Source: Bacteroidales bacterium (GTDB taxonomy: Bacteria > Bacteroidota > Bacteroidia > Bacteroidales > UBA10428). Taken from it: DNA of 64,000 nucleotides. This document shows, piece after piece, positions 1-64,000 of the stretch; positions within the stretch are counted from its first letter, which is position 1; each line of letters opens with the position of its first letter. Where the stretch lies: assembly GCA_965230395.1 (NCBI GenBank), contig CBDDKV010000002.1:1408947-1472946 (forward strand), written 5' to 3'. The notes beneath the pieces are model-generated. The model saw only the letters and a list, made by a program, of their open reading frames with translations, was not told the origin of the DNA and did no database searches. Position numbers and translations under genes: made by a program.

Positions 1-1449
1 GATTTTAATATTATTCGGAGAAACATAAAAGGCCTTCAGCACTTAATAAGGCAGTTGCTTGAATTTAGAAAGGTGGAGACGGGAAGTTTAACGATAGAGG
101 TTAAAGAAAGAAACCTATCCCGGGATCTGGATGTTTTGGCCGGAAATTTTATACCTCTGGCAGAAAAGAAGGGCATAGACTATTTAGTAGAAACCGGCAA
201 GTCCATGTCTGGTTGGTGCGACATAGATGTGCTGGAAAAAATACTGCACAATGTTCTGTCAAACGCATTTAAATATACTTCAGAATCAGGTAAGATTAAA
301 TTCGCAGCAGATGTTACCGGCTCCGGAAAGGACAAAAAACTAGAGGTGTCAATAGCTGATAATGGATGTGGAATATCAGAAGAAGAATTAAAGTATATTT
401 TTGACCGGTTTTACCGGTTAGGGAAAGAAAAAAAAAGTGTGTCGGGTTCAGGAATAGGACTGGCATTAACAAAAAGCCTGGTAGATGCACACCATGGTAA
501 AATATCCGTTGAAAGTCCGGTTGGTGTGGGGACAACCTTTTTTGTTACCATCCCCTTGTCAGCATCTGTTTATACCGACGAAGAAATCAGTTTGGGGGCA
601 AACGGGGAACTGGCAGGCTCCAGCGTTGAGCCGGACAGTATCCTTACAGAAGAAATGGTACAGGTAGAACAGAAGGAATGGGATGTAGACGGAAGAAAAA
701 AACATAAAGTACTGATTGTTGAGGACAACGCAGATTTTCGTCAGATTTTAAAAGGCCATTTAGAAAAAGAGTTTATTGTTAAAACAGCAGGAAATGGGTC
801 GAAAGCATTGGAGTTGCTTACGGGTGAATATTTTGAGTTAGTGGTGTCCGATGTTATGATGCCTGAGATGGATGGGGTAGAGCTATGCTCAAAAATTAAG
901 GAGTCAATAGAAACAAGTCATATTCCGGTTATATTGCTAACAGCAAGGGTAACTGAAAAAGATAAGCAGGAGGGATATTATTCCGGTGCCGACTCTTACC
1001 TGACAAAACCTGTAAACCTTGAATTATTGCATACAAGAATTGTATCGTTAATAAAGTCCAGGGAAAAACTAAGGGAAGCTTATAAAGATACAATGACAAT
1101 TATACCGGAGAAAAAACTGATGAGTGTCGATGAAGAATTTCTGGCGAAGGCAAAGCAAATTGTCCTTGATAATATCAGTAACTCCGGCTTTGGACTAAAA
1201 GACTTGTATACCGGCTTAGGAACAAGCAATTCCACATTGTACAGAAAACTGACATCACTTACAGGTTTAAACCCCAATGAATTTATAAAGAAAATAAAGT
1301 TGAAAAAAGCGGCACAGCTTTTAAAGGTGAAGGGCACTACAGTTTCTGAGGTAATGTACCAGACAGGGTATAACGATTTAAGTTATTTTGGTGTTTGCTT
1401 TAAAAAAGAATTCGGCAAGTCACCTTCGGAATATATGAAGAGGAAATAA
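1..1449 (+). CDS. hybrid two-component sensor, C-terminal part (HATPase_c + receiver + AraC-type HTH); 5' end lies outside the window
   Basis: Frame 1 is open from nt 1 (DFNIIRRNIKGLQHLIRQLLEFRK looks like the end of a HisKA helix), so the listed TTG start at 55 is internal. ATPase boxes: HNVLSNAFKYT, DNGCGI, GSGIGLALTK. Receiver: KVLIVEDN...VVSDVMMPEMDG...KP. C-terminal AraC/XylS HTH: GYNDLSYFGVCFKKEFGKSPSEY. The domain order is typical of Bacteroidota HTCS regulators. Confidence 0.9.
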   Translation, partial: DFNIIRRNIKGLQHLIRQLLEFRKVETGSLTIEVKERNLSRDLDVLAGNFIPLAEKKGIDYLVETGKSMSGWCDIDVLEKILHNVLSNAFKYTSESGKIKFAADVTGSGKDKKLEVSIADNGCGISEEELKYIFDRFYRLGKEKKSVSGSGIGLALTKSLVDAHHGKISVESPVGVGTTFFVTIPLSASVYTDEEISLGANGELAGSSVEPDSILTEEMVQVEQKEWDVDGRKKHKVLIVEDNADFRQILKGHLEKEFIVKTAGNGSKALELLTGEYFELVVSDVMMPEMDGVELCSKIKESIETSHIPVILLTARVTEKDKQEGYYSGADSYLTKPVNLELLHTRIVSLIKSREKLREAYKDTMTIIPEKKLMSVDEEFLAKAKQIVLDNISNSGFGLKDLYTGLGTSNSTLYRKLTSLTGLNPNEFIKKIKLKKAAQLLKVKGTTVSEVMYQTGYNDLSYFGVCFKKEFGKSPSEYMKRK

Positions 1450-1553
1450 TGGTTGACTGTAAAGCATCACTAACGGCATTTGTTATATAGTAAAAAACAT
1501 GGTGGACGGAAGCAATGCGGGGTTCAGTGTAGCCAATTTTCCGGGTTCGGTGT

Positions 1554-2165
1554 TTATACCAACTCTTCAAGTTCCGGAAAAGTAAAATAATTGTATTTGG
1601 AATCAATGTAAAACCGGTCTTCGTCTTTGGAATTTGAATTTAAGCCCTGGCGGTGCTTTTTTAATATTTTCAACCCATTGTTTTCAGTGTGCTTCATGTA
1701 AATGCAAGCAGATTCGTCAAATACAGGTTTGTTAGATTCGTATAACCTTGTTATTTCATTTACCCCGCCAATCTCATCAATAATCCGGTTTGTTAACTTG
1801 CCAATGCCTGTATAAATAATTCCCGATTTAATGTCCTCTATTGCCCTGATTAAAATCCCTCCCAATGAACCATTGTTGTCCCCACAGGTAATATCGATTC
1901 CTTTTTGCATCAGGCGCATATATTTCTCAGGATTTTTGAACCTGTGAAAATAGAATTTTGAATTAAGTTTTTGTCTCGGGCTTTTATGACAGTAAAAGTC
2001 GGTGTGGATGTGATTGTAATAATAAAACTCAATTTCCCGTATTCTGTATGAATTTTCTTTTGTAACCAGTTCGGTGCAGTTGAGGATCATTTTTGCAATT
2101 CTGTCGAACTCGGTGATATAACCGGAACGGTTTTCGCAATTTTTAATGTTTAAGGTATTGTCCAT
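1554..2165 (-). CDS. hypothetical protein; weak resemblance to the 3-methyladenine DNA glycosylase (AAG/MPG) pattern
   Basis: 203-aa ORF with no overlapping competitor. The string IREIEFYYY..HTDFYCHKSPRQ...FYFHRF...GIDITCGD...GGILIRAIED loosely parallels the AAG pattern (I.E.EAY..D.A.H...R...YVY...N...AVLIRA.E). No search was run. Confidence 0.55.
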   Translation of the reverse strand: MDNTLNIKNCENRSGYITEFDRIAKMILNCTELVTKENSYRIREIEFYYYNHIHTDFYCHKSPRQKLNSKFYFHRFKNPEKYMRLMQKGIDITCGDNNGSLGGILIRAIEDIKSGIIYTGIGKLTNRIIDEIGGVNEITRLYESNKPVFDESACIYMKHTENNGLKILKKHRQGLNSNSKDEDRFYIDSKYNYFTFPELEELV

Positions 2166-2353
2166 TATATTATCCGGGTTATCGGGGGAAAACTGAGGTT
2201 AGGTATTTTTTTAAGTTTCCCGGTTTCAAATTTAATATCAATTTTAGTAACGGACAGAAAACGGACAGCCAAATATGGCAGGGTTACAAAAAAAAGGAGG
2301 GGGCAACAGGGAAAGTGCATTTCCGATACGATTATCCGAAATTTGTTATACAA

Positions 2354-2382
2354 ACAGGGGTGGCGTTTGGCGCCACTCCTGT
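2354..2382. terminator. GC-rich hairpin between two minus-strand genes (possible bidirectional terminator)
   Basis: ACAGGGGTGGCG-tttgg-CGCCACTCCTGT. It is followed by TTTTAGTTTT on the plus strand and lies just 3' of the stop of 2412..3215. Confidence 0.4.
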
Positions 2383-2411
2383 TTTAGTTTTATCAATGTT
2401 GAAATAAATTT

Positions 2412-3215
2412 CTATTCTGAATCAAGGTTAACCATAAGAGGCGAATAATAATACGCCTTAAGATGTTCCCTTTTAAGTGTTTTGGTTACTGTTTTGTATC
2501 CGGGCTTGGAAATCGTCACCTTATATTTACTATAACCGTCATTTATGCGGATAAGGTTGGTTTCAGCAGCCAATACATTATTGAATATCTCTGTTGTGTC
2601 CCCGCATACGTTCAAAGTTGCATCGGTAAGTTCATAGTTCTGTGTTTTTGGGCTATACACAAATGCACTGATATGGAAGTAAAATGTTTTAACAATTTCG
2701 AAAGAGAACGTTGAGTACCCGAAATCTTTAGGGCTGAATTCGCGGCTACATATAACTTCAGGCACAAGCTTTTTTACCTCGTCTTTTTTCAGGCGGAAGT
2801 CGATATCCAAAGGATCTTTAACCAAATATGCCTTAGGGGAACCTTCTTTTGGGGTTGCATATCTTACCTTATTATTAGAGGATACTACCATAAAGTCAGT
2901 AATTTTATAATCACCAACTTTTAAGTATATAGGTTCTGTAATGTATTCAGAGCCAAAATTAATAAGAGAGATTCTTTTTGAAGGATAAACAATTTTACCA
3001 GTAGAGTTCTTGATGGTAACTATTATGGCATCAAAAAAAGCATCTGTGCTTTTAAGTGCGTCAGACTGAATATTAACGGCAAATTCAACCTGGGCACTTT
3101 CATCTGCAGGTTCTGTAATGTCGTTGTCACATGACTGGATAACAAAGCTTAACAATGCTATTGGTAAAATAATGTACCTGGCTAATTTACTTAATTTAGT
3201 CGCTTTTAATTTCAT
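2412..3215 (-). CDS. hypothetical lipoprotein
   Basis: N-terminal signal with a lipobox-like LSFVIQSC; the remainder is beta-rich. No recognisable catalytic motif. Confidence 0.7.
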   Translation of the reverse strand: MKLKATKLSKLARYIILPIALLSFVIQSCDNDITEPADESAQVEFAVNIQSDALKSTDAFFDAIIVTIKNSTGKIVYPSKRISLINFGSEYITEPIYLKVGDYKITDFMVVSSNNKVRYATPKEGSPKAYLVKDPLDIDFRLKKDEVKKLVPEVICSREFSPKDFGYSTFSFEIVKTFYFHISAFVYSPKTQNYELTDATLNVCGDTTEIFNNVLAAETNLIRINDGYSKYKVTISKPGYKTVTKTLKREHLKAYYYSPLMVNLDSE

Positions 3216-4209
3216 TTTTTTATAGGTTTTAATGCTTGGTTATTAGATAAAATGTTTGATTGTTAGATAAAAATATTTCTTCTAAGGAATGAGCATATCC
3301 CCGGTCATTGTTGACTTCAGCGAAGAATTGTGAAACCAACTGCAAGAATCTTTTCTTTTAAAAATTTAATATTTAGGTTGTCATAATTAGCTTTAGAGGT
3401 TATTCCATTCTAAACTACAAATTTCAGCATGTGCCCAATACAGAAATCAGGCATATACAGTGTTTGAAAACAACTGTGTATTCTTAACTAAAATGCATTT
3501 AAGTAAAAGTCTAAGTAATATTTGAAGCAAAAAGCCGGAACAAAATTAAACACCAACACACTCTCTATCTTAACAACGTTAATGTTGTATTTCAATTATT
3601 AGACGTTCTCTCTAAACTCTGTTGTTGATCTTGTTTTTATTTGCTCTGTGACAAAACTAGTTTATTTCTAAGCTTAAGTCAATAAAACAGTGGCGAACGT
3701 AGAATATATGTTGATGAACGGGGGGAAAATGTTAGCTAACATTTAAAGGGTATATATAAACTGTTTAAGCAAGGGGGGGCTTTTGTTTATTCTGGGCATT
3801 AAGTTGTAAATGTCGTGTTGTATATTTTATCTCATTTTTTTATTTCTACAAGGTGCGGTTTGCAAACCGTAGCCATGGCTGCGGTTAAGAACCGGAACGT
3901 AGTAGAAAGAGAAAAGAGGTTTAAAATTAAGCACCGTTATTTATTATTTGATGCACTGGTGCGGGGATCTTATATCTCTGCTTATTCTCATATATAAGTG
4001 ATAGGAAAACCAGTACAGCTTAACGTGACGTATATATTGTAAATATTTTTCAGGGTAGGTTAAAAATGTATCTGCCTACCTTTCAGAATTCAGGATTATG
4101 AATACGACGAAACCGAAATAGTTGGTTAATTGATAAATACCCCGTATTTCTCATATCTTTTTTTATATCTTTCTGCCTGAATATACTTAAATAAACAGAA
4201 GGAAAAGTC

Positions 4210-6645
4210 ATGAAGAAGCTTACCCTATTTAGTTTGATATTGTTCAACTCTTTCATGTTAATGGCCCAGTCACCTGTTATAGATAGTCTTGAAAACGAAT
4301 TAAAGCAACACACAGAGGTAGATACTACACGGATTAATATCTTAAATGCCCTTGCCTATAAGCTTCAATCAACCGATTCGGAAAGGGCAATGGAATACGC
4401 AAACGAAGCTTTGGCAAATGCAGATAAAATAGATGATGCTCCCTTGAAAATAGGGGCTTTACGTATGTTGGGAATTGTTTATTCAAGGAAGGGCGATTTT
4501 CAACAAAGCTTAAAATATTTTCAGAAAGCACTGGACATTGCAGTGGAAAACGACATAAAAGAAGGTTTGTTAAGGTGTTATCTTAATATAGGTATCGTGT
4601 ATTCAAACCTGGGGGATTTTTCAATGGCTATTGAGCATTATCAAAAAGCATTGGATATATCGGAAGAAACAAAAGATAACAATGGGAGAATGTTGTGCTA
4701 TAATAGTATTGGGGCCTATTATAATTCACAGGGGAATTATCCAAAAGCAACTGAATATCTTCAAAAATCATATTTGCTGGCAGAAGAGTTTGGACAGAAG
4801 AGGGACATGGCAACCAGTTTAAATAATCTGGCAAATATTGAGTACATCCAGGAGAATTATTCTAAATCGCTTGAATATCTTCATCAATCATTGAAAATTG
4901 ATGAGGAAATAGGCAACACAGGTGGAGTTGCAACCGAATTATATAATATTGGGTTTATCCTCAAAAACCAAAAGAAGTATTCGGAAGCATTTGGGTATTA
5001 TAAAAAATCGCTTGAGTTGAGAAGACAGGTGGGGGATAAGCCGGGGGTTGTTTATTCCTTAACCGGTTTAAGCAGCTTGTCCAGAATTGAAGGTAACTAC
5101 AAAGAGTCCCTTGATTATTTAGAAGAAGGTTTGCGTATTGCAGAGGAAATGGGGGACAATATACAGATTTGTATGGTAAAGCGGGGTATTGGAAAAGTGT
5201 ACCTGGAGAAACAAATGCCTAAAAAAGCACTGGGCTATGTGCTGGAAAGCCTTGAAATTGCGAAAACTCTTGGGATGACAGACGAGAAGAAGGACGTTAA
5301 CGAACTACTCTCGGAAATTTACGCCGAAATGGGCAGTTATAAAAAAGCCTATGAATTCCATAAAGCCTATAAGGAATTAAATGATAGCCTATTTAATAAA
5401 GAAAGTGTAAAGAAAATAGCAAACCTGACCCGTCAATACGAATTTGATAAGGAAAAACAAGCACTTGAAGCAGAACAGCAAAAGAAAGAGGCTGTTTATA
5501 AACACAAAATGAAAGAGCAAAAAACAATTAGCTATGCAGCCATTATCGGATTTATACTAATGGGAGTAATTGTTGTACTTGTATTTAGGGGACTTAGAAT
5601 TAAAAGGGAGTCGCACCGGCAGCTTGAAAAGCAGAAAAAGAAAATTGAAGAGGATAACAAAACATTAAAAAAACTGAATACCACGAAGGATAAATTTTTC
5701 TCGATTATTGCACATGATTTAAGGAGCCCCCTGGGGACCCTTCATAATATGGGAGAGATTTTATTGTTAAAACAGGGGCAGGTCGATGAGAACTACAGGC
5801 AGAGGGTTACAGAATCGTTGGTGGAAAGTACAAAAACAACGTTTAACTTACTGGATAACCTGCTAAAGTGGGCCAGGGCAAACCTGGGGCAGATGAACTT
5901 TAAACCGCAGAAGATTAAAGTAAACGATATCATAAATGAGAATGTAGACATTTACAGAACTTCCCTTGAAGCCAAGAATATAGGGTTGGTGAATTCTATA
6001 AAGCACGGTATTTATATTTATGGCGATCGGGATATGGTGAACACGATAATACGAAACTTGCTCTCCAATGCAATAAAGTTTACCCCTGAAAACGGAACAA
6101 TAGAGATCCTGTCTAAAAAAACAGCACCGGACAAGATAGAAATTGGGGTGTCTGATACAGGAATGGGGATGGATGCAGGTGCAATCTCTAAATTGTTCCG
6201 GGACGACACAAACTATACAACTTACGGAACGAATAAAGAAAAAGGATCGGGTTTAGGGCTAAAGCTTTGCAAAGAGTTTGTGGAGAAGAATAAAGGTGAA
6301 ATAAAGATAGAGAGTGAGCCGGGCGAGGGAACAATCTTCTGGGTTGTTTTTCAACTGGAAGAAAGTGAGGGAGAGGTTGATGTGAATGTCAATGCATCAA
6401 TTAAAAAGGTAAACAGGGACAAAGTGTTACCTGTGCTTACGGACGAGGAAAAAGGTTTGATTACAAAGGGCTTATATGCACTAAGAAATACCAGGATTTA
6501 TGAGATAAGTAAGTTAAGGAAGATACTGGCAGAAACAGAGAGCGACAAAAATGAGAATATTGAACGCTGGAAAGAGGCGGTAGAAAGGGCTGTGCAGAAT
6601 GAAGACGTTAAAGCTTATAAGGAGTTAATCGGGAGCGGGGATTGA
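4210..6645 (+). CDS. TPR-repeat sensor histidine kinase with a C-terminal helical extension
   Basis: Signal/TM at the N-terminus. About 9 TPR-like repeats (LNNLANIEY..Y.KSLEY..QSLKI). One TM segment (ISYAAIIGFILMGVIVVLVF) and a coiled coil. HisKA H-box FFSIIAHDLRSPL. HATPase boxes LLSNAIKFT, DTGMGM, GSGLGLKLC. About 90 extra residues follow the ATPase domain. Confidence 0.9.
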   Translation: MKKLTLFSLILFNSFMLMAQSPVIDSLENELKQHTEVDTTRINILNALAYKLQSTDSERAMEYANEALANADKIDDAPLKIGALRMLGIVYSRKGDFQQSLKYFQKALDIAVENDIKEGLLRCYLNIGIVYSNLGDFSMAIEHYQKALDISEETKDNNGRMLCYNSIGAYYNSQGNYPKATEYLQKSYLLAEEFGQKRDMATSLNNLANIEYIQENYSKSLEYLHQSLKIDEEIGNTGGVATELYNIGFILKNQKKYSEAFGYYKKSLELRRQVGDKPGVVYSLTGLSSLSRIEGNYKESLDYLEEGLRIAEEMGDNIQICMVKRGIGKVYLEKQMPKKALGYVLESLEIAKTLGMTDEKKDVNELLSEIYAEMGSYKKAYEFHKAYKELNDSLFNKESVKKIANLTRQYEFDKEKQALEAEQQKKEAVYKHKMKEQKTISYAAIIGFILMGVIVVLVFRGLRIKRESHRQLEKQKKKIEEDNKTLKKLNTTKDKFFSIIAHDLRSPLGTLHNMGEILLLKQGQVDENYRQRVTESLVESTKTTFNLLDNLLKWARANLGQMNFKPQKIKVNDIINENVDIYRTSLEAKNIGLVNSIKHGIYIYGDRDMVNTIIRNLLSNAIKFTPENGTIEILSKKTAPDKIEIGVSDTGMGMDAGAISKLFRDDTNYTTYGTNKEKGSGLGLKLCKEFVEKNKGEIKIESEPGEGTIFWVVFQLEESEGEVDVNVNASIKKVNRDKVLPVLTDEEKGLITKGLYALRNTRIYEISKLRKILAETESDKNENIERWKEAVERAVQNEDVKAYKELIGSGD

Positions 6646-6948
6646 TAAAATTTAAACGGTCTCTACATTTTTACACCAACACCCAACACCCAACACCCAA
6701 TTGCTAACAGCCAACCCCCAACCCCTCATCCAAAAACTCTGTTCTGGTGTCATTTTGAGCGGAGTCGAAAAATGCTGTAAATAAAATTCGTCAGGTGATT
6801 ATTGCCCCGTGAATCAGGGAGCAATGAGGCTGTTCACATTACTTCCACCGCAAATTCAAGGTTACCTCCTAAACGGACAGTGCATCACCTAATCTATTTA
6901 ATTGAAGATTGGAACGCGAAACATTCGTGCGCGAGTTGGAGCGGAATC

Positions 6949-7400
6949 TTAATCCCAGACATACCTTTCATCATATTCAACATGATATTTTTTCAGAAAG
7001 GCAAGATATTCGTCTTTATAGGTCTTCTTTTTATGGTGTTCATTTTGGTTTTGTATGTAATTGACTACAGTTTCAATCTCGGATGGATTCACTGAGAAGC
7101 TACCATATCCCTTTTGCCAATAGAACTTTTGGTATTTACTTCCCTTTGTTTTTATCCATTTGGAAGAATGAGATTTTAATTCTTCAATTAATTTCATCAA
7201 TGCAATTTTTCTTGATAGTAAACAAAGTATATGTATGTGATCTTTAACCCCTCCTACCTGAACAGGATTGCATTCCATGTTTTTACAGATGCCGCCTAAA
7301 TAGTTAAATAACTCGTCTTTTACTTCATTATCAATAAATGGACTACGGTTTTTTGTACTAAACGTAATGTGTAAATAGTTTTAACCAGAGATTGTGGCAT
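6949..7400 (-). pseudogene. RAYT / IS200-like HUH (Y1) tyrosine transposase, frameshifted near the 5' end
   Basis: The ORF 6949..7278 carries the HUH motif (DHIHIL) and the catalytic-Tyr region (VVNYIQNQNEHH). The same frame stays open up to 7380 (NYLHITFSTKNRSPFIDNEVKDELFNYLGGICKN). The only plausible start (ATG at 7400, MPQSLVK) is in another frame. Adding one A to the A4 run (plus-strand T4 at 7379-7382) gives MPQSLVKNYLHITFSTKNR. Confidence 0.8.
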
Positions 7401-7490
7401 AATTTAAAGCTTTATAGGATTACATGTTAAAAGAAGCTGAAAATAAGGAAAATATTATTATTCAAAGACTTGATCAAATACTTTGTAGTA

Positions 7491-8262
7491 AGGTTAAGGA
7501 TTTCGCGCCTTTGGCGCTTATTAAGCTAAGCGTGCAATAGCCATGAGCTTATACTCATGGGGGTTGATTACGCACCGTTGGTGCTTGGACTAAAGACAGA
7601 GTATAGGATGTGACTCCATTTTATTAGAGAAAGGCGCCAAGGATGTTTGGGGATAAAATATGGGCGGGTTGAGGTTAAGGATTTCGCGCCTTTGGCGCTT
7701 ATTAAGCTAAGCGTGCAATAGCCATGAGCTATACTCATGGGTGTTGATTTCGCACCGTTGGTGCTTGGACTAATGATAGAGTATAGGATGTGACTCCATT
7801 TTATTAGAGAAAGGCGCCGAGGATGTTTGGGGATAAAATATGGGCGGGTTGAGGTTAAGGATTTCGCGCCTTTGGCGCTTATTAAGCTAAGCGTGCAATA
7901 GCCATGAGCTATACTCATGGATGTTGATTTTGCACCGTTGGTGCTTGGACTAAAGACAGAGTATAGGATGTGACTCCATTTTATTAGAGAAAGGCGCCAA
8001 GGATGTTTGGGGATAAAATATGGGCGGGTGTTGAGGTTAAGGATTTCGCGCCTTTGGCGCTTATTAAGCTAAGCGTGCAATAGCCATGAGCTATACTCAT
8101 GGGTGTTGATTTCGCACCATTGGTGCTTGGACTAAAGACAGAGTATAGGATGTGACTCCATTTTATTAGAGAAAGGCGCCAAGGATGTTTGGGGATAAAA
8201 TATGGGCGGGTGTTGAGGTTAAGGATTTCGCGCCTTTGGCGCTTACTTGCTTTCGTGCGGAG
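7491..8262. repeat. tandem repeat type A, about 181 bp x 4.4 copies, built from REP-like hairpins
   Basis: Unit starts (AGGTTAAGGATTTCGCGCC) at 7491, 7672, 7852, 8034 and 8216; the copies differ by only a few substitutions or indels. Each unit holds hairpins GCGCC-ttt-GGCGC, CCATGAG-ctata-CTCATGG and GCACC-gtt-GGTGC. Confidence 0.9.
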
Positions 8263-9221
8263 TAACCATAAGCTATACTCATGGATGTTTATTTCGCACC
8301 GTTGGTGCTTCAGGATATCAAAAAATATAGATAGGGGCAATGCCCTGCTGTTCTTATTCGGTGAAATGGTAAAGCGCCAAAGGCGCATAATCATTAACCC
8401 GGCCGTTATGGCCGGGTTATCTCAAGGCATCTCTAAGCGCCAAGGGCGCGTAATCCTTTGCCTGCTTTCTTTATAAATGGCAAACACAAAAATACCCCGA
8501 AGAATTAATCCCCGGGGTACCAAGCGGACATTCAAGTGGATTAACACCTGCCTGTCCGGTATTTATCACAGATATCTGAAAATAACCATAAGCTATACCC
8601 TTGGGTGTTGATTTCGCACCGTTGGTGCTTCAGGATATCAAAAAATATAGATAGGGGCAATGCTCGGCAGTTCTCATTCGGTGAAATGGTAAAGCGCCAA
8701 AGGCGCGTAATCATTAACCCGGCCGTTATGGCCGGGTTATCTCAAGGCATCTCTAAGCGCCAAGGGCGCGTAATCCTTTGCCTGCTTTCTGTATAAATGC
8801 CAAACACAAAAATACCCCGAAGAATTAATCCCCGGGGTACCAAGCGGACATTCAAGTGGATTAACACCTGCCTGTCCGATATGTATTGCAGATATCTGAA
8901 AATAACCATGAGTTATACTCATGGATGTTTATTTCGCACCGTTGGAGCTTCAGGATATCAAAAAATATAGATAGGGGCAATGCTCTGCTGTTCTTATTCG
9001 GCGAAATGGTAAAGCGCCAAAGGCGCGTAATCCTTAACCCGGCCCTAACGGCCGGGTTATCTCAAGGCAGCTCTAAGCGCCAAGGGCGCGTAATCCTATG
9101 CCGGCTTTCTGTATAAATGCCAAACACAAAAATACCCCGAAGAATTAACCCCCGGGGTACCAAGTGAACATTCGGGTGAATTAACACCTGTCTGTCCGGT
9201 ATTTATCGCAGATATTCGAAA
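8263..9221. repeat. tandem repeat type B, about 320 bp x 3 copies; shares one module with type A
   Basis: Unit starts (TAACCATAAGCTATAC) at 8263, 8583 and 8903. It shares the CCATGAG..CTCATGG + GCACCGTTGGTGC module with type A. It adds two direct copies of AAGCGCCAARGGCGCGTAATC (the reverse complement of the type-A hairpin), CCCGGCC-gttat-GGCCGGG and TACCCCG...CGGGGTA. The array ends one base before the stop codon of the giant gene. Confidence 0.9.
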
Positions 9222-12200
9222 CTATTTACCTGTTCTTACAACTTTTATGGTTTCCAGCTTATCAGCGGTGCGGACTTCGATGATAAATGCTCCCTGGTTA
9301 ATAAACCTGTTCAGTTGAAGGGTTTCAACCAAATTAATGGAGTGCTTGCCTTCTGTAAGTTCCATGTTTGTCGAAACCAGCTTTTGTTGCAGTACATCAT
9401 AAACCGAGATCTCAACGTTTGATGCCTGGTCTAATACCATATCAAGATTTACCTGCCCGGCAAACGGGTTCGGGTAAACATGCAGGCTCATGCCGGTCTC
9501 AGCAATTTCTGCTTCTTCGATGTTTGTATTATGAACCATAAACCCATAAGGCTCAGAAACACTTCCAATCCGGTCGTTGATTCTGAAGGTCAATTCGTTG
9601 CTGATGTCGAATTCTTTCTTCGTTTCGCCAGGGCAGAAGCTGAATGTTAATTGTTCATCCTGTTCAGCATAAACATACATAGATACCATGTGGCGGTTCA
9701 CTTCAGGAACGTAGGTTACATTTCCAATCCCGCGCACACTTCCGTATTTGTCAAAAGCAACCACTTTATCGTTTTCAGAATAGTCGGAGACTCCGATTAC
9801 TTCACCAATGATGGTTGCGTTATGTTCATAGTCAGAAGGTTTAACCTCATAAGCAAATGAACTTGCCTTTGCCGATTTCAGGTATTTATTATTGCTCTGC
9901 GGATAGGTAGAAATTCCCTCTCCTTCAAGGAAGGTAAGAATGTCCGGGGCATTTGCTTTGATTTTGTATGCCCTGAACGGCCTGATTTCTTCCAGCGACC
10001 CTATCCATTTTTTATGGGTATATTCGGCCACACCATCCACTGATTTAATTACGGCCGAACTTGCACTTCCGGTATTAAACTTCATGGAGCCGTTTATGTT
10101 CTGGCGCGATTGGACAGGACTGCCAATTAAGAACCATCCATTTGCTTCGAACAGGTTAAACCCGTTGCGGATACGTTCTTCATTTCCGGAGAAACGAAGG
10201 GCATTGGCTTTCCCAAGATAAATCCAGTATCCCTCGCCCGGGGTTATGGTGTCAACATCGGAGAAAGTTATCCACTTACCGGCTTCCGCGCTATATTGAG
10301 CCATGCTTTGGTTGTTGTGCCCTTTCAGTAAATCGCCATCGGTTAAGTCCATTCCATTGAAAACAGCATTGAATGTTGGGTTTTCAGGAAGGGCATTTAG
10401 CGAGAACATATTCCAGCCCTTATCGAAATGGATGTACCGAACCCTGTTTTCTGCAGATTCTACGGTTAAATGATGAGCTTCTACCGAGCTGCCATAAACT
10501 CTGTCGATAGCAAAAGTTGCCACTGAGTCTGCCTTGGCGTTGTATTCCATGCCTGTACTTGCGTCCCAGTAACGGAACTCAATGGTATCGTTGATGTCGC
10601 CATCGTTGCCCCATACGTTCATGTACAACAAGTGATGGCCACCAATTTTCCGGAACCTGGCAACACCTCTTACGGTATTATTGATAACAGCAGCCACAAC
10701 ATCATTGGTGTCGGTTATTTGTATATCATCAACTTTCAGGTCGGCAATAACATTCATTGACATGTTATAGTCTGATAAATCAACAGACCAGCCGACAGGA
10801 TCGGGCAGGATGGTTACTTCAAAAACAGTTTTAGCACTTATATGGCCGTCCATGTTGGCGTATAAGGTATCGAAGTAAGTGCCCGCAGATTTGTTGTTGC
10901 TGTTAAACTGAAGAGAGATGTTACGTTTTCCATCGTTGAACAGCATGGATTTCCCGTTGGTTACAGGAAGGCCTTTATCATCGTAAACCTGAACCCATGA
11001 AGCATCCCAACCGCTAAGACTGAATCGGGTAATCTGTTCCACAGCACTGGTAACTTTAGTTTCAAAATCGTGGGTGCTGTTGCGGTTCATTGAGATTTGC
11101 ACATAGTCTTCTGTGAAAGTTACGGGTGAGCAATTTACCCTGAATGACCAACTGAATGGTTCGGCCATTCCATTTCCGGCAAGGTCTTTCACATCAGCAA
11201 TGGTAATCTTCAGCGTATCGCCATGAATAGCTTCCAGTGCAGTATCTTCTATATCGAAATACAGTTTACCTCCACTACAACGTACAGAAAAATTCACTTT
11301 GGTGCCGGATAGTGTTTCAACAGAGAACAGGCTGGTATCCATAACCTGACAGTCGATATTATCGTTGAAAGTAACCAAAATATCTTCTCCCGTGCGAAGG
11401 ACTCCGTCTGCTTCCGGTTGCGGGCTGCCAAACACGGCCATTGAGGCACGGTCAATCTTACCTTTTACGGTATTTGAATATGTATAGCCAGATTTTCCAC
11501 CTTCGGCCATTGCACGAAGAATGTATGTTCCGTCTACAACTGAGGCATCGTTGGTAATGTCCCAAACCATCGGATAGGTTGGCACCGGATAAATATTGCC
11601 GTATTCTTTCTCGAAACGCACTAATGAGTCGGCGGTTACGGTGCCAATATCATACCATTTGTCTGCCCCACCTCTTTTGTATTGAAGAATGATGGAGTCA
11701 AGAGAAAAGTATTTATTTTCAGCATAGAAGTCGGTAAGTGTTACCGGCAGTACTTCCTGCTTTCCTTCAGGGGCCTTGTTGATTTTCCAGTCGGTGTTTG
11801 GTTCAAAAACAGTAACGGGAGAACAGGGTTTCCTGAAGTACACTTTTAAGGGAATGGTGTCGCCAACGAATGGTGAAGATTCACAAGATGCCCTTACCAC
11901 TAAGTTCAGGTCTTCGTAGTTGAAGTTTGGCATACGTGCCCATACTTTTACCTCTGCAACCTGACTTTCTCCTTCGCGAATGTATATTTCTTCTCCCTTG
12001 GTTGAAGAAAGTCGTGTCTGGCCAATCTTTATATCGGCACCTTTTGAGTTGCTGTTGTGTGCCATGTAGATTTTTACCAACCGGCCATCGTTTGCCCTTG
12101 TTGCCCCATTGGAAACGGAGAACTTAAATACAGCGGGTTTTTTATGGTCTACATCGTATTGTATGTTGTTGTAGGTTACATTGACCGTGTCATCACCTTT

Positions 12201-15200
12201 TACTTCCGGAACAACCATGCTGGTGTAAATCTGCGAGCGGTTAATAGTACCTTTTTCATACGGACACATACTGTACCCGCCAAATACCTGGAAGTATGGT
12301 GAATAACCGGAGCGTGTCGGGTCAAAAATCATCACACTGTATTCATCCAGATAATCGTCATCGTTAAAGTAGTACCCAAATTTCTGGGAATTACCAAAGG
12401 TGGAAGATTCCGACTCGGTATAGGAATATTGATGTGATGCTCCAACACTGGCTTTAAGCCGGGCAGCTAATTTAAAGTAAGATTCAGTAACGAACTTGGC
12501 TTCAAAACCAACAGACGCATAAGGTGTATTGTGTTTGATACCGGATTTATTGTCTACCTTAAACGTTTTTATTTCATAAAAGGCATCCACACCAACACTT
12601 CCTTTACCTCCGCTAAAGGCGTTTATTTTGTAGCTTCTGCTTCCAAACCACTTTGTGTTGGTTTCCCTTGTTATTCCGGTACCGGCCACAAAGGTTTCGT
12701 TCCTTACTTTTGCTTTTATGAGTTGTGATTTTAAGGTGTCTTTTATATCCGTGATTTCCTTATTGTCGCCCCAGTCGCTGCCGGCAGATGTATACATTCC
12801 AACAATGCCATAGCTAAGTTCTTTGAGGTCAGAATTGCTGGGATTGTTGCTTAAGTTCTTCCATCCTTCAAAGTTGGTTGTGTACCAATCGTTTGTTGCA
12901 TTCATTGGATCTTGTTCCGGGTCTGTACTAAATAATATTCCCGATATGTCATCAAGAGCACTGTTGTATGCGTCTAACTGACTTGGTACCCAGTTGATTT
13001 CCAGAGAACCATCAATGTAACTGTTGGGGTCATCTTTAAATCCGGAGGCTACCTGAATCGTGTCTCTCGTTTTATTCGGGTCGAATTTGAAGAACTGGTT
13101 ACAGAAACTGCACGCTCCACTTAGGTTTTCTGATGAAACGGGGCTTGTTTTTTTCAACCTGTTCTGATCGTAAATTATACGGCACACATCATAATGTGGC
13201 AATGATTGGGTTGAATACATTTTAAGGATGCTGAGCCAGTTGTCCCTGACCGATTTTAACTTGCCGGCGTCTTCCTGCTTTTTCTGAAGAAGTTCGTCAG
13301 ACATATTCAGGTTATCGATTTGTGTCTGCAGATTATCAATTTTATCGTCTAAATCCTTCAGTTTATCATCGATAACTCCCAGTGTATAGGTCCATTGTGT
13401 GTTCACTCCGTCCCAGTTAATGGTGTTGGCATGATATTCCACAATAGCACAGGTTTCTTCTTCTTCGGTTTCAATAATGTCAATTCCTTTTCCCACACTA
13501 ACCTGGTAGGCAAGGCCTACACCACCGATAATGTCTGCATAGTGTTGCTGCATAGAGGTTTCATGTGTAGTACTGAGCAAAGGTTTTTTAGATGTTTCCA
13601 GTTTTTCTTTGAATTCATAGGTTACATCGAGGTTAAAGTTATTATTGAATTGTGCTCCGTGTTCCCAGCTGTGATCGGATATGAGGTTTATAACAGCCAG
13701 GGGAATTGATACATGGCCGTTGCCATATTCGGTAGCTTTTCTTCCCTTGTTGAATGAAAAGGATTTTTTGATGGTTGTTCCTTTTTCAATGTAGCTGTAA
13801 CTCTGATCTCCCGGAGGATCGCGCAGGACAAACATGGGCAGGAGGACTTCATTTTTATTGTCATCTTCTGTCGGGTTGACCAATACGTCTTTTCCTTCGA
13901 GACTTTTCACCCCAAGTGTTAAAATAGGTTCTACCCTCTCGGCCAAAAATTCAGGGCTTGGGTTTAACTCGGCAAAGTACTCTACCTTAAAACTTTGCAG
14001 GTAAGGGTATACCGGAAGCGGTGCGCCACCAATAAATCCATATTCAACGGTTCCGTTTGTATTTACCGTATCAACAAATACATGGGAGTTATAGGCCTCT
14101 TCATAAGCACCTTCGCTGAAAGTACCAGAGGCTCCATCGTTGGTTATTACTACATATCCGCTTTGTACCGGACATTCTTCACCATCGAACTCCTCGATAA
14201 CCTGTACCTGGATGTTTTTATAAGAAGAATCGGTTTTTGCAATATAGAACCCGGGGGCTTCTCTAAAATTACATACATCGGATAGTTCTTCTCCCACTGT
14301 GTTCAGGATTTTTATCTCCGGTGTTTTGTGGAAGATAAAACTGACTGTTGTGTCGTAGTTGAAATTACCATTGTTGAACACATAGTTCTCATATTTTCCC
14401 TGGTAAGGAATTTGTTTTGAGCGGGTGCGGAAATAGTCGATGTATAACTTGGATGAAAGATCGAGGGGGTTGGCGTCAATTACACGAATACTATAATTGG
14501 CCGGGGCCAGTTTTACATTGAGCTTTCCGGCAAAATTGGTTTCGTATTCTTTGTAGTAGCTGTTATCAGTGCTTTGTACCGCAATGACGAATTTATGGTT
14601 TGGCAGGGCATAACCACAGGTGTTTTTTACCTTAAGGTTAAGGGAGTAATGGGTTGTATCGGCAAAGTTTACTCCTTCTTTTATTGGGTTGACTTCATCG
14701 ATTGGGAAAGCAACACTATCGGTGTTTGCTGCAAAATGCCAGTATGCGGTCGGATTGCTGCTGTTTGTGTTCGAGTTTTCGTGATACGTGTCAGCGATAA
14801 CTGCATACTTTGTGGTGTTCATAACTTTCCTGATTCCGAATTTGTAACTTCCATCGTCATTTGTTCTCACTGTTTCGGTTTGCAGTGTTGTGTCCCGTGC
14901 ATCTAAATAAAGAAGGGTTATTTTTACGCCTTTCTGCCCGCAATTACTAAACTCGTTATATACTTTTCCGGAAATGTATTTTCCGTTCAGGTCGAGTATG
15001 TCTTTGGCCAGGCCTCCTCGTTTATCTTTCTCAAGGAGTACTTCCTGGTTGTTGTTTACAAAGATGTGATTGTCATAGCTTGCGGCAACCGTGTAGGTAA
15101 TTCCTTCTTCTGGTATATCTATCCCATTTATAGTGTAGTTACCATTTTTGCCTGTTACGGTTGTAAAGGTTGTATATGGTTCGGTGCTGTTTTGTCTTCC

Positions 15201-18200
15201 CTTAATTTTTATTGTTGCTCCTTCAACCGGGTATTGGGTCTCATATGTTTTTACCCCCCCTGTTAAAGTACCCATTATTTTAGAATGACCTGTAGCCGTG
15301 TATAGGGCAAAAGCATTTCCATTTGCATCCTGCGGAACAACTTTATAAATGTACTTCGCCCCTTCTTCAACATCGTCGTCCATGTATGAAGTGTATGTTT
15401 TATTCAAAACATCAAGCAATGTGTATGGCTTTTCGGGGTTGGCATAACTCTTCCTGTAAATGGCTACCTGCGCGGGATGGGTATTTGTGCTGCCTAAGTA
15501 TTTCCATTTCAGTTTTACCTGGTCCATGTAGGTTCCGTCTGAAGCAGTAAAATAATCCAGTTTTTGTGTGCCGGACTGTCCCTGCGGGGTTGTAGAACTT
15601 GTAACCGGACGGGTTGTGAGGTGTACTTTCCCGTTTATAACCCGATAAGAATACAGCGCGTAGTTTTCTTCTCTGCTAATATGGTCGATATACCGGGTTG
15701 CTGATGATGTCAGCGTGTCAATTGCAGCTCCGTTTCTTTTTAACACAAATCCATCGCAATATTCCCAGTTGTAGTTCCACCTTAGTTCTACAAGGTTTAT
15801 GTCTGGCGAAGTGCAGGTTAAACTGTTAAATGCCGGGTATTGCGGGAAGGTTGCTGTGGTTTTCCTTACCGATGATGTATACTCTTTTTTGTCATTGCCC
15901 CTGTTAGTAAATGCTACGATATAAAAGTCGTACCGGGTATTCGGAATTCCGTTTTCAAACGTGTAGCTTAACTGTGATGCGTCGAGTTCGGCTATTTTTG
16001 AATAATCCAATCCTTTTCCGTTTTCACGGCCATAGAGATAGAAACCTCCTATGTTGTAATTGGATGGATATTGCCACGATATTTGTAATACATGGTTTCC
16101 GTTGTTCCCTGCTGTAAAGTTTGAAACGGGTTCAATATGTGGGAAGTATGCGGTGTCGGTAGCTGCTTCGGAGTAATACTTATCGTAATCGTTCTGGCGG
16201 TATGCCATTACCTGGTACTCATGGATGGTTTCGGGAAGCCCTGAAGTATCGATAAGTACAAAACTTGAGGCGGTATCTTCCACATAGGTTAAGGGCTCAT
16301 TATTTCTCATGATGAAGAAACCATCAACATAGGGTGCTGTATATTCCCAGCTTAACCTCACTTTGTTTTCAGAAATAAGGCTTCGCGCTTCCAGGTTCTG
16401 AGGTGTGGTAAGGTAAGGGAACCTTGCTGATGCGGTATATCCACGGGTGTATTTCCGGGTGGTTTTATTATATCCTTTGATGGTATAATTGTACTCGAGT
16501 CCCGGAACACCTGTTGTGTCGAGGAACGATGTGTTTTCTCCGGCTTTAACAACTCCAATTAATTTATACAGACGGTAAATCTCGAAAAAGTCAACTTTAC
16601 CGGTATATCCCCAGTACAATTCAATCCTGTTGCTGTCAATTTGTTCAACAATGTCAATTTGATCGATGGTTGCATACCCGGGATATTTGACTGAGTATAG
16701 GGCTTTGGTTGTTGCCGAGGTATCTTGTTCGTATGGCGTTGAGAGCATGGCTGCAACTCCGTAGTTGTAGATATAGCCCGGCATAGCAGTTCTATCCGTA
16801 TATTCAAAAGTGTTGTTGTCATCAATTTTAGCAATAAGTTGTTCGTTTCGGTATACGAGGAAGCTGGTGTAATTTTCACTTTCCGTCATCCAGCTTACTT
16901 TAACATTTTCCTGGTTTTCACGGGCAATGCCGGATACCGATAATATTTCAGAGACTTTCAATCTGTTTGTGCTACCGGAAGTATTATGGGACAGCTTGTC
17001 AATAAGCTTAACCATAGTTCCTTCACCTTCCGGTTCAATGTCAGCACTTACATTATCAAACCTGTGATCCGGATGGTATGCACTAACAGTAATCCCTGCC
17101 GACCGGTTCCTGTCCATGGGCAGGTTGTCGAACCTGAATTCACCGTTTGCATCTGTAAGGGTTTTTACATGGGTTGTTTTGCCATATGCCTGGAAACGAA
17201 CGGTTATGTCAACATTTTTTATCCCTTCATATTGGTTATGGGTCAGAACTTTTCCTCCGATAAAATAAGGAGAACTTACCGAGCCAAAGGCATAAATGGG
17301 GTCGCTCATTCGAATGTCGGTTTCACTTCGTCTCAGTTCTGCCACAATGTGGTACTTGTATTCTTTTCCGGGCTCCAGGGTTGAATCGTAATCATAGTAA
17401 GTCCGTTTGAAATGGCCTACAGTATCAACCAATACTCCGTCTCTGTAAATCCGGAAGGTTGGCTTTATGTAAAGCGGGTACTCCCATGACAGACGGATAT
17501 AATCTTTGTATATTCCCTCTGAAGCAGTAAACCGGGCGGGGTTTTCCAATGCATTTGTAAACTGAACTTCCTGATTAAATAATGAAGCAACATTGGTATA
17601 GGAATCATCTTTCTTTACCTGGAGATGGACGTGGTAGAGTTTATCTACTGTGTGCGCCGGAATGTTGTGGTATTTTCGTGTGGAAGGGGGCAGCTCAACT
17701 TCGGTTACAGCCAATGGGCCGGAATGGTTATGGCACCTTCTGAACAGCACGGCATCAGGAATTTGTCGTTTGGAAATTCCGGGACCGGAATAGGATACCG
17801 TAAGGGACTGGCCATACATTCCCTGAAAATAAGAAAGCCTGATGGGTAAGTAGCCAGGCGCTAACCGCCTTGTTCCGTTGCGTTCAATTGTGCCGTGTAC
17901 TCCATCGTTATTTACTACTTCTTCTCCATTGATGTAGAGTTTGCTTCCATCATCAGATGAGGTGTAAAAGGTGTAATCTCCTGCTGTTTCAATTTTAATG
18001 TATCCTTCATAAATGAAACCACTGTTTGGGTTCATGCCTCCGTTCTGGAAATTTGAAACGATAATATGACCTGTTGGCTGCCTGTTGTCCATTTCATGGA
18101 CAGAATTGGTAACTGCGTTATAATGGGCACATGTTAACCCGTTTTCAAGGCATGCATCTTCTATCGATAACCTGAACCCGTCCTGAAAACCATGATCATA

Positions 18201-21200
18201 ATCCCATGAAAGGTCTAATGATGTCATTATATCATTGTTTCTGCTCAGCGTTGTTAATGGTGCTGCGGGATACGAGGCATTTGTGGCAGCAATATCAGAA
18301 TAAACGGTATCGGTTTGTTTCTTCGGATTGTTTAACCGGAATGCCCTTATTCCATATTCATGGCCTTCACCAAATGCACTTCCTGATTGGTCGGTATATT
18401 CATTGGGCGAATTTTTGGCAACTCTGTTTAATACCGTCCATTCGGTTGAACCTGGTTCTCTTCTTAACACTTCAAACCCATCGAAATTATAGGTTTGTTT
18501 CTCTGTATTATAATCCCAACTGACTCCGACGGATACGTTTGCACTGTTGGCCGCAGCAATAACACCTGAAGGTGCAATGAGTTCCGGATAAACGGTTTGT
18601 GCTGAAATCAGGTTGGAGTAAGCAGAATCTTTACCATTGTTTAAGGTGTACGTTTTAATACTGTAGGTTGTGTTTTCACCCGGAACGCCATAGGAATCGG
18701 TAAATACCTGCGAACCCGTTTTTGTTGAACCCATATGTTTTCCGTTTCGGTAAACAACCAGTCCGTCGTATTCTTTATCGTTTTTAACCGTGTTGACCGA
18801 CAAGGAGATTGAGGCATTGGGGTTTTGCGCAATATTGATACCCGACAGATTGGAAAGCATAGGAATGTTTATTCGTTTTTTTGCTTCCTGGTAGTTTAAT
18901 TTACTCGATTTCCTGAACGGGCGATAAGCAATTACATGATAAATGTATTTCTCCCCGGGTTGAACCGTTGTGTCTCTATATGTGCCAATAAATGGTTCAG
19001 AGAGATATTTCAGGTCATTTTCGCTAAGAGGGATGCCAAAGAATTCCCCTTCTTCTTCGTTAAATTCCAAACCACCGGATTGATCCAATGTGACCAGGTA
19101 TTCCAGATCGTTTACAGAAGTGTAAACATCATTGGTGCTATGGCGATATACATTAAATAAAAGATTATCTTCTTTATGGTTATAAACCCAGCTTATATTG
19201 GCCGTTTGTGCCGATGTATATGCTTTAAATACTTCCGGGTAGAGATAGTCTTCCTGTTCTTTTGCTTCGAAACCGGAATTATCATAAATAACTATATTCT
19301 TCAGTCCTCGGTTTCGTCCGTCTAATGTGTATGAAGGTTTTTCCGGTTCTAATTCGTGTTTGCCATACTTAGCGGATAATGTAACGTTTGCCCCGTACCC
19401 GTAGTACACATTGCTAACCTCAAAATATCCGACATTATTGGTTACTGCCGGGTAAGTATAGGTTTTGTCTTTTACTAAAACCGAAACGGTTACTTCAGCA
19501 TTCGGGACACAGTAGTTTTCGTTTCGTGTACATACATAACCCGAAATTATACCATTTGGGGCAATAAATGAGGTGTCACTTACACCGCTATATTCTTTTC
19601 CGTTTTGCAATAAACGTACCTCGTAAGTTTCTATAGAACCAAACTTGGGCCAGCAATAGCGTGCAGACTGGTTCCCGTTAAAGATATCACGGGTTGTGAT
19701 GTACTCTATAAATTCTCCATCACGATAAAGTTTCAGGCTGTCGCAGCGAATGCTCATTTCCCCGTCACCGAGAAAGTTGGGCAGGTTTATGATTACCGTG
19801 TCGTTTAATGCATGGGCTGATATGCTGTAGTTGTATAAGCGCCCCCGGCCGGTGGCAACGTCCAGTTCTTTGTTCAGTTCGTCGCTGTAAATAGTGACCT
19901 TGTAGTCGTAATTTGTACCTACTTGCGGGCATTTCGCATTATTAAATTCAAAACAATCTTCGTACGTATATGCTTCGTTTACCGTTGCCAGGTATTTATA
20001 CGCTGATGCTGATGCTTCTTTTCGGTAGATTTTGAACACTTTGTCTAAATCGGACGGAGTGGACCAGGAGAGGGTGATTTTACCCGGATCGTTTGTTGTG
20101 ACATCGTTCATTCTTCCTTGTACGTAAGGAGTGGTAATGGCTGTAGAACTTAGCGAACTGCAAACCGGGTCACCGAATGAGTAGTCGTAAATATTAAGGG
20201 TGTAGTCCCGCCGTCTGTCCGGTCCCAGGAACTCACTGATGCTGTAGTCAAAAGTACGGTTATGAATGGCATTACTTTCAAAATAGCTCCATTCGCTGTT
20301 TACTTTTGTGGCGTTCAGGCCTGCATGTGCATGGGTTGCAGAAAGGTCAACCGGAAGGTTGTTTCCGGTAATTGCATCCAGTTTAAAGTAAGCCAGCAGT
20401 GTTTCTTCATTTCCGGTGCGTTCGTAGCGGTGGTTGTACATTACCTCCTGCGATGTGCGTACTTCGCTCCAGATACGCCATTCGGAGATTGCTGCACTTA
20501 CTGCATGGCCTGCACCATCGCCGAAAGCTTTGCTGAAATCCCATTCCGGCGATGCATTAACACGGCCTTTTTTTTCTCCGTCAACATACAAATCCAGTTT
20601 GCTGTCTGAAGAAGATACAAAGGCCAGGTGGTACCAGGTGTCTGTAGTGTTCAGGGCATAATTAAAACTTTTTACCCTGTTTCCATCAAAGATTTTCAGG
20701 GTATTGTCTGCCTTGTCAATAAAAACACGGGGACCTGCATTGCTGTGTAAGAGATACATATCCCTTCCAAGTGTTTTGGCCGTATTTTCAAGCCTTATCC
20801 AGAACTCATTGGTCCACGTAGCCCGGTGATATTTTGAGTTCAGGGCTGAAATATCAATATGGCCATTAGCGTTATCGAAGTTGAGCTGAAATTCTGAACT
20901 GTACTTATTGGCAGCCAGAAATGCGTCAACATCCCTGGACATAATTACCTGATCATATACAATCTTATTGTTGGTGTAATCTTTAACTACAAAATATACA
21001 TCGTTGCCACTGGGGGATTTCAGGCAGTTGGCATCAATTTTCCAGCTTACGTTGGAATACGCGTCGGACTGGTACTGACTAGACATAAGACCAAAATACA
21101 TTGTTTTACCGGCATCGGTGAAGAATGTAGTTTCATCGTATTCGTTGTATACGGAGGTTGAATTATAGGCTTGCAGGCAGTATTCGTAAGTTACGCCGCC

Positions 21201-21782
21201 AGTCAGGCCAACTTCACTTTCTGTGATTTCGTTGTTTTTGTCGATGTATGTAAAACCGCTGTCTGTGAAGCTTGTCTGATCTATCCCGTTTTTATTTTCG
21301 GGGAAATCCGCCAGCAGAAAATCTTCAACCGGGTTATGGTTTTCATCGAAGGACCTTCTGAAAATCCGGATACGGTTCAGGTAGTCCGGTAGTTTATTGG
21401 TCCAGGTAAGAATGACCTGTCCGTATTTCTCATTATCTGAAGCCGAAAAGTACAGAATTCCGTCGGATGCTGCTGTTGGCTTCATTTGTATACCACTGTT
21501 GCTTCCCGGTTGAATTGTGCTTTTGGTTGTTGTCCCCTTTGGTCTTAGCTTAATGGATGTTGTTGCAAAAACCAAAGCAGGTTTATTTTCATCGCCGGTA
21601 TAAGCGGATTGAATGGTCACATTATTGTATCGCAGGGTATCCCGTACGTTAGCGTTCGTTCCATCGTAGTGCAAATCGCTGCTGTATTTGCCTACGCTGG
21701 TTTGGGCAATTGCACTGGTATCAAAAATCAAGATACACAGTATCAGTTGCGCCATCCATATATATAGTTTATATGTTCGCAT
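9222..21782 (-). CDS. giant (4186 aa) secreted multidomain surface protein, T9SS cargo
   Basis: Single uninterrupted ORF with a signal peptide ([18 protein letters not shown]). It contains a LamG-like module. There are at least 12 FN3-like modules with a recurring pattern (..SW.Y....F.IYR....Y.D....G..Y.Y.V.A). It also has carboxypeptidase-regulatory-like beta-sandwiches and a PA14 module. Further in are an unassigned central module with a coiled coil and Ig-like repeats, then a C-terminal T9SS sorting domain. Confidence 0.92.
   Translation of the reverse strand: [4186 protein letters not shown]
9225..9494 (-). other. T9SS type-A C-terminal sorting domain of the giant protein
   Basis: [19 protein letters not shown]...[14 protein letters not shown]...[23 protein letters not shown]. 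The YPNP start, alternating beta pattern and position at the extreme C-terminus fit the domain. Confidence 0.85.
11850..13920 (-). other. central module of the giant protein without recognisable family (approximate borders)
   Basis: Runs from [23 protein letters not shown] to ...[10 protein letters not shown]. It contains the coiled coil [38 protein letters not shown] (about 13255-13385). It also has Ser/Gly/Tyr-rich amphipathic beta stretches ([30 protein letters not shown]). Confidence 0.5.
17745..18045 (-). other. PA14-like module of the giant protein
   Basis: [43 protein letters not shown]...[24 protein letters not shown] is the characteristic PA14 pattern. Confidence 0.8.
20420..20830 (-). 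other. LamG / concanavalin-like lectin module of the giant protein
   Basis: WTNEFWIRL...[15 protein letters not shown]...[25 protein letters not shown]...[16 protein letters not shown] is the typical LamG_3-type pattern. Confidence 0.75.
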
Positions 21783-21924
21783 ATACTATTAATTATTAAT
21801 TATGAGTTATGAGTTGAGGGGTGTGAATTCCAGATTATGAATTATAAGTTATGCGTTGGTAATAGCAATTATTTTTGATGTATTACTAACGAATAATTCA
21901 TAACTTATCACTTATAACTCCTAA

Positions 21925-23400
21925 CTACTTATCATTCTTTTTTATTTCGTTAATTTGTTCCTGAAGTTCAATGATGTAAAGGGTAAGCTCTTCTACTTTT
22001 TCCATTAACATTTTATTGGCTTCGGCAACACCCAGCCCGTTTTTTTCAACTTCTTCTGCGGGTTTCACGTTGGGCAGGTGGCCGTTCTCTTCTATGTAGC
22101 CTTTTAACTCATCAATCGGTAGTCTTTCGTAACCGCTTTCAAAAACATAGTCGGGCCATCCCTGGTAGTCAAGGTCAATTTCCTGCGCTTTTATTTTTCC
22201 GTTTACTGCAAACTGGTAATTGTTTTTAAGTGTTTCTGTCGGGTTTCCAGAGCCAATGTATGTAAAGCCATCAACATACAGTTTTGCTACTTGTGCTATT
22301 TCCGTGCCAATAGCTACATTTCCGGTTTTAATAAAAAGGTTGCCTAAAGCAGCATCCCGGCCCATATAGATATTGTCACCAGCTTTTATGGGATCGATGT
22401 TAGCGCCACCATTCCATGCATCAATATCAAGTCCGTGCTCAACGTTACTAATAGAGGTTACAAATCTTGCTATTTGGCCATGACCAGTTAGATCTTTGAT
22501 ATGAAGAGTAGCACTTTGCGTTGAGTTCACCCCGATGCTCATTTTACCATTAACAGATAATGTGTTCTTCATTTTTACATTCCCTTCAACAGATAACGCG
22601 TTATTCATTTTCACATGTCCATCACCCTCAATTAAAATGCGTGTGTGATTGTTTGTTCCAAGATGGATATTGTTATTGCTTTCGTTCCATATAAAGGCAG
22701 CTCCATTATCGTGCTGGCCAATTGTGAAGGCATGGTTCGTATCGCCGTTTTTTGTGCGAAAGTAGAACCTGGCTGTACCAGAGGGTCGTACCAAGGTTGT
22801 TGTGTTTTTTAATTTTATCCCACCGTCAGCTTCTATTTTTAATCGCTCTTCGCCATTTGTTCCAAAATGGATATTATTATTGCTTTCATTCCATATAAAG
22901 GCAGCTCCATTATCATGTTGTCCAATTGCAAAAGCATGGTCAGTATTACCGTTTTTTGTGCGAAAGTAGAATCTTGCTGTACCAGACGCCGGGGATAATG
23001 TCATTAGATTCTTAAAGGTTGATGTGCTATTTACTTTTAAAGGCTTGTAAAAAATAGCCTCGCCAGTTAATCGGAGAATTTCATGTGTGTGTGAGAAAAA
23101 TGATATACCATATTCATTCGGGGACCCGGGAGTGCCGATGTGTGTTTCTCCACTTTTACGATTGTACAAAGATTTCAGGTTTATAATAAATTCTCCCTGA
23201 GCAATCTCGTCATTATTAATTCCCCATCCTATCCTAAAGCCATAAGCCTCTATTCCTTTCTGCTTATAGTGGTCACTCAGGTTCGTGTTATGTAGCGTTA
23301 AATTGCTCACCTGCCCCCAAATACTTAAGGGGGTTATCATAAAACATCCAATAATAATTGTTGCTTTTAAGCGTTTTTTGAAGTTGAATTTTGTTTTCAT
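21925..23400 (-). CDS. secreted fibre-like protein with internal duplication and a conserved C-terminal coiled-coil module (no T9SS CTD)
   Basis: Signal peptide. A unit of about 65 aa is duplicated (GTARFYFRTKNG[ND]T[DN]HAF[AT]IGQHDNGAAFIWNESNNNIH[FL]GTN). The C-terminus WPDYVFESGYERLPIDELKGYIEENGHLPNV...KMLMEKVEELTLYIIELQEQINEIKK recurs at the end of many Bacteroidota proteins annotated as tail-fibre-like. The gene lies directly upstream of the giant gene on the same strand. Confidence 0.85.
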   Translation of the reverse strand: MKTKFNFKKRLKATIIIGCFMITPLSIWGQVSNLTLHNTNLSDHYKQKGIEAYGFRIGWGINNDEIAQGEFIINLKSLYNRKSGETHIGTPGSPNEYGISFFSHTHEILRLTGEAIFYKPLKVNSTSTFKNLMTLSPASGTARFYFRTKNGNTDHAFAIGQHDNGAAFIWNESNNNIHFGTNGEERLKIEADGGIKLKNTTTLVRPSGTARFYFRTKNGDTNHAFTIGQHDNGAAFIWNESNNNIHLGTNNHTRILIEGDGHVKMNNALSVEGNVKMKNTLSVNGKMSIGVNSTQSATLHIKDLTGHGQIARFVTSISNVEHGLDIDAWNGGANIDPIKAGDNIYMGRDAALGNLFIKTGNVAIGTEIAQVAKLYVDGFTYIGSGNPTETLKNNYQFAVNGKIKAQEIDLDYQGWPDYVFESGYERLPIDELKGYIEENGHLPNVKPAEEVEKNGLGVAEANKMLMEKVEELTLYIIELQEQINEIKKNDK

Positions 23401-23491
23401 AATTGATTCTTTATTTTGGTTATAAATAGTTGTTTTTTTTTGATTAAATGATTGTCTTGTTAGAAGTGCGTCAGTGTTGTATTTACACGGA

Positions 23492-23582
23492 CAAAGTAAC
23501 GCAGAATGAAAATGTCAGCCTGAAAAAACAGGTTAACGAAAAGTAACATAAGGTTCAAATTAGGTTAACAAAAAGTTAACAA
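23492..23582 (-). promoter_or_regulatory. operator-promoter cassette P1 (two GTTAAC-type boxes + 27 nt + -7-like box)
   Basis: Gene-oriented reading: TTGTTAACTTTTTGTTAACCTA ... TATGTTACTTTTCGTTAACCTGTT, then 27 nt, then TTACTTTG. It lies about 90-180 bp upstream of the ATG at 23400. Confidence 0.65.
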
Positions 23583-24676
23583 AGCTTTGTTTTTGTTACC
23601 TGGTTTTGCTTTGTTTTTATGTATGTATTTGTTGGTTAGGTATGTAACACTTTTTGTGTGTGTCTTTTATCAAAAGTGCCCGGAAGAGAGAAAAATGAAT
23701 TTTGTATTCGATAAACCGGATTATTGCTCCGACAAACCAGATTATGATGAGGCCTTTCCGGATAAACAGACCATGTCTGATTTGTCTCGATGTTTCGGGA
23801 AGGACACACACAGCCAATGATTAATATCCATACCAATTCTCAGATCTGGTCATAAATTATAAACCTTTCTAACTATGCAATTTTATAGCTGTCTTTTTGG
23901 GGCTTTAAGAAAAAATTATAAAGACAAAGGTTTGGCAATAGTTCCTGACGCTTGGCTTTCATTGTTATATTATTTGAAGGGAATAGAACAGTTCAATTTT
24001 ATATATTTTGTCATTCAATGCCCCCAAGATTTTTCAAATTCTACCAAGTGTAATGACAGGGAAAATTGTAATTTTTTGCGCCTTGGCTTATACAGTGTGG
24101 CTGGTCCTCGAATAGTGCATTTTGCCTGTAATCTGTAATTGTGTGAGAGTGCTCAAGTTTTTCTTTTTATTCACCTGTTTGTGTCTTTAATTCATGTTCA
24201 TGAACTCCCTTTGGTCGGTACCATTGATGAAAAAGAAACCAACCGAATGAAATGAGTTCACGAACATTCCTAATACTATACACTTGTGAGTAAAAAACCT
24301 AGAAAAAAGTAAACTTGTCGGTTTTCCATTGCATACCCGACTCACGTGGCACATATTTTTTTTAGCGGCCTCTCAAAACATTGTCCCCTTTTCTTGTTTC
24401 CTTTACCTTAATATTACTAAATTATCAATTGGTTGATTTTTAGATAGGTATGTAATTCTGTCATCGGTAGATCCAATACTCTTTTAATGGATTACGCACC
24501 TTTGTGCTTGTTGTTGGAGTGGGTGGATAGGGTATTTTGGTGTTATTCGGATAAAGTGCCAACGGAGGGTAATTCCCGTGCACTACAAGTATAAAACTAA
24601 GACAAGATTCTTACCTGCAACGGTTTGTTGAATTAGTAAATCGTTTTTGTAGCACAATATTTTTTCATGTTAATAC

Positions 24677-27273
24677 ATGAAATTAATTTTGTGTCAAACA
24701 AATAACAATGGAATGCCAGGAAAAACTACAAACGCTATTTTTTTATCCCTGATCTTGTTTCAGATATTCACCTCAAATCTTCAGGCTAACGAAAGAAGTA
24801 ATTTACCATATATTATTGATAGTCTTGAAAAAGCGCTTTGGGAGCATGATAATTATGACACAACAAGGGTTAACCTTCAAATAGAAATTGCCAAGAAATA
24901 TTTTACAACAGATATAAATAAGCTAAAAGAAAATTCAGAAACAGCTATTGCTGTTGCTGAGTCAATCGGGTATGAAGCAGGAAAAGCAAAAGGTTTATTT
25001 TTGGTAGGGGTTTACTATAGAATAAATAGCCAGTATGATTCTGCATATTATTATTTTGAGTCAGCCCTGAACATATTTAATGAGCAAGAACTTGCTATGG
25101 ATGCCGCACGATGCATAATAGTTTGGGGAATATTTCCACTTCCCGGGGAAAGTACTCCAGGGCCAGAGAACATTATAAAATGGCAAGGGAGATTTTTCAT
25201 GAGAAGTTGAATTATGGAGGAGAAGCAGCAGTTTACCTTAATCTTGGCCGTATTGCAAATAAAAAGGGGGATATCCCAAGGTCTATTGAATTATTTAATA
25301 AGTCGCTGGATTTATACACAAAGGTAAAGGATAAGCCCAATCAATGTCTGTCACTAAGATTTCTGGGGAGGGCTTATAAAAAGTCAGGGAACTATTCTAT
25401 TTCAATAAAATATTACATGGATGCACTTGATATATCGAGGGAGTCGGGTAATAAAAATATTGAGTCGGTTGTATTACAGTCGGTAGGTGATGTGTTTTTC
25501 GAGCGGGAAGAATATAAAGATGCTCTCCGTTATTATGTGAATTCACTGGATATTACCAGGGAAATAAAAAGGGCACGAGATCTTCCCCAGAGATGCAATA
25601 AGGTAGCGCAGACTTATATGAAACTCGACAGTCTGGATAAAGCAATCGAATACTATACCAAATCGGTCAAATCAACCGGATATGGAAAAACGCATTTAAG
25701 CCTGGCCTATGCTTATGAAGGAATTGCTAAGATTTCTTTGAGGAAGGGAAGTCGGGAAGAAGCATCAAAATATTATAATAGAGCTTTACATGAAGTGAGG
25801 GGGACGAATGATGAGTTAGGCATTGCTGTAATTAACAATGGTTTTGGGGAATTCTTGTATCAGGACAGAAATATAGCAGTAGCTTTAGAATATTTTAAAA
25901 AGGGCTTAAAATATGCTCAGAAGGCCGGGTCAGTTTTAGAAGCCAGAAATGCCTATAAAGGGTTGGCAACTATTTATGAAGAACTTGGGGATTATAAAAA
26001 CGCACTGGAATGCTTTAAGCTGTACAAGCATATGACCGATAGTGTTCTGAACACAGAAAATACGAAAAACATTACACGCGAAATAACGAGATTACAATAT
26101 GAAGAGGAAATTAAGGAATTAGAACAAGAACAAAAAGACAGGGAAGCTGAATTGGAAAGAGAAAAACAAGAGAAGGTTATAATGCGCAATACATTTATAA
26201 TTGCTTTTTCCTTCCTGTTTATACTTGCAGCTTTTATCTTCTTTAGTCTGCAACCAAAAAGAAAGCACAATAAATTACTGGAAAGACTTAACAGTGAGAT
26301 TCTGAAACAAAAAGATGAGCTAAAAAAAACAAATGAAAAGCTTGTTGAGTTAGATGAGTTCAAACAAGGAATGACCGGTATGATTGTTCATGATCTTAAG
26401 AATCCGCTTAACGCTATTTTAAATCCATCCGCATCTCTCCCGCTTGAGGGACAGCTGAAAATGGCAAAGCAGTATGGAAAACAAATGCTCAACATGATCC
26501 TTAATATTCTCGACTTGCAAAAGTACCAGGATACCAAAATGGTTCTTGACTTGTCCGCTTGTAGTATTGTTAAGTTAATTAATAAGGCAATAGAGGAGGT
26601 TCAGTTTTTATGCGAATCAAAAAATATATCTGTAAAAAACAATGTGTTTTCAGACTTTGGAATAATGGCCGATTCGGAGATTCTTAACAGGGTGTTTATT
26701 AATTTGTTGACTAATGCTGTTAAGTTTTCACCCAGTGAAGGGGAAATTATCATTAAGGTAGAAATATTACCGGATACAGGTATGCTTAAAATTTTTGTTT
26801 CTGATGAGGGGGCAGGTATTCCGGACGATAAACTGGATGAGGTTTTTGATAAGTTTGCCCAGGTACAGGTAAAGGAATCAGGGACAGTAAAATCGACAGG
26901 GCTGGGGCTTACCTTTTGTAAAATTGCTGTTCATGCACATGGAGGAGAAATTAGAGTGGAAAGTGATCTGGGGAAAGGTTCAACGTTCTGGTTTACATTA
27001 TGTCCTGCAAATTCAGAAGAAACAGTTACTGCTGAAATAAAACCAGTTAGCGCAGAAAAGAACTTACCAAGGTTAACAGAAAAAGAAAAGGAAGGGATAT
27101 AGGCATATTTGAACCAACTAAGGGAAACAAAAATTTATCATATAAGCCGGTTAAGGAAAATCCTGTCGGAGGTAGACGCAGCAGGTGATGAAAATATGAA
27201 GCATTGGAAAGATTCCGTTGAAAACGCAATCTACTTAGAGAATAAGGAGGAATTTAAAATGTTGGTAGAATAA
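24677..27273 (+). pseudogene. TPR-repeat sensor histidine kinase, paralog of 4210..6645, with a frameshift and an in-frame stop
   Basis: ORFs 24677..25210 and 25111..27102 overlap in different frames, and the TPR text continues across the junction near 25105-25116. H-box MIVHDLKNPL; ATPase boxes LLTNAVKFS, DEGAGI, STGLGLTFC. After the TAG at 27100-27102 the same frame continues to 27273. It encodes AYLNQLRETKIYHISRLRKILSEVDAAGDENMKHWKDSVENAI. This matches the C-terminal extension of the intact paralog (LYALRNTRIYEISKLRKILAETESDKNENIERWKEAVERAV). Confidence 0.8.
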
Positions 27274-27527
27274 AAAAGGGAGGTGAAAATAATAAAAAGA
27301 AGTTTTATGTATAAAGACAAAAGTTACCCTGCTGTTCAAAAAAGAGCTCTCCGTCAACCCACGGAGAGACTCAGTATAATTCCTCAATACGTTGTTAAGT
27401 AAATCCATTTTTAACATTGTAAAAGGAATGTCTTTATTAAAACAATTTTTTGTAACAGAGGTTGAATTTAAAAACACCTGGAACACTTATTTAAGTGTTA
27501 ATGTTTCCGAAGTTGTTCGAATTATTC

Positions 27528-27803
27528 CTAAAATTTAGAATACAACTTTTCTGAACAAATTTGAGGGTGTCCAATAGTTATAATAATACATAATAGTAAT
27601 ATTGTCGCAAAAATAAGAAAATTATATGCGATATAACAAATTCTTCCAACAGAAAGTCGGACGGGCTTTGCTTCAGTCAAGTCTACAATGAGATACTCAG
27701 ATAGAAAATAATAGCATATCCATCGTTTTTTTAATGTCTGGCTAAGAGTCTGTTTGTGAGGGCACAATGTTGCTCGCGCATTCATTGTTTCAGAAGTGTC
27801 CAT
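27528..27803 (-). CDS. possible small membrane protein (weak call)
   Basis: 91-aa ORF with one hydrophobic segment (IAYNFLIFATILLLCIIITIG). No other support. Confidence 0.25.
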   Translation of the reverse strand: MDTSETMNARATLCPHKQTLSQTLKKRWICYYFLSEYLIVDLTEAKPVRLSVGRICYIAYNFLIFATILLLCIIITIGHPQICSEKLYSKF

Positions 27804-28040
27804 GCCCTTCGGTTTTAGTTTTAGTTTAAGCTTGTCATTGTTCCGTGGTCCTTAATACGCGGGGGAGTGTCTTTTTTTATTTTGCTTGGTTCGCGGTGTG
27901 GCCTGGCCTAAGGATGACAGCACGGATGAACTTTTCGGGGCATTACTGCCGGGTCGAATTAAGCTGGCCTTTCAGGCCGAAAATCCTGGTTCGTGGAAAT
28001 GGTTATGAGGTGTTTGATGTGTTTTGATGGATTGAAAACA

Positions 28041-28064
28041 CAGATCCCGGAGGCCCGGGATCTG
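28041..28064. terminator. GC hairpin, terminator-like on both strands
   Basis: CAGATCCCGG-aggc-CCGGGATCTG, followed by GTTTTCTCGTTTG on the plus strand and TGTTTTCAAT on the minus strand. It is homologous to the hairpin at 32397-32418. Confidence 0.45.
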
Positions 28065-28240
28065 GTTTTCTCGTTTGCAAACCGCAAACTTTGAATTAAC
28101 CACCGAACTACTATATCTTTTGCTGTATGCAGTCTTTTAAACTGAATGAAGGACCGTTAAATTCCGACAAAATTTACCGAAAATTCATTTTATAATCATC
28201 GTTACAAATTCTTTAAATGTTCCTTTGGCTTCATACATTA

Positions 28241-28332
28241 CAAAGAAACCAGCTTTGTGGCAGTTAACCTAATAAAACAGGTTAACAGAAAGTAACAGCT
28301 TTTCGTAAACAGGTTAACAAAAAGTTAACAGG
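28241..28332 (-). promoter_or_regulatory. operator-promoter cassette P2 (no obvious gene downstream)
   Basis: Gene-oriented reading: CCTGTTAACTTTTTGTTAACCTGTT ... CTGTTACTTTCTGTTAACCTGTT, then 27 nt, then TTTCTTTG. Confidence 0.6.
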
Positions 28333-28499
28333 AGGGGGGCTTGTTCGGATTGAAATAACCCGCCACGGTACTTGGTGCGTGTGTTTTTTCTTTTCATCAT
28401 TCATATGTAATGATTTAGGGGCATGATAAACATTTGTTGGGTTTCCCCATTCTGAAGTTTAGTTTTTTCATTTGGCTTTGCTGGTTCATTTCTGTAGGA

Positions 28500-28533
28500 A
28501 TAAAAAAAGCTGCCCCAGAAAGTGAGGCAGCCT
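28500..28533 (-). terminator. rho-independent terminator candidate for 28566..32303
   Basis: On the minus strand, GGCTGCC-loop-GGCAGC is followed by a T8 run (plus-strand A run at 28502-28508). It lies 35 nt after the stop codon. Confidence 0.5.
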
Positions 28534-28565
28534 TGAAAAAAGGTTCGCGTTTATGGGTATTTTCC

Positions 28566-31500
28566 CTAATTTTTAATTATCCGGAACAATTTCACCTCAT
28601 TTGAACCATCAATAATCTTTAAAAAGTATACCCCTGTTTGCATTTGGCGCATATCTACTTTAGTTTCACTTTGCGTAAGTTCTTTTTCTGCCGCTAGTTT
28701 TCCGTTCGTGTCCCAGAGTTTGTATGTCATGGCCCCGGAGAAAGAAGACGCGTCAGATACAATTGTTAGTTGTTCTGTTACCGGGTTCGGATATGTTTTA
28801 ATCGTAAGGTTTTTCGTTTCTTCTAATCCTGAAGTAATTATTTTAATTGTTTTTGAGGCTACATCATCCGAGCATTCACCATATGCTGTAAGTGAAATTT
28901 CGTAGGAACCACTTCCTGAATAAATATTCACAGGATTGGCAAAAGAACTGGTGTTTCCATCTCCAAAATCCCAAAGATAACCAGTAGCCCCGGTTGAAGA
29001 GTTGGTGAAAAATACGGTCTTGTCGGAAAGTACAGGTTCAAATTCAGCCTTTGTAACGGATTGATAAACGATAATGGAGTCTTTTAATTCATTATCACAA
29101 TAGTCTGTCAAGGTCAGGTAATGCATTCCTGTTTTTTCTGTTTTTATAGAGTTTGTTTCCTCTCCTGAGCCCCATAGGTACCTGGCGGCAATTACATGGG
29201 TTGATAACTCAACCGGTTCCGAACAGAGTAAAGCAGAATCAGCGCTGAATGCCTGTTGTGGCAGTGCATCCGGTTGAAATATAACAATAGTGTCGGAAAT
29301 ACTGTTTCCGCAATAATCAGATGCAGTCAGGTGATATTTCCCGGCTTCGTTTATTATGACAGAAGCGGAGTTTTCGCCCGTGCTCCACGCATATGTATAT
29401 GCTTCGTTTTGAGACGACAGTTTAACAGGGACGGAACAATAGGCTATGGAATCGGCATCAAACAAACCGGTCATTGGGGCATTTAGCTCATGGGCACCGT
29501 TTGTCGGGTTGCTACCGGGTCTTTCTGCCCCATCCAGATCTTCTGTTGCCAGCCCGTCCATGCCCATGTTTAAATTCTCTGTAGAGCAGTTGAGATGCAG
29601 GTCTGTGTCGTTATTCACATAGCTAACCTCAGTATTGAAAGCGTTTTCACCAAATCCCAGGGATTGAAAATTCTCAAGCGTGACGGCTTCGGTGTTGTCG
29701 TAATTATCTTTAAAGAAGGTATAGGTGCCATTCATATCGTAGGTGTTGTGAGATATCTTCAGCCCATTATATACCTGGTCGGTTTCAAATATCAGGTAGT
29801 CGTTCGTGCTGTGTGCTTTAAAAATATTGTTTCTGATATTAAGTTTGTTCACAGCAACCAGGCTGATAAGTTTTTCTCCCGAAACTATGCTGTCTGTATA
29901 TGTAGAGTTATGATAAACATTGGCATTTGAAACTTTGAATAAATCAACCGGGGTTTGGAAACCGGTTACCGTATTGTTTTTAACCTCACCCGGGGTTGCG
30001 GTGAAATATGAAGTGTTAATTTTTATACCTTTACTTACAGAGTCGGCAAAGAGTTTGTTTTTCTCAATAATTAAATCATCACAGTAGCCAACCATAATTC
30101 CAATACCGGAATATTCCTTTACAGAAGCATCATTTTGAAATGTTATTTCATTACCGGCAACATGCAGGCCGTTAATTTTATTGGTAGATATACCACGGCC
30201 ATTCGTTGCTATATTGTGAAGGGTGTTGTTCTCAATAATAACAGGTATAGAATTACCTCCTGAATGCGATATCAGGTAGATACCTTCCAATGATTTACTG
30301 TCATTATTGGCGTATATGTTATTGTTTTTAATCCAAACACCGTCACTAACATTCATAAAATGTATGCCGCAATGGTTTGAATAAAAATTGTTGCCATCAA
30401 TTACAACATTGGACGAACCTCCGTTTTCAGATTTGACATATGTGCCGTAGTATGCCTGTGAAGTGTTGTTTGTAAGGTTTACATTACTGACCAGGTTATA
30501 GTATGAGCGGATATGAATTCCATAATTGCTGCTAAGGTGACTTACCTTGAAGTTACTGTTTTTAATATCTACATTCTTCAAATATTGACGCTTTGTTAAT
30601 ATTTCAAGAGCATTGCCCAGTTCGGAGTTAACTTCACAACTATCTATGGATATCCCGTCAATAATGCCGGAATCATCGCCGGTTATAAGGAATGCAGTTT
30701 CATTTTTAGCATCAATTTTCAACTTGTTAAAGGCAATATCACTTATTCCTCCCCCAAAATCTAAGTTAAACCCGTAACCTGTAGTATTGATTTCGTTATT
30801 AAAGAAATACGATGATTTTATTTGTGCCCCGTCGCCGTAAAAATTAAACCCACCTGCAACCTTATCAGGATCTGCATTATACGTGGCTATACAGTTTGTA
30901 ACATTTATGTTTTCAGCGTAACCGCTATTACACCTGAAATAAAACAATTCTTCATTGGTAAAATTAGTGCCATTTAACGATAATTGACAGCTGTCAACAA
31001 TAACGTTTTTTGCGCCACTGCCAAATTCAAGGATCAGGGTCGTATAAATATTGCTATTTAAGCCGGAGTTTTTTATCCGGATATTTTCTCCCGGACCGTC
31101 AAATACAACTAACCTTAAAGCTGATGGCCATCCATGTCTGTCGTACGTGTTTTCAATATCCATATTGTTGATTAACACCTCACTTAAACCTAATTTAACA
31201 TCAAACTTTACAGCAGAAGCTTCGGTTTTAGCCTTAATTTCACAATTTGAAAGGGTGATGTTCCGGGCAAAATAGTCTGTATTAAGATAGATTGCATTTG
31301 GATAGAAATCACCGGCATTTGACTCGATGTAATTGTCGGAAATTAAAATATTTGAAAGAAGGTCGTTGTCGGCAATAATTTGTATACCACTACCAGCCGA
31401 ATAGAGTTTGCAATTTGTAATTGTTATACTGTCAACAATTTCTTCGGCTTCAATGCGCAGCCCGCTTTCTTCCTCTGTTTTAACAGTAAGGTTGTTGAAA

Positions 31501-32303
31501 AGAATATTTTTTGCCCTAAACTTGTAACTTTCTAAATTGACACCATACCCGGTTGCTGAATACAGGTTCAGATTGGTGAAATTCACATTGTAGGCTTCAA
31601 TGTACGCGTCTATATCAATAGCATTACCATAGCTGTTAATTTCCAGGTCATCAAAAGTAATGTTTGAAAAATTAAAGCCCGAGGTTTTTATATAGAGCCC
31701 GCAACCGGCAACCTCATTGTTTATTTTCGTATTTATAACACTGGAATTGGTGATGCTCCTTCTGTCATTAATAGCAATACCGCCATTTTTACCACTAAAA
31801 GTTGAATGGCTCATTTCAAAGCCAAAATTGTTGTCATCGGGAGTTGAGTTTGAGTAAGCATATACTGCGGTATCGTTTTCGGCAACAAATGAACAGGCCG
31901 AGATAGCAATGAAGTTCATATCTTCACAATGCAGGGCAGGATATTCTCCTGTATTACTGACTTTGATATGGCTAAAAGCAACATGAGATGAATATATGGA
32001 AACCGTGGTGTCAGCATTGCTTTCGATAATGACTTTGGCACTATCCTGTGAAACAGAAGTAAAGGTAATCAGATTGTCCGCAGAGTTCCCATTAATTTTC
32101 GCCAGGGTAAAACTCTCCGGATAAGTCCCATCTTCTATTGCAATGGTTACTGATCCGGAAATTCCTTGTTTTTCCAGATCACTACAAACAGATTGAATGT
32201 TTGTGTAGGAATGGGTAGCACCAACTTTTATTGTTCCGGATAATTGTCCGAACATCGTTGAAGATGTTAATGTTAAGATGATTAATAGGAATAAGTTTTT
32301 CAT
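28566..32303 (-). CDS. secreted right-handed beta-helix repeat protein with a PKD-like module and T9SS sorting domain (1245 aa)
   Basis: Signal peptide. Dozens of roughly 22-25-aa turns carry the N/I/S pattern of parallel beta-helices (NILISDNYIESN, NVIVDSCQLSL, VVIDGNNFYSN, VWIKNNNIYAN, VIIENNTLHN, LIIEKNKLFA). A module is duplicated (AYTYAWSTGENSA...TASDYCGNSISDTIVIFQ / AARYLWGSGEETN...TLTDYCDNELKDSIIVYQ). PKD-like segment YLWDFGDGNTS...YEISLTAYG. C-terminal sorting domain IKTYPNPVTEQLTIVS...GVYFLKIIDGSNEVKLFRIIKN. Confidence 0.9.
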   Translation of the reverse strand: MKNLFLLIILTLTSSTMFGQLSGTIKVGATHSYTNIQSVCSDLEKQGISGSVTIAIEDGTYPESFTLAKINGNSADNLITFTSVSQDSAKVIIESNADTTVSIYSSHVAFSHIKVSNTGEYPALHCEDMNFIAISACSFVAENDTAVYAYSNSTPDDNNFGFEMSHSTFSGKNGGIAINDRRSITNSSVINTKINNEVAGCGLYIKTSGFNFSNITFDDLEINSYGNAIDIDAYIEAYNVNFTNLNLYSATGYGVNLESYKFRAKNILFNNLTVKTEEESGLRIEAEEIVDSITITNCKLYSAGSGIQIIADNDLLSNILISDNYIESNAGDFYPNAIYLNTDYFARNITLSNCEIKAKTEASAVKFDVKLGLSEVLINNMDIENTYDRHGWPSALRLVVFDGPGENIRIKNSGLNSNIYTTLILEFGSGAKNVIVDSCQLSLNGTNFTNEELFYFRCNSGYAENINVTNCIATYNADPDKVAGGFNFYGDGAQIKSSYFFNNEINTTGYGFNLDFGGGISDIAFNKLKIDAKNETAFLITGDDSGIIDGISIDSCEVNSELGNALEILTKRQYLKNVDIKNSNFKVSHLSSNYGIHIRSYYNLVSNVNLTNNTSQAYYGTYVKSENGGSSNVVIDGNNFYSNHCGIHFMNVSDGVWIKNNNIYANNDSKSLEGIYLISHSGGNSIPVIIENNTLHNIATNGRGISTNKINGLHVAGNEITFQNDASVKEYSGIGIMVGYCDDLIIEKNKLFADSVSKGIKINTSYFTATPGEVKNNTVTGFQTPVDLFKVSNANVYHNSTYTDSIVSGEKLISLVAVNKLNIRNNIFKAHSTNDYLIFETDQVYNGLKISHNTYDMNGTYTFFKDNYDNTEAVTLENFQSLGFGENAFNTEVSYVNNDTDLHLNCSTENLNMGMDGLATEDLDGAERPGSNPTNGAHELNAPMTGLFDADSIAYCSVPVKLSSQNEAYTYAWSTGENSASVIINEAGKYHLTASDYCGNSISDTIVIFQPDALPQQAFSADSALLCSEPVELSTHVIAARYLWGSGEETNSIKTEKTGMHYLTLTDYCDNELKDSIIVYQSVTKAEFEPVLSDKTVFFTNSSTGATGYLWDFGDGNTSSFANPVNIYSGSGSYEISLTAYGECSDDVASKTIKIITSGLEETKNLTIKTYPNPVTEQLTIVSDASSFSGAMTYKLWDTNGKLAAEKELTQSETKVDMRQMQTGVYFLKIIDGSNEVKLFRIIKN

Positions 32304-32396
32304 TGTAAGAAATTTAATTGTTAAGGCTTGAAGTGTTGTCCGAAGTCGTATTCTTCTTTAATCCCGGTGTAATTCCAGGTTGAAGAAAGAGAGGAA

Positions 32397-32418
32397 CTGA
32401 TCCCGGGGCCGGGATCAG
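32397..32418. other. intercistronic GC hairpin between the 556-aa and 1245-aa genes
   Basis: CTGATCCCGG-gg-CCGGGATCAG. The hairpin plus flanks (about 32390-32460) align by eye with 28036-28115. Confidence 0.5.
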
Positions 32419-32458
32419 GTTTCCTCAAAGTAAAAACCACAAACTACAAATCAAACCA

Positions 32459-34129
32459 TCAGAATGTTATAATCATTTTTTTTGTTGCAACTTTTTGTCC
32501 TTCGGCCAGCAAGGTGTAGAAATAATTTCCGGTGTGTAGTTCACCTTCGGCAATCTCTACAGCATCCATTCCACGGCCATACAAAGGGATATCTTTATAA
32601 AGTTTTCCGTTTATATCGTAAACGAGTAACCTGGCGTCTTTTACTTCATCGGGTAAGTAATAGTTGATCCTTGTTGTACTGCTCGCCGGGTTAGGTTTAT
32701 TTTGATATAGTTCTGCATTGGAAAAGGTTGTTGGCATTACAACAGACGGCGAACCTTTATGATACGATTTTAGTAATGCAATATCTGCCTCAAGATCTTC
32801 AATTTTGGCTTTTTGTGTAGTCAGAAGGGCTTCCTGGTCATCTAGTCTGCTGCTAATACTTTCCAGCAGGCCGCTCAAATCAACTGTGTTGCCGCCGGTA
32901 ATAGATAATTCGGTTCCCTTTATGGATAAAGTTTGCTCATCGGTATTTGCTTCGTAACCATCTTGAATAGCAGATAGATCAACCGAGTTTCCGTTTTCAA
33001 TTGAAAGCCGGGTCCCGTTTAAAGCAATTTTTTGAGTGTCCGTATTGTCCAGGTATGCGGCCAGGCTAATGGTATTGCCATTATCGATTGATAGTTTATT
33101 GTCAGTAAGCGTTAGTTTCTGCCCGGCCGTCAGTGATTTCCATTCTGTTGAATTGTAATATTTTAATTGATGGTCATTTCCGTCAAAATAAATGTCCCCT
33201 TCTTCGGCAGCCTGCGGTTGTTTTACCTGCGGTGTTAGTTTTAGCGCTCCATTTAACCTGATATTACCATTAACATCAAGTTTCTGGGTAGGGGGCTCAT
33301 TTTGCCCTAGTCCAATGTTCCCTTTGGTATCAATATAAAAGGCATTGTTTGGAGCTCCGGGTGCTATTAAAAATGGGGTGGTGTTCCCGTTTGTTATGTC
33401 ACGGATGAAAAATATTGAATCGCTGGCACCTATGTCCCATATCTGGGCTTTTTTGTTTTGTTCCAGGCGAATTGTTGGGGTGCTGGTGGTGTTGATATGA
33501 ACCTGCTTTTTAGGTAACTCTGTTCCAAAGCCTAAGTTGCCGTTTGCCGCAATAAATAACGAGTTTGTTGGGGCTTTAGGTTTAATTCTGAAAGGGAGCA
33601 GGTTCCCAACGGAGGCATCTCTAATGAAGAAGTTCGATTCGTTTCCGGCGATGTCCCAGGCCTGTTCTCCCCAGCCACTGTTGTTTTGGTCAAGTCGTAT
33701 AGCGGGTGTGTCATCATTGCTAATATGAAACGGTGTTGCCGGTGTATTCGTTCCAATACCTATTTTGCTGTCTTCAGCAACAAAAAGGGCGTCTGCTTTA
33801 GCACCTGCCATAACTTTAAAAGGAATTACACCCGCGGTGGCATCTTCGATAGCAAAATAGCTTTTACCTCCATGTTCGCTGCTGTTTGCAACCAGTGTCC
33901 AGTCGTTATCGGCAAAAAAACCGTCGTCTGAAGTATCATCAAAATGAATCCTTAGGTTGTTTTCTGTCAGTAAAACGGTATTAAACCCGAAAACGGGATT
34001 GTCAGGTGTATCTAACCCAACGGCTAAACTACTTTTGACTTTCACATCACCAGTAAAGGTGTTTTGAGAAAAAGAATGGATCGCAATAAGCCATGTCAGC
34101 AGGGTTAGTGGTATTTGTTTTATATTCAT
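32459..34129 (-). CDS. secreted fibre-like repeat protein with T9SS sorting domain (556 aa)
   Basis: Signal peptide. Repeats of the type DNTDTQKIALNGTRLSIENGNSVDLSAIQDGYEANTDEQTLSIKGTELSITGGNTVDLSGLL. Coiled coil DDQEALLTTQKAKIEDLEADIALLK. CTD LYQNKPNPASSTTRINYYLP...GNYFYTLLAEGQKVATKKMIITF. Confidence 0.88.
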   Translation of the reverse strand: MNIKQIPLTLLTWLIAIHSFSQNTFTGDVKVKSSLAVGLDTPDNPVFGFNTVLLTENNLRIHFDDTSDDGFFADNDWTLVANSSEHGGKSYFAIEDATAGVIPFKVMAGAKADALFVAEDSKIGIGTNTPATPFHISNDDTPAIRLDQNNSGWGEQAWDIAGNESNFFIRDASVGNLLPFRIKPKAPTNSLFIAANGNLGFGTELPKKQVHINTTSTPTIRLEQNKKAQIWDIGASDSIFFIRDITNGNTTPFLIAPGAPNNAFYIDTKGNIGLGQNEPPTQKLDVNGNIRLNGALKLTPQVKQPQAAEEGDIYFDGNDHQLKYYNSTEWKSLTAGQKLTLTDNKLSIDNGNTISLAAYLDNTDTQKIALNGTRLSIENGNSVDLSAIQDGYEANTDEQTLSIKGTELSITGGNTVDLSGLLESISSRLDDQEALLTTQKAKIEDLEADIALLKSYHKGSPSVVMPTTFSNAELYQNKPNPASSTTRINYYLPDEVKDARLLVYDINGKLYKDIPLYGRGMDAVEIAEGELHTGNYFYTLLAEGQKVATKKMIITF

Positions 34130-34155
34130 GATGATGTGATTTAATTGTTGAGGTA

Positions 34156-34246
34156 CAAAATAAAGGCCTATTCGTAAACTAACCTAAAACAACAGGTTAA
34201 CGAAAAGTAACAAGCAGCCTTAAACAGGTTAACAAAAAGTAAACAG
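34156..34246 (-). promoter_or_regulatory. operator-promoter cassette P3
   Basis: Gene-oriented reading: CTGTTTACTTTTTGTTAACCTGTTT ... CTTGTTACTTTTCGTTAACCTGTT, then 27 nt, then TTATTTTG. The box lies about 27 nt before the ATG at 34129. Confidence 0.65.
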
Positions 34247-34562
34247 TTTATTGTTGCCGGAATAACTATTTTAAAGTATTGGTTATAAGAAAACGCCACG
34301 AACCGGGTTGTGCATGTCAGGAAAAAACACACTTACAACCAGTGAACTTTGTTTTTTCTGACGTTTTTCGTTACACCACAAAAAAACAACGTTTTATAAG
34401 TGTTGGGGTTATATGTTTTTTGTTTCTAATCGTTTGCGGTTACGACAATAGTATGCAATATTTCCCGAATGAAGGCTACGGGGAAATCAAAAGTGTTTTT
34501 GGTAAGACGAATTAAAATGTCCAGGTTAAATAATGGTTTGGGGGTAAGGTTGGTAGGCTAGG

Positions 34563-35231
34563 TTATAAGTTTTTGTAAAGTTCGTTTATTTTTTTGTTTG
34601 TTTTTCGACTTTCTGTAATGCTCTCATGCCGGGCATGTCCATTAAGGATATTGAAAAATTCGGAATCCTTGTTGCACACATATTTTATTGAGAGATCAAA
34701 ATCGTTGTGAAAAGTAATTGTATTCCTTCTGCAGTCAACTATATAGTCCTGTTTGGTGTTTAATTGCAGTTTCTCATGACTAAGGTACTTCTCTTTTAAA
34801 AGATCAATTATTTTGTCTTTGTCTTCATCTTTAAGGTCAGAGAAAGTATAGCAGTAAAAAAACAACTTCTTTTTGTAAAAGTGCAACTCTAATTTAGCTT
34901 TATAGTCTCCCAGATATATTTTGTAAAAGAGGATTAGTACTTTCCCAATGGAGAGGTTATTGGATATTCTATAGTTTGGTTTCCCTGTTTTTCTAGTGAT
35001 GTACTTCGGTGTAATTCCATCTACTTTCAGGCTTCTTGATAGTGATATTTGTCGGTCTGTAACTCTTTTGTTTTTACTTTTTGCATGAGCCAGTTCATAG
35101 TATGAAGAAATATCACGATAGTTTTCCTGTAGCTTTGTGTAATACGACTCTCTGAAGCAGTATCTTTTTTTTCTGTTAAAGTAAATCAGAAACTGATTAA
35201 GTGTTTTGTTCCTTATTCTTGGCATACTCAT
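34563..35231 (-). CDS. hypothetical protein, Lys/Asn/Tyr-rich orphan
   Basis: 222-aa ORF with no competing frame. It is visibly more AT- and Lys-rich than its neighbours. A consensus -7 box TATTTTTG (plus-strand caaaaata at 35313-35320) lies about 80 nt upstream. No recognisable motif. Confidence 0.55.
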   Translation of the reverse strand: MSMPRIRNKTLNQFLIYFNRKKRYCFRESYYTKLQENYRDISSYYELAHAKSKNKRVTDRQISLSRSLKVDGITPKYITRKTGKPNYRISNNLSIGKVLILFYKIYLGDYKAKLELHFYKKKLFFYCYTFSDLKDEDKDKIIDLLKEKYLSHEKLQLNTKQDYIVDCRRNTITFHNDFDLSIKYVCNKDSEFFNILNGHARHESITESRKTNKKINELYKNL

Positions 35232-35744
35232 ATAGTAGGTTTGTTAGCAAACGTTATAGGGATACAGTTTAATAAACTGTGTCTGGTATTTTTTGTTGAA
35301 AAAGACTCATTACAAAAATAAATTTTTACTTTAAAAATAAAAACATCCATATGATAATTGACTGTTAATATTGTTAGTTTGTTCTTACTGAATTAAAAAT
35401 CAGTGGATTATTCGTTGAAAAGGTGTGGCGTTAAGAAGCTGTAAATAGGATGCTTTTATCAACACAAGTTATTCTATGAGAAAGGGGCAAGTACTTCTGG
35501 AATCATGGTATAGAGGGCTTTTTCTCATCGCTATGGCAGATGTGTTAATTTTTCCTGAGATGTTCATTAAATAGGCTGTCCCAAAATCTCACCAAAGTTT
35601 TTTACAGGTAGTTTTCCGTTATTAATTAATGTCTCCTTAATATGGATTAGGCAAATATGCCGGGGAGAGCATAATTTAGTCATAGGGTAAAATACTTTGG
35701 CTCAACAATAAGGACAGCCTGACGGATGAGTTATAAATTAGTGT

Positions 35745-38700
35745 TTATTTTAGAATAATCATCTTTTCTGTACCCACCTTTTGTCCGTTTGCAAGCAGCG
35801 TATAAAAATAACTCCCGGGGGGCAGCACAGCTTCAGCAACCTCAACAAATGCCATTCCTCGGTCATAGATATGTATGCCTTTGTGTAATTTTCCATTGGT
35901 ATCATAAATCAGCATTTTTGCATTTTTTACTTCTTCTGGTAAGTAATAGTTAATTCTTGTGGACCCATTAGCTGGGTTGGGGATGTTTTGATAAAGTTTT
36001 GCACTGGAGAATACGGATGGTGTTATCATTGAAGGTGAATCATCAATGTAGGTTTTAAGCAAGGCTACATCAGCTTCCAGAGCTTCAATTTTTTCATCCT
36101 GATTATCAAGCCTTGAATATATTCCCTCAAGCAGAGAGGTAAGATCCACGGATACAGAAGAACCGTTTTCTATTTCAATGGTTAAAGTGGTCCCACTTAA
36201 GTTTGCGGCAGTCAGGTTCTGATTGTCGGTTCCTGAACCATCTGCAATAGAACTCAAATCAACAGTATTCCCGTTTTCAATTGAAAGCGAAGTTCCGGAC
36301 AGGGTCAGTTTTTGAGCATCTGTGTTGTCAAGATACTTCTCTAAGTCAACTTTTGTTGTACCACCGGAAATGCTCAGTGTGTTTAAATCAAGGTTTAATT
36401 CCTGGCTGTCGGTATTGGGCTCATATCCATCTTTCAGACTGCTAACATCAATGGCGTTTCCACCCGATATGGACAGGTTTGTTCCGTTTAAAGCAAGCGT
36501 TTGCTCATCGGTATTTGCTTCGTAACCGTCCTGAATAGCGGATAGATCGATTGAGTTCCCATTGTCAATTGAAAGCTGGGTTCCGGACAGGCTCAGGTTT
36601 TGAGCATCTGTGTTGTCAAGATACTTCTCTAAGTCAACTTTTGTTGTACCACCGGAAATGCTCAGTGTGTTTAAATCAAGGTTTAATTCCTGGCTGTCGG
36701 TATTGGGCTCATATCCATCTTTCAGACTGCTAACATCAATGGCGTTGCCGCCCGATATGGACAGGTTTGTTCCGTTTAAAGCAAGCGTTTGCTCATCGGT
36801 ATTTGCTTCGTAACCGTCCTGAATAGCGGATAGATCGATTGAGTTCCCATTGTCAATTGAAAGCGAAGTTCCGGACAGGCTCAGTTTTTGAGCATCTGTG
36901 TTGTCAAGATACTTCTCTAAGTCAACTTTTGTTGTACCACCGGAAATGCTCAGTGTGTTTAAATCAAGGTTTAATTCCTGGCTATCGGTATTGGGCTCAT
37001 ATCCATCTTTCAGACTGCTAACATCAATGGCGTTTCCACCCGATATGGACAGGTTTGTTCCGTTTAATGCAAGCGTTTGCTCATCGGTATTTGCTTCGTA
37101 ACCGTCCTGAATAGCGGATAGATTAACTGAGTTCCCATTGTCAATTGAAAGCGAAGTTCCGGACAGGCTCAGGTTTTGAGCATCTGTGTTGTCAAGATAC
37201 TTCTCTAAGTCAACTTTTGTTGTACCACCGGAAATGCTCAGTGTGTTTAAATCAAGGTTTAATTCCTGGCTGTCGGTATTGGGCTCATATCCATCTTTCA
37301 GACTGCTAACATCAATGGCGTTTCCACCCGATATGGACAGGTTTGTTCCGTTTAATGCAAGCGTTTGCTCATCGGTATTTGCTTCGTAACCGTCTTGAAT
37401 AGCGGATAGATCAACTGAGTTCCCATTGTCAATTGAAAGCTGGGTTCCGTTTAAAGCAATTTTTTGAGTGTCTGTATTGTCCAGGTATCTTTCCAGGTTT
37501 ATAGGGTTTAAACCTTCTGAAATCCCAAGCATATTATTCTCAAGAAACAATTCCTGGTTGTCTGTATTGTCAAGATATGCTTCAAGGTTTACAGAATTTC
37601 CATTTTCGATACTCAGTACATTGTCGGACAGACTAAGGCTTTGACTGTCGGTGCCCGACTTAGACCAGGCCGTGCCATTCCATGCATAAAGTAAGTCTTC
37701 GTCGGTATCAAAAACGAGCATACCTTCGTCATTTGTTCCTAGTGAAGCCTTAAAAGTTGCTCTTTGCTCCGTTGTCATTCTACTGATTAGAAAACCTTTA
37801 TTTGTTTCCGCCAGATCAAGTGAAGCATTTTGGTTAGGAGTGGAAGTGCCGATTCCTACCGACATTCTTGTTTCATTTGTTGTTCCGCCAATTACAAAGC
37901 TATTATTGGCTGCCACAACTGCATTGGCTCCAATTACCCCGGCATAGTCCCTTTCTCCTGAAATTACCGCATCGTAACCAATCCCAATGTTATAATTATT
38001 GCCGGGTCCATCATAAGATGTTTGTGAAAAGTCAGTTAAAGCGCCCAACATGACATTAAATTGACCCTTTCTGTTTGTATATCCTGTTCTATACCCTAAA
38101 TAGGTGTTGTAATTTGCATCGTAGGTGTTACTGTACCTGTTATTGTCAAATCCCGCATACGACCCCACAAAAGTATTGTAGTTAGCGTGCTCAGTAGCAG
38201 CGCCTGCAGCCTGTCCCAGAAGTGTGTTATGATGTCCGGATCCTACGTCGGTACCTGCTGAATCTCCCAGAAAAGTATTTTTGTAGCCATCTTCCAGGTC
38301 CCATCCGGCTTCTCGGCCAATAGCCGTGTTTTTTGAGCCACTGTTTATGGAATACCCGGCTGCTTGTCCCACAAAGGTGTTGTGGCTGCCTGTTGATACC
38401 CCGGAACGGGCTCCTTTTCCCGCATTTTCTCCTATATATGTATTGTGTACACCTGTTGTCACATTTTTACCAGCTTCTTCGCCAACGAAAGTGTTGTCAT
38501 TTCCAGTTGTATTATTTAATCCGGCTTCACTTCCGATAAACGTATTGTCATGAGATTGGCTATTAGAAAGGCCGGCATTTGTTCCAATAAAAACATTGTT
38601 ATAACCGGTAGTGTTGTTGTAACCAGACATGTAGCCAATAAATGTATTGTCATCTGTAGCATTAAGAAAACCGGCGCCATAGCCAAAAAAAGTATTGTTC

Positions 38701-38879
38701 TTTTGTGTTGTTATGGCCTGGCCTGCGTCTTCACCAACAAGCGTATTGTAGCTTCCTGTTGTTATGCTTTTCCCGGCATTATTTCCAGCCCGGTAAACTC
38801 CTGTTTGGGCATTAACAGAAATGTTTGCCCCCAAAAATAAAAAGCAGGTTAATATTAAGGTAAGTAATGGTTTGTTCAT
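35745..38879 (-). CDS. secreted fibre/adhesin-like protein with head repeats, 4 x 96-aa tandem repeats and T9SS sorting domain (1044 aa)
   Basis: Signal peptide. The N-terminal third consists of short N.xxG..AG repeats (NTLVGEDAGQ, NTFFGYGAGF, NVFIGTNAGL, NTFIGSEAGL, NTFVGEEAGK, NTYIGENAGK) reminiscent of YadA-head or tail-fibre repeats. Four near-identical 96-aa units follow, then the coiled coil DNQDEKIEALEADVALLK. CTD LYQNIPNPANGSTRINYYLP...GSYFYTLLANGQKVGTEKMIILK. Confidence 0.9.
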   Translation of the reverse strand: MNKPLLTLILTCFLFLGANISVNAQTGVYRAGNNAGKSITTGSYNTLVGEDAGQAITTQKNNTFFGYGAGFLNATDDNTFIGYMSGYNNTTGYNNVFIGTNAGLSNSQSHDNTFIGSEAGLNNTTGNDNTFVGEEAGKNVTTGVHNTYIGENAGKGARSGVSTGSHNTFVGQAAGYSINSGSKNTAIGREAGWDLEDGYKNTFLGDSAGTDVGSGHHNTLLGQAAGAATEHANYNTFVGSYAGFDNNRYSNTYDANYNTYLGYRTGYTNRKGQFNVMLGALTDFSQTSYDGPGNNYNIGIGYDAVISGERDYAGVIGANAVVAANNSFVIGGTTNETRMSVGIGTSTPNQNASLDLAETNKGFLISRMTTEQRATFKASLGTNDEGMLVFDTDEDLLYAWNGTAWSKSGTDSQSLSLSDNVLSIENGNSVNLEAYLDNTDNQELFLENNMLGISEGLNPINLERYLDNTDTQKIALNGTQLSIDNGNSVDLSAIQDGYEANTDEQTLALNGTNLSISGGNAIDVSSLKDGYEPNTDSQELNLDLNTLSISGGTTKVDLEKYLDNTDAQNLSLSGTSLSIDNGNSVNLSAIQDGYEANTDEQTLALNGTNLSISGGNAIDVSSLKDGYEPNTDSQELNLDLNTLSISGGTTKVDLEKYLDNTDAQKLSLSGTSLSIDNGNSIDLSAIQDGYEANTDEQTLALNGTNLSISGGNAIDVSSLKDGYEPNTDSQELNLDLNTLSISGGTTKVDLEKYLDNTDAQNLSLSGTQLSIDNGNSIDLSAIQDGYEANTDEQTLALNGTNLSISGGNAIDVSSLKDGYEPNTDSQELNLDLNTLSISGGTTKVDLEKYLDNTDAQKLTLSGTSLSIENGNTVDLSSIADGSGTDNQNLTAANLSGTTLTIEIENGSSVSVDLTSLLEGIYSRLDNQDEKIEALEADVALLKTYIDDSPSMITPSVFSSAKLYQNIPNPANGSTRINYYLPEEVKNAKMLIYDTNGKLHKGIHIYDRGMAFVEVAEAVLPPGSYFYTLLANGQKVGTEKMIILK
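36290..37440 (-). repeat. in-frame tandem repeat, 288 bp x 4 near-identical copies, inside 35745..38879
   Basis: Plus-strand shadow ORFs recur at 36322, 36610, 36898 and 37186 (period 288) with nearly identical translations. The coding-strand unit is LSAIQDGYEANTDEQTLALNGTNLSISGGNAIDVSSLKDGYEPNTDSQELNLDLNTLSISGGTTKVDLEKYLDNTDAQ.LSLSGT.LSIDNGNS. Borders are approximate. Confidence 0.9.
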
Positions 38880-38922
38880 GATATGATGGTATTAAAATTT
38901 TAAATGTTCGTTTTAAACGGCA

Positions 38923-39013
38923 CAAAATAAGTGGCTGTTCAGAAAATAAAGAAGAAAAACGGGTTAACGAAAAGTAACATGCATACAAAAACAGGTTAGC
39001 AAAAGGTTAACAG
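38923..39013 (-). promoter_or_regulatory. operator-promoter cassette P4
   Basis: Gene-oriented reading: CTGTTAACCTTTTGCTAACCTGTTT ... CATGTTACTTTTCGTTAACCCGTT, then 27 nt, then TTATTTTG. It lies upstream of the ATG at 38879. Confidence 0.65.
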
Positions 39014-39182
39014 AATGCCTTGTAATTTTCAAAAGACTAACTTGTTTAGTATATAAGTTGTGTTTGTTGGCGGATTTCCTATCTGGAAAAATCAGATGAT
39101 GTAGCTTTTCCAAACCAACTTATTTTACCCTTATAAAATCTCTTCTTGTAATTTTGTTGATTCCGGATGATAATGGTAAAGG

Positions 39183-39308
39183 CTATTTGACACAAAACAA
39201 TTTCTTGAAATCATCATTTAAAGGATATTTTTCAAATTCTTCTCCATGAAACCACATTAGTTTTTTTAGGATATATTCTTTTGAATACTCTTCTTTTTTC
39301 ATTTTCAT
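39183..39308 (-). CDS. candidate 41-aa mini-ORF downstream of cassette P5 (weak)
   Basis: ATG at 39308, TAG at 39183-39185: MKMKKEEYSKEYILKKLMWFHGEEFEKYPLNDDFKKLFCVK. It starts about 55 nt after the -7-like box of P5. It falls below the 60-aa cutoff of the ORF track. Confidence 0.3.
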   Translation of the reverse strand: MKMKKEEYSKEYILKKLMWFHGEEFEKYPLNDDFKKLFCVK

Positions 39309-39363
39309 TGTTAGTAGTTTTTATTATTTCTTTATTATCTCATTCGTTATAATTTTTCTGGTG

Positions 39364-39455
39364 CAAAGAAAGTCAGTGCATGATAAAATATCGAATAAAG
39401 CAGGTTAGCAAAAAGTAACAAATTAAATAACAGGGGTTAGCAGAAGGTTAACAAG
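39364..39455 (-). promoter_or_regulatory. operator-promoter cassette P5
   Basis: Gene-oriented reading: CTTGTTAACCTTCTGCTAACCCCTGTTA ... TTGTTACTTTTTGCTAACCTGCTT, then 27 nt, then TTTCTTTG. Confidence 0.6.
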
Positions 39456-39688
39456 ATTATAAGGTGGCGTTTTTTTATGGCTTACGAATTTTAAGGACAC
39501 TACCCATTTTAACCGGGAAAGAGGTAGGGGTAATCTCTGATTGCCACTTTCAGAAAAAAAGTTTTATTCGCAACGGTTGATAGATACAATGAAAGTCGTT
39601 AAAAGTCAATTCGAAAAAGAACCGTAAAAGTTTGTTGTTTTAATTGATTATAAATCAGTATAATTGTTTAAAATCTATAAAAAGATAT

Positions 39689-40525
39689 ATGACCACAAAA
39701 AAACGGATATTGATTGTAGACGATCAGATAAGTTTTCTGGAAGCCATCGTTGAAATATTTGAACGCAATAATCAGGAATATGAGATATTCAGGACTACAA
39801 ACTCGGAAACAGCCATTGAGATAGCCAGGGAAGAAGTTCCGGATCTCATTATAACAGATTGGGAAATGCCCGTCTTGTCGGGTATTGAGATGATAAAGAG
39901 ATTAAAGGCAGACAGCAAAACGGCAGATATCCCTATTGTAATGTGTACCGGGGTAATGACCGGTCCGGATAATTTAAAAATAGCTTTGGAAGCCGGGGCC
40001 ATTGATTACATAAGCAAACCCATCGACGAGACTGAGCTTATTGCACGAACACAGTCAATTTTGAAAATAGCCGAATATCAAAAGCAGCTTCTGGAACAAA
40101 AGAACAGGGAGTTGGCAGAGAACTCAATGTACCTGGTGCAGAACAACGAGTTTTTAATCAAAATGATAGAGAAGCTTGAATTTGTCTCAAAAAATGTGGA
40201 TCATAAAAATGAAGTGCAGGGCTCCATTGGTGATTTGTTGAGCTCAATAGAGTCAAAAGTAAAGGAAGATTCATGGAACCGGTTTGATGTTTATTTTCAA
40301 AGGGTACATCATGGTTTCCAAAAAAACTTAACATCCAAGTTTCCATCACTTTCACCGTCTGAATTAAAGCTGTGCACATTTCTGCGCTTAGGGATGAATT
40401 CTAAGGATATTGCATCCGTTAATTTTCAGACAGTCGAAAGTGTCAAGGTTGGCCGTTCCCGTTTACGTAAAAAGTTTAACCTCGATAAGGATACTAATCT
40501 TGTGACCTTTCTATCGTCGTTTTAG
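39689..40525 (+). CDS. response regulator, receiver + LuxR/GerE-type HTH
   Basis: The probable start is the ATG at 39689 (MTTKKRILIVDDQ); the listed 39644 start is TTG. Receiver: DLIITDWEMPVLSG...CTG...SKP. C-terminal HTH: LSPSELKLCTFLRLGMNSKDIASVNFQTVESVKVGRSRLRKKFNL. Confidence 0.9.
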   Translation: MTTKKRILIVDDQISFLEAIVEIFERNNQEYEIFRTTNSETAIEIAREEVPDLIITDWEMPVLSGIEMIKRLKADSKTADIPIVMCTGVMTGPDNLKIALEAGAIDYISKPIDETELIARTQSILKIAEYQKQLLEQKNRELAENSMYLVQNNEFLIKMIEKLEFVSKNVDHKNEVQGSIGDLLSSIESKVKEDSWNRFDVYFQRVHHGFQKNLTSKFPSLSPSELKLCTFLRLGMNSKDIASVNFQTVESVKVGRSRLRKKFNLDKDTNLVTFLSSF

Positions 40526-40540
40526 TTTCGGTTAATTTTT

Positions 40541-40599
40541 CATGTTACCTTTTGTTAACCTTTTTTTAGAAATACGGGGCGAGAAACTGTGTATATTTG
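40541..40599 (+). promoter_or_regulatory. operator-promoter cassette P6 (proximal box only, plus-strand orientation)
   Basis: CATGTTACCTTTTGTTAACCTTTT, then 27 nt, then TATATTTG (exact TAnnTTTG) at 40592-40599. A degenerate distal box may overlap the end of the regulator gene. Confidence 0.55.
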
Positions 40600-41174
40600 A
40601 AAAAAACAATTAACCAGTAAAAGTGGAAAACATAAGCGAACGGCTAGAAAAATTAAAGGAAGAAATTAGAGAGCAATCGGAAGTACTCAGGAAAATTGTA
40701 GGAAAAGTAACCATCGTTAAAACAGAGGGAAATAAAGAAGAGGAATTAGAGGAATAATTGGAGAGACAGGTATAGGGGGTGAAGGTTTTTTCGTTATTGT
40801 AAAAGACAAGGGGGTAAAAGAAATATTTCTTATTAACTGAAATTCATGGACCGGACCGGAACCGGGAAGTTTATATTCTATTCATACATACTGCCTGAAG
40901 GCACAGCATTTATTACATCTTTAAACGCCAGGGAAAAGTTCTGTGTTTTTCGTACGAATAGATTCTAACAATATTCTCAATACTAAAAATTATTCTTATC
41001 TTGTATAGTTGAGAAGTTGTCAACTCTTAGGTTAGCGCAAAATCTAACCAATGAGCGTGATGAAATTTCACCCGTTCGGTTCTGTCAGGTACTGAATCGA
41101 ATTTGTTAGTGAAGGGGAACAAAGTAAGTTAAAGGAACAAGTGTTTGGATAACAGTAGAAGAGGGGGTAGGTTG

Positions 41175-44100
41175 ATGAAAGTAAAATATCTGTATATGAG
41201 GAAAATAAAGGTGTCAGTTTTGTTTTCATTTGTTTTTGCAGTGCTTTTTTCAAATGAAAGCAACCGTATTAAATTTGATCACATATCAATTGACGATGGG
41301 TTATCGCAAAGTGTTGTGGAAGTTATTTTTCAGGATAGCAGGGGATTAATGTGGTTTGGTACTTACGATGGCCTGAATAAATATGATGGAAAGAGCTTTA
41401 CGGTTTACAGAAAGGTCAGGGGGGACAAAAATAGTTTGCAGTCGAGCCGGATATTTTCAATAAATGAAGACAAGCACGGAATAATATGGATTGGTACCGA
41501 TGAAGGGCTCAGTTGGTATTACCCGGGACAAAACAAAATTGTCAGGGTACCCGAAGGGCAGGGTTTCCCGGGGGGCAAGGTTAACGATATAGAAATTGAC
41601 ACAGACAATTCAATTTGGCTAGGGACATCAAATGGACTGGTCCATTATCTGCCGGACGAGAAAAAGTTTAAAACGTATCAGGGTTTTGGGGTGGCAGAAA
41701 AATCAAATTTTAGAAACACCGTATTTGACATAGAAATAACAACAAATAATAAAATTTATTTTTCTGTTGATATAGAAGGTATATACGAGTTTAAGCGAAA
41801 AAAGGAAACATTTGAGCGTCATGAATATAAGCAGGACTATTTCGGCACAAATTACAAAAAGAATATAACTGAAGGCTTCAATCACCTTCTTTACATAGGT
41901 TCAGAGGGGGCAAAAGTTCATGTATACGATCCGATAAGTAAAGAAAGCCGCTTGCTGAATGGAATAAATGCTTTGACCGTAAAAACCAATGTCCTGCCAA
42001 TTGATGAAAATGAAGTATGGGTTGGGACAGATGGTGGTGGAATCAATGTCTACGATCCAATAACCGGCCAATACAAATACATGGTGAGCGATTCAAGATA
42101 CGCAGGCTCTTTAAAAGGAAATGCAGTGTTCGATATGTTTAAGGATAAAGATGGAAATATATGGGTTGGACATTATGGCGTTGGTATTAGTGTTTGGCGA
42201 AGGTATAAAGAGAAGTTCAGGTCATACACACACAACCCCTTTAATTCGGAATCAATTAATAAAGAGGTGGTAACAGCCGTATTTGAAGACAGTAAAGGCC
42301 GTTTGTGGATAGGGCAGGATGGTGGAGGTTTATCCTTGCTGGATGAAAATACAGGTAAATTCCGGCATTTCCGGCGCCAGGATAGTGTTAAAGGTTCTTT
42401 AGTAACCGATGTAATTTACAGTATTGGGGAAGCCCCGGACGGGAACCTCCTTCTGGGGACCTATTTGGGAGGATTAATGGTTTTTGATCCTCAAAAAATG
42501 GAGGTTGTAAAAACCTATACAACAGAAGACGGACTGGCCTCAAATCTGGTATGGGATATCTTCGTGGATAGCAGGGGAAGGTATTGGCTTGCCTGCCTGG
42601 GTGGGGGAGTGGATATATTTGATCCTCAAACCGGGGAATTTACGAATTATAACGATCAGAACTCAGACCCTAAGATTTGTTCAAATATTATAATGCATAT
42701 TGCAGAAGACAAGAAAGGGAATATCTGGCTGGCCTCTGAACCTTCTGGTATCAGCATTTTAAATACAGAAAATGGAACGGTGAAAAATTATAGTTCAGCC
42801 CCTGAAAACCTAAACTCATTGTCTTCAAATAATGTGAAATGTTTCAAATTTCAGGATAATTATGCCTGGATAGCAACAATAGGAGGTGGGCTTAACCGGC
42901 TTGACCTGAAAACGGATTCGTTTAAAGTTTATACAACAGAAAACAACTTCTCGTCAAATGCAATAATGGGGTTGCTAATGGATGGTTCAGAAAATTTGTG
43001 GGTAAGTTCAACCAGAGGGCTAATGAAGTTTGATCCGGCAGAAGAACGAGTAATTGCATATGATAAAACACAAGGGATACAGGGGAATGAATTTAAATAT
43101 AACTCACAAACAATAAGAAAAAACGGGGATATGGTATTTGGAGGGGGAAATGGAATTACCATCTTTAACCCTGATAAGATTAAGGGGAACCCTGTAGTTC
43201 CTAAAGTGGTGTTTACAGACTTTAAAATATATAATAAATCGGTAGAGATTGATGGGGAGGAAGAGCTACTAACGCAACACATTAACAACACCGGTTATAT
43301 AAAACTAAAACATAAACACAAGGTTTTTTCTTTTGAATTTGCATCACTGGATTATACATCACCGTCAAAAAATCAGTATAAATACCGTTTAAAGGGGTAC
43401 GATGACGACTGGATAAACTCGGGGAATATAAATTTTGCGTCCTATACAAATGTTCGGGCAGGGCACTATGTGTTTCAACTGATGGGCAGCAACAGCGATG
43501 GAGAGTGGAACCCGGAAATCCGGGAGATAAGAGTCCGTATGCAACCTCCTTTTTATCAAACAAAGCTCTTTATGGGTAGCGTATTATTGTTTGTTGTGTT
43601 CCTGATTATCCGGACAATAAAACAAAGAGAAAGGAAAATAAAGCAGGATAAAATGCTCCTGAAAGAAAAAATAGATGAAGGGAAACGTGAATTGAAAAAA
43701 CACCTTAAGGAAATTGAGGAACAAAAAGAGGAGATGCTCCTTAGAGACGAACAGGAAAAGGAGTTGAGGTTTTTCAATAAAGGTATGGCTCAGTTTAGTG
43801 ATGTGATAGCAAAAAGCCGGTCAGACATTAAAGAGCTTTCCGGGAATGTTATATCCAATTTGGTTACGTACATTGGGGCAAATGCCGGGGCGATTTATAT
43901 TGCTGAGAATATTGGTGAAGATAAAGTGGTGTTGAGGAGAGAAGTAACATTTTGTTACGGGGCAAATGAGGATGAGACTGTAATAGAACCGGGAGAAGGT
44001 TACGTGGGGACCTGTTATGCCACCAGGAAAAATATCAGTATAGATAATATGCCCGAAGGTAAAGTTGTTTTGTGCTCAGGACTGGGGCAAATTTCTATTA

Positions 44101-44462
44101 GAAACATTGTCTTTATTCCGGTTATGCACGATGAGGAGTGTTTGGGGGTATTGGAAATGGCTAGTCTTAATAGCTTGATGGTATATAAAATATCTTTTGT
44201 TGAAAAAATAGGGGAAACACTGGGCTCTGTTTTTGCAGTTGAAAAAGCTAATGAGGCTGTAAAAGAAATGCTTGAGAATAACCGTTCCCAGGCGAAGGAA
44301 TTGCAAGCTCAGGAAGTGGAGTTCCGGAACAACCTGGAGGAAATGAAGGCTACTCAGGAGGATTTGAACCGTCAGATTGAATCGGTTGATAGTTTGAAAG
44401 ATGAATTAAGGACGGCCAGGCAAAAAATAAGTGAGCTGGAATCGGCAAAAAAAAGAAAATGA
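41175..44462 (+). CDS. periplasmic two-component-regulator-propeller + Y_Y_Y sensor, TM, coiled coil, cytoplasmic GAF domain; no kinase or output domain
   Basis: ATG at 41175 (MKVKYLYMRKIKVSVLFSFVFAVLF); the listed 41145 start is TTG. Many Reg_prop-type repeats (D..G..W.GT..GL..YD). Y_Y_Y region: YKYRLKGYDDDWINSGNINFASYTNVRAGHYVFQLMGSNSDGEW. TM: LFMGSVLLFVVFLII. The order after the TM is coiled coil, GAF-like (GAIYIAEN...GEGYVGTCY...IPVMHDEECLGVLEMAS), coiled coil. No H-box or ATPase boxes. Confidence 0.85.
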   Translation: MKVKYLYMRKIKVSVLFSFVFAVLFSNESNRIKFDHISIDDGLSQSVVEVIFQDSRGLMWFGTYDGLNKYDGKSFTVYRKVRGDKNSLQSSRIFSINEDKHGIIWIGTDEGLSWYYPGQNKIVRVPEGQGFPGGKVNDIEIDTDNSIWLGTSNGLVHYLPDEKKFKTYQGFGVAEKSNFRNTVFDIEITTNNKIYFSVDIEGIYEFKRKKETFERHEYKQDYFGTNYKKNITEGFNHLLYIGSEGAKVHVYDPISKESRLLNGINALTVKTNVLPIDENEVWVGTDGGGINVYDPITGQYKYMVSDSRYAGSLKGNAVFDMFKDKDGNIWVGHYGVGISVWRRYKEKFRSYTHNPFNSESINKEVVTAVFEDSKGRLWIGQDGGGLSLLDENTGKFRHFRRQDSVKGSLVTDVIYSIGEAPDGNLLLGTYLGGLMVFDPQKMEVVKTYTTEDGLASNLVWDIFVDSRGRYWLACLGGGVDIFDPQTGEFTNYNDQNSDPKICSNIIMHIAEDKKGNIWLASEPSGISILNTENGTVKNYSSAPENLNSLSSNNVKCFKFQDNYAWIATIGGGLNRLDLKTDSFKVYTTENNFSSNAIMGLLMDGSENLWVSSTRGLMKFDPAEERVIAYDKTQGIQGNEFKYNSQTIRKNGDMVFGGGNGITIFNPDKIKGNPVVPKVVFTDFKIYNKSVEIDGEEELLTQHINNTGYIKLKHKHKVFSFEFASLDYTSPSKNQYKYRLKGYDDDWINSGNINFASYTNVRAGHYVFQLMGSNSDGEWNPEIREIRVRMQPPFYQTKLFMGSVLLFVVFLIIRTIKQRERKIKQDKMLLKEKIDEGKRELKKHLKEIEEQKEEMLLRDEQEKELRFFNKGMAQFSDVIAKSRSDIKELSGNVISNLVTYIGANAGAIYIAENIGEDKVVLRREVTFCYGANEDETVIEPGEGYVGTCYATRKNISIDNMPEGKVVLCSGLGQISIRNIVFIPVMHDEECLGVLEMASLNSLMVYKISFVEKIGETLGSVFAVEKANEAVKEMLENNRSQAKELQAQEVEFRNNLEEMKATQEDLNRQIESVDSLKDELRTARQKISELESAKKRK

Positions 44463-44906
44463 AAAGATTACAGCTTGTTTATTTTTGATCGAAAGGCAAA
44501 TTTCTTAACTTTAATAAAGGATCTGGTGAAACCCGGATGGACAAGCATTAAACCAATAAAACAGATTGCAGACTGTATAAATAAAGTTTCTAATGTTAGA
44601 AAATCGAATTCTGAAAGTAAAGTTATTAGGGAGGTTCGAGATGTTGTTTTCCTGCCTCCGGGAATGAAAAAAACAGAATAAACTTTTTTAATGCCCTGGT
44701 TGCTGTTTCCCGGGGGAAACTCATGAGTTGAAGAAGAATTGGATCTACCTGTGAATTCTAAGAGTGAGGTAAAAGAAGGTGCCTTGGAATCGCAATAAGA
44801 ACAAGGTGGCTGCTCAAAAAAGTAAGCCCCGAGGTAAAACTCACTAAGTTCTTAAATCTGCCCCATTTTAGCGGCTGTTTACTTGTTAACTTAAGTTCTT
44901 TATGCT

Positions 44907-45557
44907 ATGCAGGTTCAGACACTTATTCCACATGTAAATAATCAAAGAATTTTATCCATTATTGAAGAAATTACTTTGGAAGAAAACGTGAAAGCGTTGA
45001 AACCTTCAATTCGTCTTATTAGCGAATATGAACAAGGGACAAAGCTTTTTATCATCAAATCGGGTATAGTGAAAATAGGAATAACCGATAAAGAAAAAAA
45101 CTTACTGCTTGATTTTGCCGTAGTTGGAGATGTGGTTGGTTTTTCTTTGTTAAATAATAGTGAGGCCTCTTTCTTTGCCGAAACACTTACCGAGACAGAA
45201 TTGTTTGTTTGGGAATTAGCAAAAGTAACTGAACTCCTTGATCTGTTCCCGGTTTTCAAGACAGAAATTCTCTCGTTTAATACCTCGTATATCCGGAACC
45301 TTACGAACCGTATCAGATCGCTGGCTTTTATGAACTCAAAACAGCGGGTTTATGACTGGGTAACTACATATTTGAGCACGGATAAATACGTAATGAATGA
45401 TATTTGGGAGAAAATTTCATTTACAGACATGGCCCGTTATTGTATGGTTAGTGAGGAAGAATTTAAAAAACAATTCAATCTGCTGGTATTAAACGGAAAA
45501 TTAAAGCTATTTAATGATAAGCCTGTTGAATTTGAAGATAACCCAAAGGTGTGTTGA
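44907..45557 (+). CDS. Crp/Fnr-family transcriptional regulator
   Basis: 216 aa. cNMP-binding-like beta-roll (LFIIKSGIVKIGITDKEKNLLLDFAVVGDVVGFSLL) followed by a C-terminal HTH region (FTDMARYCMVSEEEFKKQFNLL). Confidence 0.7.
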   Translation: MQVQTLIPHVNNQRILSIIEEITLEENVKALKPSIRLISEYEQGTKLFIIKSGIVKIGITDKEKNLLLDFAVVGDVVGFSLLNNSEASFFAETLTETELFVWELAKVTELLDLFPVFKTEILSFNTSYIRNLTNRIRSLAFMNSKQRVYDWVTTYLSTDKYVMNDIWEKISFTDMARYCMVSEEEFKKQFNLLVLNGKLKLFNDKPVEFEDNPKVC

Positions 45558-45605
45558 GCGTTCTTTTATTTGAAGTTATTTTATTGTTACAGAATAACAA
45601 AAAGT

Positions 45606-46088
45606 TTATTTTTCAGCTTCAAGAATAGGAAGTTGCCTGTCAACAAGAACTTCAAGGGAAATAAACGTCTCAGTTCTCATAATACCCGGAATAGCCTGAA
45701 CTTTATCGGCCAGAACTTTTCGAAGGTGTTCATTATCTTTTGTGTAAACTTTTAAGAACATTGAATATTGTCCTGTGGTATAGTGACACTGAATAATTTC
45801 AGGAATTTGCATAAGGCGGTTGGACACATCCGTAAACATTGCAGCATTATCCAGAAATATACCAATATAAGCACAGGTATAGTATCCCAGTTTTTTCGGT
45901 TCAATATTAAATTGAGAGCCAGAAATGATTCCCAGCTTGGTTAGCCTTTGCACCCGCTGGTGGATAGCGGCCCCCGAAACGTTACATTCCCGGGCAACCT
46001 CAAGAAAAGGGATACGTGCATTTTTTGTCAGAATAGATAAAATTTTCTTATCTAAATCGTCTACCTGGTAATTACTGTCATTTTTCAT
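45606..46088 (-). CDS. Lrp/AsnC-family transcriptional regulator
   Basis: DLDKKILSILTKNARIPFLEVARECNVSGAAIHQRVQRLTKLGII (AsnC-type HTH) plus a C-terminal RAM/ACT-like half. 160 aa. Confidence 0.88.
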   Translation of the reverse strand: MKNDSNYQVDDLDKKILSILTKNARIPFLEVARECNVSGAAIHQRVQRLTKLGIISGSQFNIEPKKLGYYTCAYIGIFLDNAAMFTDVSNRLMQIPEIIQCHYTTGQYSMFLKVYTKDNEHLRKVLADKVQAIPGIMRTETFISLEVLVDRQLPILEAEK

Positions 46089-47206
46089 AGCTGTGTTCCA
46101 ATCACTAAATTATAAGACTGATATTACAATCTGAAAGCAAACTTACAAATAATTTGTTGATTAATTAGAATTATTTTGCTGAATTATACCCTCTTGAAAG
46201 GAAAATTAAATTATTTCGGAAAAATTATTGTAATTGCAGTAAAAATGGTTAATTTAATCGTTTGTTTTTCAGTGGAGGCACCTTTGTCCGGAAGGTATAT
46301 AATGTTGCGGTCGGTCTTTGTTGAAATTTTAGTATTGCATTGGCTTTTAATTTCTTCAGGGAAGTTTTAATAGAGCTGTTCACTATGGGGCAGGCAAGTA
46401 ATCTTGAAGATAAAGGCTATTGTTTAAGCAATATCAGGAATTCATATCATTTTTTCTCAATAACAGATTTTCTCTGAAGGTACATGATTGTGTGCGGGGC
46501 GCAGAATAGCTGATGTGTTTAACCATAATGGTTGTTGTTGTCCCGATTTTTTTATTTCATGTATTCTTATTGAAATATAAACTAAAAAATTATAAAAATT
46601 TGTTGAACATAAGAACAAGCTGGCTGGATCGTGGAATTGTTGAAAGATATTTTCAAGGTAATTTATTGGCAGAGCCGTGCTTATAATATAACGGTTATAT
46701 TGTTTTTTTTGGAAGGCGCCTGGGGTAATAATGTTTTAAATGGAGTTGAAAAGAAAGTGACAATTCCAATAAAAGATTAGGCTGACAGATCAGTAGAAAT
46801 TTTTGGGATAGGGGCAGGGCAGTCAAGGTTCTGTCGGGAGTCAGGTCTGAAATGTGATAACGGGGTGTAAGAAAAACAGAGCGGAACGGGGTTAAAATAA
46901 GTGAAATATGTTAAAAAGGCTTTCTTTCTTTGTTTCTAATGGGGGCACCTAAATCATGAGCAGAGGACCTCCGGTTTTTCCCGATAGAGTTCAACGGGAG
47001 TAATACTGTTTTATAGTAAATGGGGTAATAAACAGGTCTTCCTCTTTTGAGGTGAATTGATAGTAAATTAAGAATATTTTTAACAAGGGTGGTTTTTATG
47101 GGGGTGTTGAGCGGGAAAAACATGTTTTGTGCAAACAGGGTGTTTGCTGTTTTGGGGTAATGGGTTACAAAAATTGATATTAATTTTAATAAACCCTATA
47201 AATTAT

Positions 47207-47214
47207 TACCTTTG
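47207..47214 (+). promoter_or_regulatory. -7 promoter box candidate for amtB-glnK
   Basis: TACCTTTG matches the Bacteroidota TAnnTTTG consensus. It lies 58 nt upstream of the amtB ATG. Confidence 0.4.
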
Positions 47215-47272
47215 TGTCCGAAAAAAATAAATTATGAAAAATTAGAATAAGAAATAAACAAGGGTTGTCTAT

Positions 47273-48571
47273 ATGAAAAGAAAAAATCTTAAAATTTTGG
47301 GACTGTTCTTAATCCTGGTTATAACAGGAAGTCAGTCGTTGCTTGCTCAGGAAGCTACCGGAGAAGTAGATACCGGAATAACATCATGGATGTTAACGTC
47401 AACCGCATTGGTTTTGTTAATGATTCCCGGACTGGCAATGTTTTATGGCGGACTTGTTCGCAAAAAGAACGTTTTGGGAACCATGATGCATAGTTTTGTT
47501 GCCATGGGAATTATGGCAGTTTTATGGGTAGTTCTTGGATATGCCATGAGTTTTGGTGAAAATGTTTTAGGAGGATGGTTCGGATGGAATAAGGATTATT
47601 TGTTTCTTCAGGGAATTGACGAAAAAATCATGGACGGTGGAGTGCCGGAATATGTATTTTCAATGTTTCAGGGGAAGTTTGCGATAATAACCCCGGCACT
47701 TATAGCGGGAGCTTTTGCCGAAAGGGTTACTTTCAAAGGTTATGTCGTTTTTATAGCAGTTTGGGGAATTTTGGTCTATAATCCGCTTTGTCACTGGGTA
47801 TGGGCCGAAGGCGGTTTTCTTTACGAGATGGAGGCAATTGACTTTGCCGGAGGAACAGTAGTGCATATATCAGCAGGGGTAAGTGGGCTCGTGGCTGCAT
47901 TGTACCTGGGGGGCCGAAGGGGGCACCCTAAAGCTGTTATGGCTCCGAGTAACCTTGTTATGACCATGATGGGCGCTGGTCTGCTATGGGTAGGTTGGTT
48001 CGGGTTTAATGCAGGTAGCTCTGTAAATAGTGGACTGGATACAGCACAGGCACTTACGGCAACACAAGCAGCGGCAGCATCCGGAGCATTAGTCTGGATG
48101 ATAATTGAAGGTTTTCATCAGGGGAAAGCCACTGCTCTGGGATTTGCATCAGGTATACTGGCCGGATTGGTTGCTGTTACACCTGCAGCAGGAGTTGTTC
48201 AACCTGTTGGGGCACTGGCATTGGGGGCACTTGCATCATTTATCTGTTATTATGCAATATTGTTAAAAGATAAACTTGGATATGATGATAGTCTGGATGC
48301 ATTCGGACTTCATGGTGTTGGTGGAATAGTGGGAGCTTTATTTTTAGTGTTCTTTATGCGCGGAGAGCATTCCGTAAGCGAAATTATGCATCAGTTTGGT
48401 ATTCAGGCACTAGCTGTAGTTATTGCTATGGTTTATGCCGCAGTTATGACGCTGTTGATTGTTTGGGCAATTGATAAAACCATTGGATTGCGTTCTAAAG
48501 CAAAAGACGAAATGGGTGGCTTGGATGCCAGTTATCATGGAGAAAATGGATATGGAATGCTAAACTTATAA
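47273..48571 (+). CDS. amtB: ammonium transporter (Amt family)
   Basis: Signal peptide plus about 11 TM segments. Amt signatures: FYGGLVRKKN, DFAGGTVVHISAGVSGLVAALYLG, GWFGFNAGS, DDSLDAFGLHGVGGIVG. Confidence 0.95.
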   Translation: MKRKNLKILGLFLILVITGSQSLLAQEATGEVDTGITSWMLTSTALVLLMIPGLAMFYGGLVRKKNVLGTMMHSFVAMGIMAVLWVVLGYAMSFGENVLGGWFGWNKDYLFLQGIDEKIMDGGVPEYVFSMFQGKFAIITPALIAGAFAERVTFKGYVVFIAVWGILVYNPLCHWVWAEGGFLYEMEAIDFAGGTVVHISAGVSGLVAALYLGGRRGHPKAVMAPSNLVMTMMGAGLLWVGWFGFNAGSSVNSGLDTAQALTATQAAAASGALVWMIIEGFHQGKATALGFASGILAGLVAVTPAAGVVQPVGALALGALASFICYYAILLKDKLGYDDSLDAFGLHGVGGIVGALFLVFFMRGEHSVSEIMHQFGIQALAVVIAMVYAAVMTLLIVWAIDKTIGLRSKAKDEMGGLDASYHGENGYGMLNL

Positions 48572-48596
48572 CTTGAACCAAAAGAAGTGACTAATT

Positions 48597-48941
48597 ATGA
48601 AATTAATAACAGCAATTATAGACGAAATAAAGCTTGATGCAGTTCGGGAAGCCTTAATTCAGGAAGATGTTACCCGGATAACAGTTGTGCGTGTATCAGG
48701 CCATGGTCAGCAAAGAACAGAAGAAATTTACAGGGGAAAAAAGATTGTTCCTAATCTGATTCCAAAGGTTAAGATTGAAATAGCTGTAAATGAAGAATTT
48801 GTTGATATTACTGTAAACGCAATTGTAACTGCGGCCCGTTCGAACTCCGATGGAAGAGTAGGAGATGGAAAGATATTCATTACACCTTTGGAAGAGTGTA
48901 TCCGGATCAGGACGGGAGAAAAGGGCGGAAAAGCCATATAG
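48597..48941 (+). CDS. glnK: P-II nitrogen regulatory protein
   Basis: 114 aa. MKLITAII...KLDAVREAL...ITV..V.GHGQQ...EIYRG (T-loop Tyr present)...DGKIFI.P.EE..RIRTGE. It lies immediately downstream of amtB. Confidence 0.93.
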   Translation: MKLITAIIDEIKLDAVREALIQEDVTRITVVRVSGHGQQRTEEIYRGKKIVPNLIPKVKIEIAVNEEFVDITVNAIVTAARSNSDGRVGDGKIFITPLEECIRIRTGEKGGKAI

Positions 48942-49006
48942 GCAGTTGAAATAGAACCTTTAACCTAGTTTATATATATACTCAAAGAAGTACATTTATT
49001 GGCTTA

Positions 49007-49043
49007 AAGCCGCATCTGTTATACGGATGCGGCTTTTCTTTTT
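49007..49043 (+). terminator. rho-independent terminator after glnK
   Basis: AAGCCGCATC-tgttatacg-GATGCGGCTT followed by TTCTTTTT. Confidence 0.8.
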
Positions 49044-49097
49044 AAACTTTCCCTTTGAGAGGTAAATGCATGTATCTCTACAAAAAATTAGGTGAAA

Positions 49098-50429
49098 TTA
49101 TTTTCTGGGCTCTATCCGGTTAAAATTAGTGAAGTCCTCTCCTGTGGGGTTTTGGAATACGCTGAGTTCGAACTCAGGAATAACAGCAAGGATATGATCA
49201 AAAATATCAGCCTGGATGGCCTCGTAGTTAGCCCAGGCCTGATCGTTGCTGAAAACATATATTTCAATTGGTATCCCCATTTCGGAGGGTTGCAGTTGAC
49301 GCACTAGGAATGTCATTTTTTGGTGAATTTTTGGGTGGTTATGAAGGTATTCCTCCAGGTATTTCCGAAAGGTCCCAATGTTTGTCATTCTCCGGCCATT
49401 CACGTTTATTGTATTATCAATACCCTGTTTTTGGTTGAATTCTTTTAATTCCGACTCTTTTGCTTCAATATAGGATTTCAGGTATTGTATTTTTTGAAAT
49501 TTCTCAATCATTTCAGGGGAGCAGAACTTTACGCTTCTCATGTCAATATTGATATGGCGTTTTATTCTCCGTCCCTCCGATTCTTCCATTCCTCTCCAGT
49601 TAGTAAAAGCATTAGAAACCAGGGCATAAGTTGGTATCGTAACAACGGTCTTGTCAAAATTCTGAACTTTTACGGTGTTTAATGTAATCTCAAGAACGTC
49701 TCCATCTGCCTTATGGCTTGGCATGGTAATCCAGTCACCAATTCGCAACATATCGTTTGCGGAAAGCTGGATACTTGCAACAAAACCAAGAATGGTATCC
49801 CTGAATACCAGCAAGAGCACCGCAGCCATAGTACCCAGGCCGGTTAAAAAGTATTTTGGCGTTTTTCCGGTAACAATTGAAAATATTAAAATAATGGCAA
49901 CAAAGTAGACGATTATCTTTACAACCTGAATATATCCGCTAATTGAACGGTCTTTTGCAATAGACAATGTATTGTAAATTTGATGTACAGAGTTCAGGAA
50001 AGAATCTGCCGAAAGTAAGACCATAACGATAATGTAAATCATTGCGGTGACTTTTATGAAATTCAGCATAGGCGGAAAATCACTAAGCACCAGTCCGATA
50101 AGAGAATAGATAATAACTGCCGGAACAACGTGGGCAAGGCGGTTGAAAACTTTCTTTTCTAAAAGAATATCATCCCATAACGTCTTAGTGCGTTTGGCCA
50201 GCCTTTTCAGAATATTCAACACCACCTTTCTGGTAATAATATCAACGGTCCAGGCAATTATGAAAATAACAATCAGGCCGAATGCTAAATTTATCCATTT
50301 TATCGCCTGTGGCCCCAGCCCGGTATTTTCAAGAAGTTTTCCTAAATCTAAAAGTAATTTTGCATCCATAATGTATGATGGGTTAGTATTTGTATTTATG
50401 TAGCAAAAATAATATTTTGGATAATCCAA
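49098..50429 (-). CDS. mechanosensitive ion channel family protein (MscS-like)
   Basis: Several N-terminal TM helices, then the MscS core: LGTMAAVLLLVFRDTILGFVASIQLSANDMLRIGDWITM...DGDVLEITLNTVKVQNFDKTVVTIP. The true start may be the internal ATG at 50369 (MDAKLLLDLG). Confidence 0.88.
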   Translation of the reverse strand: MDYPKYYFCYINTNTNPSYIMDAKLLLDLGKLLENTGLGPQAIKWINLAFGLIVIFIIAWTVDIITRKVVLNILKRLAKRTKTLWDDILLEKKVFNRLAHVVPAVIIYSLIGLVLSDFPPMLNFIKVTAMIYIIVMVLLSADSFLNSVHQIYNTLSIAKDRSISGYIQVVKIIVYFVAIILIFSIVTGKTPKYFLTGLGTMAAVLLLVFRDTILGFVASIQLSANDMLRIGDWITMPSHKADGDVLEITLNTVKVQNFDKTVVTIPTYALVSNAFTNWRGMEESEGRRIKRHINIDMRSVKFCSPEMIEKFQKIQYLKSYIEAKESELKEFNQKQGIDNTINVNGRRMTNIGTFRKYLEEYLHNHPKIHQKMTFLVRQLQPSEMGIPIEIYVFSNDQAWANYEAIQADIFDHILAVIPEFELSVFQNPTGEDFTNFNRIEPRK

Positions 50430-50517
50430 CTTCTTTTATTTGTTAATTTTATAATTAATGAGATTTCTTTATCTTAAATTAGAACAAAGATTAAATCAAA
50501 CAAATTGGATTCGCATA

Positions 50518-51789
50518 ATGAAGCATCTTTTAATACTTTTATTTAGCTTTTCGTTGTTGAATAGTTATTCTCAGGTATATCAGAAACATTTCACAAAAAA
50601 ACGCTATCGTTTAGATTACAGAATATCCGGAGATTATAAAAAACAAGAAATAAATTCATTGGGAGTAACAGTAGAAAAGAAGTGGGGGGGCTCCAGGGTA
50701 AACCTTATCGATACATTTGGCTATGGTAAGTACATGTTGAAAATATACGACAAAGAAACAAACCGGTTGCTTTATTCGCGAGGGTTTTCTGATTTGTTTG
50801 CAGAGTGGCAGACAACCTCTCTGGCCAAGGAAAAAAAACGGGGTTTCTCTCAGTCTATCTTGTTCCCTGCCCCAAGAAAAACAGTAAGCCTTGAAATACT
50901 CAGGCGCGATTCAACATTAACTTTTCGCCCTCTTTATACGATGGAAATTGATCCCCAATCAGAAGAAATATCTAAACAGAATATTTTAGAGACAGAACAT
51001 TTGGTTTTACATCGGGGGGCGAATAGTAACAAAGCCCTGGATCTTATTATGCTCTCTGAAGGGTATAAAGCAGCAGAAAAAGAAAAATTCTTTAATGATG
51101 CTGAACGGTTTAAAGAGTATCTTTTAGACAGAAAACTTTACAAAGAAAAAGAAAAGCACATCAATGTTCATGCAGTATACGCTGCATCAGAACAGACGGG
51201 GGTGGATATTCCCGGGGATAGTTTATATGTAAATACAATTCTTGATGCCCATTTTAACACGTTTGGTGTTGAACGTTATTTAACCCTTCCGGATTTGACA
51301 AAGGTTTATGATTATTTATCTGAATATCCGGTGGATCAAGTAGTTGTTATTGTTAATTCAGATAAATACGGCGGTGGGGGCATATACAATTTCTATAATA
51401 TCTTCACTTCCGATAATGAACAGGGTGAGATGTTGTTTATGCATGAATTCGGTCACGGTTTTGCTTCTTTGGCCGACGAATATTTCAGCAGCAAAGTAGC
51501 TTATGAAGAAACAGGGAGCATGAAGTATGAGCCATATGAGCCAAATATCACCAATCTGGTTGATTTTGAAAAAAAGTGGCAGGGAATGATAAATGATTCC
51601 GTTCCCGTTCCAACACCGGATAGCATAAATTACAGAAATGTGGTAGGGGTGTTTGAAGGGGCCAATTACTTACCGAAAGGGTTTTACAGGCCGTATTTTA
51701 ACTGCATAATGCGTTCTTTGTCTGTTGGGGAGTTTTGTCCGGTCTGTGAGAAAAGTATAAAGGAAATGCTCGATTTTTATTCAAAATAA
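50518..51789 (+). CDS. peptidase M64 (IgA-peptidase-like) family zinc metalloprotease
   Basis: Signal peptide from the ATG at 50518 (MKHLLILLFSFSLLNSYSQ). YGGGGIYNFYNIFTSDNEQGEMLFMHEFGHGFASLADEY (HExxH plus the DEY context typical of M64). Confidence 0.8.
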   Translation: MKHLLILLFSFSLLNSYSQVYQKHFTKKRYRLDYRISGDYKKQEINSLGVTVEKKWGGSRVNLIDTFGYGKYMLKIYDKETNRLLYSRGFSDLFAEWQTTSLAKEKKRGFSQSILFPAPRKTVSLEILRRDSTLTFRPLYTMEIDPQSEEISKQNILETEHLVLHRGANSNKALDLIMLSEGYKAAEKEKFFNDAERFKEYLLDRKLYKEKEKHINVHAVYAASEQTGVDIPGDSLYVNTILDAHFNTFGVERYLTLPDLTKVYDYLSEYPVDQVVVIVNSDKYGGGGIYNFYNIFTSDNEQGEMLFMHEFGHGFASLADEYFSSKVAYEETGSMKYEPYEPNITNLVDFEKKWQGMINDSVPVPTPDSINYRNVVGVFEGANYLPKGFYRPYFNCIMRSLSVGEFCPVCEKSIKEMLDFYSK

Positions 51790-51841
51790 AAGGGGGGCTG
51801 TTTAAATCCCCCCGAATTTGTTTTATCGTGAGTTATGTCTT

Positions 51842-52300
51842 TTACTCTTCGGTAACCTCAATTTTCTCAATAAGATCCCCGGCTTTGATAGCATCAATAA
51901 CCTCAAGTCCTTCAACCACTTTTCCGAAACAGGTATGGTTTCTGTCAAGGTGAGAAGTATTTGTCCGGCTATGACAAATAAAGAACTGGGAACCTCCGGT
52001 ATTGCGGCCTGCATGGGCCATAGATAAAACGCCCCTGTCATGGTACTGGTTGTCCCCGTCTAGTTCGCAATCAATGGAATACCCGGGACCACCTGTCCCA
52101 ACTCTTGAATCCGAAGGGTCTTTTGAATGTGGGCATCCACCCTGAATAACAAAGTCCGGAATAACCCGGTGGAACCGTAAACCATCATAATAGCCAGATT
52201 TGGCAAGTTTTACAAAGTTTTCTACAGTGTTGGGGGCATCGTTTTCGTAGAACTCTACTTTCATCTGTCCTTTTTCTGTGTGAATAAGTGCCTTTTTCAT
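51842..52300 (-). CDS. cyclophilin-type peptidyl-prolyl cis-trans isomerase
   Basis: Probable start at the ATG at 52300 ([18 protein letters not shown]). [13 protein letters not shown]..., [33 protein letters not shown]. Confidence 0.93.
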
Positions 52301-52460
52301 CTGTTTAGTTTTTTGATTTCTGAATGTTAAACCCCAACTCCCGGGAGAATACACTCAGGAACTCACATACATTTTAATCATCCTTCTGTGTGAATTTTGA
52401 AAGATGGAAATTCATGTTCGTTCGTATTATTGATCTTTTCGGTTATTTATGTTAAAAATG

Positions 52461-52487
52461 AGCCGCATTAAAATTATTAATGCGGCT
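52461..52487. terminator. hairpin between the FKBP and cyclophilin genes (terminator-like on both strands)
   Basis: AGCCGCATTAA-aatta-TTAATGCGGCT. T-rich tracts follow on both strands (TTATGTTTTTTTTT on plus, TCATTTTTAAC on minus). Confidence 0.6.
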
Positions 52488-52518
52488 TTATGTTTTTTTT
52501 TGTAAAGGCAGCAGTCCC

Positions 52519-53265
52519 TTATTCAGTTTCTTCTACTACTTCTTCTGCTTTAAGAACTTCAATAAGTTCAACTTCAAATATTAAAGTAGAGTTTGGTTTA
52601 ATTTTTTCTCCGGCAGCTCTTTCTCCGTAAGCGAGTTCATAAGGAATGAAAAACTCATAAATAGCACCTTCCTTCATTAACTGCAGACCTTCTGTCCATC
52701 CTTTTATCACTTGATTAAGAACAAATTCAGTAGGCTGGCCTCTGTCATGGGAGCTGTCAAATATATCTCCGTCAATAAGTTTTCCTGTATAGTGTACTCT
52801 TACTTTGTCAGTTGCCAGGGGCTGGGCTCCCGCACCTTCCTTAATAACACGGTATTGTAATCCGCTTTCTGTTTCAACAACCCCTTTAGCTGTTTTGTTT
52901 TTTTCAAGGAATTCCTGCCCTATCTTTTTGTTTTCTTCGTGCTCAATAGCATCAACTTCGGCTTGTTTTTGTTGTTGCTGCATAGAGAAGTTCCTTAAAA
53001 TCTCCTGTAATTTCATAGGAGTAAAAACCGTATCGTCTTTTTCGCTGAATCCATCGGCTATACCTTTTTTAATCAGTTCAAGGTTTAGTTCTTCTTTGTC
53101 TGGTACATTTGCAGGACCTGTAGCAATCCAAAGTCCGATAACGTAACTTACAGTGTCAAGATTAGTCTCCATTTTTGGAGCTTTACCTGCTCCTGCCTGA
53201 CTGGAGCATGCAATGAAGTGGGCTGCTAAAAGTATACCAATGAATAATTTAAGAATGTTTTTCAT
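52519..53265 (-). CDS. FKBP-type peptidyl-prolyl isomerase (FkpA/Mip-like lipoprotein)
   Basis: Lipobox LAAHFIACS. N-terminal dimerisation helices. FKBP core: VRVHYTGKLIDGDIFDSSHDRGQPTEFVLNQVIKGWTEGLQLMKEGAIYEFFIPYELAYGERAAG..IKPNSTLIFEVELIEV. Confidence 0.92.
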   Translation of the reverse strand: MKNILKLFIGILLAAHFIACSSQAGAGKAPKMETNLDTVSYVIGLWIATGPANVPDKEELNLELIKKGIADGFSEKDDTVFTPMKLQEILRNFSMQQQQKQAEVDAIEHEENKKIGQEFLEKNKTAKGVVETESGLQYRVIKEGAGAQPLATDKVRVHYTGKLIDGDIFDSSHDRGQPTEFVLNQVIKGWTEGLQLMKEGAIYEFFIPYELAYGERAAGEKIKPNSTLIFEVELIEVLKAEEVVEETE

Positions 53266-53390
53266 AATCTAGTTTTTGTTTATTGTTTTGGGCAAAGGTA
53301 AAATTTTTCTGTTTGTTCGGCTTGTGAATAAATCTTTTTTGACTTCTATAGTGAATATTCTTATTTTCGACCCTGATTAAAATACTTATT

Positions 53391-55289
53391 ATGAAAAGGT
53401 TAGTCTTGAGCGAAAACGTTGTGTTACTAGCGTTTATGTTTTCTGTTTTTTTTCTTTCAGCGCTTTCCGGACAGGAGTTGTCCAGAGAAGAACTGGAAAA
53501 CCAGTCCGTCAGTTATCTGGAGGAGGGGAAGAATGAGCTGGCATTGCAGGGGTTTGAGAGTTTATTGGAGGTTTACCCCGATGATGCGGCGTATAATTAC
53601 TACGCAGGCATATGTTATCTTAATCAGGGGGGCAAACTGGAAAAGTCGGTTGAAAGCTTACGCATTGGTGCTGCGAAAAACTACAAAATCGATGTGCATT
53701 TTTACCTGTTTTTGGCGAACCTCAGGATGTATGAATTTGAACAGGCTGAGCTGTCATTAATAAACTTTAAGAACCTGGCATCAAAAAAAGAGGAGAAAAA
53801 ATTCAAAGTCAAATTGTGGGAAGAAGCATTAATTCAGTTAAAAAAGGAAACTAAAAAGGTGCAGGTGCCAGAGGCTGGTTTAGTAAAAGAATTGAAGATG
53901 CCTCACGTAGAGTACGCATTCCCGGCGGTTGTAAATGGAAAGTTTATATATAAACCGGCAGAATTTATGTCGGATGCCGATCGGGCTGTTGACTATCAGG
54001 GAATAATGTTTATTTCCAATGAAAAAAGGAACAATAAAATTTTGATAGTACCGGGACAGGGAAAAAGGAAAAAAGGTATCGACCTATTTGTTATAGAACA
54101 AATTTCATCACAGAAATTTAAAGCCCCGGTGGCCATAACCACAGTTAATACAAAGTACGATGAAGAATATCCCTACTTTGATCAGCGCCAGCAGGTACTA
54201 TATTTTAGTTCAAAGCGGGCAGGTGGACTTGGTGGCTATGATATTTACAAATCAACCTATAATGAGGGCACTAAAACTTTTTCAGTGCCGGTACGGCTCA
54301 AGTTTCCATACAACACTCCTTTTGATGATTACCTGTATATTCCGGATTCAACAAATAAAACCGCAGTGTTGGTAACAAACAGACATGCCGATATTCGTTT
54401 TTTCAATGCATGTGAAATACAACCAGAGGGAACTCAGGAAGTTTTTGAGCCGAAAACAAGAGAGGAAATATGTAACATATCAGCACTGAAAGCTACTAAT
54501 TACCCGGAGGGTAAAGTGGAGGCAGAGGAAAGCAAGCCCAGGAAACCCGTAAAAAAATTTAAGACCTATTCGGAGTATGAAGTTCTGTTGGAACAGGCAA
54601 TGGAGATGCAGTTGAAGTGCGACTCCCTGCAATCAGAGCTTGTGGATTACAGGAGTGAATTGCAAGAAGTTACGGTGGAAGAAGAAAGGCAAAAGTTGAA
54701 AAACAGAATCTCGCAGGGAACACAGTTGGTGAAGAAAATGCAGGCCGAGGCCGACAAACTTTTTGCAGAAGCCCACCAGGTCCGAAGTGTGTCAAATGAA
54801 TTAAGTGTCGAAGACAACGAAGGGAAAGATGAGCACGTTTACCAGATAAATGAAATAAACGGAATAAAAGTATTTGCTTACAAAACAGAAGATGGCGGAG
54901 GAGAAATGGAATACGATAGGGAACCGGCTTATTCATCAGAAACAAAGTTTCAAATTCAGTCAAAATCGCCTTACTCGGAAGAAAACCCAATACCAAATGA
55001 AGTTGAATACCCGGAAGGGCTTGTGTATCGTATCCAATTGGGGGTTTTCGGCAATAATTTGTCTATGGATACATTTGGGGGGTTGACGCCCATGTCCTCA
55101 GAAAGGATCGAAGGAGGCCGGCTTACCCGATATTTTGTTGGATGGTTTAGCGTATCCAGGGAAGCAAGGAAGGCAATAAACCGGGTTAAGGAATATGGTT
55201 ATTCAGATGCTTTTATTGTGCCCTATTACAATGGAAATAAAATAACTATCCATGATGCCAGGGAAATAGAGTTCGGTGAAAAAAAATAA
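53391..55289 (+). CDS. TPR / PD40-like / SPOR-domain envelope protein
   Basis: Signal/TM and N-terminal TPR-like helices. PD40-type strand pattern: EEYPYFDQRQQVLYFSSKRAGGLGGYDIYKS. Coiled coil. C-terminal SPOR-like segment: YRIQLGVFGNN...RYFVGWFSVSREARKAINRVKEYGYSDAFIVPY. Confidence 0.8.
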   Translation: MKRLVLSENVVLLAFMFSVFFLSALSGQELSREELENQSVSYLEEGKNELALQGFESLLEVYPDDAAYNYYAGICYLNQGGKLEKSVESLRIGAAKNYKIDVHFYLFLANLRMYEFEQAELSLINFKNLASKKEEKKFKVKLWEEALIQLKKETKKVQVPEAGLVKELKMPHVEYAFPAVVNGKFIYKPAEFMSDADRAVDYQGIMFISNEKRNNKILIVPGQGKRKKGIDLFVIEQISSQKFKAPVAITTVNTKYDEEYPYFDQRQQVLYFSSKRAGGLGGYDIYKSTYNEGTKTFSVPVRLKFPYNTPFDDYLYIPDSTNKTAVLVTNRHADIRFFNACEIQPEGTQEVFEPKTREEICNISALKATNYPEGKVEAEESKPRKPVKKFKTYSEYEVLLEQAMEMQLKCDSLQSELVDYRSELQEVTVEEERQKLKNRISQGTQLVKKMQAEADKLFAEAHQVRSVSNELSVEDNEGKDEHVYQINEINGIKVFAYKTEDGGGEMEYDREPAYSSETKFQIQSKSPYSEENPIPNEVEYPEGLVYRIQLGVFGNNLSMDTFGGLTPMSSERIEGGRLTRYFVGWFSVSREARKAINRVKEYGYSDAFIVPYYNGNKITIHDAREIEFGEKK

Positions 55290-55370
55290 AGAATATGGAA
55301 TCATTATGTTGACAATATTGTTATTTTTGTTTAAGTCATTGTAACTTTGAATTTTCAAAATGTTATAATT

Positions 55371-55658
55371 ATGAGTAAGAAGGAGTATGTAGACAATCAT
55401 CCGGATTTGAAGGAGTTATTGGATAAGGACAATGATGAAGGTCGTTTTCTTATTCTTCATAATGATGACGTGCACACGTTTGAATATGTGATTGAGAGCT
55501 TAATAAAAATTTGTAAGTTAGACGAAGTTCAAGCGGAACAATGTACTTATTTAGTTCATTATAAAGGAAAGTGCGACGTAAAGAAAGGCACATTAAACTA
55601 TCTTAAACCTTTTAAAGAAGCGTTGGTTGATAAGGGGTTGGAGGTAACAATCGATTAA
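55371..55658 (+). CDS. clpS: ATP-dependent Clp protease adaptor ClpS
   Basis: ATG at 55371. FLILHNDDVHTFEYVIESLIKICKLDEVQAEQCTYLVHYKGKCDVKKG is the ClpS core pattern. Confidence 0.85.
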   Translation: MSKKEYVDNHPDLKELLDKDNDEGRFLILHNDDVHTFEYVIESLIKICKLDEVQAEQCTYLVHYKGKCDVKKGTLNYLKPFKEALVDKGLEVTID

Positions 55659-55664
55659 ATATAT

Positions 55665-56135
55665 ATGACAATAGGAGTTATTGTATCCCTTGTTGTAATA
55701 GGTATCATCCTATTACTAGTTGAATTTTTAATTACGCCCGGGGTCACTATCGCTGGTATTTCGGGTTCATTGCTTATTATAGGGGGAGTAGTTGCAGGAT
55801 ACTATTTTCATCCGGTAAAAATAGGCCATTTTATCCTTTTGGGAACTTTATTAGCTTTGGTCGTTGTGTTTGTTTTGGCTTTTAAAACAAAAACATGGAA
55901 GAAGCTGGGACTGGAATCGGCTATAGATGGCCATGCAACAGAGGATGTTTCGGAAGTCTTTAAGGTAGGGGATATCGGAAAAGCCGTCTCCAGGTTAGCA
56001 CCCATTGGGAAAGTAATGATTAATGATAAAATTGTTGAAGCGCGCTCGTTAGGAGGGTTTATTGATCCGAATACAGCGATTATAGTAATCAGAACAGAAA
56101 AAAATAAACTTTTTGTAGAACCTAAAATAAAATAA
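55665..56135 (+). CDS. NfeD-family membrane protein
   Basis: Three N-terminal TM helices plus a C-terminal OB-like tail ([27 protein letters not shown]). It lies immediately upstream of floA, the usual pairing. Confidence 0.8.
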
Positions 56136-56142
56136 ACGAAGC

Positions 56143-57129
56143 ATGTCGTCAGGTATTGGTTTAATAGTAGTAATTATTGTTGCGGCAATAATATTTTTAT
56201 GGCTTTTCTTTTATTTAATACCACTTGGATTGTGGTTTAGTGCAGTATTTGCACGGGTATATGTGCCAATTGGCCAGTTAATCGGAATGCGGATTAGAAA
56301 AGTGCCGCCCGGAGTAATATTGCAGGCATTAATTAATTCAACGAAAGCAGGGCTAAAGTTAAATCGTGATGATTTAGAGGCGCACTACCTTGCAGGTGGT
56401 AATGTGCAAATGGTAGTTAGTGCGCTTATTTCTGCAGACAAAGCAAACATTGAACTGGATTTTAAAGCTGCAACAGCTATTGACTTAGCCGGTCGGGATG
56501 TTCTGGAGGCGGTAAAGATGTCTGTAAACCCAAAAGTAATCGATACTCCCCCTGTAACAGCCGTGGCCAAAGATGGTATCCAGCTTATTTGTAAGGCTCG
56601 TGTTACCGTAAGGGCAAACATTAAGCAACTGGTTGGAGGGGCAGGAGAAGATACAGTCCTGGCACGTGTTGGAGAAGGCTGTGTGTCGTCAATTGGTTCA
56701 GCAGGGTCACATAAGGAAGTGTTGGAAAATCCGGATTCTATTTCGAGAGTGGTGCTTGATAAAGGATTGGATGCCGGGACAGCATTTGAAATACTTTCAA
56801 TAGACATAGCGGATATTGATATAGGGAAGAATATCGGGGCCGTACTTCAAATGGATCAGGCAAACGCAGATAAAAATATAGCCCAGGCAAAAGCAGAAGA
56901 GAGAAGGGCAATGGCTGTCGCACTTGAACAGGAAATGAAAGCAAAAGCACAGGAAGCACGGGCAAATGTAATCCAGGCTGAAGCTGAAGTGCCGAAGGCA
57001 ATGGCAGAAGCGTTCAGAAGTGGTAACTTAGGAATAATGGATTACTACAAAATGAAGAATATTGAAGCAGACACAGGAATGCGCGATTCAATTGCCGGAG
57101 GGTCAGATAAACCTAAAAAGACAAATTAA
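56143..57129 (+). CDS. floA: flotillin-like protein FloA
   Basis: Near-colinear with the FloA/YqfA pattern: [48 protein letters not shown]...VRANI..LVGGAGE.T..ARVGEG.VS.IGS...[65 protein letters not shown]. Confidence 0.95.
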
Positions 57130-57308
57130 TTTGAATTTTTAGGTTAAAAAATTTGTAATATTTCAATCATTTTATACTTTTGTGCCCGCCTGATTGAATG
57201 AGCGGGCACTTCAGTAAAATTTCGAGACTCTGTTTGAGGTTTTCAATTGCTGAAAAATACATACGATAAGCCTTTTATAATAAATTTATTATAAAGTAAA
57301 ATATTAAA

Positions 57309-57400
<92 letters not shown>

Positions 57401-57422
57401 AAAGAAATAGCATTTCGAAGGA

Positions 57423-57462
57423 AAACCCCGCAAGTAAACAACTTGCGGGGTTTTTGCTTTTT
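57423..57462 (+). terminator. rho-independent terminator after tRNA-Ser
   Basis: AAACCCCGCAAGT-aaaca-ACTTGCGGGGTTT followed by TTGCTTTTT. Confidence 0.85.
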
Positions 57463-57588
57463 GGTGCCAACGCGAAAAAATGCAGGTTATAGGTGGAGTT
57501 TTGGTGGACTTGTTTTTTTGAAGAATTATATGCAGAAAGGGGTAGATATGAAGGATATATCCTCTATTACTTTAATTTTTTTATGAAT

Positions 57589-60500
57589 TCAAATTTTGAT
57601 TTTTAATTCATCAATGAGTTGGTTGATCTGGATTTTTGCCTCTTCTCCCTGTATAATTTGAGATGCATCATATCTATAAAAAGGATGAGCTTCATCTCTA
57701 ATGGCAGATAACCAATTAAAAGAACCTTCGATTAAAAATTTATCATCGATAGCAATTGTTTTATTATGAATTCCCTTTTTAATTTCTAGTTTTGCGCCTG
57801 CTTTTAACAGAGCATTTCTCCCTTTTTCAGACTCTTCTTTAAGTATTCCTTTAAATGTATCGAGAAACTTATCTGTTAGAATAGTGATTTTCACATTTCG
57901 ATTAATGGCATCTCGAATATGTTTGGTGAGGTTGTCGGAATTAATAGCATTTATTCTTATAAAGGGAGAGCATATAATAAGTCGTTTTTTTGCAGACACA
58001 AAGCTTTGTCTAAGTGCTTTTATATGTTTGTTTAAGGTGCTTATTCTATTATCTGATTTTATTAATGGGCTATTATACAGGAATGAACCCGATAATTCAT
58101 TTTCTGGAGAAGCGAATAAATATGAAGCCAAAGCACCAGAAGGTTTAGACTTCTTTGAAATATCAAATAGAGACATATTCCCAATAACAATAAAATGTTT
58201 CTTTGCCCTGGTTATTGCTACATTTAGCATATTAAAGCCCATATCAAAAAATAATGAACCGTTATGGTTTTTACCATAGACGGGAGAAAAAAGAATTATT
58301 TCTCTTTCAGCACCTTGCAATGCATGTACAGTTCCAACTGTAATATCAGTACTAACTTTATTTTTGAGAAATTGTCGGTTTATTTCATTTTTCTGTTCCG
58401 TGAAAGGAGTAACAATAGCTATTACATCTTTTAGTTTCTTTTGTTCTTCTGGTTTCTTATCTGCATTTATAGTTGCTAAAATGGAATTGCCAAACAATAA
58501 TATCCATTGAGTAATTGTGGTTGCTTCCAGAACATTAAAATTGCTCCCAGATTTCTGTTCTGAAATTCCATTAACATGAAGATACGCGAGAGGAGGTAAA
58601 AACAGTTGCTGTTTATCACCATATTTTTTGCCGGAGAAACTTCCAATTTTAGGCTCTAATAAGTTGTTATATACGTATGCATTACTAAATTGCACTAATT
58701 CATCTACGCACCTTCTATGCTCAGTTAAAAGAGAACCTTTTAGTTGGTCGTTGGTGAAGTACCCAGACGTATTTTGAGCCAATCTCATTAAATTACCGGA
58801 TGAACATAGGATTCCTTTCTCTTTTATGTCTTTAAGATTATTATTGTCAAGTACGTTATACTTTCTTAGATTACCTTCATCAACTTTAAGGTAAGGAATG
58901 TTCCAAACCGGTTCAATCTGATATATATCACCTACAACCAGCGCTTTTTTTGCAAGAGCAAAACTAGCTGTACCTATTTCAGGAGCTACTTGTCCAGCTT
59001 CATCGACTATCAACAAGTCGAATAATTCGTATATGGGTTTTTGAATCCACTTATCAGATGTTTTATTCCAATGAGATGCATAATTAGGTGCGGAATGGAA
59101 AGTAGAAATAAATAAAGGTGTAAGAAAGCTCATTAACTTGAATTGTTCTTCTTTTGATGCTTGACCTTTACTTATTTTAATATCAGCATTTTCAATATAC
59201 TGGATATATTTTCCTTCCCAGAAATGAATTGAAAGTATAAATGCTTTGTGTCTGTATGAAACATCAAGTATCCGGTTTAATTGTTCAATTTCACCAACTA
59301 CTCTATATTCATCATTAACTATTTTTTGACTGTTTTCAGACAAACTACTCAGATATTCTTTCCAATGCATATCTAGCTTTGAAGTTAGTGCCTTCCACTG
59401 GTTTTCAGCTTTTGTTACTTCATCAAATGCTTTTCGTTGCTTTGACGAATCATTTGCAAGAGATTCAAGAGCTTCTTTGTTTAACCTAACAAGTTCAATG
59501 ATTTGTGTTCGAATATTCGTAATTGATGAGCTAAAATCAATCCTGTCAAGAGATACTTCAAGCATATTTAATTGAAGTTTCGCTGAGAAACGTTTTCTGA
59601 AAAAGGGAATGAAGGAAAAGAAATATAGTAGTTTATTTGAGGCAATAAAGGTTTCTAATTTGTTTCTTGTATCAAAAATATTCCTCTTTGCAGTTTCTTT
59701 CTCTTCTATTTTATTTGTCAGGTTTTCCATTTGTCCCCGTTTGTCGGGAATTAAATCGAAAGCAAAATATTTGGCTTGTATTTCTTTAGTATGCCCTAAT
59801 AATTTGAAAACGTATTTTATAAAGTTCTTTATGCTTTGTACTTGTTCCGCTAAATCATAAACAATATCTTTTATATTCGATAAGTTTGAATCGGAGGTTT
59901 GTTGAAATTTATTGATGTAATACTCTTTTAATTCATCAATATCCAGTCTGTGAAAATGGTGAAAGTAATGTCCGTCAAAAAAGTCATTGTCACGAGTTAA
60001 AAGCTGGTATCCTTTTTTTAAAGCTTGTTTCTGTTTGTTTTTATCACTTGAAATCATGTACATTCCAAGTGAGGTTAAATTAGGCAACCACCTGTCAATT
60101 ACTCCCCCTTCTGTTCCAAAATTGTCAAGAATATTTGTAATTGCTTGATTATTGGTTGAAGCTGCCAAAATAAGTGGTGGTGAGTCTTGATTTCCTACAG
60201 CTTTAACAATTTCATTAGCTACAATACTTTGTAAAAGTGTTGTTTTTCCGGTTCCAGGGGGACCGTTTACGGCAAGTGTTTCACCTTGCTGTTCTCTTTC
60301 AAAAAGACATAGCGATATTCTTTGAGAAGTGCTTAAGCTGAATCTGTTATTGTATTGACCATAATGTGAAATATCGGTAAAAAGATATTCCTTTTCCGGA
60401 ATTTCTTTTCCAGATATTGTATTTAATGTGGTGAACTTTTGTATAAGGTTTTTTTCAAAATCATCATTGATTATGTCATCATATAGGCGAATTATTCCTT

Positions 60501-61137
60501 TAGCGGAAACTACCGTTTTTGCTTTAATAATACAGGTTGAGTGATGAGTATTAAATCCATCAATCTGAAAATCGTTCAGTTCATAATCCGTTACTTTTTT
60601 GAAGAAAGTGTTGCTGCTTTCCAAATACTCTTCCCATGATTCAATATTAAAAAGTGCAGCATCTAATGATTGATCAACCTTGGTAATGGAACTTATAACA
60701 GGGAAATAGTTCGTGTCGAAACAAACGGGTTCTAAAACACTTCTTACAAACCAAGGCAACCTTACTTGTTCCGGATCTACTATTATGCTTCCTTGTTCTG
60801 TAATTTTTGCAGATAACCAGAAAGGATATACTTTTTGTATATTCGTATTCTTTACTGCATGCTCATGTTTTGCAGATAGATAAAATGGGGTAAGAAATAT
60901 GTCAATCGGATACTTTTCTTCATCCTCTTCTTCTTTTATGTTTTTACTTGTCTTTTCAGATTTACGTTGACTCTCATATAATTTTTTATAAATCGTACTT
61001 AATTCTTCACTTTGAAGCTTAAAAATATTTCCAAGTTTAAAGCCATTATCACATTCCTTTGCAGGTATGTCCATTCGTTCTCCATCAGCAACACTATTTC
61101 GGTAATATTTTATTAGGTTCTTAAAATTTGATGCCAT
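57589..61137 (-). CDS. SF1 (Upf1/DNA2-like) helicase fused to a C-terminal HKD/PLD-family nuclease; type II Mokosh (MkoC)-like defence protein
   Basis: Walker A LAVNGPPGTGKTT (about 60249-60275). Motif II LLIVDEAGQV. Motifs V/VI TVHALQGAEREIILFS and NVAITRAKKHFIVIGN. An exact HKD signature H-N-K-TIAI-D-DKFLIE-GS-F-N lies near the C-terminus (about 57741-57770). Probable start at the ATG at 61137 (MASNFKNLIKYYRNS), 10 nt after the stop of the upstream gene. Confidence 0.85.
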   Translation of the reverse strand: MASNFKNLIKYYRNSVADGERMDIPAKECDNGFKLGNIFKLQSEELSTIYKKLYESQRKSEKTSKNIKEEEDEEKYPIDIFLTPFYLSAKHEHAVKNTNIQKVYPFWLSAKITEQGSIIVDPEQVRLPWFVRSVLEPVCFDTNYFPVISSITKVDQSLDAALFNIESWEEYLESSNTFFKKVTDYELNDFQIDGFNTHHSTCIIKAKTVVSAKGIIRLYDDIINDDFEKNLIQKFTTLNTISGKEIPEKEYLFTDISHYGQYNNRFSLSTSQRISLCLFEREQQGETLAVNGPPGTGKTTLLQSIVANEIVKAVGNQDSPPLILAASTNNQAITNILDNFGTEGGVIDRWLPNLTSLGMYMISSDKNKQKQALKKGYQLLTRDNDFFDGHYFHHFHRLDIDELKEYYINKFQQTSDSNLSNIKDIVYDLAEQVQSIKNFIKYVFKLLGHTKEIQAKYFAFDLIPDKRGQMENLTNKIEEKETAKRNIFDTRNKLETFIASNKLLYFFSFIPFFRKRFSAKLQLNMLEVSLDRIDFSSSITNIRTQIIELVRLNKEALESLANDSSKQRKAFDEVTKAENQWKALTSKLDMHWKEYLSSLSENSQKIVNDEYRVVGEIEQLNRILDVSYRHKAFILSIHFWEGKYIQYIENADIKISKGQASKEEQFKLMSFLTPLFISTFHSAPNYASHWNKTSDKWIQKPIYELFDLLIVDEAGQVAPEIGTASFALAKKALVVGDIYQIEPVWNIPYLKVDEGNLRKYNVLDNNNLKDIKEKGILCSSGNLMRLAQNTSGYFTNDQLKGSLLTEHRRCVDELVQFSNAYVYNNLLEPKIGSFSGKKYGDKQQLFLPPLAYLHVNGISEQKSGSNFNVLEATTITQWILLFGNSILATINADKKPEEQKKLKDVIAIVTPFTEQKNEINRQFLKNKVSTDITVGTVHALQGAEREIILFSPVYGKNHNGSLFFDMGFNMLNVAITRAKKHFIVIGNMSLFDISKKSKPSGALASYLFASPENELSGSFLYNSPLIKSDNRISTLNKHIKALRQSFVSAKKRLIICSPFIRINAINSDNLTKHIRDAINRNVKITILTDKFLDTFKGILKEESEKGRNALLKAGAKLEIKKGIHNKTIAIDDKFLIEGSFNWLSAIRDEAHPFYRYDASQIIQGEEAKIQINQLIDELKIKI

Positions 61138-61147
61138 AACTCTGTTT

Positions 61148-62382
61148 TTATTCTTCCGCACTTTCACCATACCCCAGTTCTAATGCCTGAGCAGGTTGTA
61201 TTGTATTTCCGGCAATACCTTTAACGGGACCATATATATCGATGGTGTTGGTTATCACTTTCTCAATTTGTTTTTCTCTTTGCTTCCAGATGCGTTGCAT
61301 ACTTCGCTTTTTACTTTCAAGGTCAGATTTCATTTGCGAAAAGCCTCCAACAATTGCCTCAACCTGCATCTTAAAAATACTGCTTGTGAGATAATCGTAT
61401 AGCATATGCATTTTGACACCTTTATTCTCCTGGGAAGAAACCGATTGGCTGATTTGTATTATTGATTCACGTAACACAGCACATAAGCCTTTAAACTCTT
61501 TGTAGGTGCATATCCAGATTCCATCTTTTTGCCCCATTCTTTCAAAGTTGGTGGGTAACACCTCAGTTACCAAGACTCCAATGTCAGCACCTTTGTCGCG
61601 AATGTCTGCATTAAACTTCTCAATCCAACTTGGCTGAAAGTCTTTGGTTTGTTTACTTTCGAAATAAATTGTACCACAATTTTGGATGCAGTCTCCACCT
61701 TTTGCTCCCTTCTTAATTTCTTCTACTGTATCAGGAGGGAAATTAGTCATTAACCAATCTTTGATAGCCAGTTCCTGAATTTCACCCCGTATTTGCATTG
61801 AGCCTTGTTCCTGCTTTCGTTTCATTTCTTCAGTAAGCTTTTTTGGTCTTCTAACTGCTTTTGAAGCTCTTTCATGGCTAACTCGTTCTTTTCCTCCTCC
61901 TGTTTCCGGATTTTATCTTTTTCTTCGGTTAGCTTTTGGTTGAGTACTTTTTGAGATTCTGCTTCAATTGCTTCTTTTAATTCGCTCTTTTCACGTTTCA
62001 GCTTCTCTATTTCGGCCTTGCTTTTATTCAATTCTTTAATCTGTTCCGATTTTTCGTTTATTTCTTTTTGGAGAGCATTGAATTGTTCGGGTTGCTTATC
62101 TTGAAGTTTGGTTTTTAGCTTTTCTTCAAATGCTTTCTTTTCTTCTTTTATTTGTTTCTCAAATCGTTCCTGGAACAACTCGTTTTCTTTTTTTTTCTTT
62201 TGCTCAAACTCTTCTTTTGCCTTGTTTAAGGATTCAAACTCACTTTCATATTTCTTTTTCTCTTCTGCCAGTTGAGATTGGTACTTTTGCTTGATTTCTT
62301 CTTCCAGTTGGAGCGCCAATATATCCTGAACATCTATCGATGTCCCACAATTAGGACACTTTATCTTTGTTTGATTATCCAT
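61148..62382 (-). pseudogene. DUF2130-like protein (zinc ribbon + long coiled coil + PD-(D/E)xK-like nuclease core), split by a frameshift in an A6 run
   Basis: ORF 61822..62382 has IKCPNCGTSI plus an E/K-rich coiled coil. ORF 61148..61825 has KRKQEQGSMQIRGE...GGDCIQN..GTIYFESKQTK...KMHMLYDYLTS..F..QVEAIV. Together these give the DUF2130 layout as I recall it. The two overlap as ATGA. Adding one A to the A6 run (plus-strand T6 at 61839-61844) fuses them as ...LEDQKKLTEEMKRKQEQGS. Confidence 0.7.
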
Positions 62383-62400
62383 ATCTCTTTTTGGTTTTAT

Positions 62401-63456
62401 CGGTCTAAAGATTTAATATAAATATATATGAATAAACACAATTGTGCCAGTTAGAATTATTTGATTATATTATTGAAAAACATTTGACGTGAATATAATC
62501 AATTTCATAGAGCAGTTTCCAAACGAAGAGAGCTGCAGGTTGCATTTCAAACAGTTACGGGAGCGAGAGGGCTTTACCTGTAAGAAGTGCGGATGTAAAA
62601 AACACTATTGGTTAAAATCCAAATATATGTGGCAATGTTCAAAATGCAATTTCAGGACTACATTAAGGAGCGGTACAATGTTTGAGAACTCAAACCTCCC
62701 CTTTAGAAAGTGGTATTTGGCAATGGCCTTTATGAGCTTTAGCAAGAAGGGCCTGTCGGCAATGGAACTGCAAAGGCAATTGGGGCACAAAAGATACAAC
62801 ACGGTTTGGTCAATGATGCACCGCATCCGCCAAGCCATGGGTAAAAGAGACAGTCTTTACAGCCTTGAAGGAATGGCCGAATTTGACGAAGGGTATTTTT
62901 CAACAGAAACCAGCAAAAAAGATAAAAAGGACCTAAAGCGGGGACGGGGCAGCCAAAAGCAGTCCAATGTAGCAGTTATGGCAGAATCGACGCCCCTGGA
63001 AGATATAGAGGGTGGTAAAACAAGCAAGCACTGTCGGTATTTTAAAATGAAAGTGCTGGAAGGCCATTGTTCCGACGAGATTAATGAGGTGGTTAAAGAA
63101 AGCTTTGATGAAAAAAGCATAATCTTTAGCGATAAAAGCACGAGTTATGTAGACATTGCCAATTATGTCGATGTCCATGTAAGTGAGAAATCCAGTAAAG
63201 AAACAACAGTGCGGACACTCCCTTGGGTACACATAGCAATAAGTAATGCCAAGCGTAACCTACTGGGTGTTTACCATAAAATTAAAGGCAAATACCTGCA
63301 GCTATATCTTGATGAGTTTTGCTATAAACTTAACCGGAGATACTTTGGGGACAGGCTTTTTGACAGGCTGGCTATTGCTATGGCTGATAATTACTGGTAC
63401 AATAATGACTAATCATTAAATATATTACATTTTGGATTTAATGCTAATTTTGACCG
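62401..63456 (+). mobile_element. IS1595-family insertion sequence (borders approximate)
   Basis: Single transposase ORF. Both proposed ends begin CGGTC.AAA (left CGGTCTAAAG; right reverse complement CGGTCAAAAT). Flanks share ATAAAA (possible target duplication, imperfect). The size of about 1.06 kb fits small IS1595 members. Confidence 0.6.
62489..63412 (+). CDS. IS1595-family (ISXO2-like) DDE transposase
   Basis: N-terminal zinc ribbon (FTCKKCGCKKHYWL...WQCSKCNFRTTLRSGTMFENSNLPFRKWYLAMAFMS). DDE-region pattern (AEFDEGYF...IFSDKSTSY...WVHIAISNAKRNLLGVYH.I..KYLQLYLDEFCYKLNRR). GTG start. Confidence 0.88.
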   Translation: MNIINFIEQFPNEESCRLHFKQLREREGFTCKKCGCKKHYWLKSKYMWQCSKCNFRTTLRSGTMFENSNLPFRKWYLAMAFMSFSKKGLSAMELQRQLGHKRYNTVWSMMHRIRQAMGKRDSLYSLEGMAEFDEGYFSTETSKKDKKDLKRGRGSQKQSNVAVMAESTPLEDIEGGKTSKHCRYFKMKVLEGHCSDEINEVVKESFDEKSIIFSDKSTSYVDIANYVDVHVSEKSSKETTVRTLPWVHIAISNAKRNLLGVYHKIKGKYLQLYLDEFCYKLNRRYFGDRLFDRLAIAMADNYWYNND

Positions 63457-64000
63457 ATTTTTATCTCCTCATGATTGGGGAAGAAGCGTAACAGGTCATC
63501 TTTTTCTTCGGGAGCAATAATTTTAATACAGATTAAATTATCAAAGGCTCTTCAACACGCTACGTAGAATAGTTTTTGATTGTATAACTTCTTCTCAGCA
63601 TCATCTTCACCTGAATCAAAGATTGTATTAAACTTATACTTTTGACACCAAAAATATTCACCTAACACAATCATGACATTTTCTATACAAGACCCTTTGA
63701 TTTTGTGCATGGTTATATAGTTTGTTTCTTCATTTAAATAAGAGAAGTAATTTATTATCTCTTGAAACTTAATCTTGTTGGAAAATAAATCACTGAAGAA
63801 TCTCTCTTTCTTATATAACCTTTGGAATTTTTTAAACACTTCTTCATTCAACCCATCAACCTCTTTAGCCATTCGAGTATATGTATTTTGTCCACTTTCA
63901 TATTTAGATTTAAAAGTTGGATAAATCTCATCCTTCTTAATATCATTCAAGAAGGGTTCTTTCCGATCAGTGTATGAACTATAGGAGTCCGACTTTTTAA
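63457..64000 (-). pseudogene. UvrD/Rep-like helicase, C-terminal part, with an in-frame TGA in motif VI; continues beyond the window
   Basis: ITMHKIKGSCIENVMIV (motif V-like) and LFYVAC*RAFDNLICI (motif VI YVA.[ST]RA with TGA in place of the Ser/Thr codon at 63552-63554). The frame is open from nt 64000. After the TGA it continues to a stop inside the IS end. Confidence 0.65.

Follow-up and report, generated by a model that had tools for sequence, protein, structure and literature searches.

The window analysed here, a stretch of 64 kb, carries a short transposase gene and a giant gene for a surface protein, and between them lies a tandem array of hairpins that begins 91 nt upstream of the transposase ATG and ends 3-6 nt from the stop codon (9222-9224) of the 4186-aa open reading frame. 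The array adjoins that stop codon directly and so fills the gap up to the giant gene, as the first-pass annotation had it. The main features are:

6949-7400, minus strand: Y1/HUH transposase gene, frameshifted, of the TnpAY1 subclass 1.2 type
7491-8262, plus strand: type-A array, 4 units of 180-182 bp and a 46-nt partial fifth (TRF, unit alignment)
8263-9221, plus strand: type-B array, 3 units of 320 bp (TRF, unit alignment)
9222-21782, minus strand: gene of the 4186-aa surface protein, with PA14, Laminin_G_3 and Big_5 domains and an intact C-terminal T9SS type A sorting domain

The hairpin array

The two-tier organization first read from the sequence was recovered by TRF, with a period of 180 at 7491-8310 (4.5 copies, 95% matches) and a period of 320 at 8263-9215 (3.0 copies, 93% matches), and by unit alignment, which gave four full type-A units (7492-8216), the partial fifth at 8217-8262, and three type-B units spanning 8263-9221. 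Pairwise identity is 96-98% among A units and 90-95% among B units, and the alignment revealed indels of 1-2 nt and other unit-specific differences. A module common to both unit types, also proposed at first reading, measures 45 nt at 93% identity, and homology breakpoints fall at module edges both in the window (A versus B, A4 versus A5) and elsewhere (locus L037 versus L047). In blastn comparison of A and B units with 197 loci, the shared part was the 21-30-nt hairpin only, and none of these loci was a close relative of this one. Open reading frames in the array (116, 136 and 95 aa) were rejected as genes, with no Pfam match above cut-off and a 181-bp period that is not a multiple of 3; a CRISPR or integron attC array was ruled out by the period, the lack of spacers or ORFs, and the lack of cas or intI genes.

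The module consists of a variable accessory hairpin of 7-8 bp, a conserved linker of about 11 nt ending in GATTWC, a small GC hairpin (GCNCC-NTT-GGN'GC), and TT. The small hairpin has the consensus GATTWC-GCNCC-NTT-GGN'GC-TT, with a 5-bp stem and the conserved foot GATTWC, and in many cases another small hairpin, about 67 nt upstream of that of the module, makes a doublet with it. The array holds 18 small hairpins, 12 read on the plus strand and 6 on the minus strand, one of them with a mismatch. The 21-nt palindrome counted at about 11 copies in the first-pass annotation, with opposite orientation in the two unit types, indeed has 11 exact matches (0.01 expected from window shuffles), five in the A part in one orientation and six in the B part in the other. 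The GCACC hairpin is the same element as this 21-mer, with a compensatory G-C to A-T change, and its copies score 38-60 bits with the covariance model R1. The individual elements are:

7499-7519, 7680-7700, 7860-7880, 8042-8062, 8224-8244, plus strand: small hairpin, GCGCC type (GATTTCGCGCCTTTGGCGCTT)
7566-7586, 7746-7766, 7926-7946, 8108-8128, plus strand: small hairpin, GCACC type, after the accessory hairpin (model R1)
8290-8310, 8610-8630, 8930-8950 (GGAGC mismatch), plus strand: further small hairpins, GCACC type (model R1)
8372-8392, 8435-8455, 8692-8712, 8755-8775, 9012-9032, 9075-9095, minus strand: small hairpin, GCGCC type
7541-7560, 7722-7740, 7902-7920, 8084-8102, plus strand: accessory hairpin 1 (CCATGAG-ctata-CTCATGG)
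8266-8284, 8586-8604 (decayed), 8906-8924, plus strand: further copies of accessory hairpin 1
8398-8416, 8718-8736, 9038-9056, minus strand: accessory hairpin 2 (CCCGGCC-5 nt-GGCCGGG)
8491-8521, 8811-8841, 9131-9161, minus strand: terminator-like hairpin, 13 pairs then TTTGTGTTTG, one per B unit
24491-24510, plus strand: degenerate small hairpin standing alone (GATTACGCACCTTTG-TGCTT), its 3' arm shortened by a 1-nt deletion

An A unit thus runs from a small hairpin through a 21-nt spacer, the accessory hairpin CCATGAG/CTCATGG, a 5-nt linker and a second small hairpin to a spacer of about 101 nt. A B unit opens, on the plus strand, with an accessory and a small hairpin followed by a 61-nt spacer, continues with an inverted doublet on the minus strand (small hairpin, CCCGGCC hairpin, small hairpin), and closes with about 125 nt that include the terminator-like hairpin. 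In unit B3 accessory hairpin 2 keeps its stem and differs in its loop. Folded as single-stranded DNA, the type-A array gave z = -3.5 and the type-B array z = -4.25, the plus and minus small hairpins of the latter pairing like a REPIN. Outside the array, the sole R1 match at E < 0.01 in 62 kb of the window was the copy at 24491-24510 (18 bits, E 0.007); the solitary relative earlier noticed near 24491-24512 is real but degenerate.

The first terminator-like hairpin stands about 60 nt past the stop codon of the giant gene, on its transcribed strand, and terminator-like sites numbered 16 against 2.9 expected. Such a hairpin recurs on that strand in each B unit, which makes a single long 3' UTR of the 4186-aa gene, as had been suggested, improbable. 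As a side effect, the array likely terminates or insulates transcription between the giant gene and the DNA downstream.

The transposase and its decay

The gene at 6949-7400 matches Pfam Y1_Tnp (PF01797) at E 6e-27, with 94.7 bits against a cut-off of 23, and also NCBIfam transpos_IS200. By comparison with homologues, one A has been lost from the poly-A run at 7379-7382, which splits the gene over two frames. The frame-corrected protein has 150 aa (MPQSLVKNYLHITF...YDERYVWD) and contains the motifs DHIH, WQ and YIQNQNEHH as well as a C-terminal tail, ...EYDERYVWD, common to homologues. The closest solved structure by sequence is IS608 TnpA (E 5e-6), with whose HUH motif and Y127 region DHIHIL and NYIQNQ align; the PDB matches comprised only TnpA structures of the IS200/IS605 type, and the E. 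coli RAYT (TnpAREP, PDB 4ER8) was not among them even at E <= 10.

The first-pass annotation had taken the gene for a solitary RAYT. That it is a solitary Y1/HUH gene was borne out: the 64-kb window contains one Y1 copy, with neither a TnpB partner nor a second Y1 gene in it, and the only large adjacent ORF encodes a histidine kinase (811 aa). The RAYT assignment did not hold. Class 2 RAYTs (TnpAREP) have a Y---NP motif, and their REPs a 5' GT[AG]G foot (PMC6006769); the window protein has YIQNQNEHH in place of Y---NP, and 4ER8 went unmatched. It does show DH[IV]H, WQ, Y---Q--HH, the length class of about 148 aa and the conserved C-terminal tail of TnpAY1 subclass 1.2, and on these motifs it fits an IS200-like TnpAY1 of that subclass rather than a canonical class 2 RAYT. 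Weak tblastn echoes of the transposase inside the B units (E 0.9-1.9) were treated as chance.

Remnants of two hairpins remain beside the gene:

6930-6948, minus strand: decayed gene-distal hairpin (GATTCCGCTCCAACTCGCG), directly past the stop codon, with foot and 5' arm kept and 3' arm lost
7418-7423, plus strand: foot GATTAC left 17 nt upstream of the ATG without the hairpin that follows it in homologues

The former was read from the sequence, model R1 giving no match at 6930-6948. The window gene is probably dead, as one nucleotide is missing from its poly-A run and neither gene-proximal hairpin has been kept, and the decay of gene and hairpins makes present-day activity of this copy doubtful. 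The array in turn is most likely a fossil, now altered by recombination alone, since the gene beside it appears no longer to function. For the same reasons, the frameshift and the missing proximal hairpins, it is through position and homologues that this gene copy is linked to this array.

Hairpins beside homologous genes

The association of gene and hairpin was examined from both directions. Among 80 metagenome loci chosen by the transposase protein alone, a strict 13-nt hairpin no more than 300 nt away was present on the upstream side of the gene in 52 of 77 and on the downstream side in 42 of 73, and many of the loci lacking it on a given side (about 30%) are short contigs or have diverged hairpins. 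On the upstream side, 15-20 or 36-39 nt separate the end of the hairpin from the ATG, and another copy stands at 80-89; on the downstream side, GATTWC-GCNCC-NTT-GGNGC starts 4-15 nt past the stop codon, and another copy stands at 70-82. The two flanks have their hairpins in opposite orientation, feet toward the gene. Over these loci (271 kb) model R1 found 294 matches. Conversely, 9-11 of 117 loci chosen by the 21-mer alone contain the gene, against about 0.2 expected (an estimate for a single-copy gene).

The 21-mer occurs in at least 22, 17, 14 and 9 separate 8-kb stretches of four other genomes (lower bounds), a multi-copy dispersal to be compared with the array and one degenerate copy in 62 kb of the window. 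Several genomes of Bacteroidota, Balneolaceae and Acidobacteria carry the hairpin at scattered sites, and in Draconibacterium orientale the module is contained in a dispersed 385-bp element. The hairpins thus neither occur nowhere else nor are absent beside homologues, findings that would have told against the earlier proposal; they flank homologous genes and are scattered through other genomes, as expected of the REP-like companions they had been taken for. A Persicobacter homologue of 54% identity is flanked according to the same grammar by a different small hairpin, and model R1 had no match in 40 kb around this plasmid-borne gene; the model is therefore lineage-specific.

Higher-order arrays also recur, in six loci (L130, L004, L065, L087, L127 and L143), the first of which has a 310 bp x 3.1 array directly past an intact gene, and the Lentisphaera seed rows of Rfam RF01687 show doublets and a tandem spacing of about 192-200 bp. 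Equivalent higher-order clusters have been described for GTAG REPs (Di Nocera et al. 2013, PMC3733652). The macro-satellite organization, initially considered unusual, is on this recurrence typical of the hairpin/transposase family, in which modules are commonly repeated in tandem along with flanking DNA of varying length.

Origin of the array and nature of the module

Together these observations make it probable that the locus is a decayed REPtron-like arrangement of a TnpAY1 subclass 1.2 gene and a BIME-like cluster of its cognate REP-type element. The hairpins would fold on single-stranded DNA, and the transposase, by analogy with IS608 TnpA and E. coli TnpAREP, would recognize hairpin and foot, cutting and rejoining at module edges so that modules spread. 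Among several modules repeated in the same direction, slippage during replication or unequal recombination could then amplify the intervening segments whole; such amplification may have given the 181-bp and 320-bp periods here, with the terminator of the T9SS surface-protein gene swept into the 320-bp unit. Array growth by recombination needs no transposase, so any part of the enzyme in making the array, as distinct from seeding its modules, is putative.

The array could instead be a plain tandem duplication of intergenic DNA by slippage or unequal crossing-over, in which the hairpins, as terminators or sites bound by a host protein, for instance, are passive and were neither made nor moved by the transposase. 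The 2-10% divergence of the units is as for old duplications, TRF also fits the array with a 362-bp superperiod, the common 45-bp module offers a substrate for recombination, and the local gene is broken. Such a history leaves unexplained, however, that the same hairpin brackets the gene family at fixed distances in 50-70% of independent loci, that the hairpin of the 54%-identical homologue has co-varied with its gene, and that homology breakpoints lie at module edges, and it is considered unlikely.

Somewhat less likely still is that the units are a tandem set of small structured RNA genes like Acido-Lenti-1, functioning as RNA, with the transposase an incidental neighbour, for instance through insertion of the elements close to one another. 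RF01687 is the Acido-Lenti-1 RNA motif of Acidobacteria and Lentisphaerae, filed as a probable sRNA (PMC2864571) and rated probably RNA by Weinberg 2010 (PMC2864571). Related modules attain its gathering score of 37, at 40 bits in L124 and L117 and at 45.3, 39.5 and 37.6 bits in L067 and L107, these copies having been found through the 21-mer in Acidobacteria or upstream of tnpA homologues. The window copies, in contrast, reach just 21.4 bits (8693-8736) and 19.6 bits (9013-9056), and at gathering thresholds Rfam finds just a tRNA in the whole window. Covariation is strong, in keeping with a structured RNA: in an alignment that had been fitted to the structure of the covariance model, paired cells make up 89%, compared with 70% in shuffles, double changes are seen in each of the 13 pairs, and both helices of the module covary, with a score of 0.41 against 0.03-0.08 for slid controls. 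However, G-T cells (25) do not exceed A-C cells (36), and covariation without a strand-specific wobble excess argues that the module acts as DNA rather than RNA. Modules also occur both ways round about one gene at fixed distances, and the gene association holds from the protein-first and the hairpin-first tests alike. Every B unit does have a terminator-like hairpin, but this is external to the module and shares the strand of the giant gene, and promoter-like sites number 4 against 7.3 expected.

Tandem repeats are prone to assembly error, but wrong expansion of a repeat by the assembler is rejected as highly improbable given the unit-specific substitutions and 1-2-nt indels, the distinct junction unit (8217-8262) that joins the two array types, and the similar arrays in many independent assemblies.

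Relation to known systems

The standard example of a domesticated transposase and its genomic repeats is that of REPs and RAYT enzymes, for which most knowledge comes from Proteobacteria and class-2 enzymes. The decayed REPtron-like reading places the present locus beside those of E. coli and Pseudomonas, for example, in several respects (PMC3333891, PMC3733652, PMC6006769). REPs, too, are short extragenic palindromes with an unpaired conserved foot; they are multi-copy and dispersed, as the hairpin here is in four other genomes, and the REPs of a REPtron stand inverted on either side of a single-copy Y1 gene, as the hairpins here do around homologous genes, the window keeping remnants. REP/BIME elements likewise form dimers and larger clusters, the dimers tandemly reiterated with flanking DNA, and mixed-orientation clusters with linkers (here 18 hairpins in 1.7 kb, 12 versus 6), and the hairpin co-varies with the enzyme. 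The differences concern the enzyme, here class 1 (IS200-like, Y---Q--HH) and in RAYTs class 2 (Y---NP); the foot, here GATTWC rather than 5' GT[AG]G; the stem of just 5 bp with a 3-nt loop; and the extra variable accessory hairpin, the elements here often forming direct doublets, unlike the inverted REPINs. CGTC-type REPs (Di Nocera 2013, PMC3733652), with stems of 8-9 bp, A-T at the first positions and CCA tails, were considered and rejected.

TnpAY1 subclass 1.2 (PMC6006769) agrees with the window protein in length (about 148 aa), in DH[IV]H, WQ and YIKNQKEHH-type motifs and in its conserved C-terminal tail; it is found in Bacteroidetes, with no tnpB partner and no IS200-type ends, and its low copy number per genome compares with the one copy in the 64-kb window. 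In Quentin et al. 2018 the subclass is entered as 'REP: no', and Table S1 gives no subclass 1.2 REPs (PMC6006769), whereas the homologues described here are bracketed by a conserved hairpin family. A literature search found no REPs linked to this subclass. With the IS200/IS605 insertion sequences (IS608 TnpA, PDB 2A6M/2VJV) and their non-autonomous derivatives the system has in common the HUH and catalytic Tyr motifs, YIqNQ aligning to YIeNQ, and probably the kind of substrate, small DNA hairpins in subterminal position whose cleavage sites are fixed by short sequences nearby. Insertion sequences of this family often have a tnpB partner and occur in multiple near-identical copies; the system differs in that the hairpins are inverted across the gene rather than on the same strand, tnpB is absent, copy number is probably low, and the gene is not visibly a mobile unit. 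RF01687 Acido-Lenti-1 has the same two-hairpin architecture and a similar linker, but is filed as an sRNA with no transposase link, where the present evidence favours a DNA-level element.

Hairpin clusters of this kind are already known; a REP family tied to a subclass 1.2-type transposase would be the new element. A class-1 subclass listed as REP-less here shows REPtron grammar, with a very short hairpin that would escape the descriptors used so far. This points to a domestication leading from IS200 to RAYT-like systems, either convergently or in steps. The chances seem about even that subclass 1.2 is a second, independently domesticated IS200-derived lineage with its own REP family, of which Acido-Lenti-1 would be the DNA substrate and the arrays the BIMEs; its span under that same reading would be Bacteroidota, Balneolaceae and Chlorobiota, and probably Acidobacteria and Lentisphaerae. 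An Rfam sRNA family that is probably a DNA repeat touches genome annotation in several phyla.

At the level of the locus the meaning is modest: downstream of the giant T9SS surface-protein gene the array probably works as stacked terminators and hairpins, and it is a likely hotspot of copy-number change. Foot and 13-nt hairpin together offer a compact substrate for biochemistry, and the TTAC within the foot resembles TTAC, the target of IS608.

Class and state of the transposase

The gene adjoining the array was first annotated as a RAYT-type HUH transposase, of which the Y1/HUH part stands but the RAYT class does not. The features concerned are as follows.

6949-7400, minus strand: Y1/HUH transposase gene (Pfam PF01797, E 6e-27)
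7491-8310: tandem array 1, period 180, 4.5 copies, 95% matches (TRF)
8263-9215: tandem array 2, adjoining array 1, period 320, 3.0 copies, 93% matches (TRF)
9222-21782, minus strand: giant surface-protein ORF, 4186 aa, with PA14, Laminin_G_3 and Big_5 domains

Subclass 1.2 of these enzymes, found in Cyanobacteria and Bacteroidetes at low copy number, has the signature DH[IV]H, WQ and YIKNQKEHH with a median length of 148 aa, and class 2, the RAYT/TnpAREP group, has the signature Y---NP (Quentin et al. 2018, PMC6006769). With DHIH, WQ, YIQNQNEHH and 150 aa after frame correction, the window transposase matches subclass 1.2 in motifs and length, and does not match the Y---NP of class 2. By sequence, the nearest solved structure is that of IS608 TnpA (E 5e-6), followed by other IS200/IS605 TnpAs; E. 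coli TnpAREP (4ER8) was unmatched in the same search even at E <= 10. The window enzyme belongs to the IS200-like subclass 1.2 and is, strictly speaking, no RAYT.

The window locus is decayed. Its gene is divided between two reading frames; at the 5' end homologues read GTTAAAAACTAC and the window GTTAAAACTAT, and therefore one A is missing from a run of five (7379-7382), either through a genuine inactivating mutation or through an error in sequencing the homopolymer. Upstream there is only an orphan foot, GATTAC, at 7418-7423, 17 nt before the ATG, and downstream, at 6930-6948, the foot and 5' arm are kept and the 3' arm is lost; the covariance model of the small-hairpin module (R1) gave no match at either site. 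This copy of the transposase is probably dead. Between its 3' end and the end of a histidine-kinase gene (4210-6645, 811 aa, resembling Porphyromonas FimS; NCBIfam NF053520, 331 bits, below the cut-off of 600) lies the heptamer CCAACAC x 6.7 (6676-6722). A second histidine kinase, of TPR type, is encoded at 25111-27102. These kinases are in keeping with a source of the window in Bacteroidota.

Hairpins as companions of subclass 1.2 genes

The association of hairpin and gene was approached from both sides. Selection on the transposase protein alone gave 80 metagenome loci, and a strict 13-nt hairpin is found no more than 300 nt from the gene on the upstream side in 52/77 and on the downstream side in 42/73. 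The distance from the end of the upstream hairpin to the ATG is 15-20 (or 36-39) nt, and a further copy lies at 80-89. The downstream hairpin starts 4-15 nt past the stop, often overlapping the stop codon as TGATTAC, and there a further copy lies at 70-82; on both flanks the hairpin foot points to the gene. Conversely, an exact scan with GATTWCGCRCCNTTGGYGCTT, one genome per species, returned at least 117 stretches of 8 kb. The matches listed are mostly from Bacteroidota, where single genomes carry many: a Bacteroidales MAG at least 22, UBA6161 at least 14 and Draconibacterium orientale at least 9. A Balneolaceae MAG carries at least 17, and the matches also include Chlorobiota and Acidobacteria. 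A transposase homologue, 68-77% identical, is encoded in 9-11 of the 117 listed, against an estimate of about 0.2 if the gene were single-copy.

The 21-mer and hairpins are thus present in other genomes and beside transposase homologues in relatives, and the broad earlier reading, that the hairpin repeats belong to the Y1 transposase, is supported. The bracketed subclass 1.2 genes have the REPtron arrangement known from RAYTs, with hairpins on either side and feet towards the gene. By likeness to IS608 TnpA and E. coli TnpAREP, the enzyme would act on these hairpins. For subclass 1.2, Quentin et al. (2018, PMC6006769) give 'REP: no' and zero entries in their table of manually identified REPs; what is new against the literature consulted is a REPtron-like link of subclass 1.2 to a hairpin family filed in Rfam as an sRNA.

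A 54%-identical subclass 1.2 homologue (motif YIQNQKFHH) on the Persicobacter sp. JZB09 plasmid CP012861 (locus L198:19880-20550) is bracketed by 43-nt inverted arms of the same grammar as the window family, but its small hairpin (GTTGA-ACCCT-TTC-AGGGT) and its accessory hairpin (CGATGGGT/ACCCATCG) both differ from those of the window family. Such a pattern would be expected if enzyme and substrate co-vary. At another locus, L138, a transposase homologue is preceded at about 650 nt by a cobalamin riboswitch (L138:2172-2358, 96.7 bits), which probably has no connection with the hairpin family.

Structure of the array and level of the fold

TRF and unit alignment confirmed the two-tier tandem array, resolving four complete A units, a partial fifth of 46 nt (8217-8262) and three B units to 9221. 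Pairwise identity is 96-98% among A units and 90-95% among B units. An assembly artefact is disfavoured because the differences between units are unit-specific substitutions and 1-2-nt indels.

The 21-mer, put earlier at about 11 copies, has 11 exact matches in the window against 0.01 expected, and the 'GCACC hairpin' proved to be this element again, altered in a compensatory way at the middle stem pair. Small hairpins of the form GATTWC-GCNCC-NTT-GGN'GC-TT number 18 (12 on the plus strand, 6 on the minus, one with a mismatch). The solitary relative noted near 24491 is present at 24491-24510, a degenerate single copy (model R1: 18 bits, E 0.007) and the sole one outside the array in the window. 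A and B units have in common a 45-nt module, 93% identical, of accessory hairpin (CCATGAG/CTCATGG), linker and small hairpin. In the A unit a canonical direct doublet, with the 67-nt spacing of small hairpins that the gene-proximal doublets of relatives also show, is followed by a lineage-specific spacer of about 101 nt. The B unit has an accessory and small hairpin on the plus strand, 61 nt, a full doublet on the minus strand carrying a CCCGGCC accessory hairpin, and about 125 nt. A/B and A4/A5 homology end exactly at module edges, i.e., at the accessory-hairpin base and just past GCTT.

The array begins directly after the stop codon of the 4186-aa gene, and this gene is complete, since the protein ends in an intact T9SS type A sorting domain. 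The final stretch of about 125 nt of the B unit holds a minus-strand terminator-like hairpin (13 pairs, then a T-rich tail), the first about 60 nt past that stop codon. With the giant gene's terminator inside the B units, the array is unlikely to be the one long 3' UTR that had been proposed.

An Rfam scan of the window at gathering thresholds gave tRNA only and no hairpin-array match; a tRNA gene lies at 57309-57397. At permissive thresholds the B-unit doublets scored 21.4 and 19.6 bits against RF01687 (Acido-Lenti-1; gathering score 37). Modules immediately upstream of tnpA homologues at two loci (L124 and L117) scored 40 bits, and Acidobacteria MAG copies recovered by the window 21-mer 45.3, 39.5 and 37.6 bits. 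The description of Acido-Lenti-1 says just that it occurs in Acidobacteria and Lentisphaerae, in some cases close to group II introns, and that it is probably an RNA (Weinberg et al. 2010). Its Lentisphaera seed rows have the doublet and a tandem spacing of about 192-200 bp, as in the window's family. With related copies reaching the RF01687 score and a like seed architecture, the window element is therefore of the same broad kind, yet its own copies fall below the membership score.

A covariance model built from 30 modules had 294 matches within 271 kb of protein-selected loci. In the module alignment, which was fitted to the model's own structure, 89% of cells are paired (70% in shuffles), double changes occur in 13/13 pairs, and the covariation score is 0.41 (0.03-0.08 with slid partners). 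C-G, A-U, G-C and U-A all occur at the middle pair of the small stem. A DNA-level hairpin is favoured over a strand-specific RNA because G-T cells (25) show no excess over A-C cells (36) and modules are found in both orientations flanking one gene. As single-stranded DNA, single units fold better than shuffles (z = -3.5 and -4.25), and plus- and minus-strand small hairpins pair mutually in the B unit in REPIN-like fashion.

Related arrays and dispersed elements

TRF was also run on the fetched comparison loci. Basic arrays, one module per 57-70 bp, are found at L135, L137, L138, L127, L049, L056 and L087, and higher-order arrays at six loci.

Higher-order arrays at comparison loci (TRF; period x copies)
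L130: 310 bp x 3.1
L004: 236 bp x 3.7
L065 (D. orientale): 184 bp x 3.0
L087: 283 bp x 2
L127: 275 bp x 1.8
L143: 213 bp x 1.9

The L130 array begins 2 nt past the stop codon of an intact transposase gene, and its unit, two doublets in opposite orientations, is much like the window B unit. Since higher-order arrays recur in this way, the macro-satellite organisation, at first called unusual, is typical of the family. The equivalent has been described for GTAG REPs (Di Nocera et al. 2013, PMC3733652).

In one Bacteroidales MAG, L047:1770-1990 has a complete inverted bracket with the transposase gene internally deleted to about 25 nt, reading ATGCCTCAATCGTTAGGGATTAG and then TGATTAC..., and at L037:4835-4960 the common piece is only about 60 nt, running from just beyond one foot to just beyond the opposite hairpin. 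The breakpoints lie at module edges, as for A/B and A4/A5 in the window. The picture is that of a REPIN-like inverted pair without a gene, apparently derived from a REPtron.

In Draconibacterium orientale DSM 25947 a module sits mid-way in a dispersed non-coding element of about 385 bp (L038:4824-5207), with at least 10 copies 94-97% identical (L038 and at least 9 other D. orientale or Draconibacterium loci); at L065 it is partly reiterated with the 184-bp period. A separate tandem repeat in the window (36268-37440, 288 bp x 4.1, 97% matches), within a 1044-aa ORF (35745-38879, minus strand), presumably corresponds to a protein domain of 96 aa in repeated copies.

Follow-up and report, generated by a model that had tools for sequence, protein, structure and literature searches.

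Features of the locus

The 64-kb window analysed here, from an organism represented by assemblies alone, carries genes for T9SS and fibre-like proteins, a 278-aa REC-LuxR-type response regulator, two TPR-domain histidine kinases and six copies of a short cassette, numbered C1-C6 in coordinate order (Table 1). All six cassettes are intergenic and each points to a downstream gene.

Table 1. Cassettes and genes of the 64-kb window. Positions are those of the window; boxes are given in reading direction.
Feature	Position	Strand	Details
REC-AraC hybrid regulator fragment	55-1449		
TPR-HisKA-HATPase kinase, intact paralogue, 811 aa	4210..6645	+	Far end of island
IS200-like transposase fragment	6949-7278		
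4186-aa T9SS protein	21782-9222	-	Faced by C1; Pfam
491-aa fibre-like gene	23400-21925	-	Faced by C1
C1	23492..23581	-	Distal box 23581-23562; proximal box 23548-23531; -7-like box TTACTTTG (23499-23492); predicted start ~23487
TPR-HisKA-HATPase kinase, FimS-like architecture	24677..27273	+	Disrupted
Candidate non-coding transcript, ~200 nt	28030..28236	-	Predicted, C2-driven
C2	28241..28330	-	Distal box 28330-28311; proximal box 28297-28280; -7-like box TTTCTTTG (28248-28241); predicted start ~28236
1245-aa T9SS cargo gene	32303-28566	-	Faced by C3
556-aa T9SS cargo gene	34129-32459	-	Faced by C3
C3	34156..34245	-	Distal box 34245-34226 (GTTTAC variant); proximal box 34212-34195; -7-like box TTATTTTG (34163-34156)
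222-aa ORF	35231-34563	-	After 1044-aa gene
1044-aa repeat protein	38879-35745	-	Faced by C4
C4	38923..39012	-	Distal box 39012-38993; proximal box 38979-38962; -7-like box TTATTTTG (38930-38923)
41-aa ORF	39308-39183	-	Preceded by C5
C5	39364..39453	-	Distal box 39453-39434; proximal box 39420-39403; -7-like box TTTCTTTG (39371-39364)
REC-LuxR-type response regulator, 278 aa	39689..40525	+	Proposed box binder
C6	40543..40599	+	Single (proximal) box 40543-40560; -7 box TATATTTG (40592-40599)
44-aa mini-ORF, GTG start	40623..40757	+	After C6
Reg_prop / Y_Y_Y / GAF membrane sensor-like protein, 1105 aa	41145..44462	+	After C6 and mini-ORF
Crp-like (cNMP-binding) protein	44907-45557		Near island
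ECF-sigma-sized ORF	61822-62382		Unannotated here

Architecture of the cassettes

Eleven boxes of the pattern GTTA(A)C-N5-GYTAACC, spread over the six sites, were located in the window by regular expression and by reading of the sequence, reproducing the coordinates and the -7 8-mers of the initial annotation. Across the cassettes the proximal box reads TGTTACyTTyyGyTAACC. A single box consists of two T-G-y-T-A-A-C-C half-sites 11 bp apart, in agreement with the pair of hexamers described earlier, and neighbouring boxes are 32 bp apart (33 nt from distal to proximal box, start to start, in C1-C5). The half-sites occupy positions 0, +11, +32 and +43 without gaps when anchored on the AC of each T[TA]AC, and the 11-bp and 32-bp periods place all four on one face of the helix. 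Because GTTAAC is palindromic, the direct or inverted orientation of the half-sites is judged from the flanking T and C only. No distal box was found at C6, where its expected position falls inside the 3' end of the regulator gene; the single C6 box, the only one that had been recognised there, starts 18 nt past the regulator stop codon (17 nt in between). From the final ACC of the proximal box to the 8-mer ending in TTTG the gap is 31 nt in 6/6 cassettes, which corresponds to the invariant 27 nt first reported when the count starts from the trailing yGyT.

A chance origin of the boxes is excluded. The strict regular expression matches no other box in the window, which bears out the earlier impression that the housekeeping part has none. 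A PWM trained solely on other genomes, with the window left out, scores the 11 boxes at 18.5-29.2 bits; the best non-box match in the window reaches 11.4 bits, inside the range of the maxima from 20 Markov shuffles (10.6-19.3 bits). Outside the boxes and TTTG the cassettes cannot be aligned (mean column identity 55 %), so duplication of a single segment does not account for them.

Genes and transcripts downstream

The targets first assigned to C1, C3, C4 and C6 stand. For C2, no ORF was found downstream and the mini-ORF proposed there is not credible. C2 possibly drives a small RNA: the predicted transcript would end at a terminator-like hairpin (28064-28041, terminator scan) with a U tract behind it and folds with z = -3.6; no homologue of it was found in the fetched loci. 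The 41-aa ORF assigned to C5, for which the fetched loci likewise hold no homologue, is indeed the next one downstream, yet C5 lies upstream of C4 and the two form tandem promoters toward the same 1044-aa gene.

The 44-aa mini-ORF behind C6 represents a conserved family of about 50 aa, with an N-terminal helix carrying E-x-Q-x-x-x-L-K-K-I/V and a K/N-rich tail, that is the first gene past the post-regulator box in many loci. It matches the mini-ORFs of two such loci, L060 and L050, by tblastn (E 5.6e-4 to 7e-3) and no Pfam or NCBIfam family. The 1105-aa sensor-like protein that follows has no kinase domain.

The response regulator and the histidine kinases

The regulator combines a PhoB/PleD-like receiver (residues 1-113), a long helix (114-168), a further helix (173-206) and a divergent LuxR/GerE-type HTH with scaffold helix 238-244 and recognition helix 249-262. 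Its AF2 model (pLDDT 87) likewise comprises the receiver, a 55-residue helix, a helical hairpin and the HTH, and StyR and FixJ are full-length structural matches. In the PDB, the only matches to the C-terminal profile are DNA-binding domains of LuxR/NarL type (DosR, EvgA, VraR, NarL, GerE); the Pfam GerE match of the window regulator itself is sub-threshold (E 0.004). Some homologues match Sigma70_r4_2. Receiver residues D11, D12, D57 and K110 are invariant in the homologues and T87 is nearly so, as is the recognition helix, SVKVxRSRLRKK, with the pattern (V/I)K(V/T)xR(S/T/Y)RLRK. [quoted passage not shown]

Both TPR kinases had gone unmentioned. The kinase gene closest to the cassettes carries two disruptions, a frameshift (between 25111 and 25210) and an in-frame stop codon (27103-27105), past which a conserved C-terminal tail runs on to 27273; we count this damage against the reading proposed below. 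The intact 811-aa paralogue may serve as the regulator's functional partner.

Conservation of box and regulator

Homologues of the regulator occur in 322 GTDB loci, and 79 fetched loci (39-83 % identity, 1.06 Mb) form the analysed set. Here 73 of 96 box matches are on the regulator's strand and 0-1500 nt past its stop codon, 51 at no more than 500 nt, which points to the REC-LuxR regulator as the probable binder, the candidate favoured from the start. This post-regulator position, that of C6, is the most conserved one across the family. The 1.5-kb zone contains a box in 45 of the 79 loci; 7 of the remaining loci have <300 nt of sequence past the regulator gene, and roughly 40 % of regulator loci, the closest homologues on short contigs among them, lack a recognisable box nearby. 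A TPR kinase is found directly upstream of the regulator in 51/79 loci. The reverse test started from low-GC metagenome contigs with an exact consensus box and at least 1.5 kb upstream (n=23): in 14 of these a regulator homologue ends just upstream of the box.

The logo of 80 promoters reads tTGTTaACCTTTTGcTAACC, then TAt.TTTg at +32 to +39, with no conserved positions in between. Among 74 promoters from other genomes, exact TAnnTTTG follows the box only at offsets of 30 (n=5), 31 (n=20) and 32 (n=1); the spacer keeps its length between species and diverges in sequence. The recurrence of TAnnTTTG at 30-32 nt argues for a functional activator-site/promoter unit and not a drifting repeat, as had been suggested. 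The operator is shared by TPR-kinase/regulator pairs that make up a large, paralogous family in Marinilabiliales/Bacteroidales, and the term 'island-private' chosen for the regulon is inaccurate.

In other genomes the targets are mostly large secreted, T9SS or fibre-like proteins, a good number of them with T9SS sorting domains. In a Saccharicrinis MAG (L013) the 899-aa orthologue of the window 1044-aa gene is also preceded by a two-box cassette. An exclusive restriction to T9SS cargo does not hold: the targets include the mini-ORF and propeller-GAF sensor, the possible small RNA and, in the nearest relative, an 83 %-identical Saccharicrinis locus, an Fe-S/CCG protein gene behind the only cassette. 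Recognition helix and box both hardly vary, which leaves little covariation by which protein and site could be matched; the single suggestive case is a second L060 paralogue with GTCAC/GTTTACC boxes. One operator common to paralogues also raises a specificity problem.

A proposed activator-dependent promoter and its alternatives

We consider it likely that each cassette is an activator-dependent promoter, with the regulator encoded at 39689-40525 as binder and the box as a family-wide operator. The 8-mer ending in TTTG is read as a -7 element, TAnnTTTG, at about -12 to -5, which puts the proximal box at about -62 to -44; its distal counterpart then occupies about -94 to -76. No conserved -33 element was found in the cassette promoters, and 5/6 of the -7 boxes in the window deviate from TA. 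Bacteroidota promoters have their box at the -7 position and frequently miss the -33 motif (PMC9723704, PMC7366714), and the cassettes would be read by the primary Bacteroidota sigma factor. We posit that a TPR-domain histidine kinase phosphorylates the regulator on Asp57, and that the regulator would then dimerise via its receiver and long coiled-coil helix, setting two LuxR-type HTH domains on one box. From its fixed upstream position the bound regulator may recruit RNA polymerase to an otherwise weak promoter, and paired boxes probably allow two dimers to bind cooperatively. The output would be transcription of large secreted and T9SS surface proteins, of a mini-protein and a sensor-like protein, and possibly of a small RNA. 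We infer from sequence comparison the binding of the boxes by the regulator, activation over repression, and the transcription starts.

A different owner of the boxes is improbable but deserves first mention: they could be the true operator of the Crp-like protein, the REC-AraC protein or an HU-like protein, with the proximity of the regulator incidental. A cNMP-binding regulator is encoded close to the island and again close to one related locus (L007), five loci have HU-like genes behind the box, direct repeats are commonly used by AraC-type and OmpR-type proteins, and the pairing of regulator and box is itself drawn from comparison. However, only the regulator and the TPR kinase are consistently box-linked across 39-83 % identity, most loci are without Crp-like, AraC or HU genes, and an invariant recognition helix matches an invariant box.

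Quite improbable, too, is a regulator that binds the boxes as repressor or anti-activator. All sites are found ahead of the core promoter, between about -44 and -94, in fixed helical phasing, the missing -33 element and the deviant -7 boxes are typical of activator-dependent promoters, and the related FimR is an activator (PMC1974823), even though the direction of regulation is unreadable from sequence and some boxes right at the regulator gene end could be roadblocks to read-through.

It is very unlikely that the box is the upstream element of an alternative (ECF-type) sigma promoter. The box contains AAC, like many ECF -35 elements, an ECF-sigma-sized ORF is present elsewhere in the window, and the Sigma70_r4_2 matches of some regulator homologues could be taken in the same sense; but 16-18 nt past the box there is no conservation, the conserved feature being the primary-sigma -7 motif at 31 nt, the tandem repeat, often paired at 32 bp, does not resemble a -35 element, and no sigma gene is box-linked across loci. 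A small mobile or recombining (MITE-like) repeat with no regulatory role, to which six copies in 17 kb and the IS200-like transposase fragment might point, is contradicted by the cassette alignments and hardly credible: conservation is limited to boxes and TTTG with unalignable flanks and spacers, terminal inverted repeats and target duplications are absent, the cassettes are always oriented to a gene, and the architecture is kept across genera despite unrelated spacers.

With the box at the same promoter distance beside related regulators in dozens of other genomes, the activator-dependent promoter proposed here probably represents a genuine switch controlling secreted surface proteins, one that is widespread and undescribed.

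Comparison with known systems

Among characterised systems, FimS/FimR of Porphyromonas gingivalis (PGN_0904/PGN_0903; PG1432/PG1431) comes closest. Like FimS, the window kinase carries TPR repeats at its N terminus ahead of HisKA and HATPase, and in NCBIfam it matches the FimS model best (E 1.4e-50, over positions 97-616 of a 618-position profile); at 172 bits against an equivalog cut-off of 600 it is not a FimS orthologue. FimR is, like the window regulator, of the LuxR family (PMC2637884), and the FimS gene is mutated in some P. gingivalis strains (W83) (PMC5706477), as is the kinase gene adjoining the window cassettes. In contrast to FimR (227 aa, 684-bp ORF), the window regulator has 278 aa, with the 55-residue helix and helical hairpin between receiver and HTH, and its putative targets are T9SS and fibre-like proteins rather than type V pili. 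No published FimR consensus site was found in the literature.

NarL/FixJ (LuxR-type) response regulators act at upstream sites, and MalT is a LuxR-type activator using direct-repeat boxes. Features in common with these systems are the receiver and the four-helix LuxR/GerE DNA-binding domain, several short sites upstream of a weak promoter and, as proposed here, activation by recruitment. The window system departs from them in a receiver nearer to PhoB/PleD-type in sequence, a HisKA instead of a HisKA_3 partner kinase, a long coiled-coil linker, half-sites that appear tandem with an 11-bp period, not the usual inverted pair, and a promoter of the Bacteroidota -7 type.

The CtrA box of Alphaproteobacteria (TTAA-N7-TTAAC), also with an 11-bp period, is almost identical to TTAA-CCTTTTG-CTAAC here, and in high-GC metagenome contigs exact copies of the consensus box precede ChpT-like genes. 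We reject this identity as a look-alike: CtrA is an OmpR-type winged-helix regulator from another phylum, the window regulator is LuxR-type, the box has no CtrA-type protein linked to it here, and a -7 element at +31 is missing from the alphaproteobacterial matches.

As in PorX/PorY-SigP of P. gingivalis (PMC4800418, PMC8050853), a two-component system is here associated with type IX secretion. PorX, whose output is PglZ/alkaline-phosphatase-like, acts via an ECF sigma factor on secretion-machinery genes, and the window regulator resembles the PorX model mainly in the receiver domain alone; unlike PorX, the regulator described here is LuxR-type and linked to the cargo genes.

Box cassettes in the window

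The six operator-promoter cassettes (C1-C6 in coordinate order) proposed in the initial annotation were reproduced by direct reading of the sequence and by a regular-expression scan of the window (see table). A cassette consists of a distal and a proximal box, each with two half-sites (GTTA(A)C-N5-GYTAACC), followed by a -7-like 8-mer ending in TTTG. The box is absent from the rest of the 64 kb, the strict pattern GTTA(A)C-N5-GYTAAC matching only at these six places. When a position weight matrix trained exclusively on boxes of other genomes was run on the window, its 11 boxes scored 18.5-29.2 bits and the next best site 11.4 bits; shuffled sequence reaches 10.6-19.3 bits with the same matrix. 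The observation of the box cassettes is real.

In all five minus-strand cassettes the distal box starts 33 nt upstream of the start of the proximal box, and 31 nt separate the last ACC of the proximal box from the TTTG-terminated 8-mer in 6/6 cassettes. With the AC of T[TA]AC as anchor, the four half-sites are found gap-free at 0, +11, +32 and +43, and it is because of this register that the proximal box seems one base shorter than the distal one. C6 has no distal box, the expected position falling within the 3' end of the regulator gene. In an alignment of the cassettes the mean column identity is 55 %, and spacers and flanks are unrelated and not alignable; duplication of a single segment therefore does not account for the cassettes. 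A miniature mobile repeat, which would show similar full-length copies, terminal repeats and target duplications, was rejected as well, as conservation is restricted to the boxes and the TTTG, and the spacers vary within and between genomes.

Exact proximal-box scans of GTDB genomes yielded 52 matches, fewer than the approximately 140 of a rough chance estimate assuming uniform base composition. Most of them are chance matches or look-alikes, namely low-complexity repeats in Calditrichota, CtrA-like boxes in Alphaproteobacteria and a site conserved in Emticicia, and the two-box architecture was displayed only by Bacteroidales matches. The high-GC matches to the consensus in metagenomes are unrelated look-alikes too: they are CtrA-box-like sites of Alphaproteobacteria (TTAA-N7-TTAAC) that precede ChpT-like genes (ICHDLxSPLGA) and have conserved surroundings. 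The Emticicia site, TGTTACTTTTTGCTAACC, is conserved in four species (L014, L041, L046, L057), some 270 nt ahead of an ORF of 112 aa that resembles sigma-70 region 4; neither a -7 box at +31 nor a regulator homologue nearby accompanies it.

Features of the window and of loci fetched from other genomes (L-numbers); proximal-box coordinates were read from the sequence
Feature	Coordinates	Strand	Remark
C1 proximal box	23548-23531	-	before 491-aa fibre-like gene and 4186-aa gene
C2 proximal box	28297-28280	-	
C3 proximal box	34212-34195	-	before 556-aa and 1245-aa cargo genes
C4 proximal box	38979-38962	-	in tandem with C5, before 1044-aa gene
C5 proximal box	39420-39403	-	in tandem with C4, before 1044-aa gene
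C6 proximal box	40543-40560	+	before 44-aa mini-ORF, then propeller-GAF protein
REC-LuxR-type regulator	39689-40525	+	278 aa
491-aa gene	21925-23400	-	
1044-aa gene	35745-38879	-	
Genes with T9SS type A sorting domain	28566-32303; 32459-34129		Pfam/NCBIfam
44-aa mini-ORF	40623-40757	+	
ORF-free stretch behind C2	28030-28236	-	about 200 nt; hairpin and U tract at 28064-28041
Intact TPR-HisKA-HATPase kinase paralogue	4210-6645	+	811 aa; Pfam/NCBIfam
IS200-like transposase fragment (Y1_Tnp)	6949-7278	-	follows intact kinase
Disrupted TPR-HisKA-HATPase kinase	24677-27273	+	aligns to Saccharicrinis homologue in two reading frames
Hybrid HATPase-REC-AraC regulator, C-terminal part	55-1449	+	at window edge
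cNMP-binding (Crp-like) protein	44907-45557	+	just outside island
Saccharicrinis MAG cassette	L058/L006 6296-6356	-	before 495-aa Fe-S/CCG-domain protein gene
Mini-protein relatives	L060 2110-2280 and 12564-12710; L050 2160-2306; L071, L081, L084, L091, L093, L107		
Small-gene family of about 117-128 aa	L060/L009 11406-12414; L061 11001-11354		behind tandem cassettes
High-GC CtrA-like contigs	L141, L152, L155, L158, L163, L165, L166, L174, L177, L181, L187, L194		

The regulator and its genomic link to the box

Homologues of the window's REC-LuxR-type response regulator, each of about 278 aa, number more than 2,300, the majority from Bacteroidales metagenome-assembled genomes (MAGs). The regulator's receiver domain is recognized by Pfam (Response_reg, E 2e-25); the receiver residues D11, D12, D57 and K110 are invariant and T87 nearly so (alignment A2), and the C-terminal helix (V/I)K(V/T)xR(S/T/Y)RLRK is almost invariant among the homologues. 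The window protein scores 17 bits with Pfam GerE, under the cut-off of 23.5, which is passed by the homologues P0070 (37.6 bits) and P0015 (28.5 bits). A profile of the C-terminal 120 residues retrieved only LuxR/NarL-type DNA-binding domains from the PDB (E ~1e-3). In the AlphaFold (AF2) model (pLDDT 87) the receiver is followed by a helix of 55 residues, a return helix of 34 residues and a small HTH domain of helical fold; StyR and FixJ are the full-length structural matches of the model, and its long helix is similar to the stalks found in PleD, WspR and EutV. Because the Pfam scores of the homologues, the PDB profile matches and the model with its structural matches agree, the C-terminus is predicted to form a four-helix GerE/LuxR HTH.

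To test the link between regulator and box, GTDB genomes, whose representatives do not include the source genome, were scanned for relatives of the regulator. They are encoded at 322 loci, 79 of which (1.06 Mb) were fetched; these belong to Marinilabiliales/Bacteroidales, cultured strains of Carboxylicivirga and Labilibacter among them. Within the fetched loci, 73 of the 96 box matches are located 0-1500 nt past the stop codon of the regulator gene on the same strand, 51 of these within 500 nt. Such a post-regulator box is present in 45/79 loci, and seven of the loci lacking it have less than 300 nt of sequence beyond the regulator gene. In Labilibacter sediminis CG51 (L090), boxes are located at 4683 and 10881. 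In 51/79 loci a TPR kinase immediately precedes the regulator, and the recurring order is TPR kinase, regulator, cassette, small ORFs and very large T9SS proteins. Given this clustering across the family, C6 sits at the family's canonical position. The operator had been considered private to the island, a view that has to be abandoned, since the box is family-wide and found beside regulator homologues across many loci.

For the reverse test, metagenomes were searched for the exact consensus TGTTAACCTTTTGCTAACC. A regulator homologue ends just upstream of the box in 14 of the 23 low-GC contigs with sufficient upstream sequence, and most other low-GC matches precede secreted proteins or mini-ORFs. 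Covariation between protein and site was uninformative, the recognition helix and the box both being too invariant, with the exception of one paralogue. The contigs of the closest homologues (L197-L200) are short and provided no orthologous intergenic regions for footprinting. The earlier proposal that the regulator would be the binder, and the cassette an activator-site/promoter unit, is well supported by comparative evidence.

Promoter class and geometry

The sequence nnnnTTTG is found at the fixed offset in all six cassettes (TATATTTG in C6, TTnnTTTG in the other five). A logo of 80 distinct promoters reads tTGTTaACCTTTTGcTAACC, then TAt.TTTg at +32 to +39, with no conserved position in the interval between box and -7. 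Among 74 promoters of other genomes, an exact TAnnTTTG occurs 30, 31 or 32 nt after the box in 5, 20 and 1 cases, respectively, and at no other offset between 10 and 55. TAnnTTTG is the -7 element, at -12 to -5, of promoters read by the primary sigma factor of Bacteroidota, sigma-A/ABfr (PMC9723704, PMC7366714), and it is this element that nnnnTTTG in the cassettes and TAt.TTTg in the family logo correspond to. A -33 element (TTTG, some 19 nt ahead of the -7) is not conserved in the 80 promoters; this motif is frequently not detectable in Bacteroidota promoters (PMC7366714, PMC9723704).

With TAnnTTTG as the -12 to -5 element, the proximal box would occupy approximately -62 to -44, the distal one approximately -94 to -76. 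The boxes would then precede the core promoter and share one helix face, the layout expected of an activator. Two-box cassettes are the rule within the clade of the window (regulators at least 65 % identical) and occur also in a group of 39-43 % identity (L122, L124, L125, L127, L129); most remaining distant relatives have a single box. An ECF-sigma promoter (-35 AAC, CGT-like -10) was considered and rejected, as nothing is conserved 16-17 nt downstream in the 80 promoters. A scan for sigma-70-type promoters found fewer sites than in its shuffles and is not meaningful for this phylum.

Genes downstream of the cassettes

The notion of a regulon of T9SS cargo genes holds in part, in that several targets carry sorting domains and other types of target are present too. 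Two proteins of the window have T9SS type A sorting domains (see table), and the 4186-aa protein combines PA14, laminin-G, Ig-like and fn3 domains with a weak sorting domain. The 1105-aa protein behind C6 contains Reg_prop, Y_Y_Y and GAF domains without a kinase domain. In other genomes, 4/10 complete downstream proteins scanned have sorting domains; the remainder show fn3, PKD, Lcl_C, endosialidase-chaperone or lectin/SprB domains and include one TPR-SpoIIE phosphatase. The giants of L008 and L009 have sorting domains according to precomputed Pfam matches. In the Saccharicrinis MAG, the orthologue of the 1044-aa gene (L013) likewise has a two-box cassette, and the sole cassette beside the 83 %-identical regulator precedes the gene of an Fe-S/CCG-domain protein.

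Searches of Pfam and NCBIfam assigned no family to the 491-aa and 222-aa proteins or the mini-ORFs, and the 1044-aa protein matched no Pfam family. The latter is built of about four near-identical tandem repeats of ~95 aa (YLDNTDAQ...TKVDLEK), and the 491-aa protein is internally duplicated (SGTARFYFRTKNG...IWNESNNNIH) and carries a coiled-coil tail at its C-terminus.

Small genes behind the cassettes

Of the mini-ORFs, one is a conserved small-protein gene and another, claimed behind C2, more likely a non-coding transcript. The 44-aa mini-ORF behind C6 belongs to a family whose genes come first behind the post-regulator box in many loci. Its members have 45-60 aa, a helix with E-x-Q-x-x-x-L-K-K-I/V and a Lys/Asn-rich tail, and are usually encoded just before a giant secreted protein. 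One could imagine that the circuit has the mini-protein as its third component: induced by the regulator, the peptide would act back on the TPR kinase or the regulator's coiled coil, or gate expression of the giant cargo gene that follows it, but we consider this unlikely. If it were true, the many paralogous kinase/regulator pairs with a shared operator would be insulated from one another, or connected, through their respective mini-proteins, and the network would gain a regulator-dependent small RNA from C2.

The stretch behind C2 is free of ORFs, folds better than its shuffles (z = -3.6) and ends in a strong terminator-like 10-bp GC-rich hairpin with a U tract; it may represent a regulator-dependent small RNA. 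The fetched loci contain no homologue of it, and a search downstream of C2 gave no remnant of either a regulator gene or a mini-ORF. No homologue was found for the 41-aa ORF behind C5, and the only match of an Rfam scan of the window is a tRNA (57309-57397, +).

Further small genes follow the box in other genomes. An 83-aa ORF (MKLFEPFDD...GFYHVTLV), resembling a stand-alone T9SS sorting-domain-like beta-sandwich, is located directly behind two-box cassettes of the 39-43 %-identity clade (L122, L127, L128, L129, L159, L175). The small-gene family of about 117-128 aa (MAFKITWEK.../MAYNIATDG...) gives a faint, STAS-like Pfam signal (E 0.19). HU/IHF-like genes of 94-96 aa (MTKADLI...) come after a box, or a box and mini-ORF, in L071, L077, L080, L081, L084, L186 and L189.

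Sensor kinases and comparison with known systems

Two TPR-HisKA-HATPase sensor kinases, one of them broken, had been overlooked in the earlier reading of the window. The intact paralogue has no regulator gene alongside. The other, next to the cassettes, is interrupted by a frameshift between 25111 and 25210 and by an in-frame stop at 27103-27105, past which the alignment resumes and the conserved C-terminal tail forms an ORF of its own (54 aa, 27109-27273); the gene is either a pseudogene or an assembly error. Its best NCBIfam match is Porphyromonas FimS (E 1.4e-50, nearly full length), and since it scores 172 bits against a cut-off of 600, this indicates a putative relative rather than an equivalog.

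To our knowledge, almost nothing is known about how the production of very large T9SS-secreted surface proteins is timed in Bacteroidota, and we know of few transcription-factor operators defined in this phylum. Our literature search found no description of the box or of a TPR-kinase/LuxR/T9SS regulon. What our analysis offers is a precise and testable operator, whose end lies 31 nt before the -7 box, together with a specific candidate for the binder and a module that recurs in hundreds of genomes, cultured strains of Carboxylicivirga and Labilibacter among them. If the reading is true, regulons would be predictable from the operator across Marinilabiliales/Bacteroidales, an inducible promoter with defined geometry would be available for these organisms, and the FimS/FimR idea of a TPR kinase, a LuxR-type regulator and surface structures would reach past Porphyromonas. 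We consider this a solid regulon prediction and no new principle. The finding would represent a two-component activator regulon, a known kind of system.

Among characterised systems, the closest is FimS/FimR of P. gingivalis, in which a TPR-domain kinase is combined with a LuxR-family regulator that activates fimbrial genes, FimR binding upstream of mfa1 and of the fim cluster's first gene (PMC1974823, PMC5706477, PMC2637884). No published FimR consensus site was found in the literature. FimR has 227 aa and the regulator here 278 aa. NarL/FixJ regulators typically, if not strictly, pair with a HisKA_3 kinase and typically have a short inter-domain linker, whereas the kinases here carry HisKA (PF00512) and the regulator has helices of 55 and 34 residues. 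The FimS-like architecture is present, with TPR repeats preceding the transmembrane/HisKA/HATPase core; kinase-regulator adjacency is not seen in the window, where the kinases lie 12-33 kb from the regulator. The system of the window and FimS/FimR are probably not orthologues, but they share the same architecture.
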